Origin: a virus
Strand: one strand, 5' to 3'
Virus record (IMG/VR): IMGVR_UViG_3300028840_005911
Coordinates: 128,447 to 192,446 of that record
DNA: 64,000 nucleotides
A program made the translations under genes and the position numbers. The notes below the pieces were generated by a model. It had not been told where the DNA came from, did no database searches, and worked only from the letters and a program-made list of their open reading frames with translations. This document shows positions 1 through 64,000 of the stretch, in pieces. Every line of letters begins with the position of its first letter. Positions within the stretch are counted from its first letter, which is position 1.

Positions 1-17
1 TATGTTCAGTGGGTTGA

Positions 18-875
18 TCAACTGCCATCTCCCCTGAAGAGCCACATCGGGTCCTTCTCCCCCCTGAGGACGTAGATGACGTCCAGGATGGCTTTGAACC
101 TGGGGTTCTTCGGGTAGTACTCATGGAGGTGAGTGACCTCCTTCTGGATGATCTTGCACCTCTCCTTGACATCCTTGGTCAGGGGGAAGTCCGCAGGGTC
201 CTTCGGGATGTAGTTCACCTTGTTCCTGGACCCGGCCTTGGATTTGCCTATCTTCATCCTACCGGACTTCTTCTTTTTCTTCTCCTCTTTGACCTCTTTC
301 TCTGCAGCGGCCGTGGGCTTGCCTTTGACCTTGGATAGGACCTTGTTCTGCTTCCTCTTCGGCAGGGAGGACACCTGGGACCCCACCCGGGTGCTGATCC
401 CGCCCTTTTTGGCCGGCTTCTTGGCGGCCTTCTTCACCTGAGCGGTGCCGGACTTGAGGATCTTCTCGATCTCCTTGATCTTCCTGGCGGTCAGCCCCAC
501 GGCCTCCTTGATCTCCTCCGTGGTGGCGTCATGCTTCATCAGACGCTCCACGGCGTTGACCTGCTCCTCTTTGGTGAGAGGCTCCCGGTTCTCGTTGGCC
601 GTAAAGGAGATGATGAGCGCTTCTTTGTAGGTCACCTGACCGAGGTCAACTACGTCTATCTCGGTCAGGCCGCATTTCCTGGCAGCTCTGAATCTCCTCT
701 CTCCGTCGATGACGGATGGCTTCTCGTCGTTGTCTATCCTCCCCATGATTATAGGGGCGACCATCCCCGTCTCTAGGATGGACTCTATCATCTCGATGGG
801 GGGATCTGTGTCCTGTCTCGCGTTGAAGTTCCGTTTGATCTTGACGTCACGTAGGGGTATCGTCTCCACTTTCAT
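18..875 (-). CDS. ParB/Srx-like domain protein with HTH and Lys-rich C-terminal tail
   Basis: N-terminal ParB-like motifs (NFNAR, PIIMG, VIDGERRFRA, ENREPL). Start moved to MKVET (ATG 875), behind GAGGAGG. Confidence 0.8.
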   Translation of the reverse strand: MKVETIPLRDVKIKRNFNARQDTDPPIEMIESILETGMVAPIIMGRIDNDEKPSVIDGERRFRAARKCGLTEIDVVDLGQVTYKEALIISFTANENREPLTKEEQVNAVERLMKHDATTEEIKEAVGLTARKIKEIEKILKSGTAQVKKAAKKPAKKGGISTRVGSQVSSLPKRKQNKVLSKVKGKPTAAAEKEVKEEKKKKKSGRMKIGKSKAGSRNKVNYIPKDPADFPLTKDVKERCKIIQKEVTHLHEYYPKNPRFKAILDVIYVLRGEKDPMWLFRGDGS

Positions 876-1197
876 CCTCCTCGATGGTGACAACCCAAGG
901 TTGTCCGTCTTTGAAATCGATATACCTGGGGACTGGTTCCCCCAGTATTGGCCTCACGAACTTCATTGGGCCTTTAGGCCTTTCTGGGTCTGCATCAGGA
1001 TGCAGAAAGACATGGAGGGGATTGGGGACCCACACGGAGCCATCCTCCTTGGAGAAGATGGTGGATGTCCCGAAGGTCTGTAGGGACTTGGCGGCTATGG
1101 TACCGAGAAACATGATGGCCGCAGCCACTACCTGCTCGTCCTTGGACTCGAGCATGTCCATGTGGAAATCAACGGCTTCTTCTTCTTCTTCAGTCAC
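847..1197 (-). CDS. hypothetical protein
   Basis: 116-aa ORF whose ends overlap both neighbours in a coupled operon. Confidence 0.6.
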   Translation of the reverse strand: MTEEEEEAVDFHMDMLESKDEQVVAAAIMFLGTIAAKSLQTFGTSTIFSKEDGSVWVPNPLHVFLHPDADPERPKGPMKFVRPILGEPVPRYIDFKDGQPWVVTIEEDESGDDTPT

Positions 1198-1400
1198 TTT
1201 GAACCCCTCGACCAGGTAATCATGGCGTCGTCGTAATCATCCACTGCTTTCCTGAGATTGCCCACCAGCTCTGCTGCTTGTGACAGGGACGCAGGTGATA
1301 TGTCTTTGCCGGTGGTAAAGTCTCTGCCTCCTGTCAACAGTCTTACCAGGGCAGCCAGTCTGCCTGCGCATTCCAAAGCTCTCTTCTTATCCTTGTTCAT
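1194..1400 (-). CDS. small hypothetical protein (MNKDKK...)
   Basis: AGGAGG before ATG at 1400; ATGA overlap with upstream gene stop. Confidence 0.6.
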   Translation of the reverse strand: MNKDKKRALECAGRLAALVRLLTGGRDFTTGKDISPASLSQAAELVGNLRKAVDDYDDAMITWSRGSK

Positions 1401-2167
1401 GGAACCTCCTTGGTGTATTCGCAGCTCGCTGCTACTCCACTCTGAAGCACAAACCCTTTCTCGGTATGTCCACCGACGGCGGTCGGTACCCATCCTGCAT
1501 CGATCATGCACATCCACTGCTCGTAGGTAGCCGTCTCGTACCCAAATGCGCTCGCGCCCGTATCAGCGAGCCACCTCGCCAGTTTTTCTGGCGTGTCGAA
1601 GACAGGGCTGATTGGAGATCCTTCTGACACGGTCTCCCATATCTGCCATCCCTCACCTGCTGGGGGCTCTTCAGGTTCCCAGAGCTCGTATGCTTCTTTA
1701 GCTCCTTTTTTGGTCCAGACGTTACCATCACCTTTACAGGTCTCACAGAGACCCCAAACCCCCTCCCTCTCTGCCCTGGCTCGTACGCAGACGTATTGGT
1801 CGGCACCACTGAATAAGGATGTCGACCTCTGTGACCACTCGTTCACCTGCTCTGCCGTTATCTTGGGCGGTGGCTCGATCTTCTTCCAGCCGTCCTCCCT
1901 GGTCCACATGTGCGTGAAGTCCTTCAGGCAGTTATGCTCGATGAGGGCGTCGACCTCGTGCTGGGTGATGTTGTAGCACCACTTGCGGCCAGTATTTGCG
2001 AAGTCGTACCAGTCGTCCGAGATCTGCTTCGTCTCCGGATTGTACCCGGACCCGTCGCAGTAGGGACATCTTTTGCAGTGTTCATAATGCGGATTGATGA
2101 ACCCTTTCCAGACTTCTCTCAGAGGCCAATCGAAGTCGGGCGCGACCCTCTTTACTTCTCTTCCCAT
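1397..2167 (-). CDS. hypothetical protein with two CxxCxGxG (DnaJ-type Zn) motifs
   Basis: CPYCDGSG and CETCKGDG motifs; GGAGGAG RBS before ATG 2167 (MGREVKRV). Confidence 0.7.
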   Translation of the reverse strand: MGREVKRVAPDFDWPLREVWKGFINPHYEHCKRCPYCDGSGYNPETKQISDDWYDFANTGRKWCYNITQHEVDALIEHNCLKDFTHMWTREDGWKKIEPPPKITAEQVNEWSQRSTSLFSGADQYVCVRARAEREGVWGLCETCKGDGNVWTKKGAKEAYELWEPEEPPAGEGWQIWETVSEGSPISPVFDTPEKLARWLADTGASAFGYETATYEQWMCMIDAGWVPTAVGGHTEKGFVLQSGVAASCEYTKEVP

Positions 2168-2189
2168 ATTCTCCTCCTGGTGTTTCCAC

Positions 2190-2218
2190 AGACTAAATCC
2201 TGGAGAGGTTTTAGTCAA
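2190..2218 (-). promoter_or_regulatory. sigma70-like promoter TTGACT-N17-TAGTCT
   Basis: Minus strand TTGACT (2218-2213), 17-nt spacer, TAGTCT (2195-2190), upstream of the leftward operon. Confidence 0.5.
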
Positions 2219-2259
2219 CGGTTGTTTTTGTCGAATGGTTGGACTAAAATGAAGACGTT

Positions 2260-2580
2260 ATGATGAAGCTGAGCGGCAAGCGATTCGACTTTGAAGATAA
2301 GGCGAGTGATTCTACTTTGCTTGTACCAAAAACTGACGTAAATTTGAAGTCATCCAGACAGGTCATCAAGTTCTCTACACACGAGCTCAAGATCCTCTCG
2401 AAGTTCCGTAAGGAAGTCAACAAGGTGAGAGAGAAGGAAGGGAAGAAGGTCCTTAGCCTGTCCGACCTCGTCCGGCTCATAGTCCTGGATTTCATTGCCA
2501 GTTTGAAGAGTCCATTCTACTTCGTGGACCTCGACGGGACCCTCGAAAAGTGTAAAAATGACCCTCGAAAGTACGTGTAA
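2260..2580 (+). CDS. small basic protein, possible ribbon-helix-helix regulator
   Basis: 106 aa, divergently oriented; strand (RQVIKFS) followed by helices (LSLSDLVRLIVLDFI). Confidence 0.5.
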   Translation: MMKLSGKRFDFEDKASDSTLLVPKTDVNLKSSRQVIKFSTHELKILSKFRKEVNKVREKEGKKVLSLSDLVRLIVLDFIASLKSPFYFVDLDGTLEKCKNDPRKYV

Positions 2581-2635
2581 TTATTAACGAATTCGTTTAC
2601 CACGTGGCATAAAATTTCCTTAATGATTACTACGG

Positions 2636-2653
2636 GTTGCAGAGGCAACTTTT
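2636..2653 (+). terminator. weak intrinsic terminator
   Basis: GTTGC-AGAG-GCAAC followed by TTTT, downstream of ORF 2260-2580. Confidence 0.4.
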
Positions 2654-2660
2654 ACGCTTA

Positions 2661-2696
2661 GACCACTGCCGCAAGGAGGGTATGTCGGCAGTGGTC
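2661..2696. terminator. 11-bp stem-loop at the end of the minus-strand virion operon
   Basis: GACCACTGCCG...CGGCAGTGGTC perfect inverted repeat; no U-tract on the minus strand. Confidence 0.45.
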
Positions 2697-2720
2697 CGGC
2701 GGCCGGGACAACCGCCTACC

Positions 2721-2927
2721 TTATATCCTGGGTGCGTAAGCTCGAGGGCCTTCGATCTTCTTGGTCTTCAGCTTCACCGCCGGCGTCTTGGTAAGCCGAC
2801 CTTCGAAGCCGTGAGGGCACTTGTCTATCTTGGACGTGGTATTGCCCTGGATGTTCTGTTCCAGGACCACGTTGGCGATCTTCTCCAGCTCCTCGAGGAA
2901 GGCTGGGAGGAGGTCATGCAGGTCCAT
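2721..2927 (-). CDS. small virion-associated protein with FLEELEKIA leader
   Basis: 68 aa directly after the tube stop; leader shared with other head-module proteins. Confidence 0.65.
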   Translation of the reverse strand: MDLHDLLPAFLEELEKIANVVLEQNIQGNTTSKIDKCPHGFEGRLTKTPAVKLKTKKIEGPRAYAPRI

Positions 2928-2929
2928 TG

Positions 2930-3589
2930 CTACAGGGCCAGCTGATCCGAGGCATCCAAGCCAACCAGGGCAAGGGCGCTGACTGCGACGGGCAGAGCGC
3001 GCTCGAACTGAATGCCGACGTTCTCCTGGATGATCGTACCCTGGGAGTCGGTGGCGATGGTGTGGTTCGGGATGTAGCAGGACTCCATGTACACCGCTCC
3101 GACCGTGTCCTCGTTGGAGTCACGGAAGTAGGCCATCATCCCAATCGGCTGATTGAAGAGATCAGAGGCCAGATTGATGTACATGTTCTCGTAGCCCGGC
3201 GGGATCTTCACGTTGTGCGCGTTGGCCACGGTTAGAGCCCCGAGGTTGTTCGCCCCGATGACACTCGGCACCAGAGTGGGCGGGAACAGGTCCTGGTAGT
3301 ATGCATACAGGACGCGGAGCAGAGAGGGGCCGTGGTAGAGCACGCGGCTCAGACCAACCTGGCCCACCGTCCGACCACTGATGAAGAAGGACCGTTCGGA
3401 CCCGATCTCAAAGATCCGGTTGAACTGCCGGGTGTGACTGAGATTGAAGTTCTGCACAATCCCGATGGGGAAGACGATGTCGTCACCTGCTCCCTCGGCC
3501 AGGCCGGCTCCCACGAACGTCTGGTTTCCGATGTTGGCTAGACGGGGCGGACCTGCGGCGAGCAAGGTGAAGTTCCCCGAAAGAAATTG
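2930..3589 (-). CDS. tail tube protein, exon 2
   Basis: Tube-like motifs (PIGIVQNFNLSHTRQFNRIFEIGS, YMESCYI); downstream of sheath. The apparent TTG start has no RBS and an in-frame TAA two codons upstream. Confidence 0.8.
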   Translation of the reverse strand, partial: QFLSGNFTLLAAGPPRLANIGNQTFVGAGLAEGAGDDIVFPIGIVQNFNLSHTRQFNRIFEIGSERSFFISGRTVGQVGLSRVLYHGPSLLRVLYAYYQDLFPPTLVPSVIGANNLGALTVANAHNVKIPPGYENMYINLASDLFNQPIGMMAYFRDSNEDTVGAVYMESCYIPNHTIATDSQGTIIQENVGIQFERALPVAVSALALVGLDASDQLAL

Positions 3590-3846
3590 CAACCGTTACG
3601 AGGGCTGTTTAGACCCTCCCAGGAGTTTCCTCCTGGTGTCGGACTATATCTTCTCCCCGAAGGGAGCCGGGCACTCGTGGGGCCGCTTATTGCTTACGCT
3701 GCTCACAGCCCTAGTCTCTGAACCTTCCGCAGTACTACGTGCGCTTCCTACGGCTTGGCTGCTGATTCCCACCACCTCAACGTGCTGAGGGTCCCAGCAA
3801 TTCACCCGGTGCACCTGCATGATTACTCCTGCAGGGGGCCAAATTG
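3590..3846 (-). ncRNA. group I intron without ORF (257 nt) in the tail tube gene
   Basis: P AAUUGCUGGGA, Q AAUCAGCAGC, R UUCAGAGACUA, S AAGAUAUAGUCC. P1 has a U.G pair at the 5' splice site; P8 has a UUCG loop, P9 a GAAA loop; terminal G. Splicing restores the frame. Confidence 0.92.
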
Positions 3847-3909
3847 ACCGTCTACCAACCCCGCTTGAACATAGTTCGTATACGGAGCCCACTGAGATAA
3901 TCTAGCCAT
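3847..3909 (-). CDS. tail tube protein, exon 1 (MARLSQWAPYTNYVQAGLVDG)
   Basis: AGGAGG upstream, ATG at 3909, 21 codons ending GGT; joins in frame to QFLSGNF (spliced product 240 aa). Confidence 0.85.
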
Positions 3910-4615
3910 GTTTCCTAACCTCCTGTCTCTGGTTATGGACTTCCAGGATGGTGGAGCACATCTCCAGGAGATCGTCAACGGACATGTTGCTCTTCATCTC
4001 GTTTACCACTCTACAACAAAGAACCACGTTGTCCTTCGTGTACCCTTTACGGGAATCGACCCTGTCTATACTCACCGCTTCAGGTTTTCTTCGCCCGTCG
4101 AATGTCATTTTACGACTTGTGTAGTGGCACAGCCCCTTCTGTCTGTACCACAACCGGACCAGGAACTCTTTGGTAAGATCGAAATCCATACCTGCGTTCC
4201 TGGCCCTTGTTCTGGACGCACCCAGAAGGCTCATGAGCCTATGGGAGGGAGACTTACCGAGTCTGCGCTTGTCGTATTCAAGGCGGCACTCTTTACAGTA
4301 AGTATCAACATCCTTCCCTTTTCCGTAGTACTCCTCAAGGGGTTTGATGAACCCACACTCTCGACAGATGCGGGCCCCGTCCAGCTCGGAGTCGATCTCC
4401 TTCATCTTCTTGGCTTTGGCCGCCCTAAACCTGAGCTCTTCGGCCTTCTCGACTCCAACTACCTTTTCCCGCCTACGCTGTTGGGACTCCAGGGCGCTGG
4501 CCTTGGCGCACGGCTTACAGTAGCCGGCAGGTTTACCCTTCCTGAAGTAGAACTCCCGGAAGGGTTTGTGCTCCTCACAATGAGGGCACCACCTGGTCTG
4601 GTCCGCAGAAGACAT
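3902..4615 (-). CDS. free-standing HNH-like homing endonuclease
   Basis: Two CxxC-Zn repeats, then QKGLCHYT...SIDRVDSRKGYTKDNVVLCCRVVNEMKS (beta-beta-alpha-Me nuclease motif). Confidence 0.8.
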   Translation of the reverse strand: MSSADQTRWCPHCEEHKPFREFYFRKGKPAGYCKPCAKASALESQQRRREKVVGVEKAEELRFRAAKAKKMKEIDSELDGARICRECGFIKPLEEYYGKGKDVDTYCKECRLEYDKRRLGKSPSHRLMSLLGASRTRARNAGMDFDLTKEFLVRLWYRQKGLCHYTSRKMTFDGRRKPEAVSIDRVDSRKGYTKDNVVLCCRVVNEMKSNMSVDDLLEMCSTILEVHNQRQEVRKHG

Positions 4616-4619
4616 TCGA

Positions 4620-5345
4620 CTATGTCACGATCCCGAGCGTGATGGGATCCGCTGTGACGCCGTCCGACGAGACAGTACACACCGCAGCGTCACCATTTGC
4701 CATGCCGGTCAGGTCGGTGACCTCGAGAGGAAGAGCGGTGTCGGTGATGGCACCGTTGACTTCCTGCGCGATCCCGCCGACTGAGACCACGAAGCCTTCG
4801 CCGACGCCCCCCGACAGAGACGCCTGAGCGGTCACGACCGGAACACCTGCGCCACCGGAGACGACCTGGACCAAGCGCGCCGCATCGGCATCACCGTCGA
4901 TGGCCACCTTGACGGCGTCTGCGTCGTCCGAGGCACCACCCTTGTCGATCTCGATGTCGGTTCCAGACACGGCGATGGCCAGACCACCACCGGCGCTGTC
5001 CACGATCTCGACCGTGATGCTGTTGCCGGGCTCGCCGGGACGATTGGCGGTGAACGCCAGCTCCGCAGTACCGGTGCCGACCGACAGCGTAGCCTTGGTC
5101 TGGCTCTGCAGGAGCTCGGTGCCTGTGATGGCGACATCGACAGGGAGGCCGGCGATGGAAATCGCAGTACCGCCTGTTGCGAAGTCGACGGTCGGGAATC
5201 CTGTGCGACCTTCCAGACGCCCGAATGCGGACTCGGTGTCGTCGCGAAGGTCAGCGACCTCTCCTGCTACGCCGCCCTTGCCGAGCCGGACAAGGTGAGG
5301 CTTGTTGGGGCCTTCATTGCTGAATGAGCGTGATCCTGATGACAT
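4620..5345 (-). CDS. virion structural protein, Gly/Ala/Thr-rich beta domain
   Basis: FTANRPGEPGNSITVEIV...LSGG module of the type seen in sheath/decoration proteins; lies between sheath and tube. Confidence 0.6.
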   Translation of the reverse strand: MSSGSRSFSNEGPNKPHLVRLGKGGVAGEVADLRDDTESAFGRLEGRTGFPTVDFATGGTAISIAGLPVDVAITGTELLQSQTKATLSVGTGTAELAFTANRPGEPGNSITVEIVDSAGGGLAIAVSGTDIEIDKGGASDDADAVKVAIDGDADAARLVQVVSGGAGVPVVTAQASLSGGVGEGFVVSVGGIAQEVNGAITDTALPLEVTDLTGMANGDAAVCTVSSDGVTADPITLGIVT

Positions 5346-5360
5346 TGTGTTCTCCTCTTC

Positions 5361-6185
5361 TTATTGTAGTCTAGTGAGTATTGCCTTCATACGGGCAGCT
5401 ACTCGCTCCCCGCCCGACATCTTCTTGTTTACCAGCTTTTCGAGAACGGTGATGGCCTCCTCCACGTTCTGAATAGGCTCGTGTCCGTACCCGTGGGACT
5501 TCTTGGTCCGTAGTTGGAGATTCTCTATCCGGTTGTCGTCCCTGGTCCCGTTGATGTGGTGCACGACCTCGTCCGCAGTAAGGTATCGTCCTACGTGCTC
5601 CTCCATCACCAGCCGGTGCTCCAGGACGTAACCATCTTTGTCGGCATTTGGGTGCCCCTTGCACATCTTCTTGAGATACCCGCGCTGATAGGTGCGATAA
5701 CCCTTTGGGAGACGTCCCCTGTTCTTTTTCTCCCTGAGCTTGTTCCCGTCCTCGTCGATGATCCCAGCTTGGCGCTGGATTGCATGCTTGTTGCACATCC
5801 ACCGATTCACAGGGCGTCTCTCGCAGCCAGGGACCTTGCACTCGGCGGCCTTCGGGTACGAAGCTAAGGATTTTCCGGAGTCCGCCTCCGGGACCTTTAC
5901 TCCGACATCCTCGCCCTTCTTCCATCTCTGCCAATGAGCAGAACAGAGGCCTCGCCCTACTGGACGACTCCCGCATTCTGGAACTATGCACCTGGCTCCA
6001 GGGCCGTAAGAGCGCACCCTTTTCGGTGGGCGAAGCTCCTCTCCGGTCTCTACATCTATTTGACCTCTGCGGGTCGCCATGTAGTGATTGAAGCAAAACC
6101 CCTTCGCCCCCTTCTTCGTAGTGTTTGTACACCCTTCGAACCTGCATTCCGGCCACTCTGTTCTCTTCGGTCTTCCTTTTTTCAT
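5361..6185 (-). CDS. free-standing HNH homing endonuclease
   Basis: GYVLEHRLVME...VVHHINGTRDDNRIENLQL HNH motif; three N-terminal Cx4C...CxxH repeats. Confidence 0.88.
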   Translation of the reverse strand: MKKGRPKRTEWPECRFEGCTNTTKKGAKGFCFNHYMATRRGQIDVETGEELRPPKRVRSYGPGARCIVPECGSRPVGRGLCSAHWQRWKKGEDVGVKVPEADSGKSLASYPKAAECKVPGCERRPVNRWMCNKHAIQRQAGIIDEDGNKLREKKNRGRLPKGYRTYQRGYLKKMCKGHPNADKDGYVLEHRLVMEEHVGRYLTADEVVHHINGTRDDNRIENLQLRTKKSHGYGHEPIQNVEEAITVLEKLVNKKMSGGERVAARMKAILTRLQ

Positions 6186-6220
6186 GAGGTAACCTCCTTT
6201 TCGGTTACCTCACTTATAAC
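6185..6220 (-). promoter_or_regulatory. GTTATAAG motif followed by a hairpin masking the HNH RBS and start
   Basis: Minus strand GTTATAAG-TGAGGTAACC-GAAAAGGA-GGTTACCTCA(TG): 10-bp stem covers part of AGGAGGT and the A of ATG. Confidence 0.7.
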
Positions 6221-6230
6221 TAACTTTGGA

Positions 6231-9200
6231 CTAAACTACAAGTACGAGTCTCACGTAATTGCATGGATATGGAACGTCCAAAGTGATGTCGATCAACACC
6301 GTGTCCGGGTTGTCAGCGTCCTGGATGATGTTGTTCACATCCGCCCCGATGACCACATTGTTCTCCCTGAGGAACGACCCCAGGCCCTCAACCACCGTGC
6401 TGAGGTTGTCCAGGAAGGGCTGTGTGATGTTGGACCGTCCAATGAAGGTCCGCAGACCCTTGCGGTAGAACTTCGCACAGTAGTCGACCACCTTCGTGAT
6501 GGACAGCTCTCGGGTCTCGATACTGGTGAGGTCCGTGGAGAGCTGGTGGCGACAGATGACCGGGGCACCATCCTCGTCCTGGACCAGAATGTATGTACCA
6601 CCGGCCGCCATCACGTTCATCTGGCGGTTGGTGAACTTGTCGTTCGACCCCACTACCCTGGTCAGGCCGGTGATCGGGAAGTTGGTGAACCCCTGCTGCG
6701 GAGGCTGCTGGCCAACCATGCCCGAGATACAGGCTGTGGCGTAGTACCCCTCCACGAGCTGCTCGAGCCCGGTGACGTTGATCCCACACTGATCAGGGTG
6801 GACGTAGTACATCCTCCGGTCACCGTAGGTCTGAGCAACACCCTGGATAGTCTCGGCGATGGCCTGATAGTCAGGCTTGGTTGTGCCCGAGACCAGGAGC
6901 TCGTCACCACGGATGTACAGAGACCAGTCGTCGCTGATGATCCCAGTGGGGAGCGTAGTCTCGCTGAAGAACGAGTCGGAGTTTCCATCCCCAGTCGCGA
7001 AGGTGGTCCGCAGAGTGATTGTCGTACCCCCTGTCACCTTCTGGACCAGGTAGTACTTGTCGTCGGTCCCCAGGTCGATATAGACCTCGTTCTCGATTGC
7101 TCCCGTGGTCGGGTTGATGTCCAGATTGGGATCGATACCCGCTGCGATGAGGGCCGGAGCCACGTTCACATCCACGGTGAGCTCGTTCGAGGTCGGGGTG
7201 GAGTTCGCATCGGTTCCAGATGCCAGAAGGTCCGGGGAAGCCCGGTCCGGGATCTCCGGGTTGAAGAAGTAGATGCGCTCACCCTTCTGCTCGGGCTCGC
7301 TCATGAAGTTCACGTGGGTCTGGAAGGTCTGATGCACCACCGGGTTCTGCGAGGCGGTACAGATGGCGTAGACCTCCTTGCTCTCCAGGTACTCCGCGCA
7401 GGTGGCATATCCTGCCGGGGTGCCGTCCGGTGCATCCGCAGAGACCTCAGGGACGCCGATGGATGCCACTGTCACGCCGGGGGCGTTGAGCAGTTGCAGG
7501 TAGAGCATCAAGGCACCGGGGTTGTCGGTGCTGATGGGATCTGCAACCTCTCCGACCGTCGATGTGTCATCCACGGTGAGCAGGCTCGGCTCATCGGCGT
7601 CCGGGCTCAGATCGAGACGCAGTGCCTTGTAGGCGATGTACGTGTCCGCGAACCCGCCGGCGAACGGATCACCGGTCAGGCCGTCACGCAGGATCTGGCT
7701 CTGTAGAACGATGTTACCACTGACGTCGATAGCCATATCAGGGGCAGGCCTGCCGCCGCCAGTAACGCTAGTATCGTCCGTAAAACCGAGAATAGAATTC
7801 GCAGAACCATCTGTCACCTCGATTTCGGAAGCCTCCCCGACCTTGTTGCTCTCCAGCTTCAGGTACGGGGGAGAGTCGGAGGTGGCCTCGGCGATGTTGG
7901 TTGTGAGCTCGTTGATCTTGTCGAGGACATGCTGCAGGGAGGTCCCGCCATCATCCTCGTCGGCCACGAAGGTCACGTCATACTCTGTCGGGTTGTTGTC
8001 CAGAGACCACTTGAAGTTGGTACCGTCCAGGTCGGTATCCGTACCGTTGTAGGTACCGATGGCCAGGTTGGGAACGGAATCCGTGGCGGTGATATCGATC
8101 TCTGCTGTGAGACCAACGTTCTCTCCACGGGTTCGGATGGCGAAGTAGGTCCCTGTAGCGGACTCCACACCTGTGCTGAGTGCGGAGTAGGCCTCGGTCC
8201 AGAGTGCCTGAGAGTTCCAGTCAGCGATGGCGGCTGACAAGGTGCCGTGGGCGGCGGCCCAGGTAATGGTCTCCGCCGCCTTGGCCGTACCCTTGAACTC
8301 CGGGGTATAGGTGATGGTCTCAGCATTGACCGTGGCGCTGAAGGCAAGGGCCCCAACCGCGAACGCCGGGGTACCGGGCAGGTACCTGATGTTCTCACCG
8401 ACGTCGGTGCTGGCCAGGGTCATACCCAGGTTCATGCCGGCCGTCTCTGCGGAGTAGGTGATCCCCGCCCCGGAGCCGGTGTTGTCCGCCTTGGTGCGCA
8501 GACCAAGGTAGGTACCCGTCGAGTGCTCGTCACCGACGTCGTTTGCCGGGTAGGCCTCGAAGTTGGTCGCTGCAGCATTGATTCCGGCGATGGCTGCGGC
8601 AAGGTCTGCCCAACCCGCCCCGGAGCTGATGGTCTCAGTGGTCTGAGCCACACCATCGATGGTGACATCGCAGTCGAAGCTCTCGCTGGCCCCAATCGGG
8701 TAGGTACCGGTCGAGGCACCCACGATGTAGGCGACCGAGGCGGCAGATGTCTGCTGGGTTCCGGTCTGTGCTGCCGCCGTGCTTGCCGACGGAGCCGGGT
8801 AGGAGAGCCCGTTGGCCCTGACCCAGAAGTACTTGGGAGCAAACGGCACGTTGGCCGTCATGATGTTCTGCTCGACCTCCATGGTCAGGCGGCTGGTAGT
8901 CACCGACACCACTTCCCCGATGTCCACACCCTCGGCCACGACCGTGTCGCCAGCCAAGATACTGTAGGAGGTGAAGTCCACAGCCGAGGCGGCAGGGGTG
9001 TCACCAGCGCTGAGCAGCTTCTGAGTGGTACCCTGGTAGAACTCGATGCGGGGGCTAAGCAAATCGCTGTCCCCATCGTCGATGGCGTAGAACCCGGCAC
9101 CGACAGCCAGCTCGGGCTCGGCGGCGCTGAATCCGAGGCCATCGGCCACAGCGTTGGCTGTGCCAGTCTCACGCACGACCACGGACGCACGGGCTCCGTA

Positions 9201-9830
9201 CCTGGTGGACTGCAGAGCCAGCTTGCCAGCGTCCCCACCGACACCGGTGATCTCCTGGCCGTCGAAGGCGACCCCAGGGACAACGGCGTTGATCTGGGCT
9301 ATGACCTCGGAGATGGTGAGGGTCCCGCCCGGGGTAGTGGCCGCGAAGGTGATGGTGACATCAGCAGACGTCGGCAGGGTCCCAGCAGTCGGAGGCAGCG
9401 CAGTATGGCTGTCCTTCTGGAAGATGAGGGTCCTGCCATCGATGTCGAACCCAGCGGGCTGCCCGGTGCCCATCACGTAGGGCTGGGTGGACGTGTTGAT
9501 GTTCGCCAGGAAAGCCTGAGTCTGGCTGAGCTCGTTCAGGGCTCCTCCAAAGTTGAAGAAGGTCCTGATGCTGTCTTCCTGGATGTCCACCTCATCGATG
9601 TTCCCTCGCGGAGAGGGGAACGATGACTGGCTGACGGTGACCTCGAACTGCACGTAGAGGTCTGTCAGCTTGGCATCACTGTTCACAGTCCCGTCGCTGT
9701 TGGTCACCTCGATCACTTCGAAGAACGGAGCGACACTGCAGGGGACCAGGGTCGGGGTCACAATCGTGGGGGATGTCGACTGGAACTCCTGGATTACTTC
9801 TGTTCCCGGCCTTGCGAGCTCAGTAGCCAT
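6231..9830 (-). CDS. contractile tail sheath protein with large inserted domains
   Basis: N-terminal RPGTEVIQEF; sheath-like C-terminal domain (ELSITKVVDY...FIGRSNIT...DITLDVPYPCNYVRLVLV); 1199 aa. Confidence 0.85.
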   Translation of the reverse strand: MATELARPGTEVIQEFQSTSPTIVTPTLVPCSVAPFFEVIEVTNSDGTVNSDAKLTDLYVQFEVTVSQSSFPSPRGNIDEVDIQEDSIRTFFNFGGALNELSQTQAFLANINTSTQPYVMGTGQPAGFDIDGRTLIFQKDSHTALPPTAGTLPTSADVTITFAATTPGGTLTISEVIAQINAVVPGVAFDGQEITGVGGDAGKLALQSTRYGARASVVVRETGTANAVADGLGFSAAEPELAVGAGFYAIDDGDSDLLSPRIEFYQGTTQKLLSAGDTPAASAVDFTSYSILAGDTVVAEGVDIGEVVSVTTSRLTMEVEQNIMTANVPFAPKYFWVRANGLSYPAPSASTAAAQTGTQQTSAASVAYIVGASTGTYPIGASESFDCDVTIDGVAQTTETISSGAGWADLAAAIAGINAAATNFEAYPANDVGDEHSTGTYLGLRTKADNTGSGAGITYSAETAGMNLGMTLASTDVGENIRYLPGTPAFAVGALAFSATVNAETITYTPEFKGTAKAAETITWAAAHGTLSAAIADWNSQALWTEAYSALSTGVESATGTYFAIRTRGENVGLTAEIDITATDSVPNLAIGTYNGTDTDLDGTNFKWSLDNNPTEYDVTFVADEDDGGTSLQHVLDKINELTTNIAEATSDSPPYLKLESNKVGEASEIEVTDGSANSILGFTDDTSVTGGGRPAPDMAIDVSGNIVLQSQILRDGLTGDPFAGGFADTYIAYKALRLDLSPDADEPSLLTVDDTSTVGEVADPISTDNPGALMLYLQLLNAPGVTVASIGVPEVSADAPDGTPAGYATCAEYLESKEVYAICTASQNPVVHQTFQTHVNFMSEPEQKGERIYFFNPEIPDRASPDLLASGTDANSTPTSNELTVDVNVAPALIAAGIDPNLDINPTTGAIENEVYIDLGTDDKYYLVQKVTGGTTITLRTTFATGDGNSDSFFSETTLPTGIISDDWSLYIRGDELLVSGTTKPDYQAIAETIQGVAQTYGDRRMYYVHPDQCGINVTGLEQLVEGYYATACISGMVGQQPPQQGFTNFPITGLTRVVGSNDKFTNRQMNVMAAGGTYILVQDEDGAPVICRHQLSTDLTSIETRELSITKVVDYCAKFYRKGLRTFIGRSNITQPFLDNLSTVVEGLGSFLRENNVVIGADVNNIIQDADNPDTVLIDITLDVPYPCNYVRLVLVV

Positions 9831-9844
9831 CTTAGCACTCCTCT

Positions 9845-10630
9845 TTACGTGGGATATGATTCCTCATCCACTTCTTGTTCAAAAGATACCTCGGGCGGCT
9901 CTGTCACCAATGGTTGTGATGTAACGACCCGTCCCCTCACTCGAGGGGGTCTAACTTGGTTAAGCCTCCCGGCGCTGTACATCGATTGAGCCTTGTTGAC
10001 CTTGAGGGTCAGCTCGAGCTTCCTCCAGACCTGGGTGTCCAGGCTCCGAATGATCCACTGGGGTTGCCAGAAGAACGGCACCGTGACTACCACACCGATG
10101 AGCTCGTCCACGGCCAGCGGGCCGACGTAGGCGGACGCCGGAGACTCTTCGCTGATTCCATGGTTCTGCGCCACCTTGTGGATGCCATCGATCTTGCACA
10201 TGATCCTGTGGAACACGTTCGTGTAGAACGAGGCGTTCCACGCCATTACCCTGGCGAAGTTGCCGGACTTGGACATGCAATGGTAAGCCATAGTCGAGGA
10301 GACCAGGTCTGTGTGCTTCCGCTCCCCGGTACTGAAGGTAGTATGCTGGTGTTGGTCGAGGCTGATGTTACCCCACTGCGACTTTCCGAGTATACATACG
10401 ATATGCGGCAGCTTCTCGATAGCCGATACCTCTGGCTTCTCAGCGGTTATCATGAGCTCGGTCATCTCTTCATTGGGGCTCCACCGAAGACCGCAACCCT
10501 CTGGGAACTCCCTGAAGAGGTTCTGCAAGAAGTAGACGAAGATGCGCTGAAGCTGGGTCATGGGGTCGGATCCCATCCCAGGTTCGAACGGCTGGAAAGG
10601 CCGCGCTGTTGCTGCGGGGCTGTTCGTCAT
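9845..10630 (-). CDS. putative neck/tail terminator protein
   Basis: Position just upstream of the sheath; 261 aa; function inferred from synteny. Confidence 0.5.
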   Translation of the reverse strand: MTNSPAATARPFQPFEPGMGSDPMTQLQRIFVYFLQNLFREFPEGCGLRWSPNEEMTELMITAEKPEVSAIEKLPHIVCILGKSQWGNISLDQHQHTTFSTGERKHTDLVSSTMAYHCMSKSGNFARVMAWNASFYTNVFHRIMCKIDGIHKVAQNHGISEESPASAYVGPLAVDELIGVVVTVPFFWQPQWIIRSLDTQVWRKLELTLKVNKAQSMYSAGRLNQVRPPRVRGRVVTSQPLVTEPPEVSFEQEVDEESYPT

Positions 10631-10950
10631 TTCTTCGCCTTCCTCATACCTTTGGCAGCGGCCTGAGCAGCGAGTTGCTGCTGTTGTCCAATCGCCATTG
10701 CCGCGCCCATCGTGGCCACACTACCAAGAGTCCCGGCTACCATCTTGAAGAGCTGGGGGTTCTTTATCAGATTGGGAGCCAGCTTCCTTATGCCGGGCTC
10801 TATCCCAGCTGCCAGGGCCATCCCTGCACCCATCCCGACTCCAGAAGCGAGCGCGTTCTTCAGAACCTGCTTCAAGACCGACTGGTTGACAGGAAGACTC
10901 TCCTCCTGAGCGATCTTCTCGAGCTCGTCTATGCAGGCATCGAAGTTCAT
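10627..10950 (-). CDS. small glycine-zipper protein with IDELEKIA leader
   Basis: MNFDACIDELEKIA leader; two GxxxG hydrophobic helices. Confidence 0.7.
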   Translation of the reverse strand: MNFDACIDELEKIAQEESLPVNQSVLKQVLKNALASGVGMGAGMALAAGIEPGIRKLAPNLIKNPQLFKMVAGTLGSVATMGAAMAIGQQQQLAAQAAAKGMRKAKK

Positions 10951-11828
10951 ACTTCACCCAGAAGGTTCGGCACGGGGTTTCCGGCTCTCGGAGAGAGTGT
11001 CATTGGTCTTGTATACTCCCTCTCCGGAGAGAAATCCTGAGAGATATCAAGGCGGATGGGCACCTTGGACCTGATTTCCCCGGGCGGGATTCTATGTAAG
11101 ACAAGTTCCTGATGCACAATAGCTCTCAGCTTCTCTGTCGTGGTCAACCTCTCGACATGCCAACGTTTATTCTCAGCCTCTACAATCATATCTTTGGGCT
11201 TTATAGGTGGGAAGGCGGAAACCCTGGCGGTAGTATCCTGTTTGGCGCGCTCATTGGGGTCGGTTCTCTGGATAGACTTCGACGAAGGGTCGATCTGGAT
11301 GTAGATCTTTATCGGGCTCGCAAAGCCCCCAACCCATCTCATGTCGTAGCACGTGCCGCAGTTCTGCATCTTACCACGGCCGATGGTATTTCCTTCTGGA
11401 CCGACGTCCACGCAGTGGCGGCATTTCTGTCCAAAGGTAAGGGCCGGGTAAAGGAGAGCAACCCTGCCGTTGAACTCCTTGAGCAGAAGGTAGTGCCTCC
11501 TCTGGATCTCAAGGGCTATCCTGTCAGGCTTCTCCCTGAGCCACTCCGGACCGAAGTTGCGTTCGGATCCGTCGTCCTTGTTCACGATCTTGAGACGGTA
11601 GTAATAGTTCCGCCACTTGTGCAGAAGATGTACGTCAGGGTCGCGAAGGAGGTAGATGTTCTGTAGGGGCCCAGCCAGTTGATGGTAAGGTCCACCGGGC
11701 CCATCGACGCTGCGGTAGACGTAGAAGTCGAAACGCGAGAGGATCTCGTCAGAGGTGACAACCTCCCAGAAGATGTCCAGATGGTCGAGGTCGAATGACC
11801 TCACCACGAATTTGGTGACTTCGATCAA
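10947..11828 (-). CDS. putative head closure/neck protein with N-terminal Fn3-like domain
   Basis: Fn3-like start (IFWEV...FYVYRSVDGPGGPY...YYYRLKIV), CxxC pair, connector-like C-terminus (DMIVEAENKRWHVERL). Confidence 0.55.
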   Translation of the reverse strand: MIEVTKFVVRSFDLDHLDIFWEVVTSDEILSRFDFYVYRSVDGPGGPYHQLAGPLQNIYLLRDPDVHLLHKWRNYYYRLKIVNKDDGSERNFGPEWLREKPDRIALEIQRRHYLLLKEFNGRVALLYPALTFGQKCRHCVDVGPEGNTIGRGKMQNCGTCYDMRWVGGFASPIKIYIQIDPSSKSIQRTDPNERAKQDTTARVSAFPPIKPKDMIVEAENKRWHVERLTTTEKLRAIVHQELVLHRIPPGEIRSKVPIRLDISQDFSPEREYTRPMTLSPRAGNPVPNLLGEV

Positions 11829-13505
11829 TCATCCACCAAGCAACTGAGAAAGGTCTACTCCCTTGGACTTGGCCCACTCGAAGACTGAGTTTTTGCCAGC
11901 TTCGAAACCCTCTTCAAGGCCCATGTTTCTGGCCTTCACGGCTGCATTCTCGGCTACCTCTTCCAGTCTCTGAAGACCGCCTGCGGCTTCCCTACCGAAG
12001 GTCTGCGCAGCCAGTCCTCCCAGCCCACCTACAGCCGCCCCGGTGAGTCCGCCGATGGCAGCCCCCCGTGCTGTCTGACCCTCAGGGGCACCGATGGCAC
12101 CTGCTCCGGCTCCACCGAGACCAACCAACCCAGCTCCTACAGCTGCGGGACTGGTGGCCACCCCTTTGAGCAGCGACTTGATGCCCGACCCTGCAGCTGC
12201 TCCCTCTTTACGCAGGGTCGGTGTGCTAGGGACCTGACTCCCTTGGGGAGCGTTCCCAGTCAGTGCTCTGTGGTAGAGGGCCGCGCCGATGAGCGCCCCC
12301 TTACGGAGACCCATGAGAGCCCCGCTCCGGATGCCCTCCTGTTTACCGATACCGTACCCCCTGGCCATCTGAAGGTTCTGGATGGTACGTTCCTCCTCAG
12401 CTTCTTCACCCCCAACTCGCCTGCCGAGGGCCCGTCCACCGACGGCTCCTCCGGCCAGTCCCAGTCCCGCGCCGATGGCTGCACCAAGCCCGGTCCTGCC
12501 GGCCAGTCGACCGATCCCGGCGCCCAGACCTGTACCGAGGGCGCCACCTCCGAGACCTCCGAGGATTCCTCCTCCAATGCCGTACTGGCGCTTCATGAAT
12601 TCCGGGTCCACTCTCTCACGGGCTTCCTCGAGCGCCTCACGGAGCTCCTCTGGAGTTGCAGCAGTCTTCTCCTTCACAGCTTCCTTGATGGCCTTTACTC
12701 CCTTGCCGGCAAGCATACCACCGAGAGCTCCACCGCCGACTGCCCCAGCCCCGTAACCGAGAAGACCAGCCGGTAATCCAAGTCCGGGCCTTTTCAGGGC
12801 TCTGGATATCAAAGCGCCGAGACTTTGGCCTGCGGCGGCGCCTGTGATTCCGCCAATGCCAGCTCCGAGGGCTCCGGCGGGCAGTCCAGCGTAGCCCCCT
12901 GCCGGGCCCCCTTCTGCTGCTCCTGACATCATCCCACCTACCGTACCGGCAAGAAGGGGCAGGTGCTCCGGCCCAAGAACGACGCCAGACTTCTTCTCTT
13001 TCCAAGGCTTGATCGGCCCCTTGTATGGGGGGCCCTGTTCTTGCTTCCCAGGCTTGCCTTGGCGGGCAGCGATGCGGGCCTTCATTTCGGCCGGCATGTC
13101 AGGATGATCCCGCTTGAGAGCGCGGTAGATCTCCTTGACCTTCTCCGGGCGGTCCTGCTCTGTGAAAGAGGGCATGTCCTTTTTGGCCAGCTTCTCCTTG
13201 ATGGGAACCCCGACAGGTCCTTCACCTTTGCCGACGCCCTTTCCCCTGCCTTTGCCCTTCGACTTGATCTTTCCTCCGGGGCATTCCTCGGCAGCCACCT
13301 TGCGCATGCCGCACATGCACTTCAGGATGGACCCGGTCTTCACCATGCCTCGCCCACACTGTGGGCAGTTGTCCTCGGGCATAAAGACCCCGGCCAGTTT
13401 GGCAAGATCCTCCGCCGGGAGTTTGGAGAGCTCCTCGGAGACTGTGTTCTTGGTCTCAATCTCCCCGGCTTCATTCTTCAGTTCCTCGAAATACTTGTCC
13501 AGCAT
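11829..13505 (-). CDS. modular Gly-rich virion protein (Zn ribbon, GKG module, glycine zippers)
   Basis: 558 aa; CPQCG...CMCG; three GxxxG-rich hydrophobic blocks separated by KxA motifs. Confidence 0.7.
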   Translation of the reverse strand: MLDKYFEELKNEAGEIETKNTVSEELSKLPAEDLAKLAGVFMPEDNCPQCGRGMVKTGSILKCMCGMRKVAAEECPGGKIKSKGKGRGKGVGKGEGPVGVPIKEKLAKKDMPSFTEQDRPEKVKEIYRALKRDHPDMPAEMKARIAARQGKPGKQEQGPPYKGPIKPWKEKKSGVVLGPEHLPLLAGTVGGMMSGAAEGGPAGGYAGLPAGALGAGIGGITGAAAGQSLGALISRALKRPGLGLPAGLLGYGAGAVGGGALGGMLAGKGVKAIKEAVKEKTAATPEELREALEEARERVDPEFMKRQYGIGGGILGGLGGGALGTGLGAGIGRLAGRTGLGAAIGAGLGLAGGAVGGRALGRRVGGEEAEEERTIQNLQMARGYGIGKQEGIRSGALMGLRKGALIGAALYHRALTGNAPQGSQVPSTPTLRKEGAAAGSGIKSLLKGVATSPAAVGAGLVGLGGAGAGAIGAPEGQTARGAAIGGLTGAAVGGLGGLAAQTFGREAAGGLQRLEEVAENAAVKARNMGLEEGFEAGKNSVFEWAKSKGVDLSQLLGG

Positions 13506-13514
13506 GGTCTTCTC

Positions 13515-14117
13515 CTAGTAGCCGTAGCCGGGTTGAGGTGTTGGTTGAGATCCCAGCATGTAGGCGCCGAGACCAATCGGCACAGAAGCGCCAATTGCCA
13601 CGTTCAGTGGGTTGATCTTCCTGCCGCCCTTCCCCATGACCCACTTGCTCTTGCCAGAGACAACTTTCGGGACCCCTCCCAGCTGCCACTGGCTAGTGCC
13701 GGTCGCAACGCCCGGCTTCATCCCGAGTCTCTGAGCATAGGTACCGAGTCTCTTCTTCAGGATGCCTGCCCCAGCCTTCAGCCCACGGCCGATACCGAGG
13801 CTCCCGAGACCTTTCAAGAGGGCGATTCCGGCATTCTTCTCGATCTCATCCGCCCAGTTGACGTAGAACTCTGCGAGCTCGTTGCTGCCGGCCATCTTCT
13901 GGAGGCCGTCGAAGTTGCTTGCGACCTCATAGGCCAGGTCCCAAGGCTCCTTGCCGATCCCATAGGCCAGCTTGACGAACTTGGGGGTGAGAGCTCCGGA
14001 CTCCCATTCCTCCCGCTCGAGGTCGTAGAGATACTGCACCTCTGCAGTCTTCTCCATTGGAGGTCCGCAGAGGTCGAACAAAGTGTTCAGGTTCTGGACC
14101 AGGCTTTCAGAGTTCAT
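13515..14117 (-). CDS. KxA-motif virion protein with C-terminal hydrophobic helix
   Basis: EKTAE, VKLAY, QKMAG, DEIEKNAG; C-terminal IGASVPIGLGAYML. Confidence 0.65.
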   Translation of the reverse strand: MNSESLVQNLNTLFDLCGPPMEKTAEVQYLYDLEREEWESGALTPKFVKLAYGIGKEPWDLAYEVASNFDGLQKMAGSNELAEFYVNWADEIEKNAGIALLKGLGSLGIGRGLKAGAGILKKRLGTYAQRLGMKPGVATGTSQWQLGGVPKVVSGKSKWVMGKGGRKINPLNVAIGASVPIGLGAYMLGSQPTPQPGYGY

Positions 14118-14126
14118 GGTACACCT

Positions 14127-14261
14127 CTACGGGATCCAGTAAAACAGGACCCACTGGCCGTCTTTCTCGATGATCTTGACGATGTTGGCCGTGGCGACTG
14201 GCTCATCGTTGATGAACTCCACCATGGCATCGGCAGTCGCAAAGTGTACATGCGCAAGCAT
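14127..14261 (-). CDS. 44-aa protein missed by the ORF track (MLAHVHFATADAMVEF...KDGQWVLFYWIP)
   Basis: AAGGAGGAG RBS; fills the gap exactly; similar to both ends of ORF 28944-29327. Confidence 0.75.
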   Translation of the reverse strand: MLAHVHFATADAMVEFINDEPVATANIVKIIEKDGQWVLFYWIP

Positions 14262-14270
14262 GGCTCCTCC

Positions 14271-14762
14271 TTACCACGGGCCCAAGAGGTTGTTGACGTA
14301 GGCGTATTCGGAGTGTAGCCCGTCGCCATCCAACGCCCATTCGATGTTGAGAGCCTGGAGGGCCCTGAGCTTCTTCTGCTCGTAGTTGTTCTTGAACAGC
14401 TGAAGAGCAGCCTGGATCATCTGGGGGTTCTCCGTCTGCACGTTGATCCCACCATCCGAGTACGCCAGGTAATTCCTCATGTGGAGGATCATCAGGGACT
14501 CGAGAAGGGAGATGACCACCCCACGGATGAAAAGACCCCTCCAGTTTCTCTCCATGAGAGTGTCGAGGTCAGATATCAGAAAGGGTGGGGTCGATGACCA
14601 GTCACTGACCGCGTCCAGAATAGCCCATGCAATATGCCTATTGCTGTGGTCCACCCCCTCAGTCAGCCGGTTGAGTTCCGGAAAGTCTCGAAGAAATAAC
14701 CGTACATCACCGATCAGAGTCCGAGTGTGGGGGCTGTTCAGGATATCCTGTACCCCGGCCAC
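14271..14762 (-). CDS. putative head-tail adaptor
   Basis: Helical 163-aa protein (VRLFLRD...LFIRGVVISLLESL) downstream of MCP. Confidence 0.55.
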   Translation of the reverse strand: MAGVQDILNSPHTRTLIGDVRLFLRDFPELNRLTEGVDHSNRHIAWAILDAVSDWSSTPPFLISDLDTLMERNWRGLFIRGVVISLLESLMILHMRNYLAYSDGGINVQTENPQMIQAALQLFKNNYEQKKLRALQALNIEWALDGDGLHSEYAYVNNLLGPW

Positions 14763-15218
14763 TTACTCCTCCTTCTCCTCTTCCTTCTTCTTGCCACGGC
14801 CCCGCCGCTTCGGCTTCTCTTCAACCTTCTCCTCAGGCTTCTCTTCGCTGGCCTCGAGGATCTCGGGAACTTCCTCGGTCGTCTTCTCCTCGACCTTGGG
14901 CTCCTCTTTTGGGGCCTCTTCGGGCTTCTCCTCCTGAGGCTCCTCCGCCTTGGTCTCTAGAAGAGCACCGTGAGCGAAGACACCGTTCAAGGGCTTCTCA
15001 GCCTTGGGAGGCTTCCTGGCCTTCAGGTAGTCTTCTGGGGGAGTCTCACCGAGGTGAGCCAGGCCGGCGGCGACTTCCTTCATGAGCTTGCGGGGGTTCT
15101 TGAGGGCCTCGTCGGGGACACGAACGAAACGACCCGGAGCCACTGAGCGGCCATAGAGGAAGAGGTTCTGTGCCTCCACATCGGTCTCGGGATGGTCTGA
15201 AATGTTCCATACCTTCAT
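14763..15218 (-). CDS. hypothetical protein with Glu/Lys-rich tail
   Basis: Coupled ORF; low-complexity C-terminus. Confidence 0.6.
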   Translation of the reverse strand: MKVWNISDHPETDVEAQNLFLYGRSVAPGRFVRVPDEALKNPRKLMKEVAAGLAHLGETPPEDYLKARKPPKAEKPLNGVFAHGALLETKAEEPQEEKPEEAPKEEPKVEEKTTEEVPEILEASEEKPEEKVEEKPKRRGRGKKKEEEKEE

Positions 15219-15221
15219 GCT

Positions 15222-15707
15222 CTACTCCTCTTCGTCGGGCTCCATGAGTGCGTCGATGATCTCGCCCTTGGTCTTGTAGTCCTCGGGGTCGAGTCCGTAT
15301 TCCTCTGCGAGCTCGTCCAGCTCCTCACGCTTCATCTTCTTGAGAAGCGCTTCGTCGAGGAACTCGGCATCATGCTCACCGGCGTCATCTTCGCCTTCAG
15401 GTTCCTTCTCGGGTTCCTTTTCGGGGGCCTTGGCTGCCACCTTCCCGCCGGCCATCTTGATCAGATCGTCAGCGGTGAGCTCGGCACCGGTCTCCGTGGA
15501 GACGACGGAGATCCACATCTCCTCAATGCCTTCACACAGCTTCTCCAGGTTGGCCTTCAGGGCACCCTCGTCGAGCTCGGTGCCACGACGTCCGCGACGG
15601 CGGATACGGGTACCATCCTCGAGCAGGAAACCGGTCCTTCTACCGGAACGGAGGACCCGCGCAGTCCTGCTGATCTTCTTGTGGGCCAAGTTCGTTACTA
15701 GGATCAT
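15222..15707 (-). CDS. protein with C-terminal HeH/Rho-N-like helical motif
   Basis: LKKMKREELDELAEEYGLDPEDYKTKGEIIDAL; GGAGG-type RBS. Confidence 0.6.
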   Translation of the reverse strand: MILVTNLAHKKISRTARVLRSGRRTGFLLEDGTRIRRRGRRGTELDEGALKANLEKLCEGIEEMWISVVSTETGAELTADDLIKMAGGKVAAKAPEKEPEKEPEGEDDAGEHDAEFLDEALLKKMKREELDELAEEYGLDPEDYKTKGEIIDALMEPDEEE

Positions 15708-15722
15708 GGGAGTCCTCCGGAC

Positions 15723-15788
15723 AATCGAGGTTGAGTCCTGGCCACGGAGGATGGAGGCCTTACCCGCAACCAGGACTCAACCTCAATC
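15723..15788 (-). terminator. long stem-loop downstream of the major capsid gene
   Basis: 15-bp perfect inverted repeat GAGGTTGAGTCCTGG/CCAGGACTCAACCTC, 19 bp with G.U pairs; no U-tract. Confidence 0.55.
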
Positions 15789-15813
15789 AGGTTGGTGTCT
15801 CAGTCAGCTTCCC

Positions 15814-16938
15814 CTAGTACTGCTGCACTGCGGGGAAATGCAACCCGTCATCTACCCTGTTGTTGATGGCACCGAGGTCCTCCTCAGCGCTCGGAATCTT
15901 GGCCTCGAACCCGGTGTCGGTGGCCGTGGGGCGAACCGAACCGCGATAGAGCTCGAGCTTCCGGCAGGAGGCGATGTTGATGATGCCGATTGCGATGTCC
16001 TCCCAGCTCTGCCAGGTGATGACGTTCGCGATCTTGTCGATGTAGAACTTCGTGTTGTTCAGGATGTAGAACTTCCCGAAGAACTGCGGAGCGGTGAACA
16101 CGTACACGTTGCCGGTACGCAGGATGTCCGTCTTCACTGTGCGGATCACCTTGCGGCCGAGCAGGGTGTTGTACTTGTACCCGTCCACGACGGTCTCGCT
16201 CTGGATGCGGTCACCGAAGTCCTCGACGGTCCACTGGAGCACATCGTCGTGGTCCCCCTCGGTCAGGAGAACGCGCTCGCTGCGCAGACGATTGTTGTCC
16301 AGGAGCTTGAAGAGGTTCACGAAGTCCGGGCGCTGGATCGGACGAACGGTGAAGTCCGTACCGTCAGCCGCCAGGGCCAGCTCACCCTTGACCACGGAGA
16401 CCACCTGCGCGTTGACATTGCCGGCGCGGATGTTGGTGGCGTTGTACTCCACGGTGGTCGTGGTGTTGGTCTCGGTCTGCAGAGCCTGCACACCGGCCTC
16501 GATGTGGCGCAGGAACTCGCGGTCCTCGATCTCCTGGATGTCCTTCACCGTGTTGTCCTCGATGACCTTGGTGATGGGCATCTCGTAGGCGAGGAGCTCC
16601 TGCTCGGGCTTCTCGAACTTCTCCGAGCTGATGGTGAAGAAGGGGACTTCGGCCTTGGGCGCACGCACGAAGCGGGCGGTAGGCTGGCTGCGGAAGTCAA
16701 TCGCCATGGCGCGGGACTGGGGTTCCACGTCGACGATCTTCACCAGGGTGTCGTGGTTGGTGCTGCGCTGGCAGTCCGTTCGGGTCACCTGCTCGGGGGG
16801 CAGGATGTGACGGCTGAACGCCACTTCGCGCAGTCGGTCACGAATCCACGATCCGCCCAGCTCGGCGGTTTTGTCCTTGCCTTCCTGAGAGTCGAGTCTC
16901 TGATTGAAGAGCTCGATTGCTGCTTGTACCATACTCAT
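15814..16938 (-). CDS. major capsid protein (HK97-like)
   Basis: 374 aa after protease/scaffold genes; strongly GC3-biased codons; MCP-like segments (IRDRLREVAFSRHILPP, YVFTAPQFFGKFY). Confidence 0.8.
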   Translation of the reverse strand: MSMVQAAIELFNQRLDSQEGKDKTAELGGSWIRDRLREVAFSRHILPPEQVTRTDCQRSTNHDTLVKIVDVEPQSRAMAIDFRSQPTARFVRAPKAEVPFFTISSEKFEKPEQELLAYEMPITKVIEDNTVKDIQEIEDREFLRHIEAGVQALQTETNTTTTVEYNATNIRAGNVNAQVVSVVKGELALAADGTDFTVRPIQRPDFVNLFKLLDNNRLRSERVLLTEGDHDDVLQWTVEDFGDRIQSETVVDGYKYNTLLGRKVIRTVKTDILRTGNVYVFTAPQFFGKFYILNNTKFYIDKIANVITWQSWEDIAIGIINIASCRKLELYRGSVRPTATDTGFEAKIPSAEEDLGAINNRVDDGLHFPAVQQY

Positions 16939-16960
16939 GACTATTCTCCTTTCTTTCTCA

Positions 16961-17437
16961 CTAGCCGTGGAAGGCGGACACGAACCGCAGCCAGCCGTTG
17001 TTGTTGGCCGGCAGGCGGGTCACGTAGCCCACGACAAAGCCGGCACTCTGCTCGGCCAGGCCGCGACGGATGATGCCTGCACCACCGAGGTCGAGGTCGA
17101 AGACCGCCAGCTGATCGCCGATGGCCAGACCGGTGGAGTCCATGACCTTGGTCTCGGCCTCGTACATGGTCATGTACAGGATCGGACCCTTGCCAAGGGC
17201 CTGGGTCTCGTAGCGGCCCCGTTCCGCGAAGTACGCGAAGGAGGGGACCGTGGCCTCGTCGGTCATGTCGCCCGCATTGTCACCGCCGCGATCCATCTTG
17301 TAGGCGGTGTCCAGCTGGAGCCACTCACCCTCGATGAGGGGGCGTACGTTGTCGGGGTTGAGAATCGCCGGCGTAGCCATCTCGAAAGACCGGCGATGGA
17401 TGTTCTGGAACTCACTGATGAGTTTGAAGTAGTTCAT
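16961..17437 (-). CDS. putative capsid decoration/stabilising protein
   Basis: 158-aa beta-rich protein immediately upstream of MCP. Confidence 0.55.
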   Translation of the reverse strand: MNYFKLISEFQNIHRRSFEMATPAILNPDNVRPLIEGEWLQLDTAYKMDRGGDNAGDMTDEATVPSFAYFAERGRYETQALGKGPILYMTMYEAETKVMDSTGLAIGDQLAVFDLDLGGAGIIRRGLAEQSAGFVVGYVTRLPANNNGWLRFVSAFHG

Positions 17438-17468
17438 TTTCTATTCCTCCGTTTCTTTGTTTCCTGTC

Positions 17469-17816
17469 CTATCGAGGGTCTTCGCCGGTCATGACGAAAT
17501 GCTCGAAGGGGTGGGTTCCGTTGCCGGGGATCTCGGACAGCCCGAACATATTCGACTGAGGAGAGGCCAGCTTGATGGCTTCCTCGGTGACGTCCAGGTT
17601 CTCGACCTCCTTGAGAGCAGCAACCTTCGCTTCGATGGTGAGCTCGTCATTGAGGCCTTTCTCCTCCATCTCTTGAGCAATCTTGACGATCCGCTCGTCC
17701 CGCTCCTTGGCAGCGATCTTCTCCTTGAGATCCCTGTTCTCGTCGACGAGATTGCGAATCGCGGCCCCTGCCTGCTTCAGAAGGGCCTTGGCTTTCTGGG
17801 AACTGATCTTTTCCAT
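17469..17816 (-). CDS. coiled-coil scaffold-like protein
   Basis: Heptad-rich; EKIAA, VKIAQ, AKVAA, IKLAS motifs. Confidence 0.6.
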   Translation of the reverse strand: MEKISSQKAKALLKQAGAAIRNLVDENRDLKEKIAAKERDERIVKIAQEMEEKGLNDELTIEAKVAALKEVENLDVTEEAIKLASPQSNMFGLSEIPGNGTHPFEHFVMTGEDPR

Positions 17817-17842
17817 CTTAGTCCTCCTAAACGGCGTTGGGC

Positions 17843-19315
17843 CTACATTTGACCAGTCGGAGGCATCGGGGGAGCTGCAGCAGGAGCTCCGGCGGGAGCC
17901 GCCGCAGGTGCCGCACCGGCCGGAGGCATCGCAGGCGGTGCCATCGGAGGGGGTGCTGCTTGACCTGTAGCAGGCGGAGCGCCGGCGATCATGCTCTCCT
18001 TCTCTGCCTCTGACATCTGCTGGGACTCTCCTTCCGCCGCTGCGTCCGCGATGGCCTGTGCGGCAACCATCTCTTCGGGAGATGCCTCACCTGCCATACT
18101 GGCCTCTTCAGGGGTGAGATCCGCCCCTTCGGCCATCTTCACCAGGACCCCGATCTTCTTCTTGATGTCGGGATCGGATGCAGCGAGCTTCTTGAGAAGT
18201 TCCCGTGCCGCTGAAATCTTCACACCTGCTTCCTGGGTGTTATCCAGCGACTCGTGAAGTGTCTTGTCATGGGTCTTGGACATGGCCGGCTCGGTGAGAA
18301 CCTCTGCCAGCTGACCCTTGTTCTGCTGTTTGGCCTGGCCCTTGGTAGCGTCGATGGCGGCATCGTTGCTACCGACCAGCTCACGGCCTCCACCGGCGCC
18401 TTCGGTCGGGGCTGCCTCACGAGGAGTCAGCTCACCAGCCTCGGAGCCCTGGGACTGTGCCGGGGGGACGCCAGCCGGGGACTGAAGGTCCGGGGTGGTT
18501 CCGCCCTCGATGGCGTGTCCCTGTTGGCCGATCTTGGCCGGGTTGATGGCGTCTTCGGCCAGCTTGCCGAGCAGGGCCTCAGCAACGTTCTTGGGAACGT
18601 GGCCCTCTTCTGCCATCTTCTCGGTGAACTCGGAGGCCTTCTTCAGGGTCCCACCACCTGCGGTCTCGGCACCAGGCTTCTTGGGGTCCTGAACAGCAGA
18701 CACCTGCATGGCCTTCTGTGCCATCGCGGGGGTGATCTGCTTGCCTTCCTTCTCGAGGACCTCACGGACTTTGGCCTGGGCCTGCTTGAGGACATCCTCA
18801 GGCTGCTCGGCCATCATCATCTCTTTGTTGGTCTCGAGGGCGTTGGGGGCGTCGGCCGGGTTCGGCTTCTCCGACGGGGCGACCGCCTTCGGGCTCTGAT
18901 GGCCCGGGGTGGCCTCGCCACTCTCGCCGGCGTCCAGGGAAGTCCCAGGGGCGTCGGCCTGTTCTGCCTTCATGGCAGTTCCGGGCCCGCCGGGCAGAGG
19001 CGCCCCGCTGTCCAGGGGCGGATTCTGAGGAATCTCGTCCTGGGCCGCCTTGAGGAGCTCCTCGTGGACGGTTGCGTACTCGGCCAGCTTCTCTTCGGCA
19101 GAGCGGTCGTCGATGACTTCGTGGAGATGGTCCGCCAGGTAGTCACATCCCTCGGCGATCTTCATGATCTCGTCGAGGTCGGCCTCCTGGGGATTCTCTT
19201 GAGCAGCGACTTTCTCCTCTGCCTCCCCGCCCGTTTCAGCCTCAGCTGTCTTGAGCATAGACTTCGAGCTGGCGAGGACCTGGCTGACCATTTCCATGAT
19301 GGAAGTATTACTCAT
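17843..19315 (-). CDS. scaffold/core protein, acidic and Pro/Ala-rich
   Basis: 490 aa with about 11 KxA motifs; lies between protease and MCP. Confidence 0.65.
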   Translation of the reverse strand: MSNTSIMEMVSQVLASSKSMLKTAEAETGGEAEEKVAAQENPQEADLDEIMKIAEGCDYLADHLHEVIDDRSAEEKLAEYATVHEELLKAAQDEIPQNPPLDSGAPLPGGPGTAMKAEQADAPGTSLDAGESGEATPGHQSPKAVAPSEKPNPADAPNALETNKEMMMAEQPEDVLKQAQAKVREVLEKEGKQITPAMAQKAMQVSAVQDPKKPGAETAGGGTLKKASEFTEKMAEEGHVPKNVAEALLGKLAEDAINPAKIGQQGHAIEGGTTPDLQSPAGVPPAQSQGSEAGELTPREAAPTEGAGGGRELVGSNDAAIDATKGQAKQQNKGQLAEVLTEPAMSKTHDKTLHESLDNTQEAGVKISAARELLKKLAASDPDIKKKIGVLVKMAEGADLTPEEASMAGEASPEEMVAAQAIADAAAEGESQQMSEAEKESMIAGAPPATGQAAPPPMAPPAMPPAGAAPAAAPAGAPAAAPPMPPTGQM

Positions 19316-19327
19316 TTTTCGGTCTCC

Positions 19328-19591
19328 TTAGGTTCTCACCGGGGGCGGGGTAACCGCTTTGCTCTGTGCAGCTGTACCTTGCGCCGCCCTTGGTGGTTGC
19401 GAGTTCACTACGGTGTAGTTTGTTGACTTCACTTCGGACTTCAAAGAGGTAGAGGGCTTCTGTCCGGTGGTGACGGTGGCCGGCTTCGTCGGAGAGGAAA
19501 CAGCAATATTTGACGTAACAGGACCAATGGCCTTGTTCGCCGCTATCTTTGTCAGCTCATCCATGAACGAAGCCAGCATCACACTGTCCAT
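19328..19591 (-). CDS. small protein with FMDELTKIA leader
   Basis: GAGG RBS; shared leader followed by a Ser/Thr/Pro-rich tail. Confidence 0.65.
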   Translation of the reverse strand: MDSVMLASFMDELTKIAANKAIGPVTSNIAVSSPTKPATVTTGQKPSTSLKSEVKSTNYTVVNSQPPRAAQGTAAQSKAVTPPPVRT

Positions 19592-19609
19592 CTCTACCTC
19601 TCGGAGGTC

Positions 19610-20395
19610 TTACTCGGAGTCCTGCAGGAATCCATGCTCACCGAGCATTTCCCAGGCACGCTTCTCGACGGCCGCCGCCAGCTTCTCCTCGTCGGTGGCC
19701 TCGGTCTCGACGTCGTAGCCCGCCTCCTTCAGGATCGCGACGGCGCGCTCCTCAGCCAGCTTGTCCAGGAAGTCCACGGAACTCTTCTTCGACATGGCTG
19801 CGCCAGCACCCAGGCCAGCGAGACCAGCAGCACCGGCAGCCTCCGCCTTCGGGACCTCTCCCAGGGCGCCCAGGATACGCTCCTTGGCGCTGCGGCCGAC
19901 CTGACCACCGCTGCGGCCCGGCTTCGACCACTTTCCAGCGGCCTCGGCCACCGGGGCGTAGCGACCCTTGATGGCCTTGAGTACCTTGCCCCCCACCGCC
20001 TTGACTGCCTCGCCCTTGCCGGCGGACTTCTCGATGGTGGCCAGCTCGTCGACGTAGGCGTGGGCCATCTGGCGCCCGAGGAAGTCGGCCTGAGCCATCT
20101 TCTCTTCGACGCTCTCCTCTTCCTCCTTCTTCTCTTCCTTCTTCTCCTTGGGAGGCGCCTCCTCGGAGGTCTCCTGGGCGACCTTCACGATGGCGCTGTC
20201 ATCGCCGAAGACGGCGTGGGCGACCTTCATGATGGTGTCATCGCTCAGGCTCTCGATGTCGTAGCCCTCTCCGGCCACGAGCTCGTTCAGAAGCTGGGCT
20301 TCCTCGAGGATCTGTGCCTCTGCCAGCTTCTCGGCATCCTCAGAGATGCCGATGTTCTTGTGAGTGTTGTACATCTCGGCAAGAAACGGATTCAT
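19610..20395 (-). CDS. acidic KxA-motif head protein with basic/Gly-rich insert
   Basis: AGGAG RBS; EKLAE, MKVAH, VKVAQ, EKMAQ, YVDELATIEKSAG, DKLAE, EKLAA. Confidence 0.65.
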   Translation of the reverse strand: MNPFLAEMYNTHKNIGISEDAEKLAEAQILEEAQLLNELVAGEGYDIESLSDDTIMKVAHAVFGDDSAIVKVAQETSEEAPPKEKKEEKKEEEESVEEKMAQADFLGRQMAHAYVDELATIEKSAGKGEAVKAVGGKVLKAIKGRYAPVAEAAGKWSKPGRSGGQVGRSAKERILGALGEVPKAEAAGAAGLAGLGAGAAMSKKSSVDFLDKLAEERAVAILKEAGYDVETEATDEEKLAAAVEKRAWEMLGEHGFLQDSE

Positions 20396-20460
20396 GTTGT
20401 TCTCCTCTTACAAGAGTTTTGAGTTTATTCCTACGGCACTTCGCAAAGGCTGAACTCCTC

Positions 20461-23268
20461 TCATGCCGATGTTCCACGAACGATTCGACCGCCGGCCTGC
20501 TCGAGCTCCTGGGCAGCTTGCTGAGCCTGCGGAGTCTTCATGATCTGACGGATTGCCGCTGCCCCACCCATTGCGGTCAGCCAGGGGTGATCCGCAATGA
20601 GCTTCGAGAGGATATTCAGATCCTCCCCTTGCTGAGCTTCTCCACGGAGGTGTGCAGAGTACATGAGGGTCAAGGGGATGGACCCCAACACGGCAAGGAT
20701 AGTATTCCTGTCCGGGACCCGGATACCGCCTCGTAGAGCTGGTGGCAATTGAATTTCCCCTACCTTGAAAATGTCGCTGTCCCTCATGTCGTAAAGACCG
20801 GCCTGTAGCTCCGGCTCTTCCGAAATGATCTCGGGTGCGTATGTCGCAGCCTTTATCATCTCTCGTCGATACCAATTGTAAGCGGACGAAACTTTGGAGA
20901 GAAGGGGAGACTTGGAAATTTTCTCCGATACGTCCCTTTTTGGGGCAATGGTTATGCGAACCACACGCCGTTCCATCACCGGCTGCGCGTAGGACCTCTC
21001 CTCCAAAAAGGGGAGAAGTTTCCGCATGAGGTCCTTTAGGAAATATTGAGGGCCGAGCTGGTCGCATAGGGGTGTTTCTCCAGAAGCGGGTCCGAATATC
21101 TCTCCCCGCCTGCCGAAGTGATCAGCGAGTCCTTTCTGACCCAGGCTGACCAGAATGATTCTCTGGAACTCCCTTGGACGGAGCACCATCCCCATAAGAG
21201 ATGGCGTTGAGAGCGCACTTCGTAGGTCACCTTTTCCAAGCTCATCCAACACCTCTATCGGAAGGTCGGGTTCCCTCTCAGCCAGCAGCGGGGAAACTTT
21301 CCCTATCGCCGCCTCCGGGCCGATTTCTTTTACTATCTCAGCCCACTTTTTGTGGGAAGCCAGCTTGAAAGGATTGATGGCCGCTGTCTTTTCCATGTTA
21401 GAGAAGCTGTCACCGAGGCCGGAGCCCACATGGTAGGTCTCTTCTCCACTCACCTTGTTCCTCCAGATCCTTTCCCGGCGGACGGGCTTCTTTGAGGAAA
21501 ATAGGTCCTCGAGCTTGATATCCGCAGCTATCTTCTCCAAGGATGCCACCTTCTCACCCTTAACCTCTCCCTTGATAACCTTCTTGAAGGTCGTCATCGG
21601 CATGATGGTCATGGACCTGAAGAACTTTGGGCTGTCGTAGTGCTTCAGATAGGCACCCTTAGCCTCCTCCGGGGAGTTGAAGCCCAGCATGGCCTTGTCC
21701 TCATCGTACTTCCCAGTCTTGACGAAGTTCTGGTGGACGATATACGCGAACTTGGCCTTGGGGTTCGGGCCTAGGTAGACGTCCAGGCGGTCCTTGTCGG
21801 TCCCCTTCGTGCCCAGGATCTCGCCGTAGGCGTTGATCATCTTCGTCTTCCAACCCTTACCCTCACGAACACTGCCAGGCTTGTTCTCGATGTAGATCTT
21901 CAGCCCTTGGAAGACCGCAGTACCTTCGTAGGGGTACTCCTTCCTGTTTGGGGTCGGAGGCGGGCCGATCTTGATGGCCGCCGTCTTCTCGTCTTTCCCC
22001 TCGAAAAGGGGGCAGACGCCTCCAAGCTCGATTGGACCGTCCACCAGATCACATCCCTGCGGCTCTATGAAGTGCTCGCAAACCCCGCACCTCTTGTTCT
22101 TGTCAGTCTCCGAGGTCGGCATATATCCGGCCTCATCTTTGCTATAGGGAGGGGTGGTACTGGTCTGGGCCACCTTCATAGGCGGGGTAAAAGGGTCCTC
22201 GATTTGGGTTTCTGATCCGTGTTTTGTGAGTATGAATCGTGCAAGGTTCTTGCTGAGGTTCATCCTCTTAGCCACGGTCCTGAGATCCTCGGTAGAGACT
22301 TCCTTCGAGGCCGGGGGTGGAGGAGCCAACTTCTCGATCTTGACCTTCCCCTTGCCATCTGTCTCGAGCCCGCTGACCAGGTAGTGTTTCTTCGGTTCAC
22401 CGGTAGCTTCACGAGCCTTCTCAATCTTGAAGGAGGATACGGAGGCGGCTTTCATGAGTCCCTCCTCGGGCATTGGTCCGTACAGATGGTCGGCATCCAC
22501 AATCGATTGTGGGAGATGCTCGACAGAAGCCAGCTTAGACATAACCCAGGAGGTCTTGTCTGCTCCGATGAAGACGAAGCTGATATCGAAGAACCTGGGG
22601 TACGGGTTGTCCACCGATACCTGCCTGCCGTCAGGAAAGATGTGGCCCATCCCATATTTCTTGATATGGATGCAGTAATCCTTACGTGTCTTGGATTTGT
22701 TCCCACAGATCTCGCAGATGTCGTACGGCGTCCTGCAGCCCATCGATGTCGAAGGATAGTGACCGTCGTCTATCTTGGCTACTACCTCTGCAGCGCCATT
22801 GCACAGGGCCTTGTCTCTGTTGACCAGAACAACTAGTTCGACGCGCTTCATAGCCGGGTTGAGACAAGCCACTTGGATGGTGCCGAAGGCTCTGTTGGGA
22901 TCTTTATTGCGGTGGTGAGCAAAAGCGTGAGCTGTATAGAATGTCCAATACCCGTAGGGAGGGATTATCTTGTTGGTGAAGTCGTCTATTCCGTGGTCTT
23001 TCGGACCATGGGTACGGCAGTCGTGCTCCAGTACGGGCCACCTGAACCGGTCGCCGTTGACGTTACTCCCGTAGTACTCTGATGCGCCGAGGGCGTTCAC
23101 CAAGAGAGCGATGTTCTCCATGTCTGACTTGTAGGTGCCAAGCCAGTCTTGGATCTCCGGCATGACCGGACCGGCCAGCTTCTTGATAGACTGCCCCGGC
23201 CGGAAGATCTGCACGAGCGGCTCCCCGTCTGGAGCTACGCCCGAAAATGTGGAGAGCTTGGTCAGCAT
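20461..23268 (-). CDS. prohead maturation protease polyprotein
   Basis: N-terminal HK97/assemblin-like domain (AHHRNKD His, STSMGC Ser, FFDISFV..GAD) with a CxxC..C.H finger; further modules follow. Confidence 0.75.
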   Translation of the reverse strand: MLTKLSTFSGVAPDGEPLVQIFRPGQSIKKLAGPVMPEIQDWLGTYKSDMENIALLVNALGASEYYGSNVNGDRFRWPVLEHDCRTHGPKDHGIDDFTNKIIPPYGYWTFYTAHAFAHHRNKDPNRAFGTIQVACLNPAMKRVELVVLVNRDKALCNGAAEVVAKIDDGHYPSTSMGCRTPYDICEICGNKSKTRKDYCIHIKKYGMGHIFPDGRQVSVDNPYPRFFDISFVFIGADKTSWVMSKLASVEHLPQSIVDADHLYGPMPEEGLMKAASVSSFKIEKAREATGEPKKHYLVSGLETDGKGKVKIEKLAPPPPASKEVSTEDLRTVAKRMNLSKNLARFILTKHGSETQIEDPFTPPMKVAQTSTTPPYSKDEAGYMPTSETDKNKRCGVCEHFIEPQGCDLVDGPIELGGVCPLFEGKDEKTAAIKIGPPPTPNRKEYPYEGTAVFQGLKIYIENKPGSVREGKGWKTKMINAYGEILGTKGTDKDRLDVYLGPNPKAKFAYIVHQNFVKTGKYDEDKAMLGFNSPEEAKGAYLKHYDSPKFFRSMTIMPMTTFKKVIKGEVKGEKVASLEKIAADIKLEDLFSSKKPVRRERIWRNKVSGEETYHVGSGLGDSFSNMEKTAAINPFKLASHKKWAEIVKEIGPEAAIGKVSPLLAEREPDLPIEVLDELGKGDLRSALSTPSLMGMVLRPREFQRIILVSLGQKGLADHFGRRGEIFGPASGETPLCDQLGPQYFLKDLMRKLLPFLEERSYAQPVMERRVVRITIAPKRDVSEKISKSPLLSKVSSAYNWYRREMIKAATYAPEIISEEPELQAGLYDMRDSDIFKVGEIQLPPALRGGIRVPDRNTILAVLGSIPLTLMYSAHLRGEAQQGEDLNILSKLIADHPWLTAMGGAAAIRQIMKTPQAQQAAQELEQAGGRIVRGTSA

Positions 23269-23868
23269 CTAGGGCTTCTCGGTATGATCTGCTGGGCCAC
23301 CAGGGAACACTGCCGCTGGTTTCACTCCGGGGATGGCCCTGGCGGGTTCGGGCAGGAGACTCTCTGACTTCCTGGTCTCTGCGATCTGCTTCCTCGAGGA
23401 CACGAGCTCATTGATGCTCTTGATCGGAGCCCCTTCCATGCTCACCGCTTGAGAGACGTACTGCCCGGCGACCATGGGGTCCTTGGCGTAGTGCGGGTTG
23501 AACCGGTAGAGAGTGTCGAAAGACTTCTGTACGGACTCTGAATCCATCTCACCCAGCTGAGGGTTGTCGTCCATCATGGCCTTGTACGACCTGCTCTTGT
23601 TGATAGCGTCCGAGATAGCACCGAACCCCCTGTTGATGAGGCCTTCGCCCGCTCGAGCAGCCAGTCCCATGGCTGACAAGGCACCGGTGTAGATGAGCAT
23701 GTCCTTCAACATCTTGGGGTCGATTGCCGACAGCTTCTCCATTGCCTGTTCAAAGAGCTCGGGGTTGGCCTGGGCCTCCTTGATGAACTCGGAGGTGTTC
23801 CTTCCGATCCTCTCCACCTGTTCGTCGGTCAACTTGCCTGTCTCTACGAGCTCGTTGATGATACTCAT
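23269..23868 (-). CDS. virion protein with hydrophobic helix
   Basis: 199 aa; IKEAQ, EKLSA; LIYTGALSAMGLAA helix. Confidence 0.6.
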   Translation of the reverse strand: MSIINELVETGKLTDEQVERIGRNTSEFIKEAQANPELFEQAMEKLSAIDPKMLKDMLIYTGALSAMGLAARAGEGLINRGFGAISDAINKSRSYKAMMDDNPQLGEMDSESVQKSFDTLYRFNPHYAKDPMVAGQYVSQAVSMEGAPIKSINELVSSRKQIAETRKSESLLPEPARAIPGVKPAAVFPGGPADHTEKP

Positions 23869-24125
23869 GGCATCCTCATCTTCGTGAGTTGACTTGCGGG
23901 AATGTTATGGCGAAGACCGAGCCTGGCCTTCTTCATCTGCTGTGCCAGGTGGGCACCACCCCACAGAGTACCTCCGGCTACGGCCGCCTGACCAGGGTGC
24001 TTCCATGCGTAGCGTCCCAGGCCCCCAAGCATCTCGGTGCCTCTGAGAAGAGCCCGGGGGAGTAGCTTGGCGATGCTACCCTCCTTGGTCAGCTCCTGGG
24101 AGACTCTACTGAGCCTGAGCAACAT
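23865..24125 (-). CDS. small protein with ELTKEG motif and glycine-rich helix
   Basis: Start moved to MLLRLS (ATG 24125); AAVAGGTLWGGAHLA. Confidence 0.55.
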   Translation of the reverse strand: MLLRLSRVSQELTKEGSIAKLLPRALLRGTEMLGGLGRYAWKHPGQAAVAGGTLWGGAHLAQQMKKARLGLRHNIPASQLTKMRMP

Positions 24126-25365
24126 GGCTCTTCTCCATGGCTTGCTTGAGGACACCGTCGACTTCCTTGAGGTTGTCGAGGACAACGTCAGCGGCCTTGG
24201 CCAGCTCCCTGTACCCCTTCGCCATGTCATTGAAGGCCGAGAAGGTCTTGACCAGCTCGTTGTCCGGGTTGATGGTCCGGTGAGTAGCCGCCTTCTCCAT
24301 GTCGTACCTGATGACGTCGACCTGGGTCTGGGTCAGATCGAGGCCTCGATTGACCAGCCTGGGGACGATCTCCTCCATGGCCTCCTTGACGATGTCGGCG
24401 TCCCCGACCTTCGACAGAGCGTGGGTGATCTCTCCGAGAGTGACTCCCTCATAGAGACTCTGCTCGATCATGTGGGCCATGCTGTCGACAGCCTCCTTGA
24501 TCATGTAGGCGTTCTTTACCAGGGCCTGGCTGGAATCCTCTGCCATCTTCACCAGCTTATGGCGCACCCTGACGAGGTCACCGAAGGGGTTGCTCTGGGG
24601 ATACTCTTCCTTGCCGCAGGCAAACTTCTTGATGGACTCCAGTGAGACGCCCCGACCCAGGTCGTCACGCACCAGGTCGGCGTGTACCCCGCCGAGCTTC
24701 ACGTGCTCCATGGCAGACTTGCCCAGCGCCTCCTCTTCCATCTCCTCGAGACGGGTATAGTAGTCCGGGATCTCCGCCAGGTGGTCCTTGGCGATCTCAT
24801 GGGACAGGCCAGGGTCGTTGGTGTGTTCCATCTCTACCTTGTCGCCCATCCTGAGCTCGGCCGGGTCGAACGCTGTGTCGGGCCTGTTGTCGGCGAGACC
24901 TCCCTTCAGCCTGTCCTTCGCCATCTTTTCCATGACGGGGCTGACCGGCTCCATCCCGAACATCCTGCACAGGACGTCGTCTGCGGTCAGATTCCTGTTC
25001 ACATCGGCAGGCGGGGCGGTGAAGTATTCCTGGTTGGCTGCCGTCTTCTCCACCGGGCGTGCATCCTTGTCCAAGGTGCCAAGCACAACATCCGGATCGG
25101 CGATGTCGAAGTTCACGTTCTTGTCTCCTGCCTGCTTCTCGAAGATGGACCGGAAGGTATCGACGTTGGCGAACTCAACGACCCTCCGGATCTGGTCGCT
25201 GGAGATGTCGGGATGCTGACGGACCTCTGAGAGGACAGCGTCGTTCAGAGACGCCACCTTGTCCAGGTACATGTCAGCTGCCCGACGGCCCATGATCTCC
25301 AGGTCCGTGGTTGAAAGATCCGCATGCGGAAGTTGCCTTTCGAGACCGAGGAATTTCTCATCCAT
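24106..25365 (-). CDS. KxA-rich head protein with DUF5661-like insert
   Basis: LKGGLAD...KVEMEHT.D...EIAKDHLAEIPDYYTRL motif; many KxA sites. Confidence 0.65.
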   Translation of the reverse strand: MDEKFLGLERQLPHADLSTTDLEIMGRRAADMYLDKVASLNDAVLSEVRQHPDISSDQIRRVVEFANVDTFRSIFEKQAGDKNVNFDIADPDVVLGTLDKDARPVEKTAANQEYFTAPPADVNRNLTADDVLCRMFGMEPVSPVMEKMAKDRLKGGLADNRPDTAFDPAELRMGDKVEMEHTNDPGLSHEIAKDHLAEIPDYYTRLEEMEEEALGKSAMEHVKLGGVHADLVRDDLGRGVSLESIKKFACGKEEYPQSNPFGDLVRVRHKLVKMAEDSSQALVKNAYMIKEAVDSMAHMIEQSLYEGVTLGEITHALSKVGDADIVKEAMEEIVPRLVNRGLDLTQTQVDVIRYDMEKAATHRTINPDNELVKTFSAFNDMAKGYRELAKAADVVLDNLKEVDGVLKQAMEKSHVAQAQ

Positions 25366-25383
25366 TTCAGTGTCTCCGTTCCT

Positions 25384-25412
25384 TTGACTACTATTTGGCT
25401 ACGCAGTACACT
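25384..25412 (+). promoter_or_regulatory. sigma70-like promoter TTGACT-N17-TACACT
   Basis: Near-consensus hexamers with 17-nt spacer, upstream of the HTH gene and its GGAGGT RBS. Confidence 0.55.
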
Positions 25413-25442
25413 TCAACTAAAGCCTAGCACGGAGGTAAAATA

Positions 25443-25790
25443 GTGGGAAGGATTGTGTATGATGGAGAGACAGTTGTTGATCGGGAAGAAGCCCTTGAGA
25501 TTTTAGGGATAAGTAAGCGCTGGCTGTGGGATCTCGTCAAACAAGACATCATTTTGACGGTCAAGCTCCCGGAGGAGAAGAAACCTTACTACTACCTGAG
25601 AAGCATTGAGAGTTACCAGAGGGCCAAGAAGCTCATCAAGAACCGTACCGGGGCAATCATCCGACTTCTCACCCGGGTAGACGAGCTCGAGCACAAAATG
25701 TCCTGGTTGATGAACAATATGCCTGCCCCGATAGAAGAGTACCACGATATCCGGAAGATCATGAACAAGAACCACCCCGACCTTTTCTAA
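25443..25790 (+). CDS. MerR/Xis-like winged HTH protein with coiled coil
   Basis: DREEALEILGISKRWLWDLVKQ HTH; GTG start after GGAGG. Confidence 0.7.
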   Translation: MGRIVYDGETVVDREEALEILGISKRWLWDLVKQDIILTVKLPEEKKPYYYLRSIESYQRAKKLIKNRTGAIIRLLTRVDELEHKMSWLMNNMPAPIEEYHDIRKIMNKNHPDLF

Positions 25791-27595
25791 CGGTCGATGT
25801 CCCACTCCTCCTTCTCGCCGCTATCCTTGTCCAGCTCCTTGACTGGTGTGATGATGTCCGGCCTCTTCCTGAAGTGGAACGACGCCAGGAAACAGAACAG
25901 GGCTGAGTGAAAAGAGTCATCGGGACATCCCGGGGCGTGCTTGTACACATCCATACGCAGTCTGTCATTGTACTCTGAGAATATATTCAGGAAGTCTCCA
26001 GCGAAAGGTTCCTCAAACTCCTCCCATCTCGGGTATCGAAAGACGTCCCTTCTCTTGACCGCATTAAAGTAGTCCGACATCACCTCGGTCCGGTGGCAGA
26101 CGTACCTCGGCACTCCGAGCTGGGGGTCCCACTTGATCTTTCGCTTGACGTTGCCAACCCACTGGTACTTCTTGATCTTCTCAGCTCCGTACTGCCGCAC
26201 TAGGGTATCGTTGGGCCAGAAACCACCACCATAGTCTGCGCCAACGTAGGACACGTTGAACTTGTCGATGAGCCTCATGATCTCTCTGATCTGAACCTCC
26301 GGCTCTGACTCGAGGCCTTCGAACCTCTTGAAGTAGAAGTACACGAACTCCTCCCCGGATGTGATAGGGAGGTACGCAGCGAGACAGACAACGGTGAAGG
26401 CGTTCTCACTACCTCCGCTCCAGTCGATACCCATGAACACCGGGTAGCCGGAGGAGTACTTCTCGGCCACCTCCAAGTAGTGTTGCATCGATAACTTGCT
26501 CCAGCAGTTGTCCCTGACATCCTGCCGGGTGAGTGGACGGGTGCCGGAGTCATAGCTAAGTCCGAGAACCTCGTTGTAGAACTTCGCCCTGCTGTACTGC
26601 CTCTGCTTGTGGAGGATGTCATCCCACTCTACCCAGGGGACCATGAGCTGAGGAATGCGGTAACCTTCAAACGGTTTCTCGACCCGGGGCTTCGGATTCA
26701 ATGAAGCCCATTGCGCGTCGGGGTCCATCGGATGTATGGGTTCTCCGCACTTGTCACAGATGAGCCCTTCCTTGCCGATGTTATCTTCAGCCAGGATGTT
26801 CCAGTGCCACGACCCCTTGTTCTTTGGGGTGCCATGATGCCGGCAGGGTACCACCCACTCGTTCTGGGTAGAGAACTTGGACCAGTAGTGCTCAATGGTA
26901 CCGTCCAAAGACTTCGGGGTACCGCTGTAGGTGTGGAGCTTGTAGGATGAGTGGGATGCACACTCCTCGATAACCGGGATGTTATCCAAGAGAACATCCT
27001 GGAGCTCATCTATGTTTATCATGTCGGCTGGGACACCTCGAACGCGGTCCGCATTAAGGAAGGCAAACCTCATCGTGATCTGACTACCGTTGATGAACTT
27101 CTTCTCGAGAATGTTGGACAAGAGTTTGGTGTTGGTCAGGGATCTGATCTCGGGGGAGACCTCTATCGGCTCTTTGACCCTGTCCCGGCTGAACACTTTG
27201 GTCTGGGTGTTGGACGGGCTGACGTAGAGGGATCTGAAGTAGGGTATCAGGCTACAGTACGTTAGTATCCTGTTGCCCACGTAGCTTGATTTTTCAACTT
27301 GGCGTCCCGCCTTGAGGAGCAGCCTCTTATGGCTAGTGTCATAGATGGGGCGGAGATATCTACGCTCCTCGAAGTTGAAGCTCTTGAGCTCCCCTCCGGC
27401 AGGTATCTTTATAGCAAACTCAGTGAACCTCGAGGGTGGTACGTCCAGCTTGTCGGTATTGTCCAAGTCTAGGAGGTCTTCACCTTCTTGTGCAACAGGG
27501 CAGTTGGAATACCATTTGAATGCCTCATCCTCATCGATGGAGGCTCTCTTCTTATGAGATGTAGCTTGACCAAACTGTCCCGAGGTCACTATCAT
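25787..27595 (-). CDS. terL: terminase large subunit
   Basis: Walker A-like LKAGRQVEKS, Walker B INIDELQD, YSGTPKS coupling motif; nuclease FMGIDW and PDDSFHS. Confidence 0.88.
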   Translation of the reverse strand: MIVTSGQFGQATSHKKRASIDEDEAFKWYSNCPVAQEGEDLLDLDNTDKLDVPPSRFTEFAIKIPAGGELKSFNFEERRYLRPIYDTSHKRLLLKAGRQVEKSSYVGNRILTYCSLIPYFRSLYVSPSNTQTKVFSRDRVKEPIEVSPEIRSLTNTKLLSNILEKKFINGSQITMRFAFLNADRVRGVPADMINIDELQDVLLDNIPVIEECASHSSYKLHTYSGTPKSLDGTIEHYWSKFSTQNEWVVPCRHHGTPKNKGSWHWNILAEDNIGKEGLICDKCGEPIHPMDPDAQWASLNPKPRVEKPFEGYRIPQLMVPWVEWDDILHKQRQYSRAKFYNEVLGLSYDSGTRPLTRQDVRDNCWSKLSMQHYLEVAEKYSSGYPVFMGIDWSGGSENAFTVVCLAAYLPITSGEEFVYFYFKRFEGLESEPEVQIREIMRLIDKFNVSYVGADYGGGFWPNDTLVRQYGAEKIKKYQWVGNVKRKIKWDPQLGVPRYVCHRTEVMSDYFNAVKRRDVFRYPRWEEFEEPFAGDFLNIFSEYNDRLRMDVYKHAPGCPDDSFHSALFCFLASFHFRKRPDIITPVKELDKDSGEKEEWDIDR

Positions 27596-27624
27596 AATTT
27601 TGCGCCTTTTTGTGGTACAAGAAG

Positions 27625-28143
27625 ATGGACCAACGAGAAGTTACCATTCGGAAGCGGCTGGGATGGGTTGAGCATCTCAGAAACGATCTTCTTTTTCTCA
27701 TTGGTGAGGAGGACATACATCATACCTTCAAGATATATCCTACTGTCGACCCAATCAAGTTCATAATGCGCGCCCTCCTTACAGGAACCCTACCGAAAGA
27801 TAGCAGGCAACCACTCCGGGACTTCATCAGGGGCTGGGCAGAGAGATACGACTGTGAGATCCCAAGGATCAAGATTCACAAAGGCGTTGTGTCTGCAGAG
27901 GTCTACACCAAGCGCAGACACTGGACAGGAGATACAGATGAGAATGATAGCAGGCCTGGACGAGGTCGGGATGGGGAGCCTGGCCGGCCCTCTAGTGATA
28001 GTGGTGACAGCATTCAAGAGCGGGACGGAGATGCCGGAGGGGGTGATGGACTCGAAGAAGCTGACCAAAAAGAAAATGCGAAGTCTAGTAGAACCTATCA
28101 CCAGTATAGCGACGTTTGTGGGTGTAGGCTGGGCATCGAATGA
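27625..28143 (+). CDS. hypothetical protein
   Basis: Likely ATG at 27625; the 3' third overlaps RNase HII in another frame. Confidence 0.5.
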   Translation: MDQREVTIRKRLGWVEHLRNDLLFLIGEEDIHHTFKIYPTVDPIKFIMRALLTGTLPKDSRQPLRDFIRGWAERYDCEIPRIKIHKGVVSAEVYTKRRHWTGDTDENDSRPGRGRDGEPGRPSSDSGDSIQERDGDAGGGDGLEEADQKENAKSSRTYHQYSDVCGCRLGIE

Positions 28144-28648
28144 GCTCATAGACGAGATAGGTATCGCTGATTCCTGGCAGACCGCCAGCTCAATAGCCCT
28201 CGAGAATATACCCGAGCTCGATCTGCTTCTGATCGATGGGGTAAGAGAGGTGAAGAGCTACGAAGGCAACCAGGTAACGGTGAAGAAGGGTGACGACAAG
28301 CACTGGCAAATATCAGCGGCCAGCATCATAGCCAAGGTCATCCGCGACCAGGAGATGAGATACCTGCACGACTTTTACCCGAGCTATGGGTGGATCACCA
28401 ACTCTGGGTACGGGACGAAGGTTCATAAGGAGGGCCTGTTGGAGAGAGGACCGTGCCCCCTCCACAGGAGGACATTCCTCAAGAAGATACTACGCGGGAA
28501 GAACTCCTTTGGCGGCCTGCTCCCTGAGAAATCTCTCTCGGATGGCGGCAATGGGGGAGACCCCAGACTCCGTGGCCCGTGGCACTGGGCCCACCGAACC
28601 TCTGAATGCTTTCGGAGGCGTGGCTCCCGCAGCGATAGCCTTACGTAA
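27938..28648 (+). CDS. rnhB: ribonuclease HII
   Basis: AGLDEVGMGSLAGP, MDSKKL, LIDG, KGDDK..QISAASIIAKVIRD, GYGTKVH, HRRTF; AGGAGA RBS before ATG 27938. Confidence 0.92.
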   Translation: MRMIAGLDEVGMGSLAGPLVIVVTAFKSGTEMPEGVMDSKKLTKKKMRSLVEPITSIATFVGVGWASNELIDEIGIADSWQTASSIALENIPELDLLLIDGVREVKSYEGNQVTVKKGDDKHWQISAASIIAKVIRDQEMRYLHDFYPSYGWITNSGYGTKVHKEGLLERGPCPLHRRTFLKKILRGKNSFGGLLPEKSLSDGGNGGDPRLRGPWHWAHRTSECFRRRGSRSDSLT

Positions 28649-28942
28649 CCCGACAGGGGACGTAGCCAGTTGCTGCGGGCCCATCGTCCATGTCGCACCA
28701 CCAGGAACCGTCGGAGGGGGCATCTTCACCGACCTGGTAACCCCCTTAGCAGCTTGCCCAGCGAACGTCGGAGGACCGGTCACCTTCGTAGCCGCAGTCA
28801 TTTCCGGAGCAAGCTTCTTCCCCATACGGGTGAGGAACTTCCCGAGCCCAGTGCGGAGAGCTCTGATACCTGCTTCTTTCTCGATAGACTCGAGCTCATC
28901 AAAGAAGGCTGCCATCATGGCTTCTGTTGCGACCTTGTCCAT
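28490..28942 (-). CDS. basic Pro/Ala-rich protein with AAFFDELESIEKEA leader
   Basis: Start MDKVAT; shared leader motif. Confidence 0.6.
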   Translation of the reverse strand: MDKVATEAMMAAFFDELESIEKEAGIRALRTGLGKFLTRMGKKLAPEMTAATKVTGPPTFAGQAAKGVTRSVKMPPPTVPGGATWTMGPQQLATSPVGLRKAIAAGATPPKAFRGSVGPVPRATESGVSPIAAIRERFLREQAAKGVLPA

Positions 28943-28943
28943 A

Positions 28944-29327
28944 TTACACCTCGTAAAACAGGTACCATCGACCATCTTTTTGCCTGATGTCTACGATATC
29001 AGACGCGGCTGCGAAGATGGCCGCCAGGGTAAGGTTGAAGGTGGCATCGTCGTTACCTGAGCCTCCGGTGACCGACACCGGGTTGGTCGGGTCGGTGGTG
29101 TACGCCCCCTCGAATTCTACCGCGATACCATCGATGACTTTTCCGGTCTCGCTTGTGACCTTGAGGGTAGCAGCAACCTCAAACCCTCCACCGACTACGG
29201 TCAGGATGTCGTCCACTTCGTACCCGTTCCCGCCAGCCACTATGGCCGCGTTGGTAACCTCCTTGGCGGCGCCGGCGAAGGTAGTGAGGGCATCCGGAGA
29301 CTCGAATTGAAGTACTCTTACTGCCAT
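28944..29327 (-). CDS. small structural protein with inserted beta domain
   Basis: Ends resemble the 44-aa ORF at 14127; central GGNGY..DDILTV.GG...GGSG..ATF module. Confidence 0.65.
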   Translation of the reverse strand: MAVRVLQFESPDALTTFAGAAKEVTNAAIVAGGNGYEVDDILTVVGGGFEVAATLKVTSETGKVIDGIAVEFEGAYTTDPTNPVSVTGGSGNDDATFNLTLAAIFAAASDIVDIRQKDGRWYLFYEV

Positions 29328-30832
29328 GTCCTGATCCTTTCGAGTTCGTTGAAGAACGCTGCCTTCTCTATGTCACCTTTGTCCAGGTGCCATTCTTTGA
29401 ACCTGGGCTGGAACATGGCTCCCAGGCTACCGTCCTTCTTTTTGAATACCTTCCTAGCTTTCACTTTGGCTACTCTCCCTACGTAGGCATCTGGGTCCTC
29501 AAGCATGCGCCGCCCCTCCTCGTGTTTGAACCCACCTACCTGTCCTACTATAGGACCATCCACCGTCCATGAGTAGCTCACTGACCCGGCCCTGTCCAAG
29601 GTCTTCCCGTCCTTGCTGACCGCTGGGTTCACCTTCCGCGCCACGACGTCGAAGTCGGGCAGCACCTTAGCCTTCACGGGCTTACTGGTCTCACCTTTAC
29701 TGACAAGGACTACCCCTTCATCGGTGAGAGGATACTTCTTAGACTTGACGGCATTGAGTAAACCAATCTTCTCCAATGCGCCGATAACCATCCTCGGGAG
29801 AGGGAGCTCTTCTATCTCGTCCGTCACCTTCTCGAGGATCTTTATCTTCTCCTCGAAAGGTTCCTTGCTGACATCTTTCCCTTTGTACTTGAGGACATTG
29901 AATGGGATTGGGACCAGCTTGATACCTGACTTGGCCTGCTCTTCTCTGCTCCTCCACACCTTGGCATTGAGAAGGCCACCAAGCTGCTCTGCGGGTATGG
30001 CCTTGCCGTCTTTCAACCTGACCCCGATGGTCTCGGCAAGCAGGAGCGTGTTATCGAGCTCCTTCGGCACCTTCTGTTTCAGAAGCTCCGGCATCTTGTG
30101 GGTGTGCTCGATGAGTCCAGTCTTCGCCCTCTTAGCAACCCGGTACGAGAAGGCCCGGGGCGCCCTCCCAGCCTTCAGGTCCAAGACGGTGTGGGCCCCG
30201 TCGAACTTCGGCATCATCACCTGGGTGTCGTCGGTGGGGTCGACGGAGTCGATGTCGATCTCTTTGTAGGTCTCCTTACCCGAAGGGATGTCAGGCCTCT
30301 TGGACCGGGTCTGTGTCTTGTTGTGGAGGAACCACTTCCCCTTGCCATCGGTCCGTATCGAGTACTCCTCTGGCTGGTCGCCCTCGTACAGGTTGAACCT
30401 GAGCTTGGTCTCCTTGTCCTCCCCCGGCTTGGCGTGGTAGACCTCAGCCTTCTCCCGCCTCCCCTTTTTTACTACACCTTTTCCGTAGGTCGTTGTGATG
30501 GGACCCGTGTAGTCCATGTACGGGACCTCGTGGTCGAACGTGGGGATAACCCTCACGGACTCCCCAGGTCCGGGAAGATCAGACCGCTTCGGCATTACGA
30601 ACGAGTGGGCGATACCGGTCTCCGGGTTGCCAAATCTGATGTCGGTATGTAGCCCGGCCCTCTCAGCAAGGTGTGGGTGAGCAGAGAACTCCCATGTCTC
30701 CGGCTCGGTTACAGTCGGGAGCCCGCTACGGTGTCTTGCAGGAACCCCTGGCCCAAGATAGCCCTTCTCGTAGTGAGGCTTCTCACCTCGAGTGACAGCC
30801 TCGGCAGCCTTGGACAGGAGGTACAGATTCAC
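29318..30832 (-). CDS. LigD-type 3'-phosphoesterase fused to ATP-dependent DNA ligase
   Basis: PE motifs Hx7HTDIR and FDHEVPY; ligase motif I PKFDG, III LAETIG, IIIa FNVL, IV EGVVL, V KAK; OB domain ending QPRFKEWHLDK. Confidence 0.82.
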   Translation of the reverse strand: MNLYLLSKAAEAVTRGEKPHYEKGYLGPGVPARHRSGLPTVTEPETWEFSAHPHLAERAGLHTDIRFGNPETGIAHSFVMPKRSDLPGPGESVRVIPTFDHEVPYMDYTGPITTTYGKGVVKKGRREKAEVYHAKPGEDKETKLRFNLYEGDQPEEYSIRTDGKGKWFLHNKTQTRSKRPDIPSGKETYKEIDIDSVDPTDDTQVMMPKFDGAHTVLDLKAGRAPRAFSYRVAKRAKTGLIEHTHKMPELLKQKVPKELDNTLLLAETIGVRLKDGKAIPAEQLGGLLNAKVWRSREEQAKSGIKLVPIPFNVLKYKGKDVSKEPFEEKIKILEKVTDEIEELPLPRMVIGALEKIGLLNAVKSKKYPLTDEGVVLVSKGETSKPVKAKVLPDFDVVARKVNPAVSKDGKTLDRAGSVSYSWTVDGPIVGQVGGFKHEEGRRMLEDPDAYVGRVAKVKARKVFKKKDGSLGAMFQPRFKEWHLDKGDIEKAAFFNELERIRTWQ

Positions 30833-30840
30833 CGGTCATC

Positions 30841-31410
30841 CTATTTGAACTTGGCCACCCCGACGTCGAGCTCGGTGTAGATCTTGTTGATCATCTCGAA
30901 CAGGGTCTTGTCAGGGAGGGAGCCCGCCCCTTGAATCTGAACAGCGTAGGACCCGAGGTTGACAACGACCTCCTCATCGGAGCTGTCACGCCCGATGACG
31001 GTCCCCTTGTCCACGGCGTAGTCCCCGTGCCAGCTGCGGTCCATTGCCACCTTGATGATGGCTTCCATGTTGTCAGGGAACCTGAGGTCGGAAACCGTTT
31101 CGAACCTACCAGGGATGTACCTGAGCCTGGTACCTCCACAACGTGGGCAGGGCTGGACATGTCCGGGCGCAGCCTTGATCTCGGTGTTGCATTTCAAACA
31201 CCTTGGGATGTAGTGACCCTCGGTCCAGACATCATCCTTCCCGCCTCGGGGGAAGAGGTGGAGGATGACATCGCCCTCTTTGCGGAGCCACTCGCCAAAG
31301 ATGTTGGCGAAGTCCAAGACCTTGTTCAGCTCAACGAGCTTGTAGCTTGCCTGGGACATCGTCTGTCCGAGTTGTTCGTCCATTGCCGAAAGGCTATCCG
31401 ACATCTCCAT
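30841..31410 (-). CDS. hypothetical protein with Zn ribbon
   Basis: CLKC...CPRCGG; GGAGGG RBS before ATG 31410. Confidence 0.6.
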   Translation of the reverse strand: MEMSDSLSAMDEQLGQTMSQASYKLVELNKVLDFANIFGEWLRKEGDVILHLFPRGGKDDVWTEGHYIPRCLKCNTEIKAAPGHVQPCPRCGGTRLRYIPGRFETVSDLRFPDNMEAIIKVAMDRSWHGDYAVDKGTVIGRDSSDEEVVVNLGSYAVQIQGAGSLPDKTLFEMINKIYTELDVGVAKFK

Positions 31411-31420
31411 GGTACCCTCC

Positions 31421-32263
31421 TTACTTTCCTGATTCACTGTGTGATCCTTCTGACGCGATCTCCGCCAGGGCTTTGATCTTCTGCTCCTCTGGTACGAGCA
31501 GGAACTTGCTGAACCGCTTCAGCATCTCCTCGAAGCCCGCACCCTCTGCGAAGAGGGTATTGTAAATCCCGACGAGCTCCTTGGCGTACTTGGCGGTTAT
31601 CTCCGCTGTCTCTTTGGTGTCTGTCATCCACCTTGTGGCCTCGAGCCTAAAGTGGATGATCCGGTAAGCGTCCTTGAGCGCCTCCTTCCCTTCGACCTTC
31701 GGCTCGAACCCTGCCCTCCACATGGCCTGGTCCTGGCTGCACCGAATGGCGGCCAGGTACTGGTCCCGGTTCACGTTCCTGTGCAGGAGGTCGAACCACT
31801 CGGTGTCGCTCACCCGATTGTAGTTCCAGATGTAGTGCTTGTAGATCTGGATGATCTTCACCGAGAGATCAGACCCGGTGCCGAATGACTTCGATAGGCT
31901 GTCGACTATCTGGTCCTCGACCACGTCTCCCATCAGCAAGACTCGGAGTTTGAACTGGAGACGATGCTGGGCAAGCAGGTTCAACATCTTGCGCTCGTCC
32001 TCTCCAGGACGCCACAGGGTGTATATCTTGTTGGCCTGCATGAACTCCACAGTCTCTTGATGAGTCTTATCGTTGAACCTGAACGTTTTGGGAGGAGTGA
32101 AGTCATCCCTCAAGGCTTTCGCCTGGGAGTTCGTCGGTCCCGGAAGGTCCAGCTTGCGGAGGTCGTCGTCGAGCTCCTGGAGGAACTCCTTCCACTGGTC
32201 ATCCCCGAGAGGCCACCTCTTAGCTATGAGGTACTTTATGTAGTACTCCGATGGATGTGCCAC
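31421..32263 (-). CDS. hypothetical helical protein
   Basis: 280 aa, tightly packed in the operon. Confidence 0.65.
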   Translation of the reverse strand: MAHPSEYYIKYLIAKRWPLGDDQWKEFLQELDDDLRKLDLPGPTNSQAKALRDDFTPPKTFRFNDKTHQETVEFMQANKIYTLWRPGEDERKMLNLLAQHRLQFKLRVLLMGDVVEDQIVDSLSKSFGTGSDLSVKIIQIYKHYIWNYNRVSDTEWFDLLHRNVNRDQYLAAIRCSQDQAMWRAGFEPKVEGKEALKDAYRIIHFRLEATRWMTDTKETAEITAKYAKELVGIYNTLFAEGAGFEEMLKRFSKFLLVPEEQKIKALAEIASEGSHSESGK

Positions 32264-32266
32264 GAC

Positions 32267-34258
32267 CTACTCCGCAAAGGTCAGTTCCTTCTGCTGGAGA
32301 GCCTTGAGGCCCTTGATGACGTCCTCCATGGCTACCAGCATTCTCTCCGCCGCCACCTCTGGAACATCGCTCAGGCCTATCCTGATTGCGATGAGCAGCT
32401 CGGCAATCTTGGACGAGGTCTCCTCGAGACAGGGAAGCATGTCCACGAAGGTGGCCACGTTCTCTGCATTCAGGAACCCCAGACCGAGGATCTTGTCTGT
32501 CGTGAGGGCATCGTTCAGGAACGCCGCCTCCTTCACCAGAGAGAAGCTCTTGATGGGGTGGGGAAGATTATCCAGATGCTCGCGGACGTTCTTCCTTGCC
32601 GACGCGATCTTCTCACTGACTGTACCCAGAACCTTGACCCCGGGGACTGTCACCAGATCACCCGAGCTTGCCTTGTCCAGGGACTCCTTGACGAAGTTGG
32701 GGATCATCCCGAGGGCTGCCCCCAGGAACTCAGCCTTGTCCCTGTCGATGAACTTCGTGTGTTCCTCAGCGATCTTGACGACCGAAGGCCCACGGAAGGA
32801 GTAGACGTCGCCGTCACCGACGATCTCCACCGTGCCTGCCCAGTCCTTGTTGGCGGTCTTGGAGAACATCATCGGCTCGGCCACGAGTTCGACCTTCGCC
32901 TTCAGGGGCATCCAGCAGAAGGTGGCCGGCACGGCGTACTCCATCTCCCCGACCTTGGTCACGACCTTCAGTCCCTCCGAGAAGGAGATGGTGACCTGCT
33001 CACCGGTGCCGCACTGTCCGACGTAGGACACCTGCCCGGTGGGTCCGGAGAAGGTGCTCGTGATGGTCATGGGAACGAACGCCTTGGCTGTGCCGTGGTC
33101 GATGTAGTAGAGCGCACCGTATCCCTGAGGAACGCCCCGGGGGATGTCAGTGGACTTGCTGACGAACTTGCCGGCGATCATCTCCTGCAGAGCGAACTGG
33201 GACCCGTTGTTGAACAGGCTGAGGGGGAGAGGCTGCATGTCCATGGACAAGAGGGTAGGGAAGACCCACCCCGTGAGCACGTTGCCCGTAGTGTCTTGGA
33301 CATTCCACAGACCAAACTGGTCAGCGTTCTTGACCTCCTCGGCATCCAGGGTGTCCTTGGCTGCGGCCTCCGGGCTGGCAGTGATGCTGCCGTCGCTCTC
33401 CATGCGGGCCACGAGATCCTGGTCACCGATGAGCTCCTGAGCGGTGCCCGGGTCGACCTCCTGTTCCTGGGGTGAGAACATGTCCGTGTTGGCCCACTTG
33501 ACCATGCACTTCCCGTTGTCCAGCTTCCGGATCTGAACCACGTCCGGGGGAATGCTCTCCCAAACCGTGTTGGCGAACTTCTTCAGGTCGGAGACCTCGA
33601 GGTTGGAAGCTGAGGCGAAGGCGGCCTGCATGCCCTCGTCACCCTCAGATATCTTGGCCCTGATGCTGGGGTCACTGGCTTCCTTCAGGAACCTGTTCTT
33701 GTGCTCCTCCAGGACAGTGCCGCTGAGCATAGGAAGGATGGGTACGAAGCTCTGGACCGAAGCCGCCTTGATTCCTGTGGAGTACCCACCGTAGGTCTGG
33801 GGCGGCACGAGCTCGTGGATGAGTGATGTCTCCCTGGGCTTCTCCCTGACCCCATCGAACAGGGCAGGACGGAACAGAGACTCACGGAGCTTGTCCTCAG
33901 TGAGATGATGGTAGGTCCGGCCGGTCATGAAGACATCGAGGGGGGACAGCATCTGGTCCTTGACGATGATCGGGATGTGGGCCTTGGACATCTTGTAGAG
34001 GCCACGCTCCTTGGTATTCATCTCGGTCTTCGGAGTGACCTCGATGGAGCCGAAGGCGTACCCACGCTCCTCATCCACCCGGTCCAGGATGATATGGACA
34101 TCGAACCCGCTGAGGTACGGCAGCTGCTTGTAGGCCTCTTGGGTGATCTCCTGCGGCCACGTGTCGACGTTGTCCGATAGCTTGATCATCATACCGGCCA
34201 GCTTCTCCTTGCCGGGGATCTCTATCGTGGAGTCGAGAAACAGGGGTTGCATTTCCAT
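32267..34258 (-). CDS. large KxA-motif virion protein
   Basis: 663 aa; EKLAG, IKAAS, SKTAN, VKIAE, EKIAS, VKEAA, SKIAE. Confidence 0.65.
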   Translation of the reverse strand: MEMQPLFLDSTIEIPGKEKLAGMMIKLSDNVDTWPQEITQEAYKQLPYLSGFDVHIILDRVDEERGYAFGSIEVTPKTEMNTKERGLYKMSKAHIPIIVKDQMLSPLDVFMTGRTYHHLTEDKLRESLFRPALFDGVREKPRETSLIHELVPPQTYGGYSTGIKAASVQSFVPILPMLSGTVLEEHKNRFLKEASDPSIRAKISEGDEGMQAAFASASNLEVSDLKKFANTVWESIPPDVVQIRKLDNGKCMVKWANTDMFSPQEQEVDPGTAQELIGDQDLVARMESDGSITASPEAAAKDTLDAEEVKNADQFGLWNVQDTTGNVLTGWVFPTLLSMDMQPLPLSLFNNGSQFALQEMIAGKFVSKSTDIPRGVPQGYGALYYIDHGTAKAFVPMTITSTFSGPTGQVSYVGQCGTGEQVTISFSEGLKVVTKVGEMEYAVPATFCWMPLKAKVELVAEPMMFSKTANKDWAGTVEIVGDGDVYSFRGPSVVKIAEEHTKFIDRDKAEFLGAALGMIPNFVKESLDKASSGDLVTVPGVKVLGTVSEKIASARKNVREHLDNLPHPIKSFSLVKEAAFLNDALTTDKILGLGFLNAENVATFVDMLPCLEETSSKIAELLIAIRIGLSDVPEVAAERMLVAMEDVIKGLKALQQKELTFAE

Positions 34259-34266
34259 GGTTGCTC

Positions 34267-35391
34267 CTATTTGACTTTTACCTTCTGAGCCAGGAGACCA
34301 GATAGCTTGGCCCCCAAAGCTGAGATGGACGCATTCTGTGTGAGAGGGGCACCAAAAGAGGTAGCCTGGTTGATGCTAAGGTAACCTAAGAGCTCGGCAA
34401 GGAAGGTCACCATCTCAGTCCCCAGTATAGCAGGGTTGGTCGCATCCGGGCCGCCTATGTTGGTCATCGGCGCCGTAATGGTCTTCGTTCCGGTGACATT
34501 CTCTTTGCTGTCCCCACCGACTGTCTCTTCCAGGTTCGCCGCAGCGTCGAGAAGAATATCCGTTCCAGCCGTCACCTCTACGTTGCCCTGTTGGGCCTCG
34601 ACCAGGACGTCCGCCTCTTCGGACAAGACAGAGACGGTCTGCTTGGCGGCGATGCTGCAATTTCCCTCCATGTCCCAGGTGACGTTGCCCGTTTTGGTTA
34701 TCGTCAACCGAACTTGCTGTTGTCCATCGTCAAGACCTGAGTCATTTACCACCAAGTCTAGTGTAGTCTCACTGTCCTCCCCGTGGGAACCTACTGTAAG
34801 TGTTGCGATATGCTTGGGGTCGTTCGCAAGGTTCTTCGCGAGGAGACCAAACTGTGTCGGGGAGTCCCCTGTGGTGGTCTGGTCATCCCTCTGTGTTTCC
34901 CAGTACAGCTTACCCCCGAAGGTCTCGAGGTTGTAATTCTCGCAGAAATCCCTGATGAAGTTCCTGACCGGGATGTAGATCCTCTGGGCTATGCTGGTGG
35001 CACCGATCTGGATGGCTCCACCCCTACGAAGAACGATGAAGTTGTCATCCCTGGTCCGGAACATGATGTCTCCGGGGTTCAGGGACTGTCTGTTTCCTCG
35101 GTAGCTTGCATTGTCCTCGTCGTATGGGGACTGGAATCCCATGATGAACGGGGTGGAGAACTCCCCATCGCTGGGCTTACACAACCAGACCAGGGCACCA
35201 ACCTCCGGCTGGGCATACATTCCTTCGCCACCCATGTAGTGGAAGTAGGGAGAGGAGACCTGGATATCGAAGAACCTCTTCCCGGCATGTTCGGTGATCA
35301 GGTCCACGGACCAGTCTTCGATGTTCACGTTGACGATGCGGGCCGTCTCTATGACCGCCGGTACGAAACCTGTCTCAAGTAGTGATGCCAT
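34267..35391 (-). CDS. baseplate spike/hub-like protein (gp5/GpV-type OB fold and beta repeats)
   Basis: N-terminal OB-like segment (QPEVGALVWL...FIMGF), beta-helix-like repeats, C-terminal AILG...L.ELL motif. Confidence 0.6.
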   Translation of the reverse strand: MASLLETGFVPAVIETARIVNVNIEDWSVDLITEHAGKRFFDIQVSSPYFHYMGGEGMYAQPEVGALVWLCKPSDGEFSTPFIMGFQSPYDEDNASYRGNRQSLNPGDIMFRTRDDNFIVLRRGGAIQIGATSIAQRIYIPVRNFIRDFCENYNLETFGGKLYWETQRDDQTTTGDSPTQFGLLAKNLANDPKHIATLTVGSHGEDSETTLDLVVNDSGLDDGQQQVRLTITKTGNVTWDMEGNCSIAAKQTVSVLSEEADVLVEAQQGNVEVTAGTDILLDAAANLEETVGGDSKENVTGTKTITAPMTNIGGPDATNPAILGTEMVTFLAELLGYLSINQATSFGAPLTQNASISALGAKLSGLLAQKVKVK

Positions 35392-35398
35392 GCGCTAC

Positions 35399-38300
35399 TC
35401 AATAGAGCCAGGGCTCTTCTGGGGTCCCATCAGAAAACTCTTTTCCGTAGGCCATACCGGGGATCGGGTGGGTCCCATGAAGCATCGACTTCCACCCCTC
35501 TGCGGAGGCATCGAGCACGGTCTTCTTCAGGTTGGTCGCCTGCATCCTTGCCAACCAGTCCTGATGCATGTCCTGCGACAGGACTGCTGTGCCCCGTAGA
35601 ACAGGGTGGTACTTCACTGGCTTCTTGGCCCCCTCCACACTGTTGTACGACCTTATCTTGGAGGTTGGGGCCAGATCTCCACGGAGGTACTCCGGGTGGT
35701 CTCCGGGGTCTACCACCTGACTGAGGTTGGTTAAGGACCTAACGAAGGTCTCTATGTTCCTCCGCTTCACCGGGGACACGGCATCGTAGACGCCCTTCAC
35801 CTCGTCGGTGATGTACCTCTGGACTGTCCCTATGTTGGTGAGGGGCAGGAGCTCGAGGGGATTCTTGGGGCCTGTGGAGAGTGCGTCGCCCTTTTTCACC
35901 TCAGCGCCTCTTCGAACCGTAAGCTCTCGTCTCGAGGGAACGAAGTGTCTCTTGTCTTCTACGTACACATTGTGCCCGCCGGCCGGGTCTTTCTCTATCT
36001 TCCTCACCTTCCCGCTGCTCTGGGACAAGGTGGCCGCACCAGGGAGGGTCTTGGGGAACTCGAGTAGCTGTTCTATTCTCTTGAACTGGTTCCCTGCCGT
36101 CGTGCTCTTGGCCCCTACGATGGACCCCTCGTGGAAAGCGGACATGGAAAGTTGGGACATCGGCTCTCCCATAGCCTGGGAAGCTATGACTCCAAGGTTG
36201 GTACCCTTCGGGTATACTTGACCGTCAGGACCAAGACCATAACACTTCGAACACAATCCCTCACCGTGCGCGCACTTCAATGGCGTCCTTACTGGTATCT
36301 CACGAATCTTGTTGTTCTTCAACCTGTTGATGAGATCCATGTCAACGAGTGTCCCTGCGGGGATTACCCCCTTGTCCTTACCGACCTTCGATCCCAGGTT
36401 GACATCCTTGGCCGTGAACCTCCCAAGCGCATCTCTGTCGTTGATTGAAAGGGCGATGCCCTTCGCGGTCCCGCAGTCATCCGAGGTAACCATCTGGTTC
36501 ATGGTGATGTTCATCATCTTTTTGGACATGAACCCGGGGTCTTTGGTCTGTTTAGTCCTCCCGATGATGCCCATGCGAGCCCCATGCATTGAGGCCCAGT
36601 AAGACCCTACGTCCAGACCTTCGGAGAAGGACTTGTTGATTGGTGTGAGGACAGGCTCACCTTTGGAATCCACTACCAGGGTGGGACCGAAGACGATCTG
36701 CTTGAACTGGTTCCAGTTGCCCCGGGCCCCGGACCGGATCCAGTCGTACATTCTGTTCTGTGACCTGTCCAACTGCGCCTTGCCCCTGTCTGAGATATCC
36801 TTCGCCGCGTTGGCATATATCTTTGCCAGCTCCTTTTCGAGCCTGGCCTTGTTGGATATCCTCCTCTTCGCGGACTTGGCATCCTTGTCGGCTCTTCCGA
36901 GCCTGAGATCGCGGTACCGAGTGTCGGCAACGAAGTCGTCCAATCCAACCGAGAGACCTGTGGAGTAGAAGTTGCCAAGGTCTTTGTACCTGCCTGCTGT
37001 CCCTGAGAAACTTTTCAGGTCTTCAGACGCTACCCTGCTAAGGAGATCGTGGAGCGTCTTCTTGTCCAAAACGGTCTTCTTGTCCGTAAGCAGCTTCTCG
37101 TCACGGAGATCTTCGGGAAGGGCCTGGTATAGCATGAGCCTGGCCACCGTCGTCTCCTTAGCAGGTGCTCCCAGCTTCTCGAGCTCAGAGAGCTTTGAGA
37201 GCTCACGGATCTTTATGAGGTCAGTCTCTGCTATCTCACCTTTCTGAACAGCCCTGGCAGCATCTGCGGCCGTGTCGTACACCTTACCGGTTCTCTTCCC
37301 AGTCTCGGTCAACTTGTACAATCCAAGCATGGCCTCCTGCCGGGGCGTGTACATCAACAACCCGGTTGAGGGGCTGAACAGGTTGTTGGAGGGCATCATC
37401 TTCACGGTCTCGTCTACGGCTTGCTGGCTTACGGGAACGAAGGCCGACATGGTATCACCGTCGAAATCCCCGCCAAATCCTGAAGTAACTAAGGGGTTTA
37501 CCTTAATTGCTCTACCTTCGGTGAGTACAGGTCTGAATGCCTGGAGACCGTACTTATGCAGGACTGGGTCTCGCTTCATCATCACCGGGCGATCCTTGAC
37601 CACATTCTCCAACGCCCGGATGGCGATTGAGCTGTTGGTCCTAATCTTGTCCAAGGCTTCTCCGGGAGTGTAGCCCATCCTCACCAGGTTGGCGGATACG
37701 AAGGGCTTGTAGATCTCCATGGCCGCCTTTCTTGGCAGTCCTACTTCGTCTAGTGCGAGGGAGGGCTCAGGGACAATTGTCCCTCGAGCCGACATATCCT
37801 GCCGCCGGCCGATGATGTTCTTCTGGAAGAATGCCTCCTTCGGAGACTTTCCGCCGGACTCTCCCCCCAGGGTGGAGGCGATGCCGCTGAGCTGACGTCC
37901 ATACTGGGTCTTGCCTGTGAGAGCAAGGGCCCTCATACCATCGTACAAAGAGGACACCAGCTTGTGGCGCTCTTCTTCCGGAAGACCTTTTGGGAAGTCA
38001 CGCAGTTGATCGTTGACCTTTCCGATACCCTTGTATAGCCCATTGAGATCGTCGTAGTTGATATTCCCGTTGTCCATGATCGACACGGGTCGCATAGCCG
38101 GAGGCAGCACAGGTATCATGGAAGATGTGTAAGCCTCAACGGGGTTGAGCTCAGCCTTCTTCAGAGCCCGGAGGTATTTGATCTTCTTGTTTGCCTCGTC
38201 TAGCTTGGCACCTCTGAGATCCTTTACCTTCCCCTCCAGGGTTTTGAGATCCTTATCGACATCCACCTTCTTCAGCAGGTCGACTATTACGGGCGCTCCG

Positions 38301-41300
38301 GTCTTCCCGTCTACGTCCTTCGTTCCCTCGAGCAGTCCTTGGAAATCCTTTGCCTTCAGACCGGTAAGGGTTCTGATGGGCTTCTCGAATATCGGAGTAG
38401 GCATTCTTTCCGCCAGTGGGAGGTGGGACCACTTGTCTCCCAGCCGTCCCTGAGGCCACGTGGTGCCTGTCACCTTGGGATCGAACAGTCCTCCCTTCTC
38501 TGGGATGATGGATCTTCCTCGACTGGTGCCCTTGAACGCCTTGCCGGCATCTTCTATGGGGCCGTTGCTCATCTTGAGAACTTCATCGTCGGTCAGTGGG
38601 GACAGCACCAAGGAGTTTCCATCCTTGGTCACATCGACCCCCATACCCTTTAGGTAGCCTTCGAACTTCTTATAGACGAACGGTATCTTCGGAGGGGGGA
38701 TGGGCTCCCCATTTTGAAGAGCGAACCATACATCGTCGTTGAGATCAGACTTCATGGTCTGCATCTCCCTGATGTTGTGCCGTGCACCATGGGCCAGCAG
38801 AGCGTACAGACCCATGGCATCCATGCTCTGACCGCTCGTCGGACCGCCACCCTTCGGGGTCAGGTTGACGTCGTACTTGTCCCGGGACCGTGCCTGAAGC
38901 TTCTTCTCCGCCACGTGGTGGAGCTTCAGGATGTACTGCTTTCCGGTCAGGACTTTCTCGTACTTCTTGTTGGTCTTCGGATCTACAAGGTCCTCGGTGT
39001 CTGACAGGCCGTGCTTCTTGAGCTCAGCCTTCATGTTCCTGACATAGTCCTTGTTGTCGGGGTCGAAGTTGTCCGCGACATAAGGCTTGCCGGTCTTCTC
39101 AGCTATCTTGGATGCGGCAGTCTCGAGTACCTGGCCGAGGTTCATTCTGCTGGGGATACCAGTCTGGTTGAGCAGGACCTCCATGTGGTTGCCGTCTTTA
39201 TCCTGCGGCATCTCTCGGTCGGGGATGATGGCGGTGATGATGCCCTTGTTGGCACTCCTGCCCACGATCTTGTCACCAATGATTGCCGGAGAGTCGGCGC
39301 GGAGATAGACGTTAGTTTGCTTCCCGTGCTTCACTACCTTTACCACCTTAGCCGGGTAGTCGTGCTCCCACGTTATGGGCCTCGGCTTCACCGGGGTGAT
39401 AGATTTCTTGGGGAAGAACAGGTTGAGCATCTTCTGCTCTGGGGTGATCTCTTCCACCTTCAACTGACCGACCAAGAGATCTCCCGGTTCTACTGTCTCA
39501 CCGACTTTGATAACGGCATCGTCGTCCAGCTTCTTGACCTGGTCCTTGGTGTAGGCGCCTGCTGTGTGTGCGGTGAACTTCTTCTTGTCGAGGATGACAT
39601 TCTTCTCGGCAGTCACCCCCTCACGATGAAGATGCTGCGAGGTGAGCTTCTCAGCTGCCGACTCTGAGATGACTATCCCGTCCTCGTAGTTGTACCCCCT
39701 GTAAGGCATGTAGGCCGTCTTGAGAGAGGTACCAAGGGCAAACTTGCCGCCCTTGGTGAAGTTCGAGTCTGCTACGACCTGACCCTTCTTGACCTCGTCG
39801 CCTTTCTTGACCAGGGGGTTGGAATTGAGGAAGCTCTTGTTCTCATTGAGCGGGAAGTTGTCGTAGAGCTGGACCTCGTAGCGCTCTCCATCCTTTCCAC
39901 GAATGATTATCCCGTCGTCCTTGACCTTCTCTACCTTTCCTGACACCGGGGAGCTGTGAGAGTTGAACCTCCCAACAGCCTGTTCGAAGGTAAGGTTACC
40001 TCCGCCCTTCACCTGGACCAGAGGCTCCTCCCTATGCTTCAGGGAGACGGCCTGCTCAGCCTGCTTTGAAGCCATCATGGCCCTGGTACCTTGGGTGTTC
40101 TGCAGGAATGGAATCATATTGGCAGAAAAGTCGAACATCCCCTTCGAAGACTCGAGGATGTAGTCTACCTGCCCTGGCACCAAAACAGAGATGTTCCCCT
40201 CCCTATCAGAGACCTTCACCTCTTTCTCCCTGGGGACAGGTTGGCCCCCAACCCACTTGTACTGGTCCGGGAAGGCCAGGTTGGAGTGGAGGGCAGTGTA
40301 GGGGTCGATCTCTTCGTACTTCTGCTTCTTGGTATTGTAGGCCCGGATCTTCAGAGTGTTGCCATCCTTCTTTGCGCCCAGAGCCATCTGCAAGATGGTA
40401 CCGGTTCTCTCGCTCTCCGGGGTTTGAATGCTGTCGATGAATCCGATGTGGCTGTTACTGACACCTTGCGCCTCCAAAGTTAAGGCGTGGGCGCTCATGA
40501 TACCGTGCTCACCTCCAATTGTGGTCTTCCTGTTGCCATTCAGGAACCCCATCGGGTTGAGCTGCTCTGGTCTCTCAGAGATGACTGAGTTGGTGAAGAA
40601 CCTCTTGATCTGACCTCCGAATAGCTCCGGGTTGACTACGGTCCGCACCTTGTTCGACTTATCGACTACGGTCTGCAGTTTCCCCGATATCTTCCTGCGG
40701 ACATCCTTACTGAGCCTCTCGGTGAGAAGGTCCTCAGTGGAGTAGACATCCTTGAACTCGAGGGAGTCTCTATCGTCTGGCTCATCTTCCTGCCTCGAGA
40801 CCTTGAGGATCTTGTGTGACCCGGTAAGGAGCGCCTCGCCTGTTACCTTGTTGAAAGGTTTACCGAGGGTGATCTTCGTGGAGTCCGGCCTGAGAGCTGT
40901 ACCATCGAAGGCCTCAATGATCTTTTTCTGTGCCTCCTTCAAGTCGGTAGGGGCTTTCCCAGTGATGGCGCGGTACATCTTACGGATGTCGTTCTCAGGT
41001 TTTGCGGCCCTGTTGGCGGTCAGAAGCTCCTTACCCCACCTCTTCTCGATGTCATCATCGGATACCCCCAAGGTCTTCAAGATAGGGTACAGACCGATTG
41101 ACGAGCCACCGTATTTGATGCTCATCTTTTTGGTCTCGGGGCTGAACTCCATCGAGAACCCGCGCCCTTCCACGCCCTTGGCAAGGTTCCACTGAGAGGC
41201 GAGCTCACCGTTCTCCTTGATCCTGGTATAGACCCCGGACTTCAAACGCAGTTGGTTGGCCACCTGCCATTCATTGCCATCCACGATGTAGGTATACCGG

Positions 41301-41590
41301 CGGGTGATCTTGGGGATGCTCCCCACGTTTACAGTCTGTCTGTCCTTGATCTTACCGGTCTTGTTGTCCACCAGAGAGACGTCTGCACGGATTGGTACCG
41401 TCCATGACCTGCCCTTTACCTTCGCATCTGTCTGGGTACGGATGTCGTCGATGTCCTTGTTGTCGTCCACCCACACCTTGTGGGCCACGACCGTGTTCTT
41501 TGCGCCCTTGACCGGGAAGTATTCCTCTACGGTCTTGGACATCCGGTCCTTGAGAACATTGAACGCACTTTCAGGGTGGATGTAGGCCAT
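35399..41590 (-). CDS. single-chain two-barrel RNA polymerase (beta-beta' fusion)
   Basis: beta: GDKIVGR, GIPSRMNLGQ, YILKLHH, GGQ-like TSGQ. beta': GRRQDMSARGTI, RDPVLH, DFDGD, bridge helix HGARMG, trigger loop QAMGEPMSQLSM..FH. Confidence 0.95.
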   Translation of the reverse strand: MAYIHPESAFNVLKDRMSKTVEEYFPVKGAKNTVVAHKVWVDDNKDIDDIRTQTDAKVKGRSWTVPIRADVSLVDNKTGKIKDRQTVNVGSIPKITRRYTYIVDGNEWQVANQLRLKSGVYTRIKENGELASQWNLAKGVEGRGFSMEFSPETKKMSIKYGGSSIGLYPILKTLGVSDDDIEKRWGKELLTANRAAKPENDIRKMYRAITGKAPTDLKEAQKKIIEAFDGTALRPDSTKITLGKPFNKVTGEALLTGSHKILKVSRQEDEPDDRDSLEFKDVYSTEDLLTERLSKDVRRKISGKLQTVVDKSNKVRTVVNPELFGGQIKRFFTNSVISERPEQLNPMGFLNGNRKTTIGGEHGIMSAHALTLEAQGVSNSHIGFIDSIQTPESERTGTILQMALGAKKDGNTLKIRAYNTKKQKYEEIDPYTALHSNLAFPDQYKWVGGQPVPREKEVKVSDREGNISVLVPGQVDYILESSKGMFDFSANMIPFLQNTQGTRAMMASKQAEQAVSLKHREEPLVQVKGGGNLTFEQAVGRFNSHSSPVSGKVEKVKDDGIIIRGKDGERYEVQLYDNFPLNENKSFLNSNPLVKKGDEVKKGQVVADSNFTKGGKFALGTSLKTAYMPYRGYNYEDGIVISESAAEKLTSQHLHREGVTAEKNVILDKKKFTAHTAGAYTKDQVKKLDDDAVIKVGETVEPGDLLVGQLKVEEITPEQKMLNLFFPKKSITPVKPRPITWEHDYPAKVVKVVKHGKQTNVYLRADSPAIIGDKIVGRSANKGIITAIIPDREMPQDKDGNHMEVLLNQTGIPSRMNLGQVLETAASKIAEKTGKPYVADNFDPDNKDYVRNMKAELKKHGLSDTEDLVDPKTNKKYEKVLTGKQYILKLHHVAEKKLQARSRDKYDVNLTPKGGGPTSGQSMDAMGLYALLAHGARHNIREMQTMKSDLNDDVWFALQNGEPIPPPKIPFVYKKFEGYLKGMGVDVTKDGNSLVLSPLTDDEVLKMSNGPIEDAGKAFKGTSRGRSIIPEKGGLFDPKVTGTTWPQGRLGDKWSHLPLAERMPTPIFEKPIRTLTGLKAKDFQGLLEGTKDVDGKTGAPVIVDLLKKVDVDKDLKTLEGKVKDLRGAKLDEANKKIKYLRALKKAELNPVEAYTSSMIPVLPPAMRPVSIMDNGNINYDDLNGLYKGIGKVNDQLRDFPKGLPEEERHKLVSSLYDGMRALALTGKTQYGRQLSGIASTLGGESGGKSPKEAFFQKNIIGRRQDMSARGTIVPEPSLALDEVGLPRKAAMEIYKPFVSANLVRMGYTPGEALDKIRTNSSIAIRALENVVKDRPVMMKRDPVLHKYGLQAFRPVLTEGRAIKVNPLVTSGFGGDFDGDTMSAFVPVSQQAVDETVKMMPSNNLFSPSTGLLMYTPRQEAMLGLYKLTETGKRTGKVYDTAADAARAVQKGEIAETDLIKIRELSKLSELEKLGAPAKETTVARLMLYQALPEDLRDEKLLTDKKTVLDKKTLHDLLSRVASEDLKSFSGTAGRYKDLGNFYSTGLSVGLDDFVADTRYRDLRLGRADKDAKSAKRRISNKARLEKELAKIYANAAKDISDRGKAQLDRSQNRMYDWIRSGARGNWNQFKQIVFGPTLVVDSKGEPVLTPINKSFSEGLDVGSYWASMHGARMGIIGRTKQTKDPGFMSKKMMNITMNQMVTSDDCGTAKGIALSINDRDALGRFTAKDVNLGSKVGKDKGVIPAGTLVDMDLINRLKNNKIREIPVRTPLKCAHGEGLCSKCYGLGPDGQVYPKGTNLGVIASQAMGEPMSQLSMSAFHEGSIVGAKSTTAGNQFKRIEQLLEFPKTLPGAATLSQSSGKVRKIEKDPAGGHNVYVEDKRHFVPSRRELTVRRGAEVKKGDALSTGPKNPLELLPLTNIGTVQRYITDEVKGVYDAVSPVKRRNIETFVRSLTNLSQVVDPGDHPEYLRGDLAPTSKIRSYNSVEGAKKPVKYHPVLRGTAVLSQDMHQDWLARMQATNLKKTVLDASAEGWKSMLHGTHPIPGMAYGKEFSDGTPEEPWLY

Positions 41591-41660
41591 GCCATCTCCT
41601 TAACCGGCGCTGCGTGGCACCTCGAAGACTCAACACGCCATAAATTCTACGAGATTTCTC

Positions 41661-41668
41661 GGTATAAG
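41661..41668 (+). promoter_or_regulatory. GGTATAAG candidate phage promoter
   Basis: Upstream of a plus-strand island; matches motifs at 48709 and 6213. Confidence 0.45.
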
Positions 41669-41716
41669 AGAAGTGTATAGGAGAGTCATACTACTTTTCT
41701 TCAGACGAAAGGAGGT

Positions 41717-41857
41717 ATGCGAGTGACTTCTGGACCGAAATCCACGGAGATTTTGGAGCACGACATCGACGATCTGTTGAGCTGCACGGAGGATGAGGAA
41801 GAAGAGATGGATGACGAAGAGAACCAACAAGAAGAAGAAGGAGAGCAAGATGGTTAA
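41717..41857 (+). CDS. 46-aa very acidic peptide missed by the ORF track
   Basis: AAGGAGGT RBS; MRVTSGPKSTEILEHDIDDLLSCTEDEEEEMDDEENQQEEEGEQDG. Confidence 0.6.
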   Translation: MRVTSGPKSTEILEHDIDDLLSCTEDEEEEMDDEENQQEEEGEQDG

Positions 41858-41929
41858 GCTGTTCATTTTCATGTTTCTAGCGGGGTTCTGTAAGGCGGTA
41901 CTGAACATCCTCGAGGATGAGGTGGCACA

Positions 41930-42286
41930 ATGCCATGCTGCTTCTTGTGCGGGGAGGCCGTAGAGGACGAAATCCTCCGACTCCAACTTGGACTGGTCCA
42001 GTACAAGAAGAGGGGTCCGATATTCCTCGCAGATACTTTTGAGGATGGGTCCGCAGTCAAGTGGATCCATCCCAAATGCGCACCTGGGTGTTACCCCCAC
42101 CTCATGCGCTACGACTACTGCGCTATCTGCGGTCACCAATTCTACGAGGAAGAGTCGGCCCTCTTCATAGAAGCTGGGGAGTTCCAAGGATGGAGAAGGA
42201 GGTCGAAGTTCGACGGGGAATCCGGGGGCGTGCTGCACTACATCTGCGCAGAGGAAGAGCTTGGATTTGACCTATGGCGGGAGTGA
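41930..42286 (+). CDS. Cys/His-rich protein with two repeated Zn-binding modules
   Basis: CFLCG...WIHPKC and CAICG...LHYIC. Confidence 0.65.
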   Translation: MPCCFLCGEAVEDEILRLQLGLVQYKKRGPIFLADTFEDGSAVKWIHPKCAPGCYPHLMRYDYCAICGHQFYEEESALFIEAGEFQGWRRRSKFDGESGGVLHYICAEEELGFDLWRE

Positions 42287-42561
42287 TACCAAAGAAGGCG
42301 GGCCCCAACAGTGTGGGGTGCGAGAACTGCGGAGAGGCATGTGAAGATGAAGTAATCCTGTTCGTCCACATAGTAGAGGGGGAGGAGACCGAACTACCAT
42401 TCTGCAGCGCCGAGTGTTGGCAAGAGTACTTCGACGTACTGCCGGCCACAGAGCTCAAAGAGAAGTATCGCGAAGAGGCGAACTTCATCTACAACCAAGT
42501 CTGTCCGGCATGCAAAGCCAGGTTCAGGAAGAGAGTGTACAAGGAGGTGAATGGGGGTTAG
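42274..42561 (+). CDS. small Zn-finger protein (TRASH/MYM-like)
   Basis: CENCG...FCSAEC plus CPAC. Confidence 0.6.
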   Translation: MAGVIPKKAGPNSVGCENCGEACEDEVILFVHIVEGEETELPFCSAECWQEYFDVLPATELKEKYREEANFIYNQVCPACKARFRKRVYKEVNGG

Positions 42562-45500
42562 ACCATCGCGGCTTCAGGGCCGCGTCTCGGGGGCTTATTC
42601 TCTGGAAGGGGGAGAGCGGCAGAGTTCGTATGAGCCCCGGACCTGGAATTGAGAACTTGAACCACCAGGCTATAGAGCTGGGGATTTCCTTGACGGAGGT
42701 TCGCCAGCTCAGCCTGTTTCTGGTTATCGGGGAGAGCATCGAGCCAAGCAACAATCCTGTTGGCTATGTCCAGCACGCTCATCTGTGGGCCGGAAGCGTC
42801 CAAAGGTGACTGGGCGGCCTCCATAGGCGGGGGCTGCTCTTCTTGAGGAACCATATCAGAGACAGGGGGTACCATACCCATTCGGTTGGCCATCCCCTGC
42901 TCTTGGACCATCATCTGCCCCATTGCGGCGGGGCTTGCGGCACCAGGTTGTCCGGCAGCCATCATACCCATCTGTTGCATCTGATCAGCAGCTTGTGGGT
43001 CCATGGGTGGCTGTCCGGCGGCCTGGGCCTCGAGCATGGACTTCTGTGCTCTTAGCTGGTACTTCTGGATGACCATCTGAGACTCACCCTGAATGGTGGC
43101 CTGGCCGATAGCCTGCTGTCTTTGAGCCTCGAGCATCTTGACACGCTCGTCGTCCATTCTCTTCTGCTCGGCATCGAGATCCCAGTCGGTGTCCTCCATG
43201 AGAGACCTGTCAGAGAGCTTGCCTGCCTGGTTGAGCTGCAGATGGAACGCGCTCCTCTGGAGGTCGTCTGCCATCTTGAACTTCTTATATCTCGGGGCGA
43301 CCGTACGCCATCCCATGAATGCGGCGATCTTCGGGATGATGAAATGCTTAACCATTCGGAGGCGGTCTGACTTCTCGTCCAAGAACTTGTTCTCCAGCAT
43401 ACGGAGGGAGACATTGGATCCCGAGAAGCTGAGGCCACCGAAGACGAGCTCAATCGGAACACCCATTCCGGCGACGATGTGCTCGAGCCAGACACGGTAC
43501 TCCTGGGAGAGGAGAAGAGCCTTGCCATCACCGCCGAGGGTCTGCTGGTTGACAGGGATAGGCATTATGGGGATGTAATTGTTGTCCAAACGCCATCTGA
43601 TGAGCTCCCGCTCCATCTTGTTGCGCCAGCTCCCTAGGTTGACTGAGCTGTACACATCTGAACTTGGCCCCGCAGACTGAGGGAACAGGATGCGAAGAGG
43701 AACTATATGTTCAACTGCTATGCTATTTTTCGTAGCTACCCCAGGGCAACAGAAGGTTGTATCCTCGGTGATCTTAAAATCGATGTAAGTGTCCTCTTCT
43801 ACTTCCTCTATGGCACACACCCTGGTGGCGAAATATTCCTTCCAAAAGAATCCACTTTTACCGGAAGTCACTTCGATGGTAGTAGCTCTGTCTTTGCTCC
43901 AAAGATCCAACATCCTGTCCTTGGACGGGCCGGTTAACATGACATGGAAATGCTCATTTCCACCTTTGATGGTTCTGCCACTGGGAAGAATACTGTCTTT
44001 AGTGGTGAAAGATCGGACGGTGGCTATACACCCTAAATGTAGACACATCCTGTAGGAATCATAGGCCAGGTCTCTACTAGAGGTAGATAGTGTGGCGGAT
44101 TTTTCCCTGACATGTCCATCGGCTTCGAACAGCCCCTTCAGAAACGCAGCTTTCACTTCGTCTGAGGCGTGCAAGATATGCTCGGGGACCTTCTTGTCTG
44201 TTGCTGTCCCAGGTACCAACCCTTTAATTATGTGTCGGGCAATAGTATTTGATAATACGACCGGGCTCACCGCCACATTCTTTTCTTCTAAGGTGCAGTC
44301 CACTTCGAACACCCTGTGAACGGCTGATATAAGCTCTTCGGTGTAGTAACTCGGGTCATCACTTCCTATAGAGAACTCGACGTGCCGCGCACCACAGCTA
44401 CCATCCCCAGCGTACCACCCAAGAATGTACCCTAGATCCTCGTCCATTTTCAGTTTGGACGGGAACCGGTTAGGTAGCCTTCCTTCTTTGGTGTACCTCT
44501 TGGCTGTCTTTTCTGGAGTAGTGTTTCCAAGCTCCTTACCGGACTCCAACCTCTCGAAAGCTTCGGCGGTCTCAAGAGAGCAGCCTGGGTAAACATAGCT
44601 GTCTGTACCCTTAATGCCGGACACCTCTGAAACATCTATCTCGGTAACGTCTGTACGTAGCTCCCTTGGGTAAAGAACATAATCCCCTACGGAGATCTGT
44701 CCTGCGGGGCATACGTACTCCTCGTAGAGGTGAGGGTTCCTCAAGATCACCGTAGAAATCTGTTTCTCCTTCGTATCCTTTCTCCTGTTCACATCGTTCC
44801 TGCCTATAGTTAGCACAGGATGGTTTGGAGAATAGACCGATGGAAATGCCCTTAGGCCAGTAGGAGTTATTTTTACACCTATCTCGTCCTCCCTGGAATC
44901 CCTATACCACTTGTCCTCAACAGGCTGCCACCTTCCCCTGTGGGTACGAACGATATCCCCAACCTTCACGTCATCGGCAGTTTTCAGACCATCGATGGTC
45001 TCGATTAGGGTTTCAGGGGAGACGCACTCGTTCGCTTTTTTCAGAACCTGTAGGTAGAAGGTATCCTTGAGCACGGGGAGGATCATAGGAAGCCCCCAGC
45101 CTTTGTCCTTCTGTGCGATGCTGGGCCGCTTCATGTGGTACAGATTGTCTTTGCTGAAGAGCAGCGACTTGTTGGACTTGACAGCATCGATGAAAGGCTG
45201 CGCCACCCTCTCGATGGTCTCTTTTTTACCTAGCCGGATACCGTTGGCCAGGTTCGGGGGAAGCGTGAAGTAGTATCTGTTCTCCCCGGTGGCTTCGTTG
45301 TGCTCGATGGTGATGTACTCTGGGTTCCACCTGATGAGACGGATGTCCCGCACAGATCGGACCGGCATATCCACCACTCTGTACGGACCGTAACGGCCAC
45401 AGGAGCATTCCCCTTCGAACTTGAAGTCCCTGAAGACGTACTTGGTCCTCTCCACCTTGGTCTGCTTCCCACACGATTTGCACACGAGATACTTCTGGAA

Positions 45501-45887
45501 CGGGAAGTGGATAGAGATAAATGCGTTACCGTAGGCGTGGTAGTCGATCCCTGTCTCGATCTCGAACTGCTTGAACTCGAGGATGTCGTTGAACAGGAAT
45601 TCCCACTTCGTCCGTAAGGCAACGCTGTCCGAGTCGAGAATGAGATCGGTGACCGGGTACTCGGCCATCTTGTAGACGATGGCGTTGATGATCGGGTTGG
45701 TCAGGAAGTAATACCTGCACCACCTGAGCATTGCCTTGAACGAGCTCGGCAGGTAGGTGTGGGCCAGGTCGAAGAACGGAGATGGATACCTTACCGCACC
45801 AAGGGCCTCACTAGTCAGAGACCTACCACTGTTACGTGAGAACCTGAAGGACCCCGCCGGTCCGAAGTCGATTGGAGTAACACTCAT
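42558..45887 (-). CDS. portal protein containing an intein
   Basis: Portal-like segments (NPIINAIVYKMAEYPV, YGNAF, LYHMKRP..WGLP, VPIELVFGG); Gln/Met/Pro-rich tail; about 675 aa after splicing. Confidence 0.8.
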   Translation of the reverse strand: MSVTPIDFGPAGSFRFSRNSGRSLTSEALGAVRYPSPFFDLAHTYLPSSFKAMLRWCRYYFLTNPIINAIVYKMAEYPVTDLILDSDSVALRTKWEFLFNDILEFKQFEIETGIDYHAYGNAFISIHFPFQKYLVCKSCGKQTKVERTKYVFRDFKFEGECSCGRYGPYRVVDMPVRSVRDIRLIRWNPEYITIEHNEATGENRYYFTLPPNLANGIRLGKKETIERVAQPFIDAVKSNKSLLFSKDNLYHMKRPSIAQKDKGWGLPMILPVLKDTFYLQVLKKANECVSPETLIETIDGLKTADDVKVGDIVRTHRGRWQPVEDKWYRDSREDEIGVKITPTGLRAFPSVYSPNHPVLTIGRNDVNRRKDTKEKQISTVILRNPHLYEEYVCPAGQISVGDYVLYPRELRTDVTEIDVSEVSGIKGTDSYVYPGCSLETAEAFERLESGKELGNTTPEKTAKRYTKEGRLPNRFPSKLKMDEDLGYILGWYAGDGSCGARHVEFSIGSDDPSYYTEELISAVHRVFEVDCTLEEKNVAVSPVVLSNTIARHIIKGLVPGTATDKKVPEHILHASDEVKAAFLKGLFEADGHVREKSATLSTSSRDLAYDSYRMCLHLGCIATVRSFTTKDSILPSGRTIKGGNEHFHVMLTGPSKDRMLDLWSKDRATTIEVTSGKSGFFWKEYFATRVCAIEEVEEDTYIDFKITEDTTFCCPGVATKNSIAVEHIVPLRILFPQSAGPSSDVYSSVNLGSWRNKMERELIRWRLDNNYIPIMPIPVNQQTLGGDGKALLLSQEYRVWLEHIVAGMGVPIELVFGGLSFSGSNVSLRMLENKFLDEKSDRLRMVKHFIIPKIAAFMGWRTVAPRYKKFKMADDLQRSAFHLQLNQAGKLSDRSLMEDTDWDLDAEQKRMDDERVKMLEAQRQQAIGQATIQGESQMVIQKYQLRAQKSMLEAQAAGQPPMDPQAADQMQQMGMMAAGQPGAASPAAMGQMMVQEQGMANRMGMVPPVSDMVPQEEQPPPMEAAQSPLDASGPQMSVLDIANRIVAWLDALPDNQKQAELANLRQGNPQLYSLVVQVLNSRSGAHTNSAALPLPENKPPRRGPEAAMV
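43725..45026 (-). mobile_element. intein with LAGLIDADG endonuclease (434 aa)
   Basis: Starts C(VSPET); block B HPVL; LGYILGWYAGDG and AFLKGLFEADG; ends ATKN followed by Ser; more AT-rich than its flanks. Confidence 0.92.
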
Positions 45888-46684
45888 CGTGCACCGTAAT
45901 ACTTGGCGATTGTGCCCAGCTGCTCACCAGCCTCTTCAGGCGTAGGAGCCTCCGCAGCTTGTTGTAAAGAAGCACCGGCCCTCATCCTATCCAAAATCCT
46001 GCCGGCGGCCGACCCCCCTCTATGAAGGCCATACCACAGAGCCATGGGGGCGAGCATCCCGCCCGTCCCGGTACCAAGAAGCCACCCTGCAGCTCCTCCG
46101 GTCTCCCCAAGGAGCCTCTCAATGGTTCCCCCTTCCCCTGTAGGGGTCGGTTCCTTGGCTCCTACAATACTGGGGATGGCGCCGGCGGTGAAGCCTGTGA
46201 ACATACCCTTCTCCCCGACCGGGAGGTACTTCGTTGCCCGGGTCTTCCCTGTCCACCCACGGCGAGAGAGCTCCTCAGCCAAGGCCTTGACCCGGCCGGG
46301 TCCTTGTTCCCCACGGATAATGGACATGAGGGGAGTCCCTGCAGGTTGCTGAAGGTGGCTGGCTGATTGGAGACGCAGAGCCGGAAGCTTATACCAGGGT
46401 GTCCTTGTCCCATGTGCAGTGCGGGCCAACTCACTAACCAGTTCCTTCTTCGTTCTGGGATCAGCCATGGGGGCCATACTTCTCCACCCCCTGGCCATGC
46501 CCTCGAAAGGATGCTGAACCCGGTGGGCGAGCTCTTGAAGACCACCTGCGCCACCCTTAGCCGCCTTCCCCCTGAAGATACCCTTTAGCTTACCGACCAG
46601 TTTGGCTTTGTTTGCTGTCTTGGAGATGGACTCAGTCTCCTCGAAGAACCCGGAGAGCACAGTGTCATCTAGTGGGTGATCCAT
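45884..46684 (-). CDS. basic glycine-zipper protein with FFEETESISKTA leader
   Basis: Leader variant; two hydrophobic Gly-rich helices near the C-terminus. Confidence 0.65.
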   Translation of the reverse strand: MDHPLDDTVLSGFFEETESISKTANKAKLVGKLKGIFRGKAAKGGAGGLQELAHRVQHPFEGMARGWRSMAPMADPRTKKELVSELARTAHGTRTPWYKLPALRLQSASHLQQPAGTPLMSIIRGEQGPGRVKALAEELSRRGWTGKTRATKYLPVGEKGMFTGFTAGAIPSIVGAKEPTPTGEGGTIERLLGETGGAAGWLLGTGTGGMLAPMALWYGLHRGGSAAGRILDRMRAGASLQQAAEAPTPEEAGEQLGTIAKYYGAR

Positions 46685-47529
46685 GACTTGAGCTCCTCCA
46701 GCTGTTCCACCAACTGCTTACGCCGAAGCACCTGATACTTATAGGCTACCACAAGCTTCGCCGCTTGAACATCCTCGGGGATGGTCTCGTCGAGCTCGAG
46801 ACCCAGGTCATTTCTTAGCTCCTCGAATCTATCCTTGGCGGGCTCAGGATCTCGGGTGAGAAACTTCTCTATGTTTCTCCCCACATCTGGGGCAACGAAC
46901 CTCGAAGGCTTCCTGTCCAGAGGGTGCTCCCCGGTGAACCTTCCGACGCAAAAGTCACACCTGTTGTCGTCCAGGTCGTCGTAGTCCACAGTACCACAGT
47001 CCCGGCAATGGAACTTCGGTGCTGACAGAACAGTCTGTGCGAAGTCCAGGGGGTCGGGCAGGTAAGTGACCCCTTCATCGATGGCGCAGGCAGCCACGTA
47101 TCTCTCCACCTCGTCCGAGAACTTCTCCTTCTGAATGGAGTTGGCCATGTCCACTCCGGCCATGAGCTTCGACATAGTGCACTTCTGCCCGACGTCGAAC
47201 CTGGGTATGCAGTTGTTCAGAGCCTGGATAACCTTCTCGAAGACATGCCACTCTTCCCAGAACGCAGTGGACATACCCAAGGTGCGGACTGCCTGGATCT
47301 TATTCCAGTTGTGCTCGCTGATAGATGGAGCCCTAAACACATGAAGGATCTCTTTCTTCAGGGTCTCGGGCTCCCAGGCGAACCAATTGAAACCGAACTT
47401 CTCCATGAGGACCATGGAGAGGGCTACCGGATGTGCATCGTGGTAGCTGAAGAATCGGATGATGGGTTCAAGGGATGCTCGGACTGCGGCCGGAGCAGTG
47501 CGGGCATTGATACCCCACTTACTGCTCAT
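46669..47529 (-). CDS. hypothetical virion-module protein with Zn ribbon
   Basis: Start moved to MSSKW (ATG 47529, GAGGGG RBS); CRDCG...CDFC. Confidence 0.6.
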   Translation of the reverse strand: MSSKWGINARTAPAAVRASLEPIIRFFSYHDAHPVALSMVLMEKFGFNWFAWEPETLKKEILHVFRAPSISEHNWNKIQAVRTLGMSTAFWEEWHVFEKVIQALNNCIPRFDVGQKCTMSKLMAGVDMANSIQKEKFSDEVERYVAACAIDEGVTYLPDPLDFAQTVLSAPKFHCRDCGTVDYDDLDDNRCDFCVGRFTGEHPLDRKPSRFVAPDVGRNIEKFLTRDPEPAKDRFEELRNDLGLELDETIPEDVQAAKLVVAYKYQVLRRKQLVEQLEELKSWITH

Positions 47530-48628
47530 ACCCCTCTGACCCTCCCGAAGCGGACAGGTCCGCGCCCATCCGAGCGATGATCTTTTTCTGGGGGAGCGGC
47601 ATCGAGTTGAATACCCCCACCGGGTCCTTGGCGAACTCGCGTAGGATGTCGTCGGTGAAGATACGATACATGCCGCTCGCATGATTCTGGGCAAGGTTCT
47701 GCAGCTCACGGTCGGTGACCCTGTCTGCACCTTCCTCCCAAACGACCTTGGCGGTCTTGTCGATACCGAAGGTCGATGTCCAAGGATCTGGCACGGCCTG
47801 GTCCCACATGGAATCCAGGCCGTACCGCGTGTCGAAGACACGTAGGTGGTGGGCATAGTCATCAGGAAGGATAGAGGCGGACTTCTCGAACAGATCGTCC
47901 AGGAAGTCACGTTCCTCGGAGTGAGGGTCGAAGACGAGTTTCCTCATCTCCACTGCTTCTTTGCGTTGCTCTTCGCCGGCGTAGGTCTGGGACCCAGCCT
48001 CTTTGATCTTCTCATCGAGGGGGAACCCAACCTTGCCTGATTTCGCGGCGAGCTTCGTTGAGAACTGCCGACGCATCTCGGGATGCATCTGGTGCTGGTT
48101 CTCGAGGTAGTAACCCTGAGCCCTCTCGATGAGGTCCCAAGAGTTTATGGGGTAGAGCCTCTTCCCTTCCTTCGTGATGTAGCAGTAGTCCTCGTCGGAC
48201 TCGGGGGCGGCGACCTTCACCTTCGGTGTAGGCGACTGACCGGTGACGTCCACGATGTTGTCTCCGACGTCTTCCAGCTCAGCGGCCTTGGTCAGGGCAA
48301 CCGGAGGCAGGATACCATAGGTCACGCACTTCTCGACCAGGTTACTGGCCGCAGTCTTGATGGCATCGTCAGGCAGCTTGTCGCCGTGCTCCATGAAGTA
48401 CATGACCGAGATGGCTGTGGTCCCCGGGTCATGACATGCGAACTTGCGCATCATCTGACCACCATCGACCGCCACCAGGGCAAAGTCCTCGTTGGCCAGC
48501 TTGTTCTTCTCCTTGATGTCCGCCTCCTTGATGATGTCGGGAAGCGAGTCGACATCAGGGAACTTGGCCTTCAAAGTTCCACAGCGATCATCGTAAAAGT
48601 CCAGAACCACGCCTGCGTACTTGTTCAT
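47519..48628 (-). CDS. KxA-dense head protein, first gene of the virion module
   Basis: 369 aa with 12 KxA motifs by my count; GAGG RBS. Confidence 0.7.
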   Translation of the reverse strand: MNKYAGVVLDFYDDRCGTLKAKFPDVDSLPDIIKEADIKEKNKLANEDFALVAVDGGQMMRKFACHDPGTTAISVMYFMEHGDKLPDDAIKTAASNLVEKCVTYGILPPVALTKAAELEDVGDNIVDVTGQSPTPKVKVAAPESDEDYCYITKEGKRLYPINSWDLIERAQGYYLENQHQMHPEMRRQFSTKLAAKSGKVGFPLDEKIKEAGSQTYAGEEQRKEAVEMRKLVFDPHSEERDFLDDLFEKSASILPDDYAHHLRVFDTRYGLDSMWDQAVPDPWTSTFGIDKTAKVVWEEGADRVTDRELQNLAQNHASGMYRIFTDDILREFAKDPVGVFNSMPLPQKKIIARMGADLSASGGSEGYEQ

Positions 48629-48656
48629 AGTGCACCTCTCTTCGACATCAATTCTA

Positions 48657-48686
48657 AAGCTAACCGGTTTTGGTGGGGACAGTCAA
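48657..48686 (-). promoter_or_regulatory. sigma70-like promoter TTGACT-N18-TAGCTT
   Basis: Heads the virion module; followed directly by TAGAATT. Confidence 0.4.
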
Positions 48687-48708
48687 GGCGAAAATATTGG
48701 AAATTCTT

Positions 48709-48717
48709 GGTTATAAG
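48709..48717 (+). promoter_or_regulatory. GGTTATAAG candidate phage promoter
   Basis: AT-rich divergence point upstream of the replication module. Confidence 0.45.
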
Positions 48718-48754
48718 CAAACTAGAAGATACCACCGATTACGACGGAGGAAAT

Positions 48755-49153
48755 ATGGACTACGCGAGACAGAGTAGAATGCGATCATGCTTTAACGGAA
48801 CTATCGAAAGGAATTGTGGTACTTGCATTGCCCATCCGGACAACGGGGGCAAGTGCTGTTACGGGGAGAAGTTCGATCCTGAGGACCCGGAGTGTATCGA
48901 CTGCGTTCATTGTGGGGACTGTGAAGAGGAGTGCTATCAGCCAGACTACCGTATGGCCCGGCGGAGCAGGGTGAAGATCAGATCCAGGAGGGATCGGTCC
49001 ATTGCACGGGAGCCGGACGTCGTCAGCATCGAGAAGCGGGCGAATGCCGATAGTCGGATTCTACACCGGCTTTGTAAGGAGTTTATCTGGGGAATGGGGG
49101 TCGGAGGTTTCAAGTCTCTCTACGAGTACATGTCGAGAAATCGCTGGCCATAA
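48755..49153 (+). CDS. Cys-rich hypothetical protein (132 aa)
   Basis: GGAGG RBS before ATG 48755; the longer 48083 ORF call is antisense shadow. Confidence 0.65.
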   Translation: MDYARQSRMRSCFNGTIERNCGTCIAHPDNGGKCCYGEKFDPEDPECIDCVHCGDCEEECYQPDYRMARRSRVKIRSRRDRSIAREPDVVSIEKRANADSRILHRLCKEFIWGMGVGGFKSLYEYMSRNRWP

Positions 49154-49155
49154 CG

Positions 49156-49178
49156 CTATACATATACTATATGTATAG
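49156..49178. promoter_or_regulatory. perfect palindrome, candidate operator
   Basis: CTATACATAT-ACT-ATATGTATAG immediately upstream of the XRE gene RBS. Confidence 0.55.
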
Positions 49179-49191
49179 GACGAGGTGACGC

Positions 49192-49602
49192 ATGGAACTT
49201 GGAAAAATCATCACTGATATCCGTAAAGGTTCTCTTTACCCGAGGCGTAGCGATTTCGCCAAGAACATCGGTATCAGCCATGAGGGGCTCCGGAAGGTGG
49301 AGTCCGGTGCCCGCATTCCTCAGAAGGATACCCTGGACAAGATCCTGAACATCGGCGGGCTGCCGGACAGGGAAGCCGACAGGATCAGGCACATCAGAGA
49401 CCTCGAGCTGGCCAGACAGATGGACATCAACCTGGACTTCGACGACAATGAGATTCCTGATGCCGCCCTCAATGCGCTGTCCAAGAGCCTGACCAAGGAC
49501 CTGCATGAGTATCTCGAGGAAAACGAGTACGTCCTCCCTGAGGAGTGGGACACCGCCCTCGAGCTCATCTTCAGGGAGACTCTGGAGACCCACCTGAAAT
49601 GA
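49192..49602 (+). CDS. XRE-family HTH regulator
   Basis: RSDFAKNIGISHEGLRKVESGARIP. Confidence 0.85.
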   Translation: MELGKIITDIRKGSLYPRRSDFAKNIGISHEGLRKVESGARIPQKDTLDKILNIGGLPDREADRIRHIRDLELARQMDINLDFDDNEIPDAALNALSKSLTKDLHEYLEENEYVLPEEWDTALELIFRETLETHLK

Positions 49603-51080
49603 GATACCGGATCATCGAGCCCGGTAGAGCCTACGTGACAAACAACCTCCTGCTACCCAAGGAGGAGATCAACATCCGTGCGGTGAAGAACGCCCTGGAG
49701 TTCATCATGGGCGAAGAGGTGGACATCGATCCCCTGACCGGGGAGTTCCTGGGCATGAAGAACAGGATACTCAAGCTGTGGGACGAGAACGATACCCACA
49801 TGGTGGTCCCAAGGAACTTCATCGGCCGGCGCGACTACTGCAAATTCAACTTCGAGTTCTCGACAGAGGGTGTCTCATTTGACACAGTTCCGTTCGTGTG
49901 CCTTGCCAATCCCCGTAACGAGATACAGGAGAAGGCCCTCGAAGCCATAGTGTGCAGTAACAGAGACGGCATCCTCAACCTGGCTTGCGGGATAGGGAAG
50001 ACGGTTATCTCCCTCATGGTTATAGCGGAGCTCAGGACTCCTACCCTCATCGTGGTCAACTCCAAGAATCTGATAGCCCAGTGGAGCGAGGAGATCAGGG
50101 AGCACTTGAGGGTAGATGACGGGAGATGGTTGGCGGTACCAGAGATAGGTATCATCGGTGGAGGAAAGGTAGAGATCGATGCACCAGTGGTGTTGGCCAC
50201 CATCCAGTCCCTGTCTGCCAAGAGAGATTCCCTGTACCAGGCCATCAGGGAGAGGTTCGGGCTGGTAATCTATGACGAGGCCCACCACATGTCCGCTCCC
50301 GTATTCGTACAAGGTGCTGACGTAGGGCACGGGAGACGTCTTGCCCTCACTGCTACAGCCTCGCGGACGGACGGCCTCGAGTCGATCTACCAATACCACC
50401 TAGGCCCTGTCCTGTATCGATACCTCGAGCAGGAGCTCATTCCACATACCTACTTCTACCGGCTGGTATGGGATATGCCCCCTGGAGACATACCACAGAT
50501 CCTGGACAAGAATGGTGAGATCCACACCAGCAAGATCAAGACCTACCTCGGGGCAGCGGAGTGGAGAAACGACCTCATAGCGGCTCAGATACGGAGAGAT
50601 TTGGAAGAAGGCAGGGAAATTCTTGTACTTAGCCACAGTAAGGAGGGCGTCAAGAACCTGGCCAGAAGGTTCGGGGAAAATAACTACATCATTGGCGATA
50701 TAAGAGACGAGAATGAAAGACACAGGATATTACGTGAGAGCAATCCGGCCTTCGGAGTCTTCCATTTGGCCCGGGAGGCTCTCAACAAACCCACCATGGA
50801 TACCCTCTACATCACCACCGTCTTCGGGAACTCCAACGACCTGCAACAGTCCTGGGGACGTATCCAGAGGGTGAAGGCCGGGAAGCAAGATACCGTCGTC
50901 AGAGTTTACGAGGATGACGCCCGCGCCTTAAAATTAGCCCCAACTGACAAGAGAGCAAAGAAACCACTGAAGAGTTGTGTGAGATCTTGTGGTAGCCTGC
51001 GTAGGTTCCTCAAGGCTCTTAGATACCCATTCGACAGAATCACAGTAATCGTGGAGGACGAAGATGGAAGATCAAGCTGA
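49599..51080 (+). CDS. superfamily 2 helicase
   Basis: LACGIGKT, DEAHH, LALTAT, QSWGRIQR; start moved to ATG 49599. Confidence 0.88.
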   Translation: MRYRIIEPGRAYVTNNLLLPKEEINIRAVKNALEFIMGEEVDIDPLTGEFLGMKNRILKLWDENDTHMVVPRNFIGRRDYCKFNFEFSTEGVSFDTVPFVCLANPRNEIQEKALEAIVCSNRDGILNLACGIGKTVISLMVIAELRTPTLIVVNSKNLIAQWSEEIREHLRVDDGRWLAVPEIGIIGGGKVEIDAPVVLATIQSLSAKRDSLYQAIRERFGLVIYDEAHHMSAPVFVQGADVGHGRRLALTATASRTDGLESIYQYHLGPVLYRYLEQELIPHTYFYRLVWDMPPGDIPQILDKNGEIHTSKIKTYLGAAEWRNDLIAAQIRRDLEEGREILVLSHSKEGVKNLARRFGENNYIIGDIRDENERHRILRESNPAFGVFHLAREALNKPTMDTLYITTVFGNSNDLQQSWGRIQRVKAGKQDTVVRVYEDDARALKLAPTDKRAKKPLKSCVRSCGSLRRFLKALRYPFDRITVIVEDEDGRSS

Positions 51081-51465
51081 CGGCAGGACACTGATGGTAG
51101 TCACCTCAATGGCCGGGGACAAGTTCCTTGGGTACATCAACAGCCAAGAGGACATCATTCGAGAGAGGAGGGAGATCCACCTCTATGAGGTGCGACTGGT
51201 ATTCGAGAGGATGGAGAAGTTGACGGACAGAGAGGGTAACTCGGGTATCGTCAGGAACCTGACCCTCATGGCCATCGATGCCAATGCCAGCCCCCTGGAA
51301 CACACGGAAATCACCTACGCCACCATATACAAACCGGATGCGAAGTCTCTCCCGCACTGGCAGACAATGATCGACAGGGCAAAGGAAACAGAGATGGCCA
51401 CCCTCGCCATGGAGTCCGGTCTTCACCTCCCAGGAGCTCCGAACATTATGGGCAGGCAGCAATGA
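51064..51465 (+). CDS. hypothetical protein
   Basis: Coupled ORF, 133 aa. Confidence 0.6.
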   Translation: MEDQADGRTLMVVTSMAGDKFLGYINSQEDIIRERREIHLYEVRLVFERMEKLTDREGNSGIVRNLTLMAIDANASPLEHTEITYATIYKPDAKSLPHWQTMIDRAKETEMATLAMESGLHLPGAPNIMGRQQ

Positions 51466-52133
51466 TCTGGACCCCGGAATGGAAACAAGAGCAGCTCGAG
51501 GCCCTCGAAGACGAATGGATCAATTGTCAGGGGTGTGAGCTCCACGAAGAGAGGACAAACATCGTCTTCGGAGAGGGCAACCCTGACGCGGACATCATGT
51601 TCATCGGGGAGGCTCCTGGAGAGGCTGAGGACGAAGAGGGACGACCATTCGTAGGGCGGTCAGGTGAGTACCTCCAAGATATGTTCGACGCCATGAAGAT
51701 CCTCAGAGAGGATATCTACATCACGAACATCATCATGTGCCGCCCGCCAGACAACAGAGACCCGAGGAAGGATGAGAAGCTGGCGTGTTTCGAGAGACTG
51801 CGGAAGCAGATCTACATCGTGGACCCCATGCTTCTGATACTCCTTGGCCGGCAGGCCATGCAGATGCTCATCGGGACCCGCCACAAGTCCATAGAGTCCG
51901 CCATGGGTAAGGTACTGGAAGCGAAAATCGAAGGAGAGCACTTTCATCTAACTTACCCCGCAATGGTCGTCTACCACCCCGCCTTCATGCTCCGGAACGA
52001 TATCATCGACCCGGACACCAAGAAGTGGCAGGTGGGTGGATACTCGCAGAAGACCTTCATGGCCATTGAGGATGGTCTGAGGATGGTCAGGAAGACCGCT
52101 AACCACTACGAGAGAGTTCAAAGGAGAGGATAA
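51462..52133 (+). CDS. uracil-DNA glycosylase, family 4
   Basis: [42 protein letters not shown]. Confidence 0.9.
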
Positions 52134-52648
52134 TGCCGAAGATGTCTATCAAGAGGGGTACCCGGAAGCGCGAGGATGCCCCAGAAAAGGATAACTCCGC
52201 ACTGGTCAAGGCCAGGGAAGCAGTAGGTGAGTTCGAGTCCGTGAGGGACGATCTGGAGGACATGAGGGATGCTTTCGAGGAGAACTTCCCAGAAGCCTCG
52301 AAGGAGATCCACCACATCCGGCAGGTAGAGGACGAGGTACTCACGCTCATCGATAAGGCCAAGCTGGCTGTCAGGGATGCCAAGGTGAGTGTGGGGGACT
52401 TCAAGCTCACCCGCAAGTTCTCCAGGGCCGGATATGATGACAAGGAGTTCCTCGACGCCATCATCCGGTCCAAGAACAAGGATCTTCTCTTCGACCTGGT
52501 CAAGACCGGGGTTATCGCCTCGGTGAAGGTGGACGGAGAATCCTCCCGGGTCTACTTCGAACGTGACGAGGGTGCGTACAGGGTCGTCAAGGACGCCTGG
52601 CGCGAGAAGGCGGAGCTGACCCCCAGCGTCAAAGTTCCGAAGATTTAG
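52133..52648 (+). CDS. hypothetical protein with N-terminal coiled coil
   Basis: Coupled ORF with phage-like codon bias. Confidence 0.65.
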   Translation: MPKMSIKRGTRKREDAPEKDNSALVKAREAVGEFESVRDDLEDMRDAFEENFPEASKEIHHIRQVEDEVLTLIDKAKLAVRDAKVSVGDFKLTRKFSRAGYDDKEFLDAIIRSKNKDLLFDLVKTGVIASVKVDGESSRVYFERDEGAYRVVKDAWREKAELTPSVKVPKI

Positions 52649-52651
52649 CTC

Positions 52652-53116
52652 ATGGAACAAATTGAGTTAAAAGACGTCGGGATGCTCGAGAGGGTGTCCC
52701 GAGAGAGATACGTGACAAGCAAGGATGAGGGGGACTACCATCGGCAGCAGTCGGTGACCTATGTTCGAGACACACTCCCGGAGGAGATCATGAGCAAGAT
52801 AGAAGAACACGTCGGCGATGGTGAAGGTTCTGTGGTAGTGAGCGCCGAGCTCGCCACCAGTGTCGACTTCGGATGCAAGGCGGGTGCCTTCGTGAGCATC
52901 AAGCTCGCATGCAACAACACTGTTGATGATGCCCTGGCTGTCCATGACATCATCCAGCCCCTGGTGGCAGAGGCCGTCGAGGAAGACTACAAGCATATGG
53001 AGCATCTGCGGGACAGGATCCTGGGCAACGTCAAGGACGACAAACCTGCAGCTGCCGAGAAGATCAGCAAGTCCTCAAGCTCGAAGCGGAGGCGGCCCTC
53101 ATTCAAAAGGAAGTAG
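52652..53116 (+). CDS. hypothetical protein
   Basis: Coupled ORF; basic C-terminus. Confidence 0.65.
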   Translation: MEQIELKDVGMLERVSRERYVTSKDEGDYHRQQSVTYVRDTLPEEIMSKIEEHVGDGEGSVVVSAELATSVDFGCKAGAFVSIKLACNNTVDDALAVHDIIQPLVAEAVEEDYKHMEHLRDRILGNVKDDKPAAAEKISKSSSSKRRRPSFKRK

Positions 53117-53118
53117 AG

Positions 53119-53448
53119 ATGTACACCAAGGACACCAAAGACGCACTCGACTCGATATCCGTAGCCGAAGGTTCCTTCGTCTGGAGACCATGGACCGGCC
53201 AGCCTGAGCCTGAGATATCTCTCAAGGCGGTCTATCTGAACAAGAAGACCGGGTCTACCTTTGGCTCATGCTCTGTGACGAACACTCTTCTGAGCCCTGA
53301 GACGGTGTCCGCTCTGGTGAAATTCGTAAAACTGGCCGAAGGCGACTTCGCCAAGGCCGTCTTCACCAGGTCGAAGGAAGACTCCTCGGACTATCCTGAG
53401 AGCCAATCCGTCTACGAACCTGGTCCACTAAAGGGTTTAGGGGAATGA
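53119..53448 (+). CDS. hypothetical protein
   Basis: Coupled ORF; ATGA overlap with the helicase. Confidence 0.6.
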   Translation: MYTKDTKDALDSISVAEGSFVWRPWTGQPEPEISLKAVYLNKKTGSTFGSCSVTNTLLSPETVSALVKFVKLAEGDFAKAVFTRSKEDSSDYPESQSVYEPGPLKGLGE

Positions 53449-55019
53449 GCAGCGTAGAGTGGAGGATCATCAAGGAGATACTGAGATCTAGGTCCCTGTC
53501 TGGGGCAGTGAAGGCCGGCCTCAAAGCCGACCATTTCAGAGACGGGGAGGTTAGGGATGTCTACGAATACATCGAGAAGCATTGGTACGATCTCAGGACC
53601 AGAAACCACGTACCTCTTGAGGAGGACATAGCGAGAAGATGGCCAATCTACGGAGAGTCTGAACAGAGTCCAGAGGACGTTGGCGCCATCCCAGCCCTGG
53701 TCAAGATGCTACAGACCCTCAGCCTCGGTTCCGACATCCGTGGCCTCACGGAGTACCTCAGGGAGCTCATAGAGGTCGATGACCCGGAGACCGTTCTTCA
53801 AGTCCTGAAGGCCCGGGTGGCGGAGGTCAACTACTCGTATGAAACCTCCAGGGCATTCGGTCTTCGAGAAATCATCTCGGGCGTCAAGGATGCCTACGAA
53901 GGTGCGAAGTCCGGAGCCTTGTACGGGATACCTTGGCCTTGGGACTGTCTAACTGCCGACACCATGGGAAAGAAAAAGGGAGATTTTATCTGTATTTACG
54001 GCAGAATGAAGAGCGCCAAAACATGGATGGCCTTGGCCAGTGCCGTAGAAGACTACATCACATACAACCAGAGAGTGATGATCTGGTCGAAAGAGATGAC
54101 TGCCGAGAAGCTCCAGCTTCGCATAGGCAGCATCTTGATGAAGGTCGACTACCAACTACTCAAAGCCGGTAAGCTCCCACCGCGTATCGAGGAAAAGTCA
54201 TTCAAAGTACTGGCCGACTTGGAGAAGATCTTCGAAAGGTCACCCGCCGAAATCAAGAAGGCCGCCGTGTCCGAACACACCAGGGATTTGATAGTCCTCA
54301 GCGGCAGGGAGGCACCAAAGGACGTCGCAGCCTTGAGTGAGATGGTGAACGAATACCAACCTGACATCCTGTACGTTGACAGCTTCTACCACCTCAACAC
54401 CGAACGGGCCGGGGCACGAGCTCAACCGTGGTACCGTATTCAATGCCTTGCCGAGGATCTCAAAGAGCTGGCAATGGACAGAGAGATACCCGTTGTGGGG
54501 ATCACCCAGGCCAACCGTGAAGGTGAGAAAGGGATGGGTAAGGATCTCACTGAGGTGGCTGGCAGTGACGCCATTGCTCGGGAAGCCGACCTCATGATGC
54601 GGGTCATCAAGAAGAGGCAACGCGAGGTCCATGAATCGGACTACGAGATCAAGGGAGGTACAGAGCCCAAACGGAAACAGGAGAAGCCAAAGAAAAATAA
54701 GCTGAGCATCCGTCGCGGTACCCGCGTTAAGGCATCCAACCCCATTCCTAAGAAGGCGCAGGAGATCAGAGACGCCGACCCACCAACACGGGTTGGGATG
54801 GAGATCGCTGTGCTTCTACCTGGCAACAGGGAAGGTGTTTTGGAGGGGTTCACTATCCACTCCGTGCCTGGGTACTGCTTCAACGTTCTTCAGTCGAGCA
54901 TGGACCCAGACTCGGTCAGGAAGTGGGTAACCCGTGACGACAAGGAAGCCGCGAAGGTACGTAGGAAGAACAGCAAGCCGGAGGACAACCTACCCTCTCT
55001 CAAAGGCACCTTCAGGTAA
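53445..55019 (+). CDS. DnaB-like replicative helicase
   Basis: PWPWDCL, YGRMKSAKT, SKEMT, ILYVDSFY, LKELA..PVVGITQANR, AGSDAIAREAD. Confidence 0.85.
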   Translation: MSSVEWRIIKEILRSRSLSGAVKAGLKADHFRDGEVRDVYEYIEKHWYDLRTRNHVPLEEDIARRWPIYGESEQSPEDVGAIPALVKMLQTLSLGSDIRGLTEYLRELIEVDDPETVLQVLKARVAEVNYSYETSRAFGLREIISGVKDAYEGAKSGALYGIPWPWDCLTADTMGKKKGDFICIYGRMKSAKTWMALASAVEDYITYNQRVMIWSKEMTAEKLQLRIGSILMKVDYQLLKAGKLPPRIEEKSFKVLADLEKIFERSPAEIKKAAVSEHTRDLIVLSGREAPKDVAALSEMVNEYQPDILYVDSFYHLNTERAGARAQPWYRIQCLAEDLKELAMDREIPVVGITQANREGEKGMGKDLTEVAGSDAIAREADLMMRVIKKRQREVHESDYEIKGGTEPKRKQEKPKKNKLSIRRGTRVKASNPIPKKAQEIRDADPPTRVGMEIAVLLPGNREGVLEGFTIHSVPGYCFNVLQSSMDPDSVRKWVTRDDKEAAKVRRKNSKPEDNLPSLKGTFR

Positions 55020-55022
55020 AAG

Positions 55023-56114
55023 ATGTACGTAGCAGACGAGATCGCAACCAACTACCTCAAGCGGGTAAGGATCAAAGAGGGTTTTATTGCCGCCGCCTGC
55101 CCGTTCCACAAGGAAGGTAACGAGAAGCACCCCTCTTTCTGGATCAACAGAGAGACCGGGAAGTGGGGGTGCTTCGCCTGTCCTGCTGGTAGCAATGATC
55201 TGAAGGAGCTTCTCAGGCTCCTCGGTCACTCCAGCAAGAAGCTCGACAAGGCCCTTGAGGAACTGGCCAAGGAGGCTAAACAGAACAAAGAACTACGGGA
55301 GGCAGAGCAGAGAAGACAAGCAAGGAAGAAGTTTCGAGGAGAGTACATCTTGCCAGAGTCCCTTCTGGGGGTATACGACTGGTGTCCCGAAGAGCTATTG
55401 GACGAGGGTTTTGAGGAGAGCGTCCTCATCGACCACGACATAGGCTACGACAAGACACTTGGGCGTATTACCTTCCCCATCCGGGACATCTACGGCAATT
55501 TGATTGGGATATCCGGTCGGAACCCGGACGGGATACTCCCAAAGTACAAGGTCTATTCGGGTAGAAAGGTGAGCGACGACGGAAAGATAGAATACAACGA
55601 ACTTGGGGAGCATTTCCCCGACTACTCAAGCACAAACATACGAGATCACCTCTGGAGAGGACAACATGTCTTCCACAAGCTGGTCAGTGGGGAGGATGAG
55701 CAACTCATCATCGTAGAGGGCTACAAGGCCGCGATGTGGCTCGTCCAACACGGATGGGAGAACACAGTCGCACTGATGGGTGCCCGCATGTCCAAGACCC
55801 AAGAACGGCTCATCAGGTACATGAGTACCGAGACGTGGGTGTTCCTGGACAACAACGAGGCCGGGTTGACTGGGGCCAAGAAGGTTTGCAACAGCCTGGC
55901 CCAAAGCACATTCCCGGTATACCTGTGCAGCTACCCGGACTACTGTGATGAGTATGCCCAACCAGACGATCTTGAGGAAGACGAGCTCGAAGAAACGCTG
56001 TCATCAGCGCGAATCATTGGAGGATTCAACAGATGGAAACTAACTGGAACGACCTCAAGCCGGTACGAGACAAAGAGAAAGCGAACAGGAGGGCGGGCTC
56101 CGGGGCACGGATGA
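55023..56114 (+). CDS. DnaG-like primase (Zn finger and Toprim)
   Basis: CPFH..PSF..CFAC, RITFPIRD, PKY, IIVEG, FLDNN, QPDD. Confidence 0.85.
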   Translation: MYVADEIATNYLKRVRIKEGFIAAACPFHKEGNEKHPSFWINRETGKWGCFACPAGSNDLKELLRLLGHSSKKLDKALEELAKEAKQNKELREAEQRRQARKKFRGEYILPESLLGVYDWCPEELLDEGFEESVLIDHDIGYDKTLGRITFPIRDIYGNLIGISGRNPDGILPKYKVYSGRKVSDDGKIEYNELGEHFPDYSSTNIRDHLWRGQHVFHKLVSGEDEQLIIVEGYKAAMWLVQHGWENTVALMGARMSKTQERLIRYMSTETWVFLDNNEAGLTGAKKVCNSLAQSTFPVYLCSYPDYCDEYAQPDDLEEDELEETLSSARIIGGFNRWKLTGTTSSRYETKRKRTGGRAPGHG

Positions 56115-57202
56115 GATATCTCTGGCGCATGGACGGAGTCAAGACACGGGTACGCTTCCAGAAACCCGAGACCCCGTACATCAGTCCGGAGGGCGGTGGC
56201 GAACACCCGTTCAGGATTGGCCGGCGGCGCTTCCTGAAGAACTTCGGCAAGAACGGCATCTTCATGGAGTGTGGGTACGACAAGTGCGTGCCGGATGCCC
56301 TGGGTAACCCTCAGGAGTTCGACCTCGTGGATGTAGACCCCGACCCGGACATGATCAAGTCCGAATGCCAGCCCTACATCGCCGTCGCGGGGTGGATCGA
56401 AGAGTGGTACCACATCACCGAGATAGAGAGGAAGGACAAGACCGGGACGTTCAAGACCAGGGTCCGGTGCGAAGGACACGGGTGTAAGTACTGCAAGAAC
56501 GATGACCTGCGGGTCTTCGGGAAGAAGTTCTACACCACCTTCACCATCGACCAGTGGTGGGCAGTGTTCCGTCCCCTCGACAACCGGGCACACACCATCG
56601 ACCGCACTGGACATGACCTCCTCCTGTACGACTACCGGTGCAGGGAGTGCGAGGAGCTCCTCGTGGACTTCCTCGGTAGCTGTCCACAGTGTGGTGAGGA
56701 GACCGTCTCTGTCGACATCGAGGCCGAGGAAGCCATGTGCGATGAGTGCCAGTTCACGTGGTCCATCCATCCTGACGAGAACCCGAATATCCTGGAAGCG
56801 ATCGACCAGGATATGAAGTGCCCCAGTTGCGGGCACGTCGCGATGCCGAAGCCCTGCTACGAGTTCGCCGATGAGTCCGTGGCCGGTGAACCGGACCCCT
56901 GCGACCTGTTCGACATCCAGATCGCCATGCACAAGGGTGATGACAAGAAGATCGTCATCGACGGATGGGACGTCGCGGACCCGAATCCCAAGCTGTTCGA
57001 TCCCAAGTTCCAGGGAGGAGACGAAGCAGGCGAGAAGATCGCAGAGAGGAACAAGGTCCCTCTCGACCTCGACGAGCTCCTCCAGGCAGATCCCCCTGCC
57101 GTACAGGCAAAGATCCTCGGGAAGCGGAACCCCTTCGATAGCGGAGGTGACAACAGAACCCGCCGCTACCAGAGGCCCAAAACCGAGGAAGACGACGAGT
57201 AA
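56033..57202 (+). CDS. putative single-stranded DNA-binding protein with Zn ribbons
   Basis: Lies between primase and polymerase; very GC3-biased; several CxxC; acidic C-terminus; followed by a hairpin. Confidence 0.55.
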   Translation: METNWNDLKPVRDKEKANRRAGSGARMRYLWRMDGVKTRVRFQKPETPYISPEGGGEHPFRIGRRRFLKNFGKNGIFMECGYDKCVPDALGNPQEFDLVDVDPDPDMIKSECQPYIAVAGWIEEWYHITEIERKDKTGTFKTRVRCEGHGCKYCKNDDLRVFGKKFYTTFTIDQWWAVFRPLDNRAHTIDRTGHDLLLYDYRCRECEELLVDFLGSCPQCGEETVSVDIEAEEAMCDECQFTWSIHPDENPNILEAIDQDMKCPSCGHVAMPKPCYEFADESVAGEPDPCDLFDIQIAMHKGDDKKIVIDGWDVADPNPKLFDPKFQGGDEAGEKIAERNKVPLDLDELLQADPPAVQAKILGKRNPFDSGGDNRTRRYQRPKTEEDDE

Positions 57203-57213
57203 CATCTAACCCG

Positions 57214-57243
57214 GAGGGGTGGGGCATTCGTGTCCCACCCCTC
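57214..57243 (+). terminator. 10-bp stem-loop after the SSB-like gene
   Basis: GAGGGGTGGG...CCCACCCCTC; no U-tract. Confidence 0.5.
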
Positions 57244-57256
57244 ACTGAGGTGATAC

Positions 57257-59302
57257 GTGGCCCAACGATTCATGCTGGACCTGCCGAAACCACAGTACGC
57301 AGAGACAGACAAGGAAGCACTGCAGCTTCTCAAAAGATGCTTGAAGCTGACGAAGACTCAGCCCAATGACCCCTTCGGGTTTGACACCGAGACTCACGCC
57401 AAGAAGCTGCCGTTCAAAGTTGGGGCACGTTTCCCAATCGACCACATCACAGACACCATCACCTTCTGGTCCATAGCGTTCAAGGTCGGAAGCATCGAGG
57501 AAAGGTGGTGTCTTCAGCAGAAACACTTCGTGATGTTCTCCCCACTCCTGGAAAACCCAGAGACCACCCTGGCCATCTGGAATGCGAAGTTTGATACTCA
57601 CATATCATGGAACAGCGGGTTGAACATCCTGAACTGCAAGGTCATCGATGTACTCATCATGGCCAACTATTACGACGAAAACTATCAGGGTCGTCTCGGA
57701 TTGAAGGAATCCGCCAAACGTTGGCTGGGCCTTCAAATGGTAACCTTCAAGGATCTCTTCAAAGGCGTCGTCGGACCTGACGGCAAACCTGTGAAGGAAT
57801 ACGAGACGCCCCTGTTCGACCTACCTCTCGACCGGGTCGTAGACTACGCATCGGATGACGCTTATGCACACCTGATGCTCTACTACTTCCTTCGGGACGA
57901 GCTAGAAAGGATACCCCTGAACCCCGACCTTCCTCACGACAGAACCTTGTGGGATCTGTTCCAAGAGGTAGAGATCGATATGACCGAAACCTTGTGGAAG
58001 ATGGAGCGCCGGGGCATGCCTGCCGACAGGGAGCACATCGAGACCATCATCCCGAAGTTGGAAAAGGAGATCCTCAAGGTCGAGACCGACATCAACAGGG
58101 AGGCCGGGAAGCCGACAAACATCAACTCTCCGAAACAGTTGCAGGCCCTGTTCTTCGGTCCCAAGAAAGAAGGCGGTATGGGTCTCGAGCCTCTCAAAAG
58201 GAGCAAGAAGACAGAGGCCCCGTCCTGTGATGAGGAGGTCTTGGATAAGCTGGCAACCAACCACGGCATAGAAGTAGCCAGGATGATCATCCGAGCTCGG
58301 AAGCTCAAGAAGGTTCAGGGAACCTATGCAAACCCGCTGCTAAACATGGTCGACTACTTCCCAGACGGGAGGATTCATCCATCGTTCAATCAGTACGGGG
58401 CCAGGACAGGACGTTTCTCAACGACTGGTCCAAACTCGCAAAATTTCCCCCGGCCCGACACGGACGAGTGGAAGATTCGAGATATCTTCGTAGCCGGTCC
58501 AGGGAAGGTGTTGATAGTCATCGACTATGGACAGCTCGAGATGAGGATCACCGCCGACAGAACCAAGGACAAGAACATGCTGCAGGCCATCCTGAAAGGC
58601 GAAGACCTGCACTGTAGGACCGTAGCCTTGGCATGGCCCGGTGTCGAGTATGAGGATGTGGTGGCTGCCAAGAAAGCAGAGGACCCAACGGATGACCAGA
58701 AGGAGCTAAAGGCTCTTCGTCAGCGCGCCAAGACAACGGGGTTCGGTATCATCTACGGCATCGGACCCCCGGGCCTCAGCAAGCAGCTTGGCATCCCATT
58801 CGAGGAGGCCAAGGATCTCATCAACCTGTACCTCAAGAAGGCATACCCGGGCGTCAATGATTACATCAAGTACGTACATGCCCTCTGTGCGGAGAACAGG
58901 GCCCCAGACGTGCTGGTAGACCCGGAGAGGCAGAAAAGGTTCGTGACGACCATCCTCGGGCGTCGTAGGCGCCTTCCTGACATCGTCCACCACAACCGCG
59001 ACTTCCGTGGAGCGGCCGAACGTGAGTCATTCAATGCCATCGTTCAAGGCTCGGCGTCTGACATCACCAAGTGCGCCATGCTCAGGATTGACTACAGCCC
59101 GCTCCTGATTGACCGGAACGTCCAGATTCTGAACCAGATCCACGACGAGATTGTCATGGAAGTCCCAGAGGAGCACGCTGAAGAGGTGCTCCCGGTCATC
59201 GAGCACATGATGATCAACCCCTTCGGAGATGGTGAGGAGGTCTTGGAGGTTCCGCTTACGGTGGACGCCAAGATCGTTGACAGGTGGTCGGAGGCCAAGT
59301 AG
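57257..59302 (+). CDS. polA: family A DNA polymerase (3'-5' exonuclease and polymerase; no 5'-3' exonuclease)
   Basis: FDTET, WNAKFD, YASDDA; RTGRFS, motif A DYGQLEMR, motif B RQRAKTTGFGIIYG, motif C QIHDEIV. Confidence 0.95.
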   Translation: MAQRFMLDLPKPQYAETDKEALQLLKRCLKLTKTQPNDPFGFDTETHAKKLPFKVGARFPIDHITDTITFWSIAFKVGSIEERWCLQQKHFVMFSPLLENPETTLAIWNAKFDTHISWNSGLNILNCKVIDVLIMANYYDENYQGRLGLKESAKRWLGLQMVTFKDLFKGVVGPDGKPVKEYETPLFDLPLDRVVDYASDDAYAHLMLYYFLRDELERIPLNPDLPHDRTLWDLFQEVEIDMTETLWKMERRGMPADREHIETIIPKLEKEILKVETDINREAGKPTNINSPKQLQALFFGPKKEGGMGLEPLKRSKKTEAPSCDEEVLDKLATNHGIEVARMIIRARKLKKVQGTYANPLLNMVDYFPDGRIHPSFNQYGARTGRFSTTGPNSQNFPRPDTDEWKIRDIFVAGPGKVLIVIDYGQLEMRITADRTKDKNMLQAILKGEDLHCRTVALAWPGVEYEDVVAAKKAEDPTDDQKELKALRQRAKTTGFGIIYGIGPPGLSKQLGIPFEEAKDLINLYLKKAYPGVNDYIKYVHALCAENRAPDVLVDPERQKRFVTTILGRRRRLPDIVHHNRDFRGAAERESFNAIVQGSASDITKCAMLRIDYSPLLIDRNVQILNQIHDEIVMEVPEEHAEEVLPVIEHMMINPFGDGEEVLEVPLTVDAKIVDRWSEAK

Positions 59303-59325
59303 GTTAATCGAAACCGGGACGTTGT

Positions 59326-59763
59326 ATGAATCTCAATGAAGTAGCCAAAATTGTCTCTTTCAGAACCGGGATGGACCGCGACGTCCTTACCAGCCTTCTC
59401 CCCGAGATAGTCGATGTCATCGTGACCGCCCTCCAAGCTGGTCACGAGGTAAAGATACGTAGGCTCGGGACATTCACGTGGAAGCTCAACAAACCCACCA
59501 GGAGAAGGCACCCGACTACCAAAGAGCTCGTCAACATACCGGGAGGCTACACCATCAAGTTCCTCCCATCTCAAACCCTTAGTCAGAGGAGAATACCCAT
59601 GAGTGATGAAGGCATGACCAAGTACGGCGTGGTCCAGGACGATAAGGTGAAAGAGGCCTCAGAGAACAAGGACCCCGACTCCTGCTACATCTGTGGAGAG
59701 AAGCTGGACGATGGCGGGGCCTGCCCGAAATGCGGCACCGAGCCCTTTGAAAAGAAGGAGTGA
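59326..59763 (+). CDS. HU/IHF-like protein in frame with a small Zn-ribbon protein
   Basis: GHEVKIRRLGTF..RRRHPTT..IKFLPS; then GAGGAG and ATG 59599, MSDEGMTKYGV..CYICG..CPKCG. Confidence 0.8.
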   Translation: MNLNEVAKIVSFRTGMDRDVLTSLLPEIVDVIVTALQAGHEVKIRRLGTFTWKLNKPTRRRHPTTKELVNIPGGYTIKFLPSQTLSQRRIPMSDEGMTKYGVVQDDKVKEASENKDPDSCYICGEKLDDGGACPKCGTEPFEKKE

Positions 59764-61067
59764 GTATGGCAGCAAAGAAGACCCCCGCAAAGAAATCCAC
59801 ACCAAAGAAAGCTGCCGCTAAGAAAGCGGGACCATCCCCAAAGAAGTCCACCGCCCAGACCAGGGCGGAACAGTGGGTCAGCAAGATCAACAAGAGTCAG
59901 AAGTTCAAGGGCAAGGCCCAGGTGCGAATGGCCAGCGAAGTGCGTACACCGTACCATCTGCGTCGTCCAACAGGGGTGTTGGGTCTGGACATTGCTCTTG
60001 GTGGTGGGTTCCACGCCGGCGGAGGAGTACAGATCTACGGCTCAGAGTCTGTCGGAAAGACCTACCTGGCCTTCAAGACCATCGCCGAGCACCAGAGGAT
60101 CTACGGTGAGGACGCTACAGCCCTCATCTTTGGCACCGAGATACGGACGGACAAGGGGTTCGCCAGGAAGGCTGGGGTGTGCGTTGGGTATTCTGACTAC
60201 GAGATATCCGAGTTCGAGGAGATCCGTGTGCGTGACGGCCTACCGAAGTTCACAAAGGATGAAGTGGCCGATCTCAAGAAGAACATCGGCACCATCGTCT
60301 TCCAGGCTGCGGAGACCGCAGACGTCGGGTTCGATGTCATCGTTGATGCCCTTCGCGAGGACGTGTTCAATATCGTCCTCATTGAATCTCTCGGTGCTCT
60401 CATCACCGAGGCTATGGGTGAGAAAGACGTAGGAGCAAAGCATGTGGGAGGTTCAGCTGGCGTCATCACGATGTTCCAGAATAAGATCTACCCGCTCTTC
60501 ATGTTGGATAGAGATGAAGAGGGTTCCATTCTCGAGACGACCATCATTGGCATCAACCAGGCAAGGGCTGAGATGGATCGTCCCTCTCCGAGGTCTCCCA
60601 AGATTCACGAGGCTGCAGGAGCCTTTGCTTGGAAGCATGGTCAGCTTGCCAACATCGAGCTCAGGAAGGGTGTCCCCATCAGAGAGAAAGCGGGCGAGCC
60701 TCCAATAGGGCGGGTGGTCAACTGGAAGATCGCCAAAGGCAAGGCAGGGACTCACGATGGTCTCGCCGGTGAGTACGACTACTACCACGTTCCTCGTGGA
60801 GATCCAGTCTTCTGGAAGGATGTCGAGGAGATCTACATGGGCGGAGTGGATTCTGTGACGGATGCCTACAACGCAGCCAAGAAGCTGGGTGTCATACAGG
60901 CGGCCGGCGCATGGCTGACCTGGGAAGACTTGGAAGGCAACACCGTCATCAGGGCGAACGGCAAGGCCAAGTTCGTCGAAGAGCTCGCCCAGAACACCGA
61001 AGAGTATGTTGGACTACTGCGGCAGCAGTGTCTCAAGAAGAGTGGGCTTCTGGTGAGATGGAGATGA
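59760..61067 (+). CDS. recA: RecA-like recombinase with Lys/Ala/Pro-rich N-terminal tail
   Basis: PTGVLGLDIALGGG, YGSESVGKT, LIESLGAL, IGINQAR, GAFAWKH. Confidence 0.9.
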   Translation: MSMAAKKTPAKKSTPKKAAAKKAGPSPKKSTAQTRAEQWVSKINKSQKFKGKAQVRMASEVRTPYHLRRPTGVLGLDIALGGGFHAGGGVQIYGSESVGKTYLAFKTIAEHQRIYGEDATALIFGTEIRTDKGFARKAGVCVGYSDYEISEFEEIRVRDGLPKFTKDEVADLKKNIGTIVFQAAETADVGFDVIVDALREDVFNIVLIESLGALITEAMGEKDVGAKHVGGSAGVITMFQNKIYPLFMLDRDEEGSILETTIIGINQARAEMDRPSPRSPKIHEAAGAFAWKHGQLANIELRKGVPIREKAGEPPIGRVVNWKIAKGKAGTHDGLAGEYDYYHVPRGDPVFWKDVEEIYMGGVDSVTDAYNAAKKLGVIQAAGAWLTWEDLEGNTVIRANGKAKFVEELAQNTEEYVGLLRQQCLKKSGLLVRWR

Positions 61068-61513
61068 ACAAAGTAGACTGCGTATGTTCCGACTGTGGTC
61101 GCGGGTACAAGATGCTGTCCATGTTCGTGGACAACGGTACCGCTACCTGCGTCCGCTGTGGAAGTTCTGTGGTCAGGAAGCCGAAGTCCGGGAATAGAGG
61201 TAGTGCCATCCAAAAGAGGAGCAAGGCTCAGGAGAAGGGGGCGTCAAAGAGGTATGACATGGAGATTCAACCGGCCTCCGGCTCCATGGAGCATGCCAAA
61301 GGTGACCTACGGAGAAGGGGCGGTAGGCGTGGAGAATGTAAGTACACCGCCGCCAAGTCCTTCACCCTGAAGAAGTCTGTACTCGAGAAGATAGAGGAGG
61401 AGGCCCTCGGGGACGAGATCCCCTTTCTGGAGATAGAGTTCCAGGACTTCCACCCCTACAGGAGATATGTCGTCCTTCCGGACTGGGCGTTCAAGGAGCT
61501 GATTGAGAGGTAA
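61064..61513 (+). CDS. Hjc-like PD-(D/E)XK Holliday junction resolvase with N-terminal Zn ribbon
   Basis: QEK..PASGS..KGD..ECKYT.AKSFTL; ATGA overlap with the recA stop. Confidence 0.7.
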   Translation: MNKVDCVCSDCGRGYKMLSMFVDNGTATCVRCGSSVVRKPKSGNRGSAIQKRSKAQEKGASKRYDMEIQPASGSMEHAKGDLRRRGGRRGECKYTAAKSFTLKKSVLEKIEEEALGDEIPFLEIEFQDFHPYRRYVVLPDWAFKELIER

Positions 61514-61515
61514 CA

Positions 61516-62346
61516 ATGACAATAATGACCCTGGAAGAATACAGGAACGCCAGCAAGAAAGAGATCAGGGAGTGCTTCAAGGAGGTGACCGTCAAAGGTG
61601 AGGTTGATGAGTACCTGAGATGGTGCTCTACCAACGGCATGGTCACTGAGATACCGGTGACGCTGAAGACAGGTACTTCTCGGAGTCTCGGTATTCACCC
61701 GTCGTCCGCATGTAAGGTAGGGGTCTGCCAGTACCAGCTCTACCTCGAGTGTACTGGGGAAATCGAGAAGAAAAGCTCTATCGAACCGCAACTTCAGTGG
61801 ACGTTCGATATCGGGACTCTGATTCACTTCGCCTTGCAGGCCCACCTGCACAACATGTACGGGGATCAATTCAATGACGAGATCCCCCTGAAGAAGCCCG
61901 AGCTCCTCATCAAGGGGACAACAGACGGCATGTTCACTTTCCCCTCTACCAGGTTCGTTCTGGAGATCAAGTCCATCAAGGAGGGAGGCAACTACGGCTT
62001 CAGCAGGGTACAGGCGAAACCACTGGAAGACAACCTTCGCCAAGCACACATCTACATGTTCTGCGCAGACGTCCCGTTCGCCCTCCTGTACTACGTGTGC
62101 AAGAACACAGGGGAGTCAAAGGAGCACGCTGTAGCGTTCGATGAGAAGATCTGGGAAGACATACTGGAGACCATTCAACCAGTCGTAGATTCTGTGAAGT
62201 CCAAGGAACTGCAGTTCGACCCCAAGCCGGGTGGAGCCTGTTACCGATGCGATTTCCTCCACGGCTGTGAGCACGGACGGAGGTACATGAAAAATGCCAG
62301 CTCCGCAAAAACAAAGAAATCCCAGCGGAAGATTAGCAGGTTTTGA
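61516..62346 (+). CDS. Cas4/RecB-like PD-(D/E)XK exonuclease
   Basis: IHPSS..C, GTLIH, GTTDG, LEIKS, QAHIYM, terminal CYRCDF..GC. Confidence 0.8.
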   Translation: MTIMTLEEYRNASKKEIRECFKEVTVKGEVDEYLRWCSTNGMVTEIPVTLKTGTSRSLGIHPSSACKVGVCQYQLYLECTGEIEKKSSIEPQLQWTFDIGTLIHFALQAHLHNMYGDQFNDEIPLKKPELLIKGTTDGMFTFPSTRFVLEIKSIKEGGNYGFSRVQAKPLEDNLRQAHIYMFCADVPFALLYYVCKNTGESKEHAVAFDEKIWEDILETIQPVVDSVKSKELQFDPKPGGACYRCDFLHGCEHGRRYMKNASSAKTKKSQRKISRF

Positions 62347-63043
62347 GGCCGACGAAGAAGAGGCCGACTCGTACTACAGCTTCGCAGACAGGGTTCTCGA
62401 CAGGCTGACCGACAGGGGTGTTGTGGTCCGTCAGAGACCCAAGATAATGAAGGACCATGAGAGCATCTTTGATGGTCTCGAGGCTGGTGAGTTCTTCGAT
62501 GGACGATTACCGGCGGTCATCAGCAAGCTGGACCTCAACAAGCTGTCCGCGCTCTATTCCCTGTTCTCGAACTGGTACGCCTACATCCAGTACCAGACGC
62601 ACATCATCGCAGCGGAGAGGTCCGAGGCGAAGCACAAGAAGGAGTTCACATGGTCAATGGTGCGGACTATGTACCGCATCGACCCGGAAACGGAGAAGAA
62701 GAGGACCGACCAGATCATCAGCGACATGGCCAGGAACGACATCAGGTTCATTCAGGCCAACGCCAGGTACGAAGAGCTGAACGCCCTATATGCCTGCATG
62801 ACTGCAATGGTCGAGGTTGCGAAGGCCGACATGGCGGTCATCAGCCGCGAAGTCACCATCCAGCAGATGGCCTATGAGAGGAAGGTGGGTGCCTCCAAAA
62901 CGTACGGTAGGATGGGCAACGTCGAAGAGCCGTCTGTGAAGGACAGGTTCCCGAGAATGAGGAATGGCAATGCCGAAGATGAGGATAAAGAGGTCCCGAA
63001 AAAGGCCTCGTCAGGAAGAAAGAGGTTCATCAGGAGAGGTTAG
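62294..63043 (+). CDS. helical coiled-coil protein, possible recombination mediator
   Basis: Long helical region; position in the recombination cluster; function inferred only. Confidence 0.5.
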   Translation: MPAPQKQRNPSGRLAGFEADEEEADSYYSFADRVLDRLTDRGVVVRQRPKIMKDHESIFDGLEAGEFFDGRLPAVISKLDLNKLSALYSLFSNWYAYIQYQTHIIAAERSEAKHKKEFTWSMVRTMYRIDPETEKKRTDQIISDMARNDIRFIQANARYEELNALYACMTAMVEVAKADMAVISREVTIQQMAYERKVGASKTYGRMGNVEEPSVKDRFPRMRNGNAEDEDKEVPKKASSGRKRFIRRG

Positions 63044-63497
63044 TTTCTTCCTCCCGATGCCCCCTTCCATAAACGCCCTCTACACGAGGACCAGGAACGG
63101 TATGGTCGTGGTTACCGGTGAAGGTAGAGCCTTCGAAAGGGAGGTGAAGAAGATCGTCGCCAGGCAGATACACGTCCTCGGGGACTTCAATGACGAGGAC
63201 GTGTACGGCATAGACATCACCCTGTTCTTCGAAGCGCTGACCAACAAAGGCTGGTTCGAGTTCTTCAAGAGGGGTCCAAAGAAGGGACAGAGAAAGTCCA
63301 ACTCCAAGTGGAAGAGGGTGGATGTGGACAACAGGATCAAGTTCCTTCAGGACTGTGTCGCGTCCGCCGTCGGGATGAAGGACGACTCTCAGATATTCGA
63401 GGGCCATCAACGGAAGAAGGAAGGCAAGACCGGGGCCTACGTCAGGGTGTACAAGGTGAGCCAGAAAGACTTTCTCGGAGGCGAAGATGATAGCTGA
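62964..63497 (+). CDS. RusA-like endodeoxyribonuclease
   Basis: LPMPPSINALY, DVDNRIKFLQD, DDSQI. Confidence 0.8.
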   Translation: MAMPKMRIKRSRKRPRQEERGSSGEVSFFLPMPPSINALYTRTRNGMVVVTGEGRAFEREVKKIVARQIHVLGDFNDEDVYGIDITLFFEALTNKGWFEFFKRGPKKGQRKSNSKWKRVDVDNRIKFLQDCVASAVGMKDDSQIFEGHQRKKEGKTGAYVRVYKVSQKDFLGGEDDS

Positions 63498-63792
63498 TTG
63501 GGACGAGGTGATGAACCACACCGAGCTCGTGGAGCTTGCCAAGTTCAACGACATCCCCGGTGCTTCTAAGGCGGCCAGCCGGGAAGAGCTCATCGAAGCC
63601 ATCCGCGAGATAAAACCTGTGGAGGTTGAGAACCCCATAGACGGTATCCGCCATAGGATGTCGAAATGGCTCAAGAGGTACTGGGATGTCTTCCGGTCCC
63701 AAGTTACTCACGAGGAATGTCCAGAGTGTCACAGATGCTGCGACCTCCGGGTAATAGATTGCTATCTCAGCAACGAGGACCAAATACGGTGA
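63487..63792 (+). CDS. protein with HeH-like motif and C-terminal Cys cluster
   Basis: NHTELVELAK..SREELIEAI; CPECHRCC..C. Confidence 0.6.
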   Translation: MIADWDEVMNHTELVELAKFNDIPGASKAASREELIEAIREIKPVEVENPIDGIRHRMSKWLKRYWDVFRSQVTHEECPECHRCCDLRVIDCYLSNEDQIR

Positions 63793-64000
63793 GCACAACA
63801 TGTCTAACCTGCAGGCACCTAAACGGGTGCGAGATCCTCCGGGACAGCAAAGGCATCTTCATACTCGAGAGGATCATCACTGAGGACTCCGACAGGAACT
63901 GTAGTGACTACATACCGGTCGGGGAAAGGGAGACAGCAGTAAGGAGTGTACTGGCCAATAAATTCGGAATAGGAGCGCTACGAGGAATCAACAAACTACA
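63789..64000 (+). CDS. partial hypothetical protein (runs off the window)
   Basis: GTGA overlap; open frame VSTTCLTCRHLNGC... to the window end. Confidence 0.5.
   Translation, partial: MSTTCLTCRHLNGCEILRDSKGIFILERIITEDSDRNCSDYIPVGERETAVRSVLANKFGIGALRGINKL

Follow-up and report, generated by a model that had tools for sequence, protein, structure and literature searches.

The window analysed here, 64,000 nucleotides of a viral genome (positions 128,447 to 192,446 of IMG/VR record IMGVR_UViG_3300028840_005911), raises the question of why unrelated open reading frames (ORFs) begin with nearly the same acidic peptide ending in Lys-x-Ala (K-x-A), and whether this ending marks the site of a prohead protease. 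The genome is that of a jumbo phage and has a size of 192 kb.

A shared tag on unrelated proteins

A tag with the consensus x-[AS]-F-F-D-E-L-x-K-I-[AGS] was found at the N-terminus of five unrelated ORFs of the window and internally in three more:

2874..2927, minus strand: leader, residues 1-18, ending K-I-A; N-terminus of the 68-aa ORF 2721-2927
10909..10950, minus strand: leader, residues 1-14, ending K-I-A; N-terminus of the 107-aa ORF 10627-10950
19541..19591, minus strand: leader, residues 1-17, ending K-I-A; N-terminus of the 87-aa ORF 19328-19591
28871..28942, minus strand: long form of the leader, ending K-E-A; ORF 28490-28942 (called as 28490-28975, with the likely start at 28942)
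46613..46684, minus strand: long form of the leader, ending K-T-A; 266-aa ORF 45884-46684
20021..20056, minus strand: internal leader copy, residues 114-125 of the K-x-A-rich 261-aa ORF 19610-20395
13830..13856, minus strand: internal leader copy, residues 88-96 of ORF 13515-14117, where K-T-A-E also occupies residues 23-26
19154..19180, minus strand: internal leader-like copy, residues 46-54 of the scaffold-like 490-aa ORF 17843-19315

An initial annotation had reported five N-terminal leaders in unrelated ORFs, all of which are present on the minus strand where it had placed them, as well as internal copies, which we found in ORFs 13515-14117 and 19610-20395; the copy in ORF 17843-19315 is additional. 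Its statement that the tail tube and the small structural proteins lack the leader needs a correction: the small ORFs 2721-2927 and 10627-10950, both located among tail genes, bear it.

The 87-aa ORF 19328-19591 is encoded between the protease and scaffold genes, and among 15 orthologues D11, E12 and K15 of the leader were invariant, F9 and L13 were conserved to at least 90%, and position 17 was A, G or S. The leader of ORF 10627-10950, whose mature part contains two Gly-zipper-like hydrophobic segments, was also kept in orthologues. The K-x-A at residue 123 of ORF 19610-20395 was present in 15/15 orthologues, and 70% of 23 orthologues retained the internal leader-like site of ORF 17843-19315. 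A homologue search with the 107-aa leader protein returned only the self-match, and ten leader-bearing or small head proteins gave no significant match in Pfam and PHROGs (Nif11 and others at E > 0.01).

A tight regular expression for the tag matched solely in coding frames of the minus-strand operon within the window and 12 times in the whole genome, all but two of these in minus-strand virion genes. Five more tagged ORFs were clustered at 50.8-53.0 kb of the genome, away from the window's set. A loose regular expression gave 13 matches vs 3.2 in shuffles, with 6 vs 0.6 proteins matching within their first 45 residues; the gene set consisted of simple ORF calls and three small ORFs added by hand. 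Matches in 80 related loci were all on the coding strand (32, opposite strand 0), and five related complete genomes showed 21 matches vs 4 in the control. In total, 68 distinct instances were counted in the clade, every one of which lies in a coding frame and ends in K-x-[AGS]. A leader profile searched against 1.84 billion proteins gave few matches because the motif is short (23 at E <= 0.001); one match, the VWA-repeat protein P0023, was rejected as a false positive. Among metagenomic proteins, K-x-[AGS] was found just upstream of 20/31 internal leader copies vs a 17% background, and the tag therefore appears to be bracketed by two sites. Metagenomes further contained multi-copy precursors with repeated leaders. 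Carriers of the tag include small proteins that are basic or rich in Gly, and a sigma-70 factor.

K-x-A enrichment in head proteins

Among all residue pairs with gaps 0-3, K.A was the most over-represented in the virion operon (142 vs 87, z 6.4). By region, the excess of K-x-A reached z 6.8 in this operon, compared with z 1.6 in the rest of the genome and z 1.6 in the plus-strand genes of the window. A K-x-A starting within the first 40 residues was encoded by 19/37 operon proteins vs 8.3 expected, and by 37 vs 32 expected among other genes; in many unrelated proteins the sites clustered at residues 12-36. A single Lys and zero K-x-A were counted in the tail-tube ORF 2930-3592, and other tail-like ORFs were at or below expectation. 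Lys and Ala within K-x-A were more conserved than those elsewhere in these proteins, and orthologues at 33-45% identity retained the site counts. Proteins with K-x-A above expectation, and the site of the major capsid protein (MCP), are as follows:

24106..25365, minus strand: 419-aa protein, 14 K-x-A vs 2.9 expected
47519..48628, minus strand: 369-aa protein, 12 K-x-A vs 2.6 expected
17469..17816, minus strand: 115-aa protein, 5 K-x-A vs 1.3 expected
17843..19315, minus strand: scaffold-like 490-aa protein, 11 K-x-A vs 6.7 expected, with K-T-A-E at residues 22-25
32267..34258, minus strand: 663-aa virion-module protein, 11 K-x-A vs 3.7 expected
16864..16872, minus strand: K23-T-A25 of the MCP, ORF 15814-16938

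The initial annotation had counted 12 K-x-A in ORF 47519-48628 and about 11 in the scaffold and had placed KTAE near residue 23 of the MCP; both counts were borne out, and the MCP site is K23-T-A-E26. It had also proposed comparing K-x-A with composition and looking for the motif in homologs, and both checks agreed with its reading, with an excess over expectation limited to the virion operon and a motif conserved in orthologues.

At the MCP site, Lys and Ala were both kept in 95% of 63 orthologues, and residues 1-20 were less conserved (0.64) than the remainder (0.81-0.87). From this sequence pattern, K23-T-A25 is predicted to be the end of a 25-residue propeptide. Orthologues of the 419-aa protein (~33% identity) kept 8-15 sites, and this protein is predicted to be core or scaffold-like and to be cut into small pieces. 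A second K-x-A of the MCP, at residue 302 inside the fold, was 97% conserved, and the RNA polymerase (RNAP) has 12 sites vs 13.8 expected; K-x-A alone can therefore not suffice for cutting. Paralogy was rejected as the source of the K-x-A density, the two densest proteins (419-aa and 369-aa) not being homologous. Composition or helix periodicity was also rejected, because K.A alone stands out among the pairs.

The pair test was validated in the same blind form on T4, which served as a positive control. It recovered the known gp21 motif (I-x-E, L-x-E) from the head genes, where I.E ranked first (35 vs 15.7, z 5.4) and L.E reached z 3.0, and it showed no excess of either pair in the tail genes. 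Homologues of the protease described below are present in Salmonella phage Arash, Vibrio phage D181 and Bacillus phage G. Within the head modules, K.A ranked first among gap-1 pairs in both phage G (z 4.9) and D181 (z 3.4), and in Arash four head proteins were K-x-A-enriched and the MCP has K-E-A at residues 27-29. Arash virions contain RNAP beta, beta' and sigma (PMC10585845). The sigma factor was reported at 100% coverage, which speaks against removal of a tag in that phage.

A protease with the T4 gp21 fold

One ORF near the scaffold and MCP genes encodes a candidate for the enzyme:

22519..23268, minus strand: prohead protease domain with T4 gp21 fold, N-terminus of the 935-aa ORF 20461-23268

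The protease core spans approximately residues 33-235 and was modelled by AF2 (residues 1-340) with a pLDDT of 74-91. Against 5jbl, Foldseek gave a probability of 1.00 and VIA a Z of 12.6 with rmsd 3.0 over 151 of 165 residues; Z was 4.7-6.5 against herpesvirus proteases. As modelled, the first ~235 residues have the T4 gp21 prohead-protease fold. Residues H82, H118, H119 and S175, candidates for the catalytic His and Ser, were invariant in 11 orthologues, and the H119-S175 spacing of 56 is one that we take to resemble H85-S140 of T4. Conserved K-x-A flank the core, at residues 30-32 before it and at residues 238-240 and 245-247 after it. The core is followed by a C-terminal extension of 690 residues with a HiPIP-like region and an InPase domain, and InPase alone was found by Pfam on the whole ORF. 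In the complete genome PF03420 (S77) had no match at E <= 1 and PF04586 (HK97-type S78) had no match; a PHROG head-protease match to the ORF was weak (1.5e-5). As the protease matches neither Pfam S77 nor S78, the specificity of T4 is not transferable to it. Complex prediction for the core with residues 1-40 of the 87-aa leader protein scored 0.00 and is neutral on binding.

Proposed processing, alternatives and known systems

We consider it fairly probable (roughly 0.6) that K-x-A occupies P3-P1 of a gp21-like protease whose specificity has changed, and that the tag is a cleavable propeptide. The initial annotation had read KxA as the protease site, and this reading receives indirect support from the gp21-fold protease, the sites flanking it, the conserved excess confined to the operon, the T4 control and the distant phages. 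The protease would recognize Lys-x-Ala as P3-P2-P1, tolerating Gly or Ser at P1, and would probably cut after the small residue; P5 would preferably be hydrophobic and P4 either Glu or hydrophobic. Propeptides of ~15-35 residues would be trimmed inside the prohead from the MCP, the scaffold, the protease itself and many minor proteins. The core would free itself by self-cutting from its 690-residue extension, several K-x-A-dense core proteins would be chopped into small peptides, and the shared N-terminal tag would be removed from unrelated small proteins and the sigma factor. The tag probably also steers its carrier into the assembling head; this role is suggested by the parallel to the capsid-targeting sequence of T4 and by the kinds of proteins that carry it.

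More tentatively, the tag might be a portable address-and-release signal for arbitrary prohead cargo, excised after loading by the two bracketing K-x-A cuts. Besides a sigma factor, such cargo would comprise a LigD-like enzyme, multi-copy polyproteins and small peptides that act on membranes or bind DNA, and the protease would belong to a gp21-fold clade that switched as a whole from Glu to basic-x-small and extends from Bacillus phage G as far as the cluster C mycobacteriophages.

Other explanations appear less likely. The tag could be an uncleaved helix docking to a scaffold, portal or chaperone partner, with the K-x-A excess reflecting a helical sequence preference. The context of the sites, h-E-K-h-A, suits an amphipathic helix, and the K-x-A-rich proteins appear helical and acidic. 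However, the chemically similar pairs R.A, K.L, E.A and K.S are all outside the top eight gap-1 pairs, many unrelated proteins have their sites clustered at residues 12-36, the protease core is flanked by sites on either side, and the same pair test picks out a true cleavage motif in T4; we therefore regard docking as unlikely. Still less probable is a protease that retained the Glu specificity of T4 gp21 and cleaves within the leader, behind h-[DE]-E, with K-I-A as a prime-side element and the other K-x-A as exosite-binding motifs. The scissile bond could lie there because the characterised gp21-type phage enzymes all cut after Glu (L/I-x-E in T4; SPN3US, PMC10052503), h-[DE]-E is always part of the leader, and L.E is the second-ranked gap-1 pair of the virion operon (z 3.7). 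Against this, just 27/97 K-x-A sites have Glu at -1, and the sites in the MCP, scaffold and protease are without h-[DE]-E; the invariant positions are Lys and the small residue, and the latter can be A, G or S, in keeping with a P1 pocket.

It is very improbable that the tag is a leader of the bacteriocin or RiPP kind (double-glycine, E-L-x-x-I) with no relation to head assembly, matured by a host enzyme or by a peptidase of the C39 type. The likeness to L-S-x-x-E-L-x-x-I-x-G-G is superficial, although the repeated-leader precursors of the metagenomes and the many small, Gly-rich mature parts would fit. No C39 peptidase (PF03412) was found in the complete genome, the tag ends in K-x-[AGS] and not in G-G, the carriers are encoded in the virion operon and include a sigma factor, and MCP and scaffold have the same K-x-A ending. 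Chance or composition has the shortness of the motif in its favour and nothing further; contradicted by shuffles, by frame and strand controls and by orthologue conservation, it is a negligible explanation.

Compared with T4 gp21, the predicted system has a protease of the same fold (Z 12.6), a short motif with P3-x-P1 spacing, and a high density of sites in core and scaffold proteins as well as within the protease, which the same statistic detects in T4. As in the T4 capsid-targeting sequence of IPI-III and Alt, a short N-terminal peptide common to unrelated proteins ends in the (here proposed) protease motif. In contrast to T4, the motif is Lys-x-Ala with a small P1 and not Leu/Ile-x-Glu, the tag is acidic and unrelated in sequence, and the protease is fused to its 690-residue extension and has no Pfam S77 match. 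The enzymes phiKZ gp175 and SPN3US gp245 belong to jumbo phages with a virion RNA polymerase, in which many head proteins are processed (PMC10052503). Their propeptides are N-terminal, short (20-24 residues) or long, and cut at several sites, and the proteases undergo C-terminal self-cleavage (PMC10052503). The present phage resembles them as a jumbo phage with virion RNAP and, as predicted, processed head proteins. It differs in that those proteases cut after Glu, that a shared leader is unreported for them, and that in its own RNAP beta and beta' are fused into one chain. Herpesvirus assemblin cleaves V/L/I-x-Ala then Ser. Its related fold (Z 4.7-6.5), Ala at P1 and defined P3 at the same spacing match our proposal, whereas its P3 is hydrophobic and not Lys, its substrates have two sites each, and it is encoded by an animal virus. 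Removal of an N-terminal MCP propeptide in the prohead, predicted here, is also carried out by HK97 gp4 (S78) and ClpP-like prohead proteases; there is no S78 match in the present phage, and the predicted propeptide has 25 residues vs the roughly 100-residue delta domain of HK97. In the literature on prohead protease motifs, Arash, phage G and Rhodococcus phage E3 we found no description of a K-x-A motif, in agreement with the initial annotation, which knew of no such code.

To our knowledge, an understanding of head maturation by proteolysis and of cargo loading in large phages exists for just two systems, T4 and phiKZ/SPN3US, both of which cut after Glu. If our reading is true, the present phage would add a second specificity (Lys-x-small), paired with a targeting-like tag of its own, and would show how protease and substrates evolve together. 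The pair-enrichment test, validated on T4, offers a general way of reading prohead protease motifs from genomes alone, and the prediction can be tested directly in Arash, phage G and Vibrio D181, which are in culture and encode homologous proteases. Mature virion proteins, as well as packaged sigma factor and RNA polymerase machinery, would become predictable from sequence in hundreds of uncultured jumbo phages. The tag would then represent a second, independent packaging code, which could serve to bring foreign proteins into the capsids of jumbo phages.

The virion operon and its K-x-A motif

The window comprises bases 128447-192446 of a complete virus record of 192,446 bp with direct terminal repeats, and the DNA has a GC content of ~56%. 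Judged by the MCP, the closest cultured relative is Salmonella phage Arash (26% identity). At least 235 related stretches were found in IMG/VR, and 80 related loci with MCP identities of 67-89% were kept for comparison. Many ORFs of the virion operon were without any family match; the main landmarks are:

18-48628, minus: single virion operon
15814-16938, minus: MCP (phrog_2522)
20461-23268, minus: 935-aa ORF with InPase domain
25787-27595, minus: large terminase
35399-41590, minus: fused beta-beta' RNA polymerase (RNAP), 2063 aa
42558-45887, minus: 1109-aa ORF bearing an intein

The 1109-aa ORF lies upstream of the RNAP, contains a Hint domain and a LAGLIDADG intein (PF14528, 6.7e-12), and may be the portal judging by its position.

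All residue pairs at gaps 0-3 were compared with within-protein shuffles. K-x-A was the single outlier of the virion operon, with 142 occurrences vs 87 expected (z 6.4; runner-up z 4.6 over all gaps and z 3.7 at gap 1). The initial annotation had proposed K-x-A as a protease site, and the motif was indeed above composition in this operon and not in the plus-strand replication genes (z 1.6) or the 168 other genes of the genome (z 1.6). The enriched ORFs were the following:

24106-25365, minus: 14 K-x-A vs 2.9 expected
47519-48628, minus: 12 vs 2.6
32267-34258, minus: 11 vs 3.7
20461-23268, minus: 14 vs 6.3
17469-17816, minus: 5 vs 1.3
19610-20395, minus: 9 vs 4.3
17843-19315, minus: 11 vs 6.7

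The two densest proteins (24106-25365 and 47519-48628) showed no homology to each other, and counts in the terminase, RNAP, sheath-like and tube ORFs were at expectation. The RNAP, with beta and beta' as a single chain encoded within the virion operon, is without a leader and has K-G-A at residues 28-30.

Sites were preceded by a hydrophobic residue at -2 and Glu or a hydrophobic residue at -1, and followed by a small or acidic residue at +3. A K-x-A starting within the first 40 residues was found in 19 of 37 operon proteins vs 8.3 expected, and K-T-A-E at residues 22-26 was common to the MCP, the scaffold-like ORF 17843-19315 and ORF 13515-14117. Lys and Ala within K-x-A were more conserved than other Lys and Ala, and homologs kept the motif, with site numbers holding up in orthologues at 33-45% identity. 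Among 63 MCP orthologues the site was retained in 95%, with Ser as the sole common replacement for Ala, and residues 1-20 were the least conserved part of the protein. On this sequence evidence K-x-A is a selected motif.

A shared N-terminal leader

Every leader site listed in the initial annotation was confirmed by translation, and an extra internal copy was found in the scaffold-like ORF. Matches to a tight regular expression were restricted in the window to coding frames of the minus operon, and the genome-wide search added two further N-terminal copies. By inspection, five consecutive ORFs at 50868-53022 (minus) of the complete genome record G000 (L126:2869-5023) had the leader, or a sequence very close to it, at their start. 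One tagged ORF of this 50.8-53.0 kb cluster encodes a 252-aa sigma-70 family factor (phrog_351, 7.6e-14; Sigma70_r3 above cut-off), whose sigma match begins at residue 26, downstream of a 14-residue leader ending in K-T-A.

All 32 leader matches in the 80 related loci were on the coding strand. A degenerate DNA pattern gave 21 copies in five complete relatives vs 4 for the reversed control, most leader copies there lying 6-15 residues past an ATG. The clade held 68 distinct instances with the consensus x-[AS]-F-F-D-E-L-x-K-I-[AGS]. In the 87-aa family (ORF 19328-19591 and orthologues) D11, E12 and K15 were invariant and the final leader position was A, G or S, while the sequence outside the leader drifts. 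Beyond it only T-N-Y-S and a C-terminal P-P-P-P-V-R-T were kept, the remainder being a variable linker rich in Pro, Ser and Thr. A leader-like copy (K-A-A-F-F-N-E-L-E-R-I) also occurs 4 residues from the stop of the LigD-like 504-aa protein (29318-30832), and a 64-aa ORF in related locus L093 likewise carries the tag at its end.

A profile built from 55 leaders and searched against 1.84 billion proteins gave 23 matches; 22 were phage-like, and many carried 2-5 copies in one chain. K-x-[AGS] started no more than 8 residues upstream of 20 of 31 internal copies vs a background of 17%; the internal tag is therefore a unit of ~10 residues between two predicted cuts. The metagenomic proteins P0002, P0003, P0010 and P0022 are polyproteins of 2-5 tandem modules with a leader at the start of each; P0003 (1556 aa, five leader copies) resembles a polyvalent protein. 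In a recurrent family (P0006, P0009, P0017, P0021, L084, L091) a basic segment that comes after the leader is conserved as well: R-M-x-V-P-Q-S-R-x-G-R-R-P-M ... K-K-E-K-D-G-S-L-Y-K.

A candidate protease and comparison with cultured phages

The first ~250 residues of ORF 20461-23268 aligned well among orthologues, with H82, H118, H119 and S175 invariant. The AlphaFold model (core pLDDT 74-91) matched T4 gp21 (5jbl) with a Foldseek probability of 1.00 and a VIA Z of 12.6 (rmsd 3.0, 151 residues); herpesvirus proteases followed at Z 4.7-6.5. Since Pfam S77, S78 and C39 models had no match anywhere in the genome, we assign this N-terminus, at the level of the predicted fold only, to a divergent gp21-fold protease. 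A conserved K-x-A site at residues 30-32 precedes the folded core and two more, at 238-240 and 245-247, follow it immediately, exactly where self-release would require them. Beyond the core, residues 375-566 comprise a PioC/HiPIP-like stretch (PDB 6xyv, 4.6e-5) and the InPase domain, which has a further match in the C-terminus of a solved portal (9b41_L).

As a positive control, T4 head genes gave I-x-E as the first pair (35 vs 15.7, z 5.4) and L-x-E at z 3.0, with 16 sites vs 5.6 expected in gp22 and nothing enriched in tail genes. The statistic therefore recovers, as P3-x-P1, a motif already known for gp21. Homologues of the protease were found in Arash (gp222), Vibrio phages D181, D148 and D69, Bacillus phage G (gp19), cluster C mycobacteriophages and Rhodococcus phage E3. 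Among gap-1 pairs, K-x-A ranked first in the head modules of phage G (57 vs 31.5, z 4.9) and D181 (65 vs 44, z 3.4). Four Arash proteins adjoining the protease were enriched in K-x-A, and K-E-A occupies residues 27-29 of the Arash MCP. R-x-A was enriched in two protease-scaffold fusions, those of Myrna and E3, and K-x-A was enriched in Myrna's as well. Nine phage G ORFs (JN638751; L107-L122) start with M/L-K-R-L-I-[KSR]-K-[SAG] (15 forward matches vs 1 in the control), a basic N-terminus distinct from the leader that also ends in K-x-small.

Proposed head maturation

The data are most economically explained by a protease with the gp21 fold and the motif Lys-x-(Ala/Gly/Ser). It would cleave short propeptides and the shared tag off their carriers and break down core proteins. 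We infer the scissile bond of K-x-[AGS] from the T4 analogy and the interchangeability of A, G and S; alternatively, the cut may fall behind the Glu of h-[DE]-E. K-x-A alone cannot suffice for cutting, because the RNAP has 12 sites and the MCP a buried conserved one. That the tag would act as an import signal, by analogy with the T4 capsid-targeting sequence, is plausible because the sigma factor carries it, and fits the report that Arash virions contain RNAP beta, beta' and sigma (PMC10585845).

Cleavage was not analysed in that paper or in the phage G paper, and no earlier description of the motif was found in the literature searched; the initial annotation likewise knew of no such code. The fold and the P3-x-P1 reading are those of the T4 gp21 system, whereas the motif is I/L-x-E there and, as proposed, Lys-x-(Ala/Gly/Ser) here. 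The K-x-A system would represent a known mechanism in a new form, which the cultured phages allow to be tested.

Follow-up and report, generated by a model that had tools for sequence, protein, structure and literature searches.

The stretch of DNA considered here (the window, 64,000 nucleotides) comprises bases 128447-192446 of a complete 192,446-bp genome record with direct terminal repeats, which belongs to an uncultured, contractile-tailed phage of 57% GC. Close to the start of the window, the minus strand encodes a tail sheath protein, an HNH endonuclease, a conserved 241-aa protein, an endonuclease VII/HNH-like protein, and a tail-tube gene that is interrupted between codons 21 (Gly, GGU) and 22 (Gln) by a group I intron (Table 1). 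A scan of positions 2500-6400 for promoters and terminators yielded nothing above shuffle expectation.

The intron was recognized with the Infernal search that had been proposed in the first-pass annotation of this DNA: minus-strand positions 3867..3619 match the full Rfam model RF00028 (1-253) with 66.3 bits and an E value of 1.3e-14, the gathering cut-off of the model being 50 bits. There are no matches to RF00028 elsewhere in the 192,446-bp genome. It is 257 nt long (3846..3590), with the 5' splice site following the GGT that ends at 3847, the 3' end at the G at 3590, and exon 2 opening with CAATTT at 3589. The same CAATTT also begins the intron, and several junctions within this repeat would consequently yield an identical mRNA. 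The boundaries were set at 3846..3590 because this is the sole junction combining a U at -1 with a terminal G, and these are also the ends that the first-pass annotation had assigned. Beyond the read-through from exon 1, the intron is ORF-less.

Table 1. Genes, exons and intron elements of the sheath-tube region, given in positions of the window.
Feature	Position	Strand	Basis or sequence
Tail sheath protein, 1199 aa	6231..9830	minus	AF2 fold, BLASTP to Arash gp236, weak Phage_sheath_1 match
Second HNH endonuclease ORF, free-standing, 274 aa	5361..6185	minus	Pfam HNH_3 E 8.9e-13, many HNH PHROGs
241-aa ORF, conserved neighbour between sheath and tube	4620..5345	minus	Relatives in 14 related loci (tblastn)
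Endonuclease VII/HNH-like ORF, free-standing, 237 aa	3902..4615	minus	phrog_1035 'endonuclease VII' E 1.3e-31, phrog_3118 HNH
Exon 1, 21 codons MARLSQWAPYTNYVQAGLVDG	3847..3909	minus	Translation; gap-free alignment to homolog N-termini
Group I intron	3590..3846	minus	Rfam 66.3 bits, A3 covariation, MFE fold
P1	3849-3845/3841-3837	minus	GGUCA/UGGCC
P2	3835-3814, GUAA loop 3826-3823	minus	
In-frame UAA stop in L2 GUAA tetraloop	3823..3825	minus	Read-through ORF ends 3823
P3	3809-3804/3672-3667	minus	CCGGGU/GCCCGG
P4-P5	3799-3760	minus	
P6-P6a	3759-3722	minus	
P7	3716-3712/3646-3642	minus	
P7.1-P7.2	3711-3680	minus	
P8	3666-3653	minus	Closed by UUCG
P9	3636-3619	minus	GAAA loop
P9.1	3618-3600	minus	
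Terminal G	3590	minus	
Exon 2, 219 codons + stop, QFLSGNF...	2930..3589	minus	Translation, homologs, tail-tube fold

Sequence and profile searches of Pfam, PHROGs, NCBIfam and the PDB sequences returned zero matches to the interrupted protein. Within a metagenome protein collection, the protein encoded by exon 2 has about 2100 homologs at E <= 0.001, mostly of 240-242 aa, and the sequence family, which is uncurated, comprises 507 representative clusters at this same threshold. We aligned 85 diverse relatives with P0004 at their head. This homolog is uninterrupted and shares 91% identity with exon 2, and it is the AlphaFold2 model of P0004, not of the window's own spliced sequence, that was compared with known structures (pLDDT 84.8, pTM 0.78). 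Its best PDB matches are those of phage 812, siphophage R4C, monocin, PVC/AFP, phiCD508 and lambda gpV (probability 1.00, E 1e-6 to 1e-4), all of which are tail-tube or tube-like proteins and which together span contractile and non-contractile tails. The TM-scores of these fold matches are moderate (0.34-0.50 by query), and the matches to the model in BFVD include annotated tail tube proteins as well.

The genomic surroundings point in the same direction. The AlphaFold2 model of residues 701-1199 of the 1199-aa protein encoded upstream (pLDDT 84.1, built from 45 relatives) matches the tail sheath proteins 3hxl, 3lml, 8q1i, 6gkw and 3j9q, and the C-terminal domains of this protein are held in common with gp236 of Salmonella phage Arash (BLASTP E 3e-29). 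In Arash, the gene for gp236 lies immediately before that for the tube homolog gp237, annotated as 'structural protein', and across 87 related loci the sheath C-terminal domain is likewise encoded upstream of the tube. The literature search turned up no publication on this phage. By both its tail-tube fold and this synteny, the interrupted gene is the tube partner of a sheath-tube module, which supports the claim of the first-pass annotation that the host gene of the intron is a tail-tube gene.

Some further features of the sheath-tube region can be recorded at this point. At 1199 aa, the sheath protein is ~500 residues longer than its Arash homolog (706 aa), and its extra N-terminal and middle regions match nothing. 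The 241-aa ORF has no match in Pfam or PHROG. In the L001 contig, one of the related loci, the ORFs 3608-4870 and 4928-5626 located between the sheath and tube genes exhibit weak matches to phrog_279 tail sheath (E about 1e-3). The small ORFs between sheath and tube genes, including that at 4620-5345, may encode sheath-domain-like accessory proteins.

Joined in frame, exon 1 and exon 2 encode 240 aa, and the product aligns without gaps to uninterrupted homologs of 240-242 aa across ...GLVDG|QFL..., as is evident when the spliced sequence MARLSQWAPYTNYVQAGLVDG|QFLSGNFTLLAAGPP is placed beside, for example, the uninterrupted homolog MARLSQWQPYDRYVQSGLVDGQFLNASFTLLAAGPP. The first-pass annotation had foreseen this join (MARLSQ...LVDG to QFLSGNF) and had named homologs lacking the exon 1 peptide as evidence that would speak against it; instead, exon 1 aligns to the N-termini of the uninterrupted homologs, which are continuous through the junction. 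The predicted N-terminal peptide of the spliced protein is (M)ARLSQWAPYTNYVQAGLVDGQFLSGNF. Exon 1 has its own ATG (3909-3907) and an AGGAGG ribosome-binding site (3924-3919), and it encodes W7, P9, G17, D20 and G21, all of which are invariant among close relatives (alignment A2). Because exon 1 holds these five invariant residues, dependence of tail assembly upon self-splicing would be a reasonable inference. The database call for this genome begins at an internal TTG and gives a protein of 211 aa (MLAAGPP...) rather than the spliced 240 aa, which is the kind of truncation by automatic annotation that had been anticipated. In the window phage and at least four relatives, the tube gene is mis-called as an N-terminally truncated protein of 211-222 aa; intron-blind pipelines thereby drop 21 conserved residues from a major virion protein.

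Among the tube relatives, P0126, P0127 and P0131 are unusually long (603-706 aa), with an N-terminal tube domain and ~400 extra residues, and could represent fusions or read-through of an unrecognised insertion. Two 184-kb contigs with a truncated tube call of 213 aa, L002 and L003, were considered as potential intron carriers and rejected: they have no intron, and the truncation stems from an ATC in place of the ATG of their relatives. This ATC follows a good AGGAGG at the start position in both contigs (L002:5895-5915 and L003), and either a non-canonical start or a sequencing error is possible.

Five distinct copies of the intron were identified at the same site (those of the window, L001, L200, L207 and L208), each of 257-261 nt and each located at the identical codon boundary. 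The L001 copy sits on a 176,864-bp contig and scores 57.5 bits against RF00028, the L001 and L200 introns are 81-85% identical to the window copy, and L207 and L208 were found in metagenome contigs using a pattern that spans the end of exon 1, the guide sequence and P3/P4 and that retrieved the loci already known plus three new ones. The five copies were aligned (A3) and the standard group I helices were entered as column pairs. Across the resulting 69 pairs, 98.8% paired, changes on both sides occur in 29, as opposed to 2-6 in controls with the 3' partners shifted by 1-3 columns, and none of 500 shuffles matched any of the observed measures. Compensatory changes are found in P2 (4 pairs), P3 (1), P5 (1), P6a (5), P7.1 (5), P7.2 (2), P8 (2), P9 (6) and P9.1 (3). 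P4, P6 and P7 are invariant in the five copies, their support being conservation and the Rfam model. The L2 GUAA and L9 GAAA loops are kept in every copy, and the MFE fold of the window copy recovers P2, P3, P4, P6a, P7.1, P8, P9 and P9.1 (z = -2.0). The first-pass annotation had read a complete group I core from the minus strand and had named P1, P2, P3, P7.1, P8 and P9; each of these helices is present when checked on the five same-site copies, and the intron is corroborated by the full-length RF00028 match, by covariation and by the gap-free alignment of the spliced product to uninterrupted homologs. In the Michel-Westhof scheme, a P7.1/P7.2 hairpin pair marks subgroup IA, the type to which the T4 introns belong. 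Since such a pair separates P7 from the 3' strand of P3, the intron appears to be subgroup-IA-like, as read from its anatomy alone.

Two alternative pairings were rejected. The P1 aligned by Rfam (GCGGGG with CCCCUGC, enclosing a long loop) would place the cut in exon 1 ahead of the conserved LVDG codons and is not maintained in L001 or L200, whereas GGUCA/UGGCC fits all five copies. Similarly, an alternative P5 hairpin (CCUCA/UGAGG) is possible in the window copy, but the other copies do not keep it. Separately from the core, the 3' tail of the intron (GUAACGGUUG, 3599-3590; GUAACUGAUUG in L200) resembles the L2 region (3829-3820; GGGUAACUGA in relatives), and all five copies have the identical 9-nt L9.1 loop UCUAAACAG (A3 columns 246-254 for these features). 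Both features probably reflect tertiary contacts or alternative pairings.

The P1 of the 5' splice site pairs GGU|CA with UGGCC over 5 bp, with a U.G pair at the cut in each of the five copies; one position alternates between A-U and G.U among the copies, which is a one-sided change. As P1 consists of just three exon and two intron base pairs and is almost invariant, covariation says little about it. A guide of 3 nt has precedent in the Azoarcus intron. Independent support for the P1 splice-site pairing can be drawn from codon usage, as Gly21 is encoded by GGT in all five intron-bearing alleles compared to 7 of 24 intron-less alleles (Fisher p = 0.007). The U at -1 is kept in all five copies, and the last intron base is a G in all five despite the differing length and sequence of their 3' tails. 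For P10, the 3-bp pairing of exon-2 CAA/CAG with the guide UUG/CUG is available in every copy and includes one double change, but three pairs are too few for the controls to be informative, with 194 of 500 shuffles pairing likewise. The shared CAAUUU that had been noted at the beginning of both the intron and exon 2 stands, and the P10 that it was said to allow is compatible with the five copies, though not distinguishable from chance.

The read-through from exon 1 ends at the UAA within L2. In every one of the five copies, this stop has the same position and codon, lying seven codons into the intron and before the catalytic core. Early stops keep ribosomes out of the core in bacterial and prophage group I introns (PMC2504315), and the UAA of the window intron is like those of that set in ending read-through before the core. 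Based upon these features, a splicing pathway can be proposed. Translation would begin at the exon-1 ATG on the pre-mRNA, and ribosomes entering the intron would halt at the L2 UAA. The ribozyme would fold, and its 3-bp guide pairing (GGU of the exon to GCC of the intron, and U.G at the cleavage site) would set the 5' splice site, which an external guanosine bound in P7 would attack. The terminal G at 3590 would replace this guanosine, P10 (CAA/UUG) would align exon 2, and the exons would be joined at the predicted junction GACGGT|CAATTTCTT (junction-spanning sequence GTTGGTAGACGGTCAATTTCTTTCGGGG), ultimately giving the 240-aa tube protein. Without splicing, one would expect solely a 28-residue peptide or, alternatively, an N-terminally truncated product devoid of the five invariant residues.

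A contrary reading would have it that the intron has lost its splicing activity, leaving this genome with a defective tube gene, or else that translation of exon 2 begins internally, with exon 1 a mere leftover. Gene callers do indeed give the 211-aa product from the internal TTG, and the splicing of the tail-tube intron, its GTP dependence and its efficiency are all predicted from sequence. However, the core elements and both splice-site nucleotides are intact and have been preserved through compensatory changes among the five diverged copies, exon 1 retains its ATG, ribosome-binding site, frame and invariant residues in five of five, the genome record is complete with terminal repeats, and there is no ribosome-binding site in the sequence in front of exon 2. 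Accordingly, we regard a dead intron or a vestigial exon 1 as highly improbable, while a functional self-splicing group I intron at minus-strand 3846..3590 of the tail-tube gene is very likely to be the correct interpretation.

When examining the distribution of the intron, it is evident that it is both rare and scattered. Among the 80 best related loci in IMG/VR, an expanded tube gene is found in just two, the L001 contig and L200. In a maximum likelihood tree of the exon-2 protein (43 rows, from which 40 loci without a match to the site pattern and the duplicates of L001 and L200 had been left out), the five intron-bearing alleles require at least five gains or losses, forced by well-supported branches, and the nearest neighbour of each is intron-less. 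Due to this rare and scattered occurrence among close relatives, the intron is probably mobile or has been so recently. Two further observations concern the flanking exon. In the window, GC3 is 0.48 in exon 1 versus 0.80 in exon 2 (Fisher p = 0.0017). Gene starts are generally slightly AT-richer, with the first 21 codons of 38 intron-less alleles differing from the remainder by a mean of -0.10, but the shift in the five intron-bearing alleles ranges from -0.19 to -0.38 (Mann-Whitney p = 0.0016). Furthermore, L200 differs from its intron-less sister L138 at 5-7 positions per 30 nt near the insertion site, compared to 1-3 further into exon 2. Both the low exon-1 GC3 and the density of L200/L138 differences fit co-conversion of the flanking exon during homing, the samples being small.

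The same distribution could conceivably have arisen if the intron were old and vertically inherited, with its patchiness created by repeated precise loss, such as through recombination with intron-less relatives or spliced RNA, and with the endonuclease genes being unrelated selfish insertions in an intergenic hotspot. Two endonuclease families do fill the sheath-tube intergenic regions of many relatives irrespective of the intron, the five copies occupy one site and are clearly homologous (81-85% identity to the window for L001 and L200), and there is no direct sign here of an intron tree in conflict with that of the host gene. Conversely, vertical inheritance must accommodate at least five independent events on the 43-row tree as well as the intron-less nearest neighbour of every intron-bearing allele, and the compositional shift of exon 1 is more easily obtained by co-conversion upon gain than by loss. 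For these reasons, we consider an old intron with serial losses rather unlikely.

If the intron is mobile, a candidate for a helper is encoded next to it. The stop codon of the endonuclease VII/HNH-like ORF overlaps the start codon of the tube gene, placing the ORF 55 nt from the intron insertion site. It has no match in Pfam, but a motif of the form (I/L)DR(V/I)D..GYT..N..C...N (residues ~182-205) does not vary among four relatives. In this family, an arginine takes the place of the first histidine that is usual for the HNH motif. We rejected the notion that the ORF is decayed (DR in place of DH), because the arginine is invariant in all four relatives and is therefore a family trait. Judged by its sequence and position, the ORF at 3902..4615 would be a candidate helper for intron mobility. 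The second HNH endonuclease ORF is located between the sheath gene and the 241-aa ORF, with relatives in 11 related loci.

One tentative scenario, which would add a mobility mechanism to the self-splicing intron described above and not replace it, is collaborative homing. During co-infection, the endonuclease encoded at 3902-4615 would cleave intron-less tube alleles close to where the intron inserts, the intron, by splitting this site, would shield its own genome, and repair would copy the endonuclease gene, exon 1 and the intron together. The proximity of an ORF-less intron to an endonuclease VII-type ORF, separated by 55 nt, is what such a scenario calls for, and there is a precedent in the pairing of F-CphI, which has an Endo VII motif, with the ORF-less psbA intron of cyanophage S-PM2 (PMC6083498). 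The patchy distribution of the intron, the low exon-1 GC3 of intron-bearing alleles and the increased density of L200/L138 differences near the insertion site would all be accounted for, and in L208 an HNH_3-type gene is found directly upstream of the intron-bearing tube gene. Despite this, endonuclease and intron do not travel together consistently across genomes. Relatives of the endonuclease VII-like gene immediately precede the tube genes of L168 and L199, which have no intron, HNH_3 relatives are similarly placed in L180 and L190, and in L001 and L200 the intron-bearing tube gene has no endonuclease gene beside it. The arginine that occupies the position of the first motif histidine in all four relatives also leaves the nuclease activity putative. 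As endonuclease relatives accompany intron-less tube genes, these genes invade the sheath-tube junction on their own, and the junction looks like a hotspot for selfish insertions. Consequently, it is doubtful in our estimation that the intron and the abutting endonuclease VII-like gene constitute a working collaborative-homing unit within a virion structural gene. Should they nevertheless do so, the sheath-tube junction, together with the second HNH gene, would be a hotspot that drives gene conversion and hence exclusion between co-infecting relatives in widespread uncultured phages of ~190 kb, with the low-GC3 exon 1 serving as a visible co-conversion tract. The five intron-bearing alleles, near-identical intron-less sisters such as L138 of L200, and two endonuclease families provide a natural data set of gain, loss and co-conversion.

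The first-pass annotation had placed fewer of the characterised phage introns in structural genes than in DNA-metabolism genes. Any novelty implied by this does not hold, as tail-tube introns have already been published. Orf142 of phage Twort, a gene later identified as that of the tail tube, contains three group I introns (PMC11878797), and prophage BwK1 of B. weihenstephanensis KBAB4 and a prophage of B. cereus B4264 have a tail-tube group I intron in common (PMC2504315). Like these, the window intron is a group I intron that interrupts a major tail tube gene in frame, and it shares with the BwK1/B4264 set the early stop that ends read-through before the core. The distinctions are nonetheless considerable. 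Twort and the Bacillus prophages are low-GC phages of Firmicutes, whereas the window phage is uncultured, with a 192-kb genome of 57% GC; and where orf142 has three introns and exon skipping, the window tube gene has a single ORF-less intron of 257 nt at codon 21. Moreover, the tube of the window phage belongs to a sequence family unrelated to the Twort and BwK1 tubes.

Relatives of the intron itself are found in other genes. A blastn search of an isolated-phage collection returned short, partial core matches only, in unannotated regions of Vibrio and Shewanella phages, and thus revealed no close relative with a name. Within IMG/VR, on the other hand, the J6/7 to J8/7 signature GGTTCAGAGACTA...GAAGATATAGTCC is present in at least 118 contigs. 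None of these contigs carries the tube gene, and they represent the same intron lineage in other host genes, with other guide sequences. The closest relative outside the tube gene, L049 (IMGVR_UViG_3300032894_000422, 1900-3920), concerns a major head protein gene (phrog_752), where blastn matches to the window intron occur at 2301-2424 and 2664-2885. This head protein gene appears to be split by two introns of the same lineage into three exons.

The T4 introns of td, nrdB and nrdD/sunY reside in nucleotide-metabolism genes, and those of td and sunY carry endonuclease ORFs. The window intron resembles these subgroup IA introns in its P7.1/P7.2 hairpins, the conserved J8/7-P7 element GAAGAUAUAGUC, the GNRA loops on P2 and P9, and its small size, but it is ORF-less and resides in a tube gene. 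With a lineage signature in at least 118 viral contigs and an apparently split head gene in L049, the known bias of phage introns toward DNA-metabolism genes may partly reflect which phages were cultured.

A comparison that bears on mobility is the psbA intron of S-PM2, which is likewise an ORF-less group I intron adjoining a gene for a free-standing endonuclease with an Endo VII motif. For S-PM2 and F-CphI, both the cleavage of the intron-less allele and its prevention by the intron were demonstrated experimentally (PMC6083498), whereas the window pair is known from its genes alone and lacks consistent co-occurrence across relatives. The tail-tube case leaves the understanding of group I intron function unchanged. 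Rather, it is a well-supported addition, with five natural variants and covariation, to the few group I introns known from phage structural genes. Compared with the previously known tail-tube introns, the window intron differs in phage lineage, tube sequence family and insertion site, and its biology is the same.

Follow-up and report, generated by a model that had tools for sequence, protein, structure and literature searches.

Head proteases such as T4 gp21, whose substrates include IPI–III and Alt, and phiKZ gp175 and SPN3US gp245, which act on inner-body or ejection proteins, belong to systems in which many head proteins are tagged by a short linear motif. In these systems, N-terminal leaders are removed, and the processed internal proteins are retained in the head and then ejected; the cleavage motifs of T4- and phiKZ-type systems are L/I-x-E or S/A/G-x-E. 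In P2 gpO, lambda C/Nu3 and the herpesvirus assemblin precursor, the protease is N-terminal in a longer, self-cutting head-interior chain, the C-terminal parts of which are scaffolds. Herpes assemblin cleaves after Ala in V/L-x-A↓S. The polyvalent proteins described by Iyer et al. 2017 (PMC5512222) are many-domain virion proteins with an InPase domain, often next to NUDIX and GNAT domains. Their packaging and injection were predicted, and a C-terminal assemblin-like peptidase domain was put forward as the enzyme that cuts the chain. That study defined no cleavage motif, and HiPIP has 0 occurrences among its domains.

Here we describe P0001, encoded in a 64,000-nucleotide stretch (the window) of the complete, 192-kb genome of an uncultured phage (IMG/VR record IMGVR_UViG_3300028840_005911). 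We consider it probable that P0001 is a head-maturation (prohead) protease built as a polyprotein, a self-cutting chain that delivers modules into the head. Like the polyvalent proteins, with which it shares its InPase clade, it joins several unrelated effector-type domains (protease, HiPIP, InPase and a C-terminal domain) with a processing peptidase. An earlier note, made from the sequence alone, had described the same frame as a prohead protease carrying HiPIP-like and pyrophosphatase-like modules between KxA sites. Its sequence features are all present where it placed them in an open frame, its interpretation is largely supported and its three domain calls survived testing (Table 1).

Table 1. 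Features of P0001 and a predicted substrate site in the window
Feature	Residues	Position in window	Strand	Remarks
P0001, protease–cargo polyprotein	1–935	20461..23268	(-)	open frame, 935 aa
N-terminal leader	1–33	23170..23268	(-)	ends in K30-L-A32-G33 site
Prohead serine protease domain	~34–244	22537..23169	(-)	T4 gp21/assemblin fold
Variable linker region	245–367	22168..22536	(-)	sites K245, K273, K313, K365
HiPIP-family (PioC-like) four-Cys module	368–430	21979..22167	(-)	flanks K365-V-A, K428-T-A
InPase (type I pyrophosphatase-like) domain	431–575	21544..21978	(-)	then K573-V-A
Conserved linker mini-segments	576–637	21358..21543	(-)	sites K579, K627, K635
All-helical C-terminal domain	638–935	20464..21357	(-)	conserved
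K-T-A-E, predicted substrate site in major capsid protein	23–26	16861..16872	(-)	EGK[ED]K[ILVTM][AS]E conserved, 49 related loci

More than 1000 metagenomic homologs have the same protease/InPase/C-terminal domain architecture. Every family member examined has its peptidase at the N terminus, in contrast to the C-terminal place of the peptidase in the polyvalent proteins. An assembly chimera or a fused gene call was rejected for P0001, as more than 100 independent contigs show this architecture. K30, A32 and G33 of the leader are invariant across 10 close homologs, and residues 1–32 had a pLDDT below 50 in the structure model. In the first linker, K245 and K273-A-A are invariant and the remainder differs in length and content among homologs, whereas the LEDLF, RRERxW and GSG motifs of the second linker form conserved alignment columns. 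Relatives carry NUDIX, GNAT, SET and DUF5661 cargo modules and inteins as inserts.

The identification of P0001 as a prohead protease is supported by its domain identities together with its position among head-module genes. The model of the protease domain (pLDDT 76) had T4 gp21 (5jbl) as its top structural match, with a Foldseek probability of 0.97–0.99 and a VIA alignment to 5jbl_B with Z 11.1 and an rmsd of 2.7 (139 of 164 residues aligned), followed in the fold comparison by about 25 herpesvirus proteases (assemblins; Z 5–7). Among 37 sequences, H118, H119, S175, D228, C185, C188 and C199 were invariant. His118/His119 and Ser175 are probable catalytic residues, in a spacing that we take to resemble that of T4 gp21, and C185, C188, C199 and H201 form a Cys3-His/Cys knuckle inside the domain. 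PHROG 18299 (head maturation protease) matched weakly (E 1.5e-5), a Pfam search of the N-terminal protease domain returned no match, and a whole-family profile searched against the PDB did not reach gp21. The gene order is large terminase, a 419-aa frame, a 199-aa frame, P0001 and, further on, the major capsid protein, the neighbours between terminase and capsid gene being unannotated head-module genes. Homologs in Bacillus phage G and Salmonella phage Arash occupy the same kind of position: phage G gp19, termed a head maturation protease (PMC12484599), is flanked by portal and capsid genes. For Arash gp222, 16 peptides were identified in purified virions (Arash paper).

The stretch IENKPGS...DEDKAMLGF, which the earlier note had read as pyrophosphatase-like, proved to be a match to Pfam InPase (PF18823) at residues 448–566 (about 21571–21927; E 8.3e-35), scoring 120 bits against a gathering cutoff of 26.8 and covering positions 11–135 of the 135 in the model. 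All close homologs keep E461, E483, D491-x-D493-x2-D496 and D522-E523-D524; these acidic residues constitute a predicted metal-binding set, presumably equivalent to residues of E. coli PPase. The domain also matches the C-terminal domain of the gp19 portal (9b41). This portal–InPase chain was the only one that the whole-family profile reached in the PDB, and because that profile misses family I pyrophosphatases, the predicted catalytic activity rests on Pfam and on Iyer et al. 2017. The same InPase clade is known from a head-interior protein (PDB 9b41; Pbunavirus-type portals, phrog_4660); there it is C-terminal on the portal with no sign of release, whereas in P0001 it is a bracketed cassette behind the protease. 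The suggestion in the earlier note that a PPase could support early transcription is not new, having been made by Iyer et al. 2017 (PMC5512222), who also considered nucleotide-like substrates.

Residues 368–430 belong, by their sequence, to the HiPIP family. The exact pattern C394-x2-C397-x8-C406-x12-C419 (21994–22146), in which the earlier note had seen a HiPIP-like protein, has the spacing of PioC from Rhodopseudomonas palustris TIE-1, a 54-residue HiPIP. PioC (PDB 6xyv) was retrieved by phmmer with the module as a single sequence (E 4.6e-5), and a hand count on the alignment puts the two at about 41% identity across 51 residues; they also share the conserved Tyr and the hydrophobic pattern. 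A family profile had six matches in the PDB, all HiPIPs (including PioC, 2.3e-16; 3h31, 1.1e-6; 1isu, 1.1e-4; and 1hlq, 2.7e-3), and in the phage's own genome it matched only P0001 (E 1.9e-24). The roughly 63-residue module is probably a [4Fe-4S] protein. PioC is a free periplasmic electron carrier; by contrast, the phage copy is an internal module of a head polyprotein and has neither a signal peptide nor a Tat signal.

It is unlikely, in our estimate, that the four cysteines form a structural zinc knuckle or hold no metal, so that the module would be a HiPIP-derived scaffold without a redox role. Such a scaffold would fit the Val ahead of the last Cys, a position that is usually Trp in HiPIPs, the Ser that replaces the fourth Cys in a few relatives, and the lack of a Tat signal in a setting, the phage head, that is not known for HiPIPs. 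It would also fit the Pfam results: PF01355 did not match the isolated module even at E 10, and matched 7 of 44 module relatives weakly. However, the cysteine spacing equals that of PioC, a [4Fe-4S] HiPIP of known structure, the module keeps both the invariant Tyr and the G-x-I-x3-G-x-C-x2-F pattern, and there were no zinc ribbons among the PDB matches of the profile.

The all-helical C-terminal domain, modelled with a pLDDT of 82 and with hydrophobic helices near its end, appears to match no known fold. Foldseek against the PDB gave a best E of 1.6, VIA-align against 48,161 chains gave a best Z of 6.0 that covered a helical hairpin only, and BFVD returned one uncharacterized family member as the sole match; neither the ESM Atlas nor Pfam yielded a useful match.

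The nine K-x-A sites that the earlier note had listed were found in the order given: K245 (KLAS), K273 (KAAS), K313 (KLAP), K365 (KVAQ), K428 (KTAA), K573 (KVAS), K579 (KIAA), K627 (KTAA) and K635 (KLAS). We counted the motif as K-[LIVTAMFS]-A, with shuffled sequences and the reverse motif as controls, and in a strict form as a hydrophobic residue, any residue, Lys, a hydrophobic residue or Thr, Ala and then Ser, Ala or Glu (Φ-x-K-Φ-A-[S/A/E]). P0001 has 12 copies against 2.7 in shuffles (p ≤ 0.0005) and 3 of the reverse motif. Nine head-module proteins together have 43 against 11.9 in shuffles (about 3.6-fold) and 10 in reverse, and nine non-head proteins have 17 against 15.8; the shuffles do not preserve local composition and K/A/E-rich helices could favour K-Φ-A, a bias controlled for only by the reverse motif. 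In the complete genome, the density of the motif per 100 aa is 1.19 within the head block and 0.22 outside it, where the reverse motif stands at 0.21. For the strict form these densities are 0.63 and 0.04, and all frames with at least two strict sites lie in the virion-gene region. Many head proteins have an N-terminal leader that ends in the motif, among them the major capsid protein with its site at aa 23, conserved in 49 related loci.

The position of the motif is conserved as well. In 116 homologs, linkers and variable parts had 2.04 sites per 100 aa and the InPase domain 0.43, and 87 of these homologs have a site no more than 3 residues from the InPase end, 80 of them at exactly 3. Module boundaries unrelated to KxA in homologs would have refuted the earlier note; the comparison did not refute it, and K-Φ-A sites bracket NUDIX, GNAT, SET, DUF5661 and InPase modules in more than 100 homologs. 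The motif also comes after the protease domain in phage G gp19 and in Arash gp222, and it is enriched in the head proteins of both phages; their capsid proteins have no N-terminal motif site. K-Φ-A is probably the cutting site of P0001's own protease, judging from these sequence patterns, and probably also the recognition site of this protease clade. As in the T4- and phiKZ-type systems, a short motif would mark many head proteins for a protease of the gp21 fold, but the motif here is Φ-x-K-Φ-A, the protease is covalently fused to its cargo and the cassettes are swapped between relatives.

P0001 could instead remain an uncut multidomain (polyvalent) head protein, with K-Φ-A serving head-interior proteins for docking, targeting or helix capping. 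We found no peptide-level cleavage termini in the Arash paper and its supplements and no cleavage results in the phage G paper (PMC12484599), the motif occurs in K/A/E-rich helical proteins such as a 490-aa scaffold-like frame, and whole transfer of some polyvalent proteins has been noted (Iyer et al. 2017, PMC5512222). Against an uncut chain, the motif is directional (43 forward versus 10 reverse), lies in disordered linkers at domain edges and not within domains, terminates N-terminal leaders in the manner of T4 targeting sequences, and, in very distant phages, stands immediately after the protease domain. An uncut P0001 therefore seems to us quite unlikely.

In the self-cleaving arrangement that we favour, the P0001 chain would enter the prohead and cut itself and other head proteins at K-Φ-A sites, perhaps after Ala as in herpes assemblins, whose V/L-x-A↓S site resembles the K-Φ-A-S of P0001. 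The N-terminal protease in a self-cutting chain would then recall P2 gpO, lambda C/Nu3 and the assemblin precursor, with the difference that the C-terminal parts are enzyme or redox modules instead of scaffolds. The products inside the head would be the ~63-aa HiPIP-family module, an InPase domain of ~145 aa and a helical domain of ~300 aa. The predicted sizes agree with those of free-standing domains (commonly 57–86 aa for stand-alone HiPIP-like relatives, and 135 positions in the Pfam InPase model). Folded products of this size would probably stay with the DNA and exit with it at infection; the virus thus seems to stock its head with exchangeable enzymes made as a single self-cleaving chain.

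The excised modules could also serve assembly only, as scaffold-like filler or in a role before packaging, or be lost from the head, with no delivery to the next host. Scaffold fragments of T4 and HK97 are known to exit heads after cleavage, the HiPIP product is just ~7 kDa, and retention of the modules in the head is a prediction. We nevertheless judge this distinctly unlikely, as gp222 of Arash is present in purified virions and in Pbunavirus-type phages InPase is also fused to the portal C terminus, where it stays part of the virion (Iyer et al. 2017, PMC5512222). Φ-x-K-Φ-A-[S/A/E] is the predicted recognition motif of a large, unstudied clade of gp21-like head proteases that includes cultivable phages (Arash, Vibrio D69/D148/D181 and phage G), and it predicts, from sequence alone, the set of proteins that enter the head and are processed there. 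In more than 1000 phage proteins from the environment, the protease gene itself acts as a carrier of exchangeable enzyme cassettes, an arrangement that widens the polyvalent-protein concept and inverts the order of domains given for it.

The HiPIP module is so far known from metagenomes only. We found it in neither 119 P0001 homologs nor 5 complete related genomes, tblastn against 50,697 isolated phage genomes gave no match at E 0.01, and the searchable literature held nothing relevant on phage HiPIP or PioC. Searches with PHROGs (the module and four small relatives) and with Pfam (ten longer HiPIP-bearing proteins) returned nothing. Among 1.84 billion representatives there were 84 relatives, mostly small proteins, some of them joined to a capsid protein or to a protease of another family; their nearest ESM Atlas clusters were labelled 90–100% viral. 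HiPIP-family modules turn up as a recurrent phage head-associated domain and, if the cluster is real, a redox cofactor would be carried in the virion. A wider reading, which we find doubtful but worth stating, is that tailed-phage capsids carry HiPIP-type [4Fe-4S] proteins, released at the previously undescribed K-Φ-A motif or, elsewhere, fused to capsid protein or a different protease family. These would enter the host along with the DNA and act on its redox or electron-transfer chemistry at the onset of infection, and the protease polyprotein would serve generally for bringing interchangeable cassettes (InPase, NUDIX, GNAT, SET, DUF5661 and HiPIP) into heads. One relative of the module, P0129, appears on reading of its N terminus to bear a twin-arginine leader.

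P0001, the predicted head maturation (prohead) protease polyprotein, lies in the last 64 kb of a virus record that is complete at 192,446 bp and has direct terminal repeats, in a minus-strand block ordered large terminase, 419 aa, 199 aa, P0001, 261, 87, 490, 115 and 158 aa, and major capsid protein. We established its domain identities and the statistics of K-Φ-A (Φ being L, I, V, T, A, M, F or S), a short motif that is the putative cutting site of its own protease. The nine K-x-A sites that the earlier note had reported in P0001 were all found where it had placed them, as were its C-x2-C-x8-C-x12-C pattern and its IENKPGS...DEDKAMLGF stretch. P0001 contains 12 K-Φ-A motifs versus 2.7 in shuffled sequences (p <= 0.0005), and nine head-block proteins contain 43 versus 11.9 in shuffles, with the reverse motif occurring 10 times. 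In nine other proteins, the RNA polymerase and terminase among them, 17 motifs were found (15.8 in shuffles). Across the complete genome, the frequency of K-Φ-A per 100 aa was 1.19 for the head block against 0.22 for the remainder, in which the reverse motif reached 0.21. A strict form, [LIVMF]-x-K-Φ-A-[ASEQGNP], had 0.63 sites per 100 aa within the head block versus 0.04 elsewhere in the complete genome, and all eight ORFs with at least two strict sites lie within window 10.6-45.9 kb. The 419-aa head protein adjoining the terminase has 8 motifs versus 1.3 expected, and Pfam places DUF5661 (PF18905, E 5.5e-13) at its residues 170-212. Two further ORFs, of 663 and 1109 aa, have 7 motifs each (1.95 and 2.2 expected, respectively); the latter has an intein (Hint and LAGLIDADG).

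Features of the window, with K-Φ-A leader sites
Feature	Window position	Strand	Detail
P0001	20461-23268	-	935 aa; ORF
Large terminase	25787-27595	-	phrog_675
Major capsid protein	15814-16938	-	phrog_2522
Fused beta/beta' RNA polymerase	35399-41590		2063 aa
419-aa head protein	24106-25365	-
663-aa ORF	32267-34258	-
1109-aa ORF	42558-45887	-
Protease-domain knuckle of P0001	22666-22716	-	aa 185-201
Mini-segment of P0001	21418-21525	-	aa 582-617
Virion-gene region with leader ORFs	10627-19591 and 29318-30832	-
200-aa ORF	13515-14117		leader site EKTAE at 23
87-aa ORF			leader site TKIAA at 15
261-aa ORF			leader site EKLAE at 23
490-aa ORF			leader site LKTAE at 22
Capsid protein			leader site DKTAE at 23
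Ligase-like ORF			leader site SKAAE at 8

Many head proteins carry K-Φ-A at the end of an 8-35-aa N-terminal leader, and these short leaders look like removable targeting leaders. The capsid-protein site (aa 23-26) is conserved as EGK[ED]K[ILVTM][AS]E in 49 related loci. Within the virion-gene region, short leaders ending in K-Φ-A-[AE] stand at the start of many ORFs. Close homologs of P0001 conserve its sites at K30, K245, K273, K573, K635 and K641 completely or almost completely, and those at K579 and K627 are present in most of ten aligned sequences, yet in less than 90%. The K365 and K428 sites flank the four-Cys HiPIP module (aa 368-430), and K428 and K573 flank the pyrophosphatase-like InPase domain. 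Among 116 homologs, K-Φ-A was found at 2.04 per 100 aa in linkers and variable parts, 1.07 in the C-terminal domain, 0.74 in the protease domain and 0.43 in the InPase domain, and in 80 of them a motif lies exactly three residues past the InPase end. In the homologs, the median length of the variable region is 187 aa ahead of InPase (up to 643) and 86 aa behind it (up to 334). Homolog inserts flanked by K-Φ-A include NUDIX (P0041), GNAT (P0052 and P0080), SET (P0067) and DUF5661 (P0037 and P0042) domains. Because DUF5661 is present both in the 419-aa head protein and as an insert in two protease homologs, cassettes move between different head proteins. On the sequences, the distribution of K-Φ-A is the pattern that would be expected for a clade-wide protease recognition motif, comparable to the L/I-x-E of T4 and the S/A/G-x-E of phiKZ-like phages.

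Pfam had no match in aa 1-262, which include the protease domain (aa ~34-244), and residues 107-204 weakly matched the head maturation protease phrog_18299 in PHROGs (E 1.5e-5). An AlphaFold2 model built from 37 sequences (pLDDT 76, pTM 0.74), in which residues 1-32 are disordered, retrieved three chains of the T4 prohead protease gp21 (5jbl) at the top of a Foldseek search (probability 0.97-0.99), followed by herpesvirus proteases. VIA-align gave 5jbl_B a Z of 11.1 (rmsd 2.7 A, 139/164 residues), with about 25 herpes assemblins far below at Z 5-7. H118, H119, S175, D228, C185, C188 and C199 are unchanged in all 37 aligned family members. The three cysteines belong to a knuckle, C185-x2-C188-x10-C199-x-H201, that is probably a zinc site; most close homologs have Cys at position 201 where P0001 has His. 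By tblastn, the domain was also found in Vibrio phages D181/D148/D69, Salmonella phage Arash (gp222) and Bacillus phage G (gp19). Arash gp222 keeps the knuckle and phage G gp19 its first three cysteines, and both have K-Φ-A directly behind the domain (EKVAN in gp222; EKVAS and LKIAS in gp19). K-Φ-A is enriched in Arash gp220 (7 versus 1.6) and gp225 (5 versus 1.0), as it is in gp19 and gp21 of phage G. The phage G gp19 gene lies between those of portal gp14 and capsid gp27, and a 2025 paper names gp19 a head/capsid maturation protease (PMC12484599). Purified virions of Arash contained gp222 (PMC10585845). Inteins (PF05203, PF14528, PF13403, PF14890) interrupt many homologs of the polyprotein (P0002, P0034, P0040, P0057, P0062, P0066, P0069, P0074 and P0075).

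A phmmer search of PDB sequences with whole P0001 matched PioC, the 54-residue HiPIP of Rhodopseudomonas palustris TIE-1 (6xyv, E 4.6e-5), with P0001 residues 375-425 aligned to PioC residues 5-53 and all four cysteines matched at identical spacing. An exhaustive HMMER search of 1.84 billion representatives with residues 368-432 gave 84 matches at E <= 1e-3, mostly proteins of 57-150 aa. Their alignment has the consensus Y...RCGxCxHF..P..C..V.G.I...G.C.LFE, with the Tyr and three cysteines invariant and the fourth in at least 90% of sequences. The resulting profile matched six PDB sequences, HiPIPs without exception (PioC 2.3e-16, 3h31 1.1e-6, 1isu 1.1e-4, 1hlq 2.7e-3 and two weak matches), yet Pfam PF01355 did not match the P0001 module and matched only 7/44 relatives, weakly. 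Thus, by sequence comparison, the module is assigned to a divergent PioC-like branch of the HiPIP family.

Relatives of the module are largely viral. The nearest ESM Atlas clusters consist of proteins of about 63 aa; they are labelled 90-100% Viruses, and 36-45% of their members carry PF01355. The closest small relative, P0123 (86 aa), comes from P22-like contigs of 38-40 kb, where its gene lies upstream of that of the portal and, in the one contig showing a small-terminase gene, downstream of the latter. Module copies are also present at the C terminus of a major head protein (P0148, phrog_21712) and at residues 415-469 of P0169, from a different head-protease family (phrog_15531). Two tandem HiPIP-like modules occur in metagenomic P0122, P0130, P0134, P0139, P0141, P0145 and P0147, and two each in P0160 and P0162, of 939-1125 aa and without a Pfam domain; P0160 lies on a contig of 22.6 kb whose genes are unannotated. 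The P0001 family seldom has the module, which is present in 0/119 other top homologs. The HiPIP-module profile found a single copy in the genome that encodes P0001 (E 1.9e-24) and none in five complete related genomes (178-193 kb), and our literature search found no paper on phage HiPIPs.

Pfam PF18823 matches the InPase domain at residues 448-566 (E 8.3e-35), where invariant acidic residues include D491-x-D493-x2-D496 and D522-E523-D524. Domains of the same clade also make up the C terminus of portal gp19 (PDB 9b41), as well as that of many portals from Pseudomonas phages. The clade was previously reported from phage polyvalent proteins by Iyer et al. 2017 (PMC5512222), who noted its portal fusion and its association with NUDIX and GNAT and proposed that it clears PPi for early transcription.

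In the mechanism that we infer, the P0001 chain would go into the prohead, where its protease domain would cleave the linkers of the chain, as well as other head proteins, at a scissile bond in K-Φ-A. This would be expected to yield the N-terminal leader, a protease of about 240 aa, small linker pieces, the HiPIP module (~63 aa), the InPase domain (~145 aa) and the helical domain (~300 aa). In this scheme, cofactor would be bound, and the products would be active, stay inside the head and be ejected. The logic is the same as in T4 and phiKZ head processing and in the polyvalent proteins of Iyer et al. 2017, but the motif is different and the protease is N-terminal and covalently joined to its cargo, whereas that paper (PMC5512222) states that the assemblin peptidase is always C-terminal. 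Cassette-like module exchange and the HiPIP module also set the P0001 family apart from those systems.

The C-terminal domain (aa 638-935) is kept throughout the family, and its model is all-helical (pLDDT 82). Searches of Foldseek PDB, BFVD, VIA-align wide and ESM Atlas gave no informative match to it; perhaps it serves in capsid-interior or scaffold tethering, or acts at ejection. Ahead of this domain, between two K-Φ-A sites, is a conserved mini-segment, KLEDLF ... RRERxW ... GSG, whose LEDLF core resembles the acidic-aromatic leaders of the capsid protein (ELFNQRL) and the 87-aa ORF (FMDEL).

Follow-up and report, generated by a model that had tools for sequence, protein, structure and literature searches.

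A bacterial-type RNA polymerase core in a single chain, probably carried in the virion, encoded beside the portal gene of an uncultured marine phage

In an uncultured marine phage with a genome of 192 kb, the two large subunits of a bacterial-type RNA polymerase (RNAP) are united in one protein of 2,063 residues. The locus raises the question what kind of enzyme this is, i.e. whether the single chain contains a complete catalytic core, which partners such an enzyme would still need, and whether it is carried in the virus particle or only made during infection. We addressed these points by analyzing the stretch of 64,000 nucleotides that holds the gene (from here on: the window), the complete phage genome and the homologous proteins, and by following up a prediction made earlier from the DNA letters of the window (the original prediction).

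With respect to the catalytic core the answer is straightforward: the open reading frame encodes a complete bacterial-type two-barrel RNAP catalytic core in one polypeptide (features in Table 1). The Pfam domains are arranged along the chain in the order Rpb2_3 and Rpb2_6, followed by Rpb1_1/2/3/4/5, the protein matches beta' chains in the PDB from about residue 1086 onward (E ~1e-115), and upon alignment with the Salmonella subunits the end of beta falls at residue 992 and the start of beta' at residue 993, which bears out the original prediction that all of beta is followed by all of beta' in one unbroken chain. An AF2 model of residues 901-2063 (mean pLDDT 87.8, pTM 0.85) resembles solved bacterial beta' chains with TM values of 0.77-0.82. 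The catalytic Asp triad, the bridge helix, the trigger loop and the equivalent of R425 could all be aligned, as could the GDK...NKG region of the beta double-psi beta-barrel (DPBB; Rpb2_6 E 3e-58) with both active-site lysines (K1065 and K1073 in E. coli). The ATG start codon is preceded at 6 nt by the ribosome-binding site AAGGAG, and the complete genome contains one copy of the RNAP.

The beta module is slimmed to 992 residues, versus 1,342 in enterobacterial beta, and its rifampicin cluster I has diverged (the positions of H526, S531 and D516 are occupied by G, T and E, respectively). In the beta' module the segment equivalent to E. coli residues ~60-100, i.e. the zinc-finger segment, has given way to a short loop without Cys that links GGLFD to WSHLPLA. 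This deletion of the N-terminal Cys4 zinc domain is common to the whole family, while the second zinc site has been retained, and the alignment thus agrees with the original prediction on both sites.

Table 1. Features of the RNAP gene and its direct neighbors (nucleotide positions in the window; aa, residues of the RNAP)
Feature	Residues	Position	Strand	Remarks
Portal gene		42558..45887	(-)	1,109 aa, homolog of annotated Arash portal, 5' of RNAP
Single-chain beta::beta' RNA polymerase gene (P0001)		35399..41590	(-)	2,063 aa, frame intact
Beta module	aa 1-992	38615..41590	(-)	Rpb2_3, Rpb2_6, flap-tip-like helix
GRSANKG	aa 777-783	39242..39262	(-)	aligned to E. coli beta 1068-1074
Beta/beta' junction	aa 979-999	38594..38656	(-)	helix then beta-hairpin, model pLDDT 90-96, without flexible linker
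Beta' module	aa 993-2063	35402..38614	(-)	AF2 model, beta' chain matches
Deleted beta' N-terminal zinc finger site	aa 1033-1060	38411..38494	(-)	segment without Cys
Catalytic loop GGDFDGD	aa 1373-1379	37454..37474	(-)	beta' DPBB, Rpb1_2 E 1e-23
Hairpin-tip insertion	aa 1462-1479	37154..37207	(-)	E. coli beta' ~555-571
Second zinc site	C1706, C1773, C1780, C1783	36242..36475	(-)	four Cys, at least 90% conserved
gpV/gp5-like baseplate spike gene		34267..35391	(-)	374 aa, start 7 nt past RNAP stop codon

The genome context is that of a virion module, as had been claimed: the genes for the portal, the RNAP, the spike-like protein, TerL, a protease-like protein, a scaffold-like protein and the major capsid protein (MCP) follow one another on the same strand. 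The location between a portal and a spike-like gene was corroborated by the homology of the former to the Arash portal and by the resemblance of the product of the latter to Phage_base_V/gp5-type spikes in the ESM Atlas (feature score 0.95-0.96), with structural matches to Mu gp45, VgrG and gp5. The portal gene is interrupted by an intein (Hint + LAGLIDADG, approximately residues 288-720). The protease-like domain has a weak match to phrog_18299 (E 1.5e-5) and no match in PDB or Pfam. This gene order was also found in L003, L004 and L012-L014, and in the relatives examined the spike gene adjoins the RNAP gene in the same orientation. The RNAP family encompasses more than 120 metagenomic clusters, with fusions of ~2,050 residues at 44-58% identity. 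Among cultured phages, Salmonella phage Arash and the Vibrio phages D69/D148/D181 are most closely related, and the split forms of Arash and D69 belong to a clade apart from that of nearly all full-length fused forms (99% SH-like support). No description of the single-chain form was found in the literature searched. Searches of the complete genome for alpha and omega (PF01000, PF01193, PF01192) yielded no match, and neither did a search of the whole genome for Sigma70_r2. The claim that the window holds no alpha or sigma gene therefore stands, as the two Sigma70_r4-type HTH proteins that were recovered are both encoded outside it (C1:81950 and C1:95411).

The reading that we prefer, and to which we assign a probability of roughly 0.7, is that the gene provides a one-chain core that lacks a phage-encoded alpha and omega, constitutes the sole RNAP of the phage, is probably packaged and starts transcription. 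The covalent fusion would replace the alpha dimer as the assembly platform, and the enzyme would consequently work without a phage alpha or omega. The alpha-independence put forward in the original prediction is thus plausible as far as the gene content and the covalent joining of beta and beta' are concerned, although host alpha may still be used. As the flap-tip-like helix and the clamp coiled-coil have been retained, a sigma-like specificity factor is probably still employed, for which the two region-4 HTH proteins would be candidates. The enzyme would be expressed from one operon with the tail-spike gene, beside the portal gene, and would probably be packaged and enter the cell along with the DNA, so that transcription can begin without the host RNAP. 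This transcription would probably also be insensitive to rifampicin, and later transcription would be performed by newly made enzyme.

Two other views of the enzyme have to be weighed against this reading, the one concerning its location and the other its activity. The original prediction of packaging has found indirect support. In the virion mass spectrometry of Arash no protein was detected more often than the homolog Gp206 (3,516 spectra, compared to 1,210 for Gp216 and 1,333 for the MCP; PMC10585845), and the portal, RNAP and spike genes have remained neighbors across lineages at 44-58% identity, with the portal-RNAP link extending to Arash and D69 at ~32% identity. Taken together, the proteomics and the synteny suggest that the virus particle probably contains the RNAP. 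Arash, however, has the split form, and the 116 proteins scored 'virion' in its preparation include ribonucleotide reductases (PMC10585845), which implies that abundance there is no proof of packaging. The presence of such obvious cytoplasmic enzymes would equally suit a middle/late polymerase that is made during infection, transcribes phage genes and stays out of the particle, its place among structural genes being historical. In favor of such a polymerase, genes for ligase-like, EndoVII-like and InPase-domain proteins share the block, and the only RNAP in the genome must serve intracellular transcription in any case. We nevertheless regard it as unlikely, given the conserved adjacency and the Gp206 spectra in excess of those of the MCP, and also because a gene in the spike operon fits poorly with an enzyme that is needed before the late genes are on. 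The other view is that this particular copy is crippled, namely that normal NTP handling has been abolished by loss of the equivalents of N458/A459 and H1070. Both substitutions noted in the original prediction are indeed there: GGDFDGD has G at the positions of N458 and A459, and GRSANKG has S and A at those of H1070 and G1071, and each of the two motifs occurs in this genome only among 121 homologs of at least 1,500 residues, where NADFDGD (108 of 121) and GRHGNKG (97 of 121) prevail. In addition, residues 1364-1365, near the catalytic loop, read VN versus a family-conserved IH, and the protein deviates in 9 of 271 near-invariant columns (median 2), several of these around the active site, so that altered or reduced activity is possible. 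Yet a crippled enzyme is very improbable, since the three metal-binding Asp residues (DFDGD, residues 1375-1379) and both lysines have been retained, G, S or A recurs at the N458 position in relatives (seven GADFDGD, two SADFDGD, and A in Arash), and the complete genome has no other RNAP. Gene decay is further contradicted by the intact frame of 2,063 codons, the conservation of 262 of the 271 near-invariant columns and a terminal branch of 0.40 (median 0.41). The assembly is supported by a 2.5-kb stretch that is identical, without variants and at a word depth of ~16, in the contigs of two sequencing runs, which may be the source data and are not independent.

The same kind of weighing applies to the segment that, according to the original prediction, resembles the leader of the head proteins (around 37165-37205). 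The motif LSKLSELEKLGA, which resembles the leader of the small head-region proteins of this phage, comprises residues 1464-1475 (nt 37166-37201) and lies in the hairpin-tip insertion and not in a conserved core helix, which was the alternative to be checked. The insertion is an exposed, lineage-specific loop at the very place where the cultured relatives break the gene (the splits of Arash and D69 correspond to residues 1462/1463 and 1465/1470, respectively): it varies in length and sequence across the homologs, 54 of which bear it, and is modeled with a short helix (residues 1469-1474) at a pLDDT of 65-69. A role of this loop in capsid targeting or as a site for the protease is possible. In that case the internal leader-like helix would target the RNAP to the prohead core and/or be cut by the head protease, resulting in beta-beta'N and beta'C products equivalent to Arash Gp206 and Gp216. 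By a matrix built from 18 N-terminal leaders, which holds only ~10 bits, ELEKLGA is the top 7-mer of the RNAP (10.8 bits, rank 1 of 2,057 positions). The loop, which takes up 0.9% of the positions, ranks third or better in 19 of the 54 loop-bearing homologs, compared to an expectation of ~1.4 for interchangeable positions, with the caveat that these homologs are not independent of one another. Across the 54 homologs the otherwise variable loop retains a core of the form hydrophobic-x-K-x-(A/G/S), and the low pLDDT, the exact coincidence with the natural gene split and the presence of a protease-like domain in the module point in the same direction. On the other hand, the motif is internal and the N-terminus of the RNAP carries no leader, the leaders are most conserved in a stretch of two hydrophobic and then two acidic residues that the loops have not preserved, loops and leaders of the same genome showed no covariation, and a protease fold of the protease-like domain could not be confirmed. 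Moreover, the majority of the family and the Arash clade lack the loop, which can thus not be a general packaging route. A packaging or cleavage function of the motif is therefore a tentative proposition. To the reading that the motif is a by-product without a role in packaging, i.e. an insertion particular to the lineage that the hairpin tip tolerates and in which the K-hydrophobic-small residues merely begin the return strand, we give nearly even chances. These residues directly precede the conserved TTxGR strand, the insertion that E. coli carries at this position is a different and unrelated one, and relatives without the loop are the majority, although the high ranks by the leader matrix are not what a by-product would lead one to expect. 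The most elaborate scenario, in which the RNAP is recruited into the prohead via an internal leader copy and then cut by the head protease to an Arash-type two-piece enzyme, while a remodeled active site (GGDFDGD, GRSANKG and H to N at residue 1365) changes the sugar or base selectivity for the incoming nucleotide, we consider rather improbable.

The family represents the opposite of what is mainly known of cellular-type RNAPs in phages, which are either enzymes of many pieces (phiKZ, AR9) or barely recognizable giants (crAss, P23-45): a nearly complete bacterial beta/beta' core in one chain of 230 kDa, without alpha, omega and zinc finger, spread over hundreds of uncultured phages of 130-200 kb. 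It would constitute a natural minimal and self-assembling RNAP of the multisubunit type, with which the need for alpha, omega and the zinc domain can be probed and which has potential use as a single-gene expression tool. If packaged, it would extend the virion-RNAP strategy to a large new group of phages. The copy in the window, in addition, is a natural experiment on the supposedly invariant asparagine of NADFDGD and histidine of GRHGNKG.

In cellular RpoB-RpoC fusions (Helicobacter, Wolbachia) and in engineered E. coli beta::beta' fusions the C-terminus of beta is joined directly to the N-terminus of beta', an arrangement that is sterically allowed, as these termini lie next to each other in the core enzyme. 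The fusions found in cells have the full size, with the zinc finger in place, and their assembly continues to involve alpha2 and omega. Closest to the enzyme described here are those of Arash (Gp206 + Gp216) and D69/D148/D181, with 31-34% identity over the whole length and a likewise fused beta and N-terminal part of beta'; Arash and D69 share the deletion of the beta' zinc finger and the location of the gene after that of the portal. In Arash and the D69-type phages, however, beta' is broken at the hairpin tip, which results in two genes (1,525 and 606 residues) separated by inserted ORFs or homing endonucleases, whereas the window has one continuous ORF, and these phages have sigma factors that include region 2, of which the genome analyzed here yielded none. 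In the published annotation the pieces go by the names 'beta' and 'beta'', with no mention of the fusion.

The metagenomic Caudoviricetes lineage cited in the original prediction, i.e. the multisubunit-RNAP-encoding Caudovirales (mReC; Weinheimer and Aylward 2020, PMC7481178), does consist of uncultured tailed phages with homologs of cellular-type beta and beta', but is not, as published, the family of the window: every entry in its Supplementary Data 2 has separate ORFs (beta ~900-1,563 and beta' ~887-1,391 residues; PMC7481178), and its MCP and TerL match PF07068 and PF03237, as opposed to a phrog_2522-type MCP and a PF05876 TerL in the window. The jumbo phages of the phiKZ/AR9 type also have multisubunit-type RNAPs without alpha, one set of which is packaged in the virion and starts the infection (PMC7598289, PMC7824862). 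These are, nevertheless, far more divergent, lack sigma and come in two paralogous sets, with beta and beta' each split so that the enzyme consists of 4-5 polypeptides, compared to one fused chain in one copy. Finally, crAss-like gp66, YonO and the tape-measure-fused RNAP of P23-45 are virion-delivered enzymes with two DPBB barrels in one polypeptide, but retain hardly more than the barrels and can scarcely be recognized from their sequence, whereas the RNAP of the window has nearly the whole domain set of beta and beta' and matches beta' with E ~1e-115.

The genome record (C1; 192,446 bp, with direct terminal repeats, judged complete, the window being its last 64 kb) encodes one RNAP, which is a phage-encoded enzyme of the cellular type; what is new is its form, namely a single chain that is alpha-less and zinc-finger-less. 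The 2,063-codon gene has a good ribosome-binding site, and its product carries, in Pfam terms, Rpb2 domains 3 and 6 followed by Rpb1 domains 1 to 5. PHROGs assigns it to two families of 'unknown function', one per half, besides weaker phage 'RNAP beta' families, and bacterial beta' chains of solved structure match it from residue ~1086 to the end (E ~1e-115). When 93 family members are aligned to Salmonella beta and beta' joined end to end, beta terminates at aa 992 and beta' begins at aa 993, which makes this a slimmed beta of 992 aa. A model of aa 901-2063, computed with AlphaFold2 from a 61-sequence alignment (mean pLDDT 87.8, pTM 0.85), superposes on bacterial beta' chains in Foldseek with TM 0.77-0.82; at the junction it has a helix followed by a beta-hairpin, both at pLDDT 90-96, so that the halves are not joined by a flexible linker. 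The flap-tip-like helix, both active-site lysines, the equivalent of R425, the bridge helix and the trigger loop can all be aligned and the second zinc site is retained; in every member, Arash and D69 included, a short loop without Cys stands in place of the beta' zinc finger. In rifampicin cluster I, H526, S531 and D516 correspond to G, T and E, and since these are known resistance positions the enzyme is predicted to be rifampicin-insensitive. All motifs quoted in the original prediction were found where it had placed them.

The active site of the window copy is peculiar. Among 121 relatives only this protein has GGDFDGD (NADFDGD in 108, GADFDGD in 7, SADFDGD in 2) and only this one has GRSANKG (GRHGNKG in 97). 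Eight residues N-terminal of the catalytic loop it has V-N versus I-H in the family, and it differs at 9 of 271 near-invariant columns (median 2). Such changes could be read as decay; because the reading frame is unbroken, the branch is of ordinary length and the assembly shows no variants over the stretch, at a word depth of ~16 in two DNA data sets that have contigs of equal length and may be one and the source of the window, we read them as remodelling. According to published work, the E. coli asparagine N458 touches the ribose of the NTP being added, so that the window enzyme may differ in sugar discrimination.

The protein belongs to a large family. Over 120 clusters of homologs (2,030-2,110 aa, 44-58% identity) are present in the protein database, many of them on contigs of 130-200 kb, and IMG/VR holds dozens of further loci; in a megablast search, a 20-kb part of the window matched nothing in the phage collection. 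Many homologs are interrupted by inteins: members of 2,400-3,000 aa carry LAGLIDADG, Hom_end or Intein_splicing domains (P0013, P0021, P0037, P0044, P0104, P0112 and others, and likewise the loci L004, L018, L027, L029, L044 and L063), and in some the intein lies within DFDGD or GRHGNKG, with the result that they escape a simple motif search. In a FastTree phylogeny, the deep branches of which are provisional, the window protein lies on a terminal branch of median length in a five-member clade (100% support), and the split forms constitute one clade (99% SH-like support) apart from the one to which almost every full-length fused form belongs. Between the two RNAP genes of the Vibrio phages lie just two tiny ORFs or a homing endonuclease (positions 16551-17190 in D69, L001; likewise D148 and D181), which suggests that the split was created by mobile-element invasion at the hairpin tip described below.

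The original prediction had envisaged a one-chain RNAP, encoded within the virion module, packaged in the virion and possibly cut at maturation. Its observations stand, i.e. the single chain and the location in the virion block, and its interpretation is partly supported. The location follows from the surrounding genes (see table): the portal lies upstream, and the spike-like, TerL, protease-like, scaffold-like (an acidic protein) and major head genes follow down the same strand. The first residues of the portal intein are C-V-S and its last are K-N; the residue after it is S. The start of a 374-aa protein similar to gpV/gp5/VgrG spikes lies only 7 nt past the RNAP stop codon, and the protein after that (663 aa) shows a weak resemblance to gpD/VgrG. 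In the 935-aa protein, the weak protease match (phrog_18299) is ~40% identical to D69 gene 0270; the protease-like region (aa 40-300) had no match in PDB or Pfam, and InPase domains commonly occur in injected proteins of the polyvalent or DarB-like kind. The block also has the non-structural EndoVII-like and ligase-like genes, and in relatives RNase HII is encoded in the corresponding position. The true major head protein gene is overlapped by a 577-aa ORF (15340-17073, +); at 55-60% GC, taking the longest ORF as the gene leads astray in this genome.

Features of the window, the rest of the genome (C1) and related loci (L numbers)
Feature	Position	Strand	Remark
One-chain RNAP gene	35399-41590	-	2,063 codons
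Leader-like motif LSKLSELEKLGA	RNAP aa 1464-1475		Beta-hairpin tip, equivalent to E. coli beta' ~555-571
Portal, 1,109 aa	42558-45887	-	Upstream of RNAP; intein flanks align to Arash and D69 portals
Portal intein, ~430 aa	~43728-45026 (aa ~288-720)	-	Hint_2 aa 288-329, LAGLIDADG_3 aa 577-626
Ligase-like protein (ATP-dependent DNA ligase, weak)	29318-30832	-	Within structural block; LigD_N/ligase in relatives
TerL	25787-27595	-	Further down RNAP strand
935-aa protein	20461-23268	-	Weak head-maturation-protease match phrog_18299 aa 107-248; strong InPase PF18823 aa 448-566
Major head protein (MCP)	15814-16938	-	Same strand as RNAP
EndoVII-like protein	15222-15707	-	Adjoins MCP gene
Leader-bearing small proteins, window	~2894, 10929, 19561, 28900, 46642	-
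Leader-bearing small proteins, rest of genome	C1:51605, 52108, 52986
Leader-bearing small proteins, relatives	L004:4136, L012:6103, L013:16096, L014:5648 and 16178
Leader-bearing genes after RNAP	L013:16096-16527, L014:16178-16570		Others in L016, L038, L042
Sigma70 region-4 HTH proteins	C1:81500-82393, C1:95264-95773 (L008, L009)		Without region 2; outside window

As to packaging, mass spectrometry of purified Arash particles, in which the RNAP pieces are Gp206 and Gp216, detected Gp206 most often (3,516 spectra, against 1,333 for the MCP and 1,210 for Gp216), and also a sigma factor, in a preparation of 116 proteins in all that included ribonucleotide reductases (PMC10585845). From these data, together with the conservation of the portal-RNAP-spike order and an operon common to RNAP and spike genes, we estimate a probability of roughly two in three that the window enzyme is packaged in the virion.

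Cleavage or targeting of the enzyme had been proposed from a leader-like 'tag' in the RNAP. This motif lies in a surface insertion (aa 1462-1479) and not in a core helix, so the idea survives the alignment. Most family members have a tight turn of just two residues at the hairpin tip; in the subclade of the window the tip bears an insertion of 10-35 residues, variable in length and sequence, which in the model contains a short helix (aa 1469-1474, pLDDT 65-69) between strands of ~90. The gene breaks of Arash and D69 coincide with it (window aa 1462/1463 and 1465/1470). The leaders themselves occur in at least eight ORFs of the genome and in orthologous small proteins of relatives, are conserved across relatives with 45-58% RNAP identity, and follow the pattern of two hydrophobic residues, D/E-E, L, E/Q/T, 0-3 residues and K-x-A; they may represent a capsid-targeting or propeptide signal. 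With a 7-mer matrix derived from 18 leaders, none from an RNAP (six regex hits were removed by hand as non-leaders), ELEKLGA reached 10.8 bits and thus ranked first among the 2,057 positions of the window RNAP. In the 54 homologs whose loop is 8 aa or longer, this loop makes up just 0.9% of the positions and contains the top match in 7, a top-3 match in 19 and a top-10 match in 33, counts that are not independent because the homologs are related.

These otherwise free loops retain a core of the type hydrophobic-x-K-x-(A/G/S); they do not retain the N-terminal half of the leaders, which is acidic. The majority of relatives have no loop, and no covariation of the loop motif with the leaders of the same genome was seen; we consider a targeting or cleavage role of the loop rather unlikely. 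Loop-less genomes might instead bear a small leader gene right after the RNAP, and indeed five of them (L013, L014, L016, L038 and L042) have a leader-bearing gene of 119-143 aa directly after or overlapping the RNAP stop, as do none of six loop-bearing genomes; however, the pattern is not significant, because ~15 loop-less genomes also lack this gene and those possessing it cluster phylogenetically.

Between portal and RNAP, a 202-aa ORF (41630-42238, -) was judged spurious because it is of low complexity and because the + strand there is taken up by small acidic genes that have an RBS (41600-42560; RBS and ATG near 41713), as in relatives. This leaves a divergent control region of ~120 nt preceding the RNAP gene. 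Compared with shuffles, sigma-70-type promoters were not enriched in three stretches scanned outside the RNAP operon body (window 1-20000, 41400-42700 and 46000-64000; 4 versus 7.1 expected, 7 versus 4.2, and 0 near the RNAP start), and neither were the candidate words GGTATAAG (2 versus 0.48 expected; 7 of 100 shuffles reach 2) and TAGAATT (5 versus 2.8). The alpha N-terminal domain, RNA_pol_L, omega and Sigma70 region 2 were not found in the whole genome. Candidates for a specificity factor of the phage RNAP are two proteins with a Sigma70 region-4 HTH, one of them with an additional HTH of XRE type.

The literature searched yielded no description of a one-chain form. In the multisubunit-RNAP-encoding Caudovirales (mReC), beta and beta' are separate ORFs in every entry of the supplementary table, and the MCP and TerL families are unlike those of the window (PMC7481178). 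The closest cultured phages by RNAP (31-34% identity) are Vibrio phages D69, D148 and D181 and Salmonella phage Arash. The family to which the window RNAP belongs shows a strongly conserved gene order of small leader-bearing protein, portal, small divergent ORFs, RNAP, spike-like protein (~390 aa), proteins of ~670, 300 and 185 aa, and TerL; these cultured phages likewise have portal, small ORF and RNAP in succession, but their RNAP is encoded by two genes, for beta plus beta'N (1,525 aa) and beta'C (606 aa), and Arash and D69, unlike this genome, encode region-2 sigma factors.
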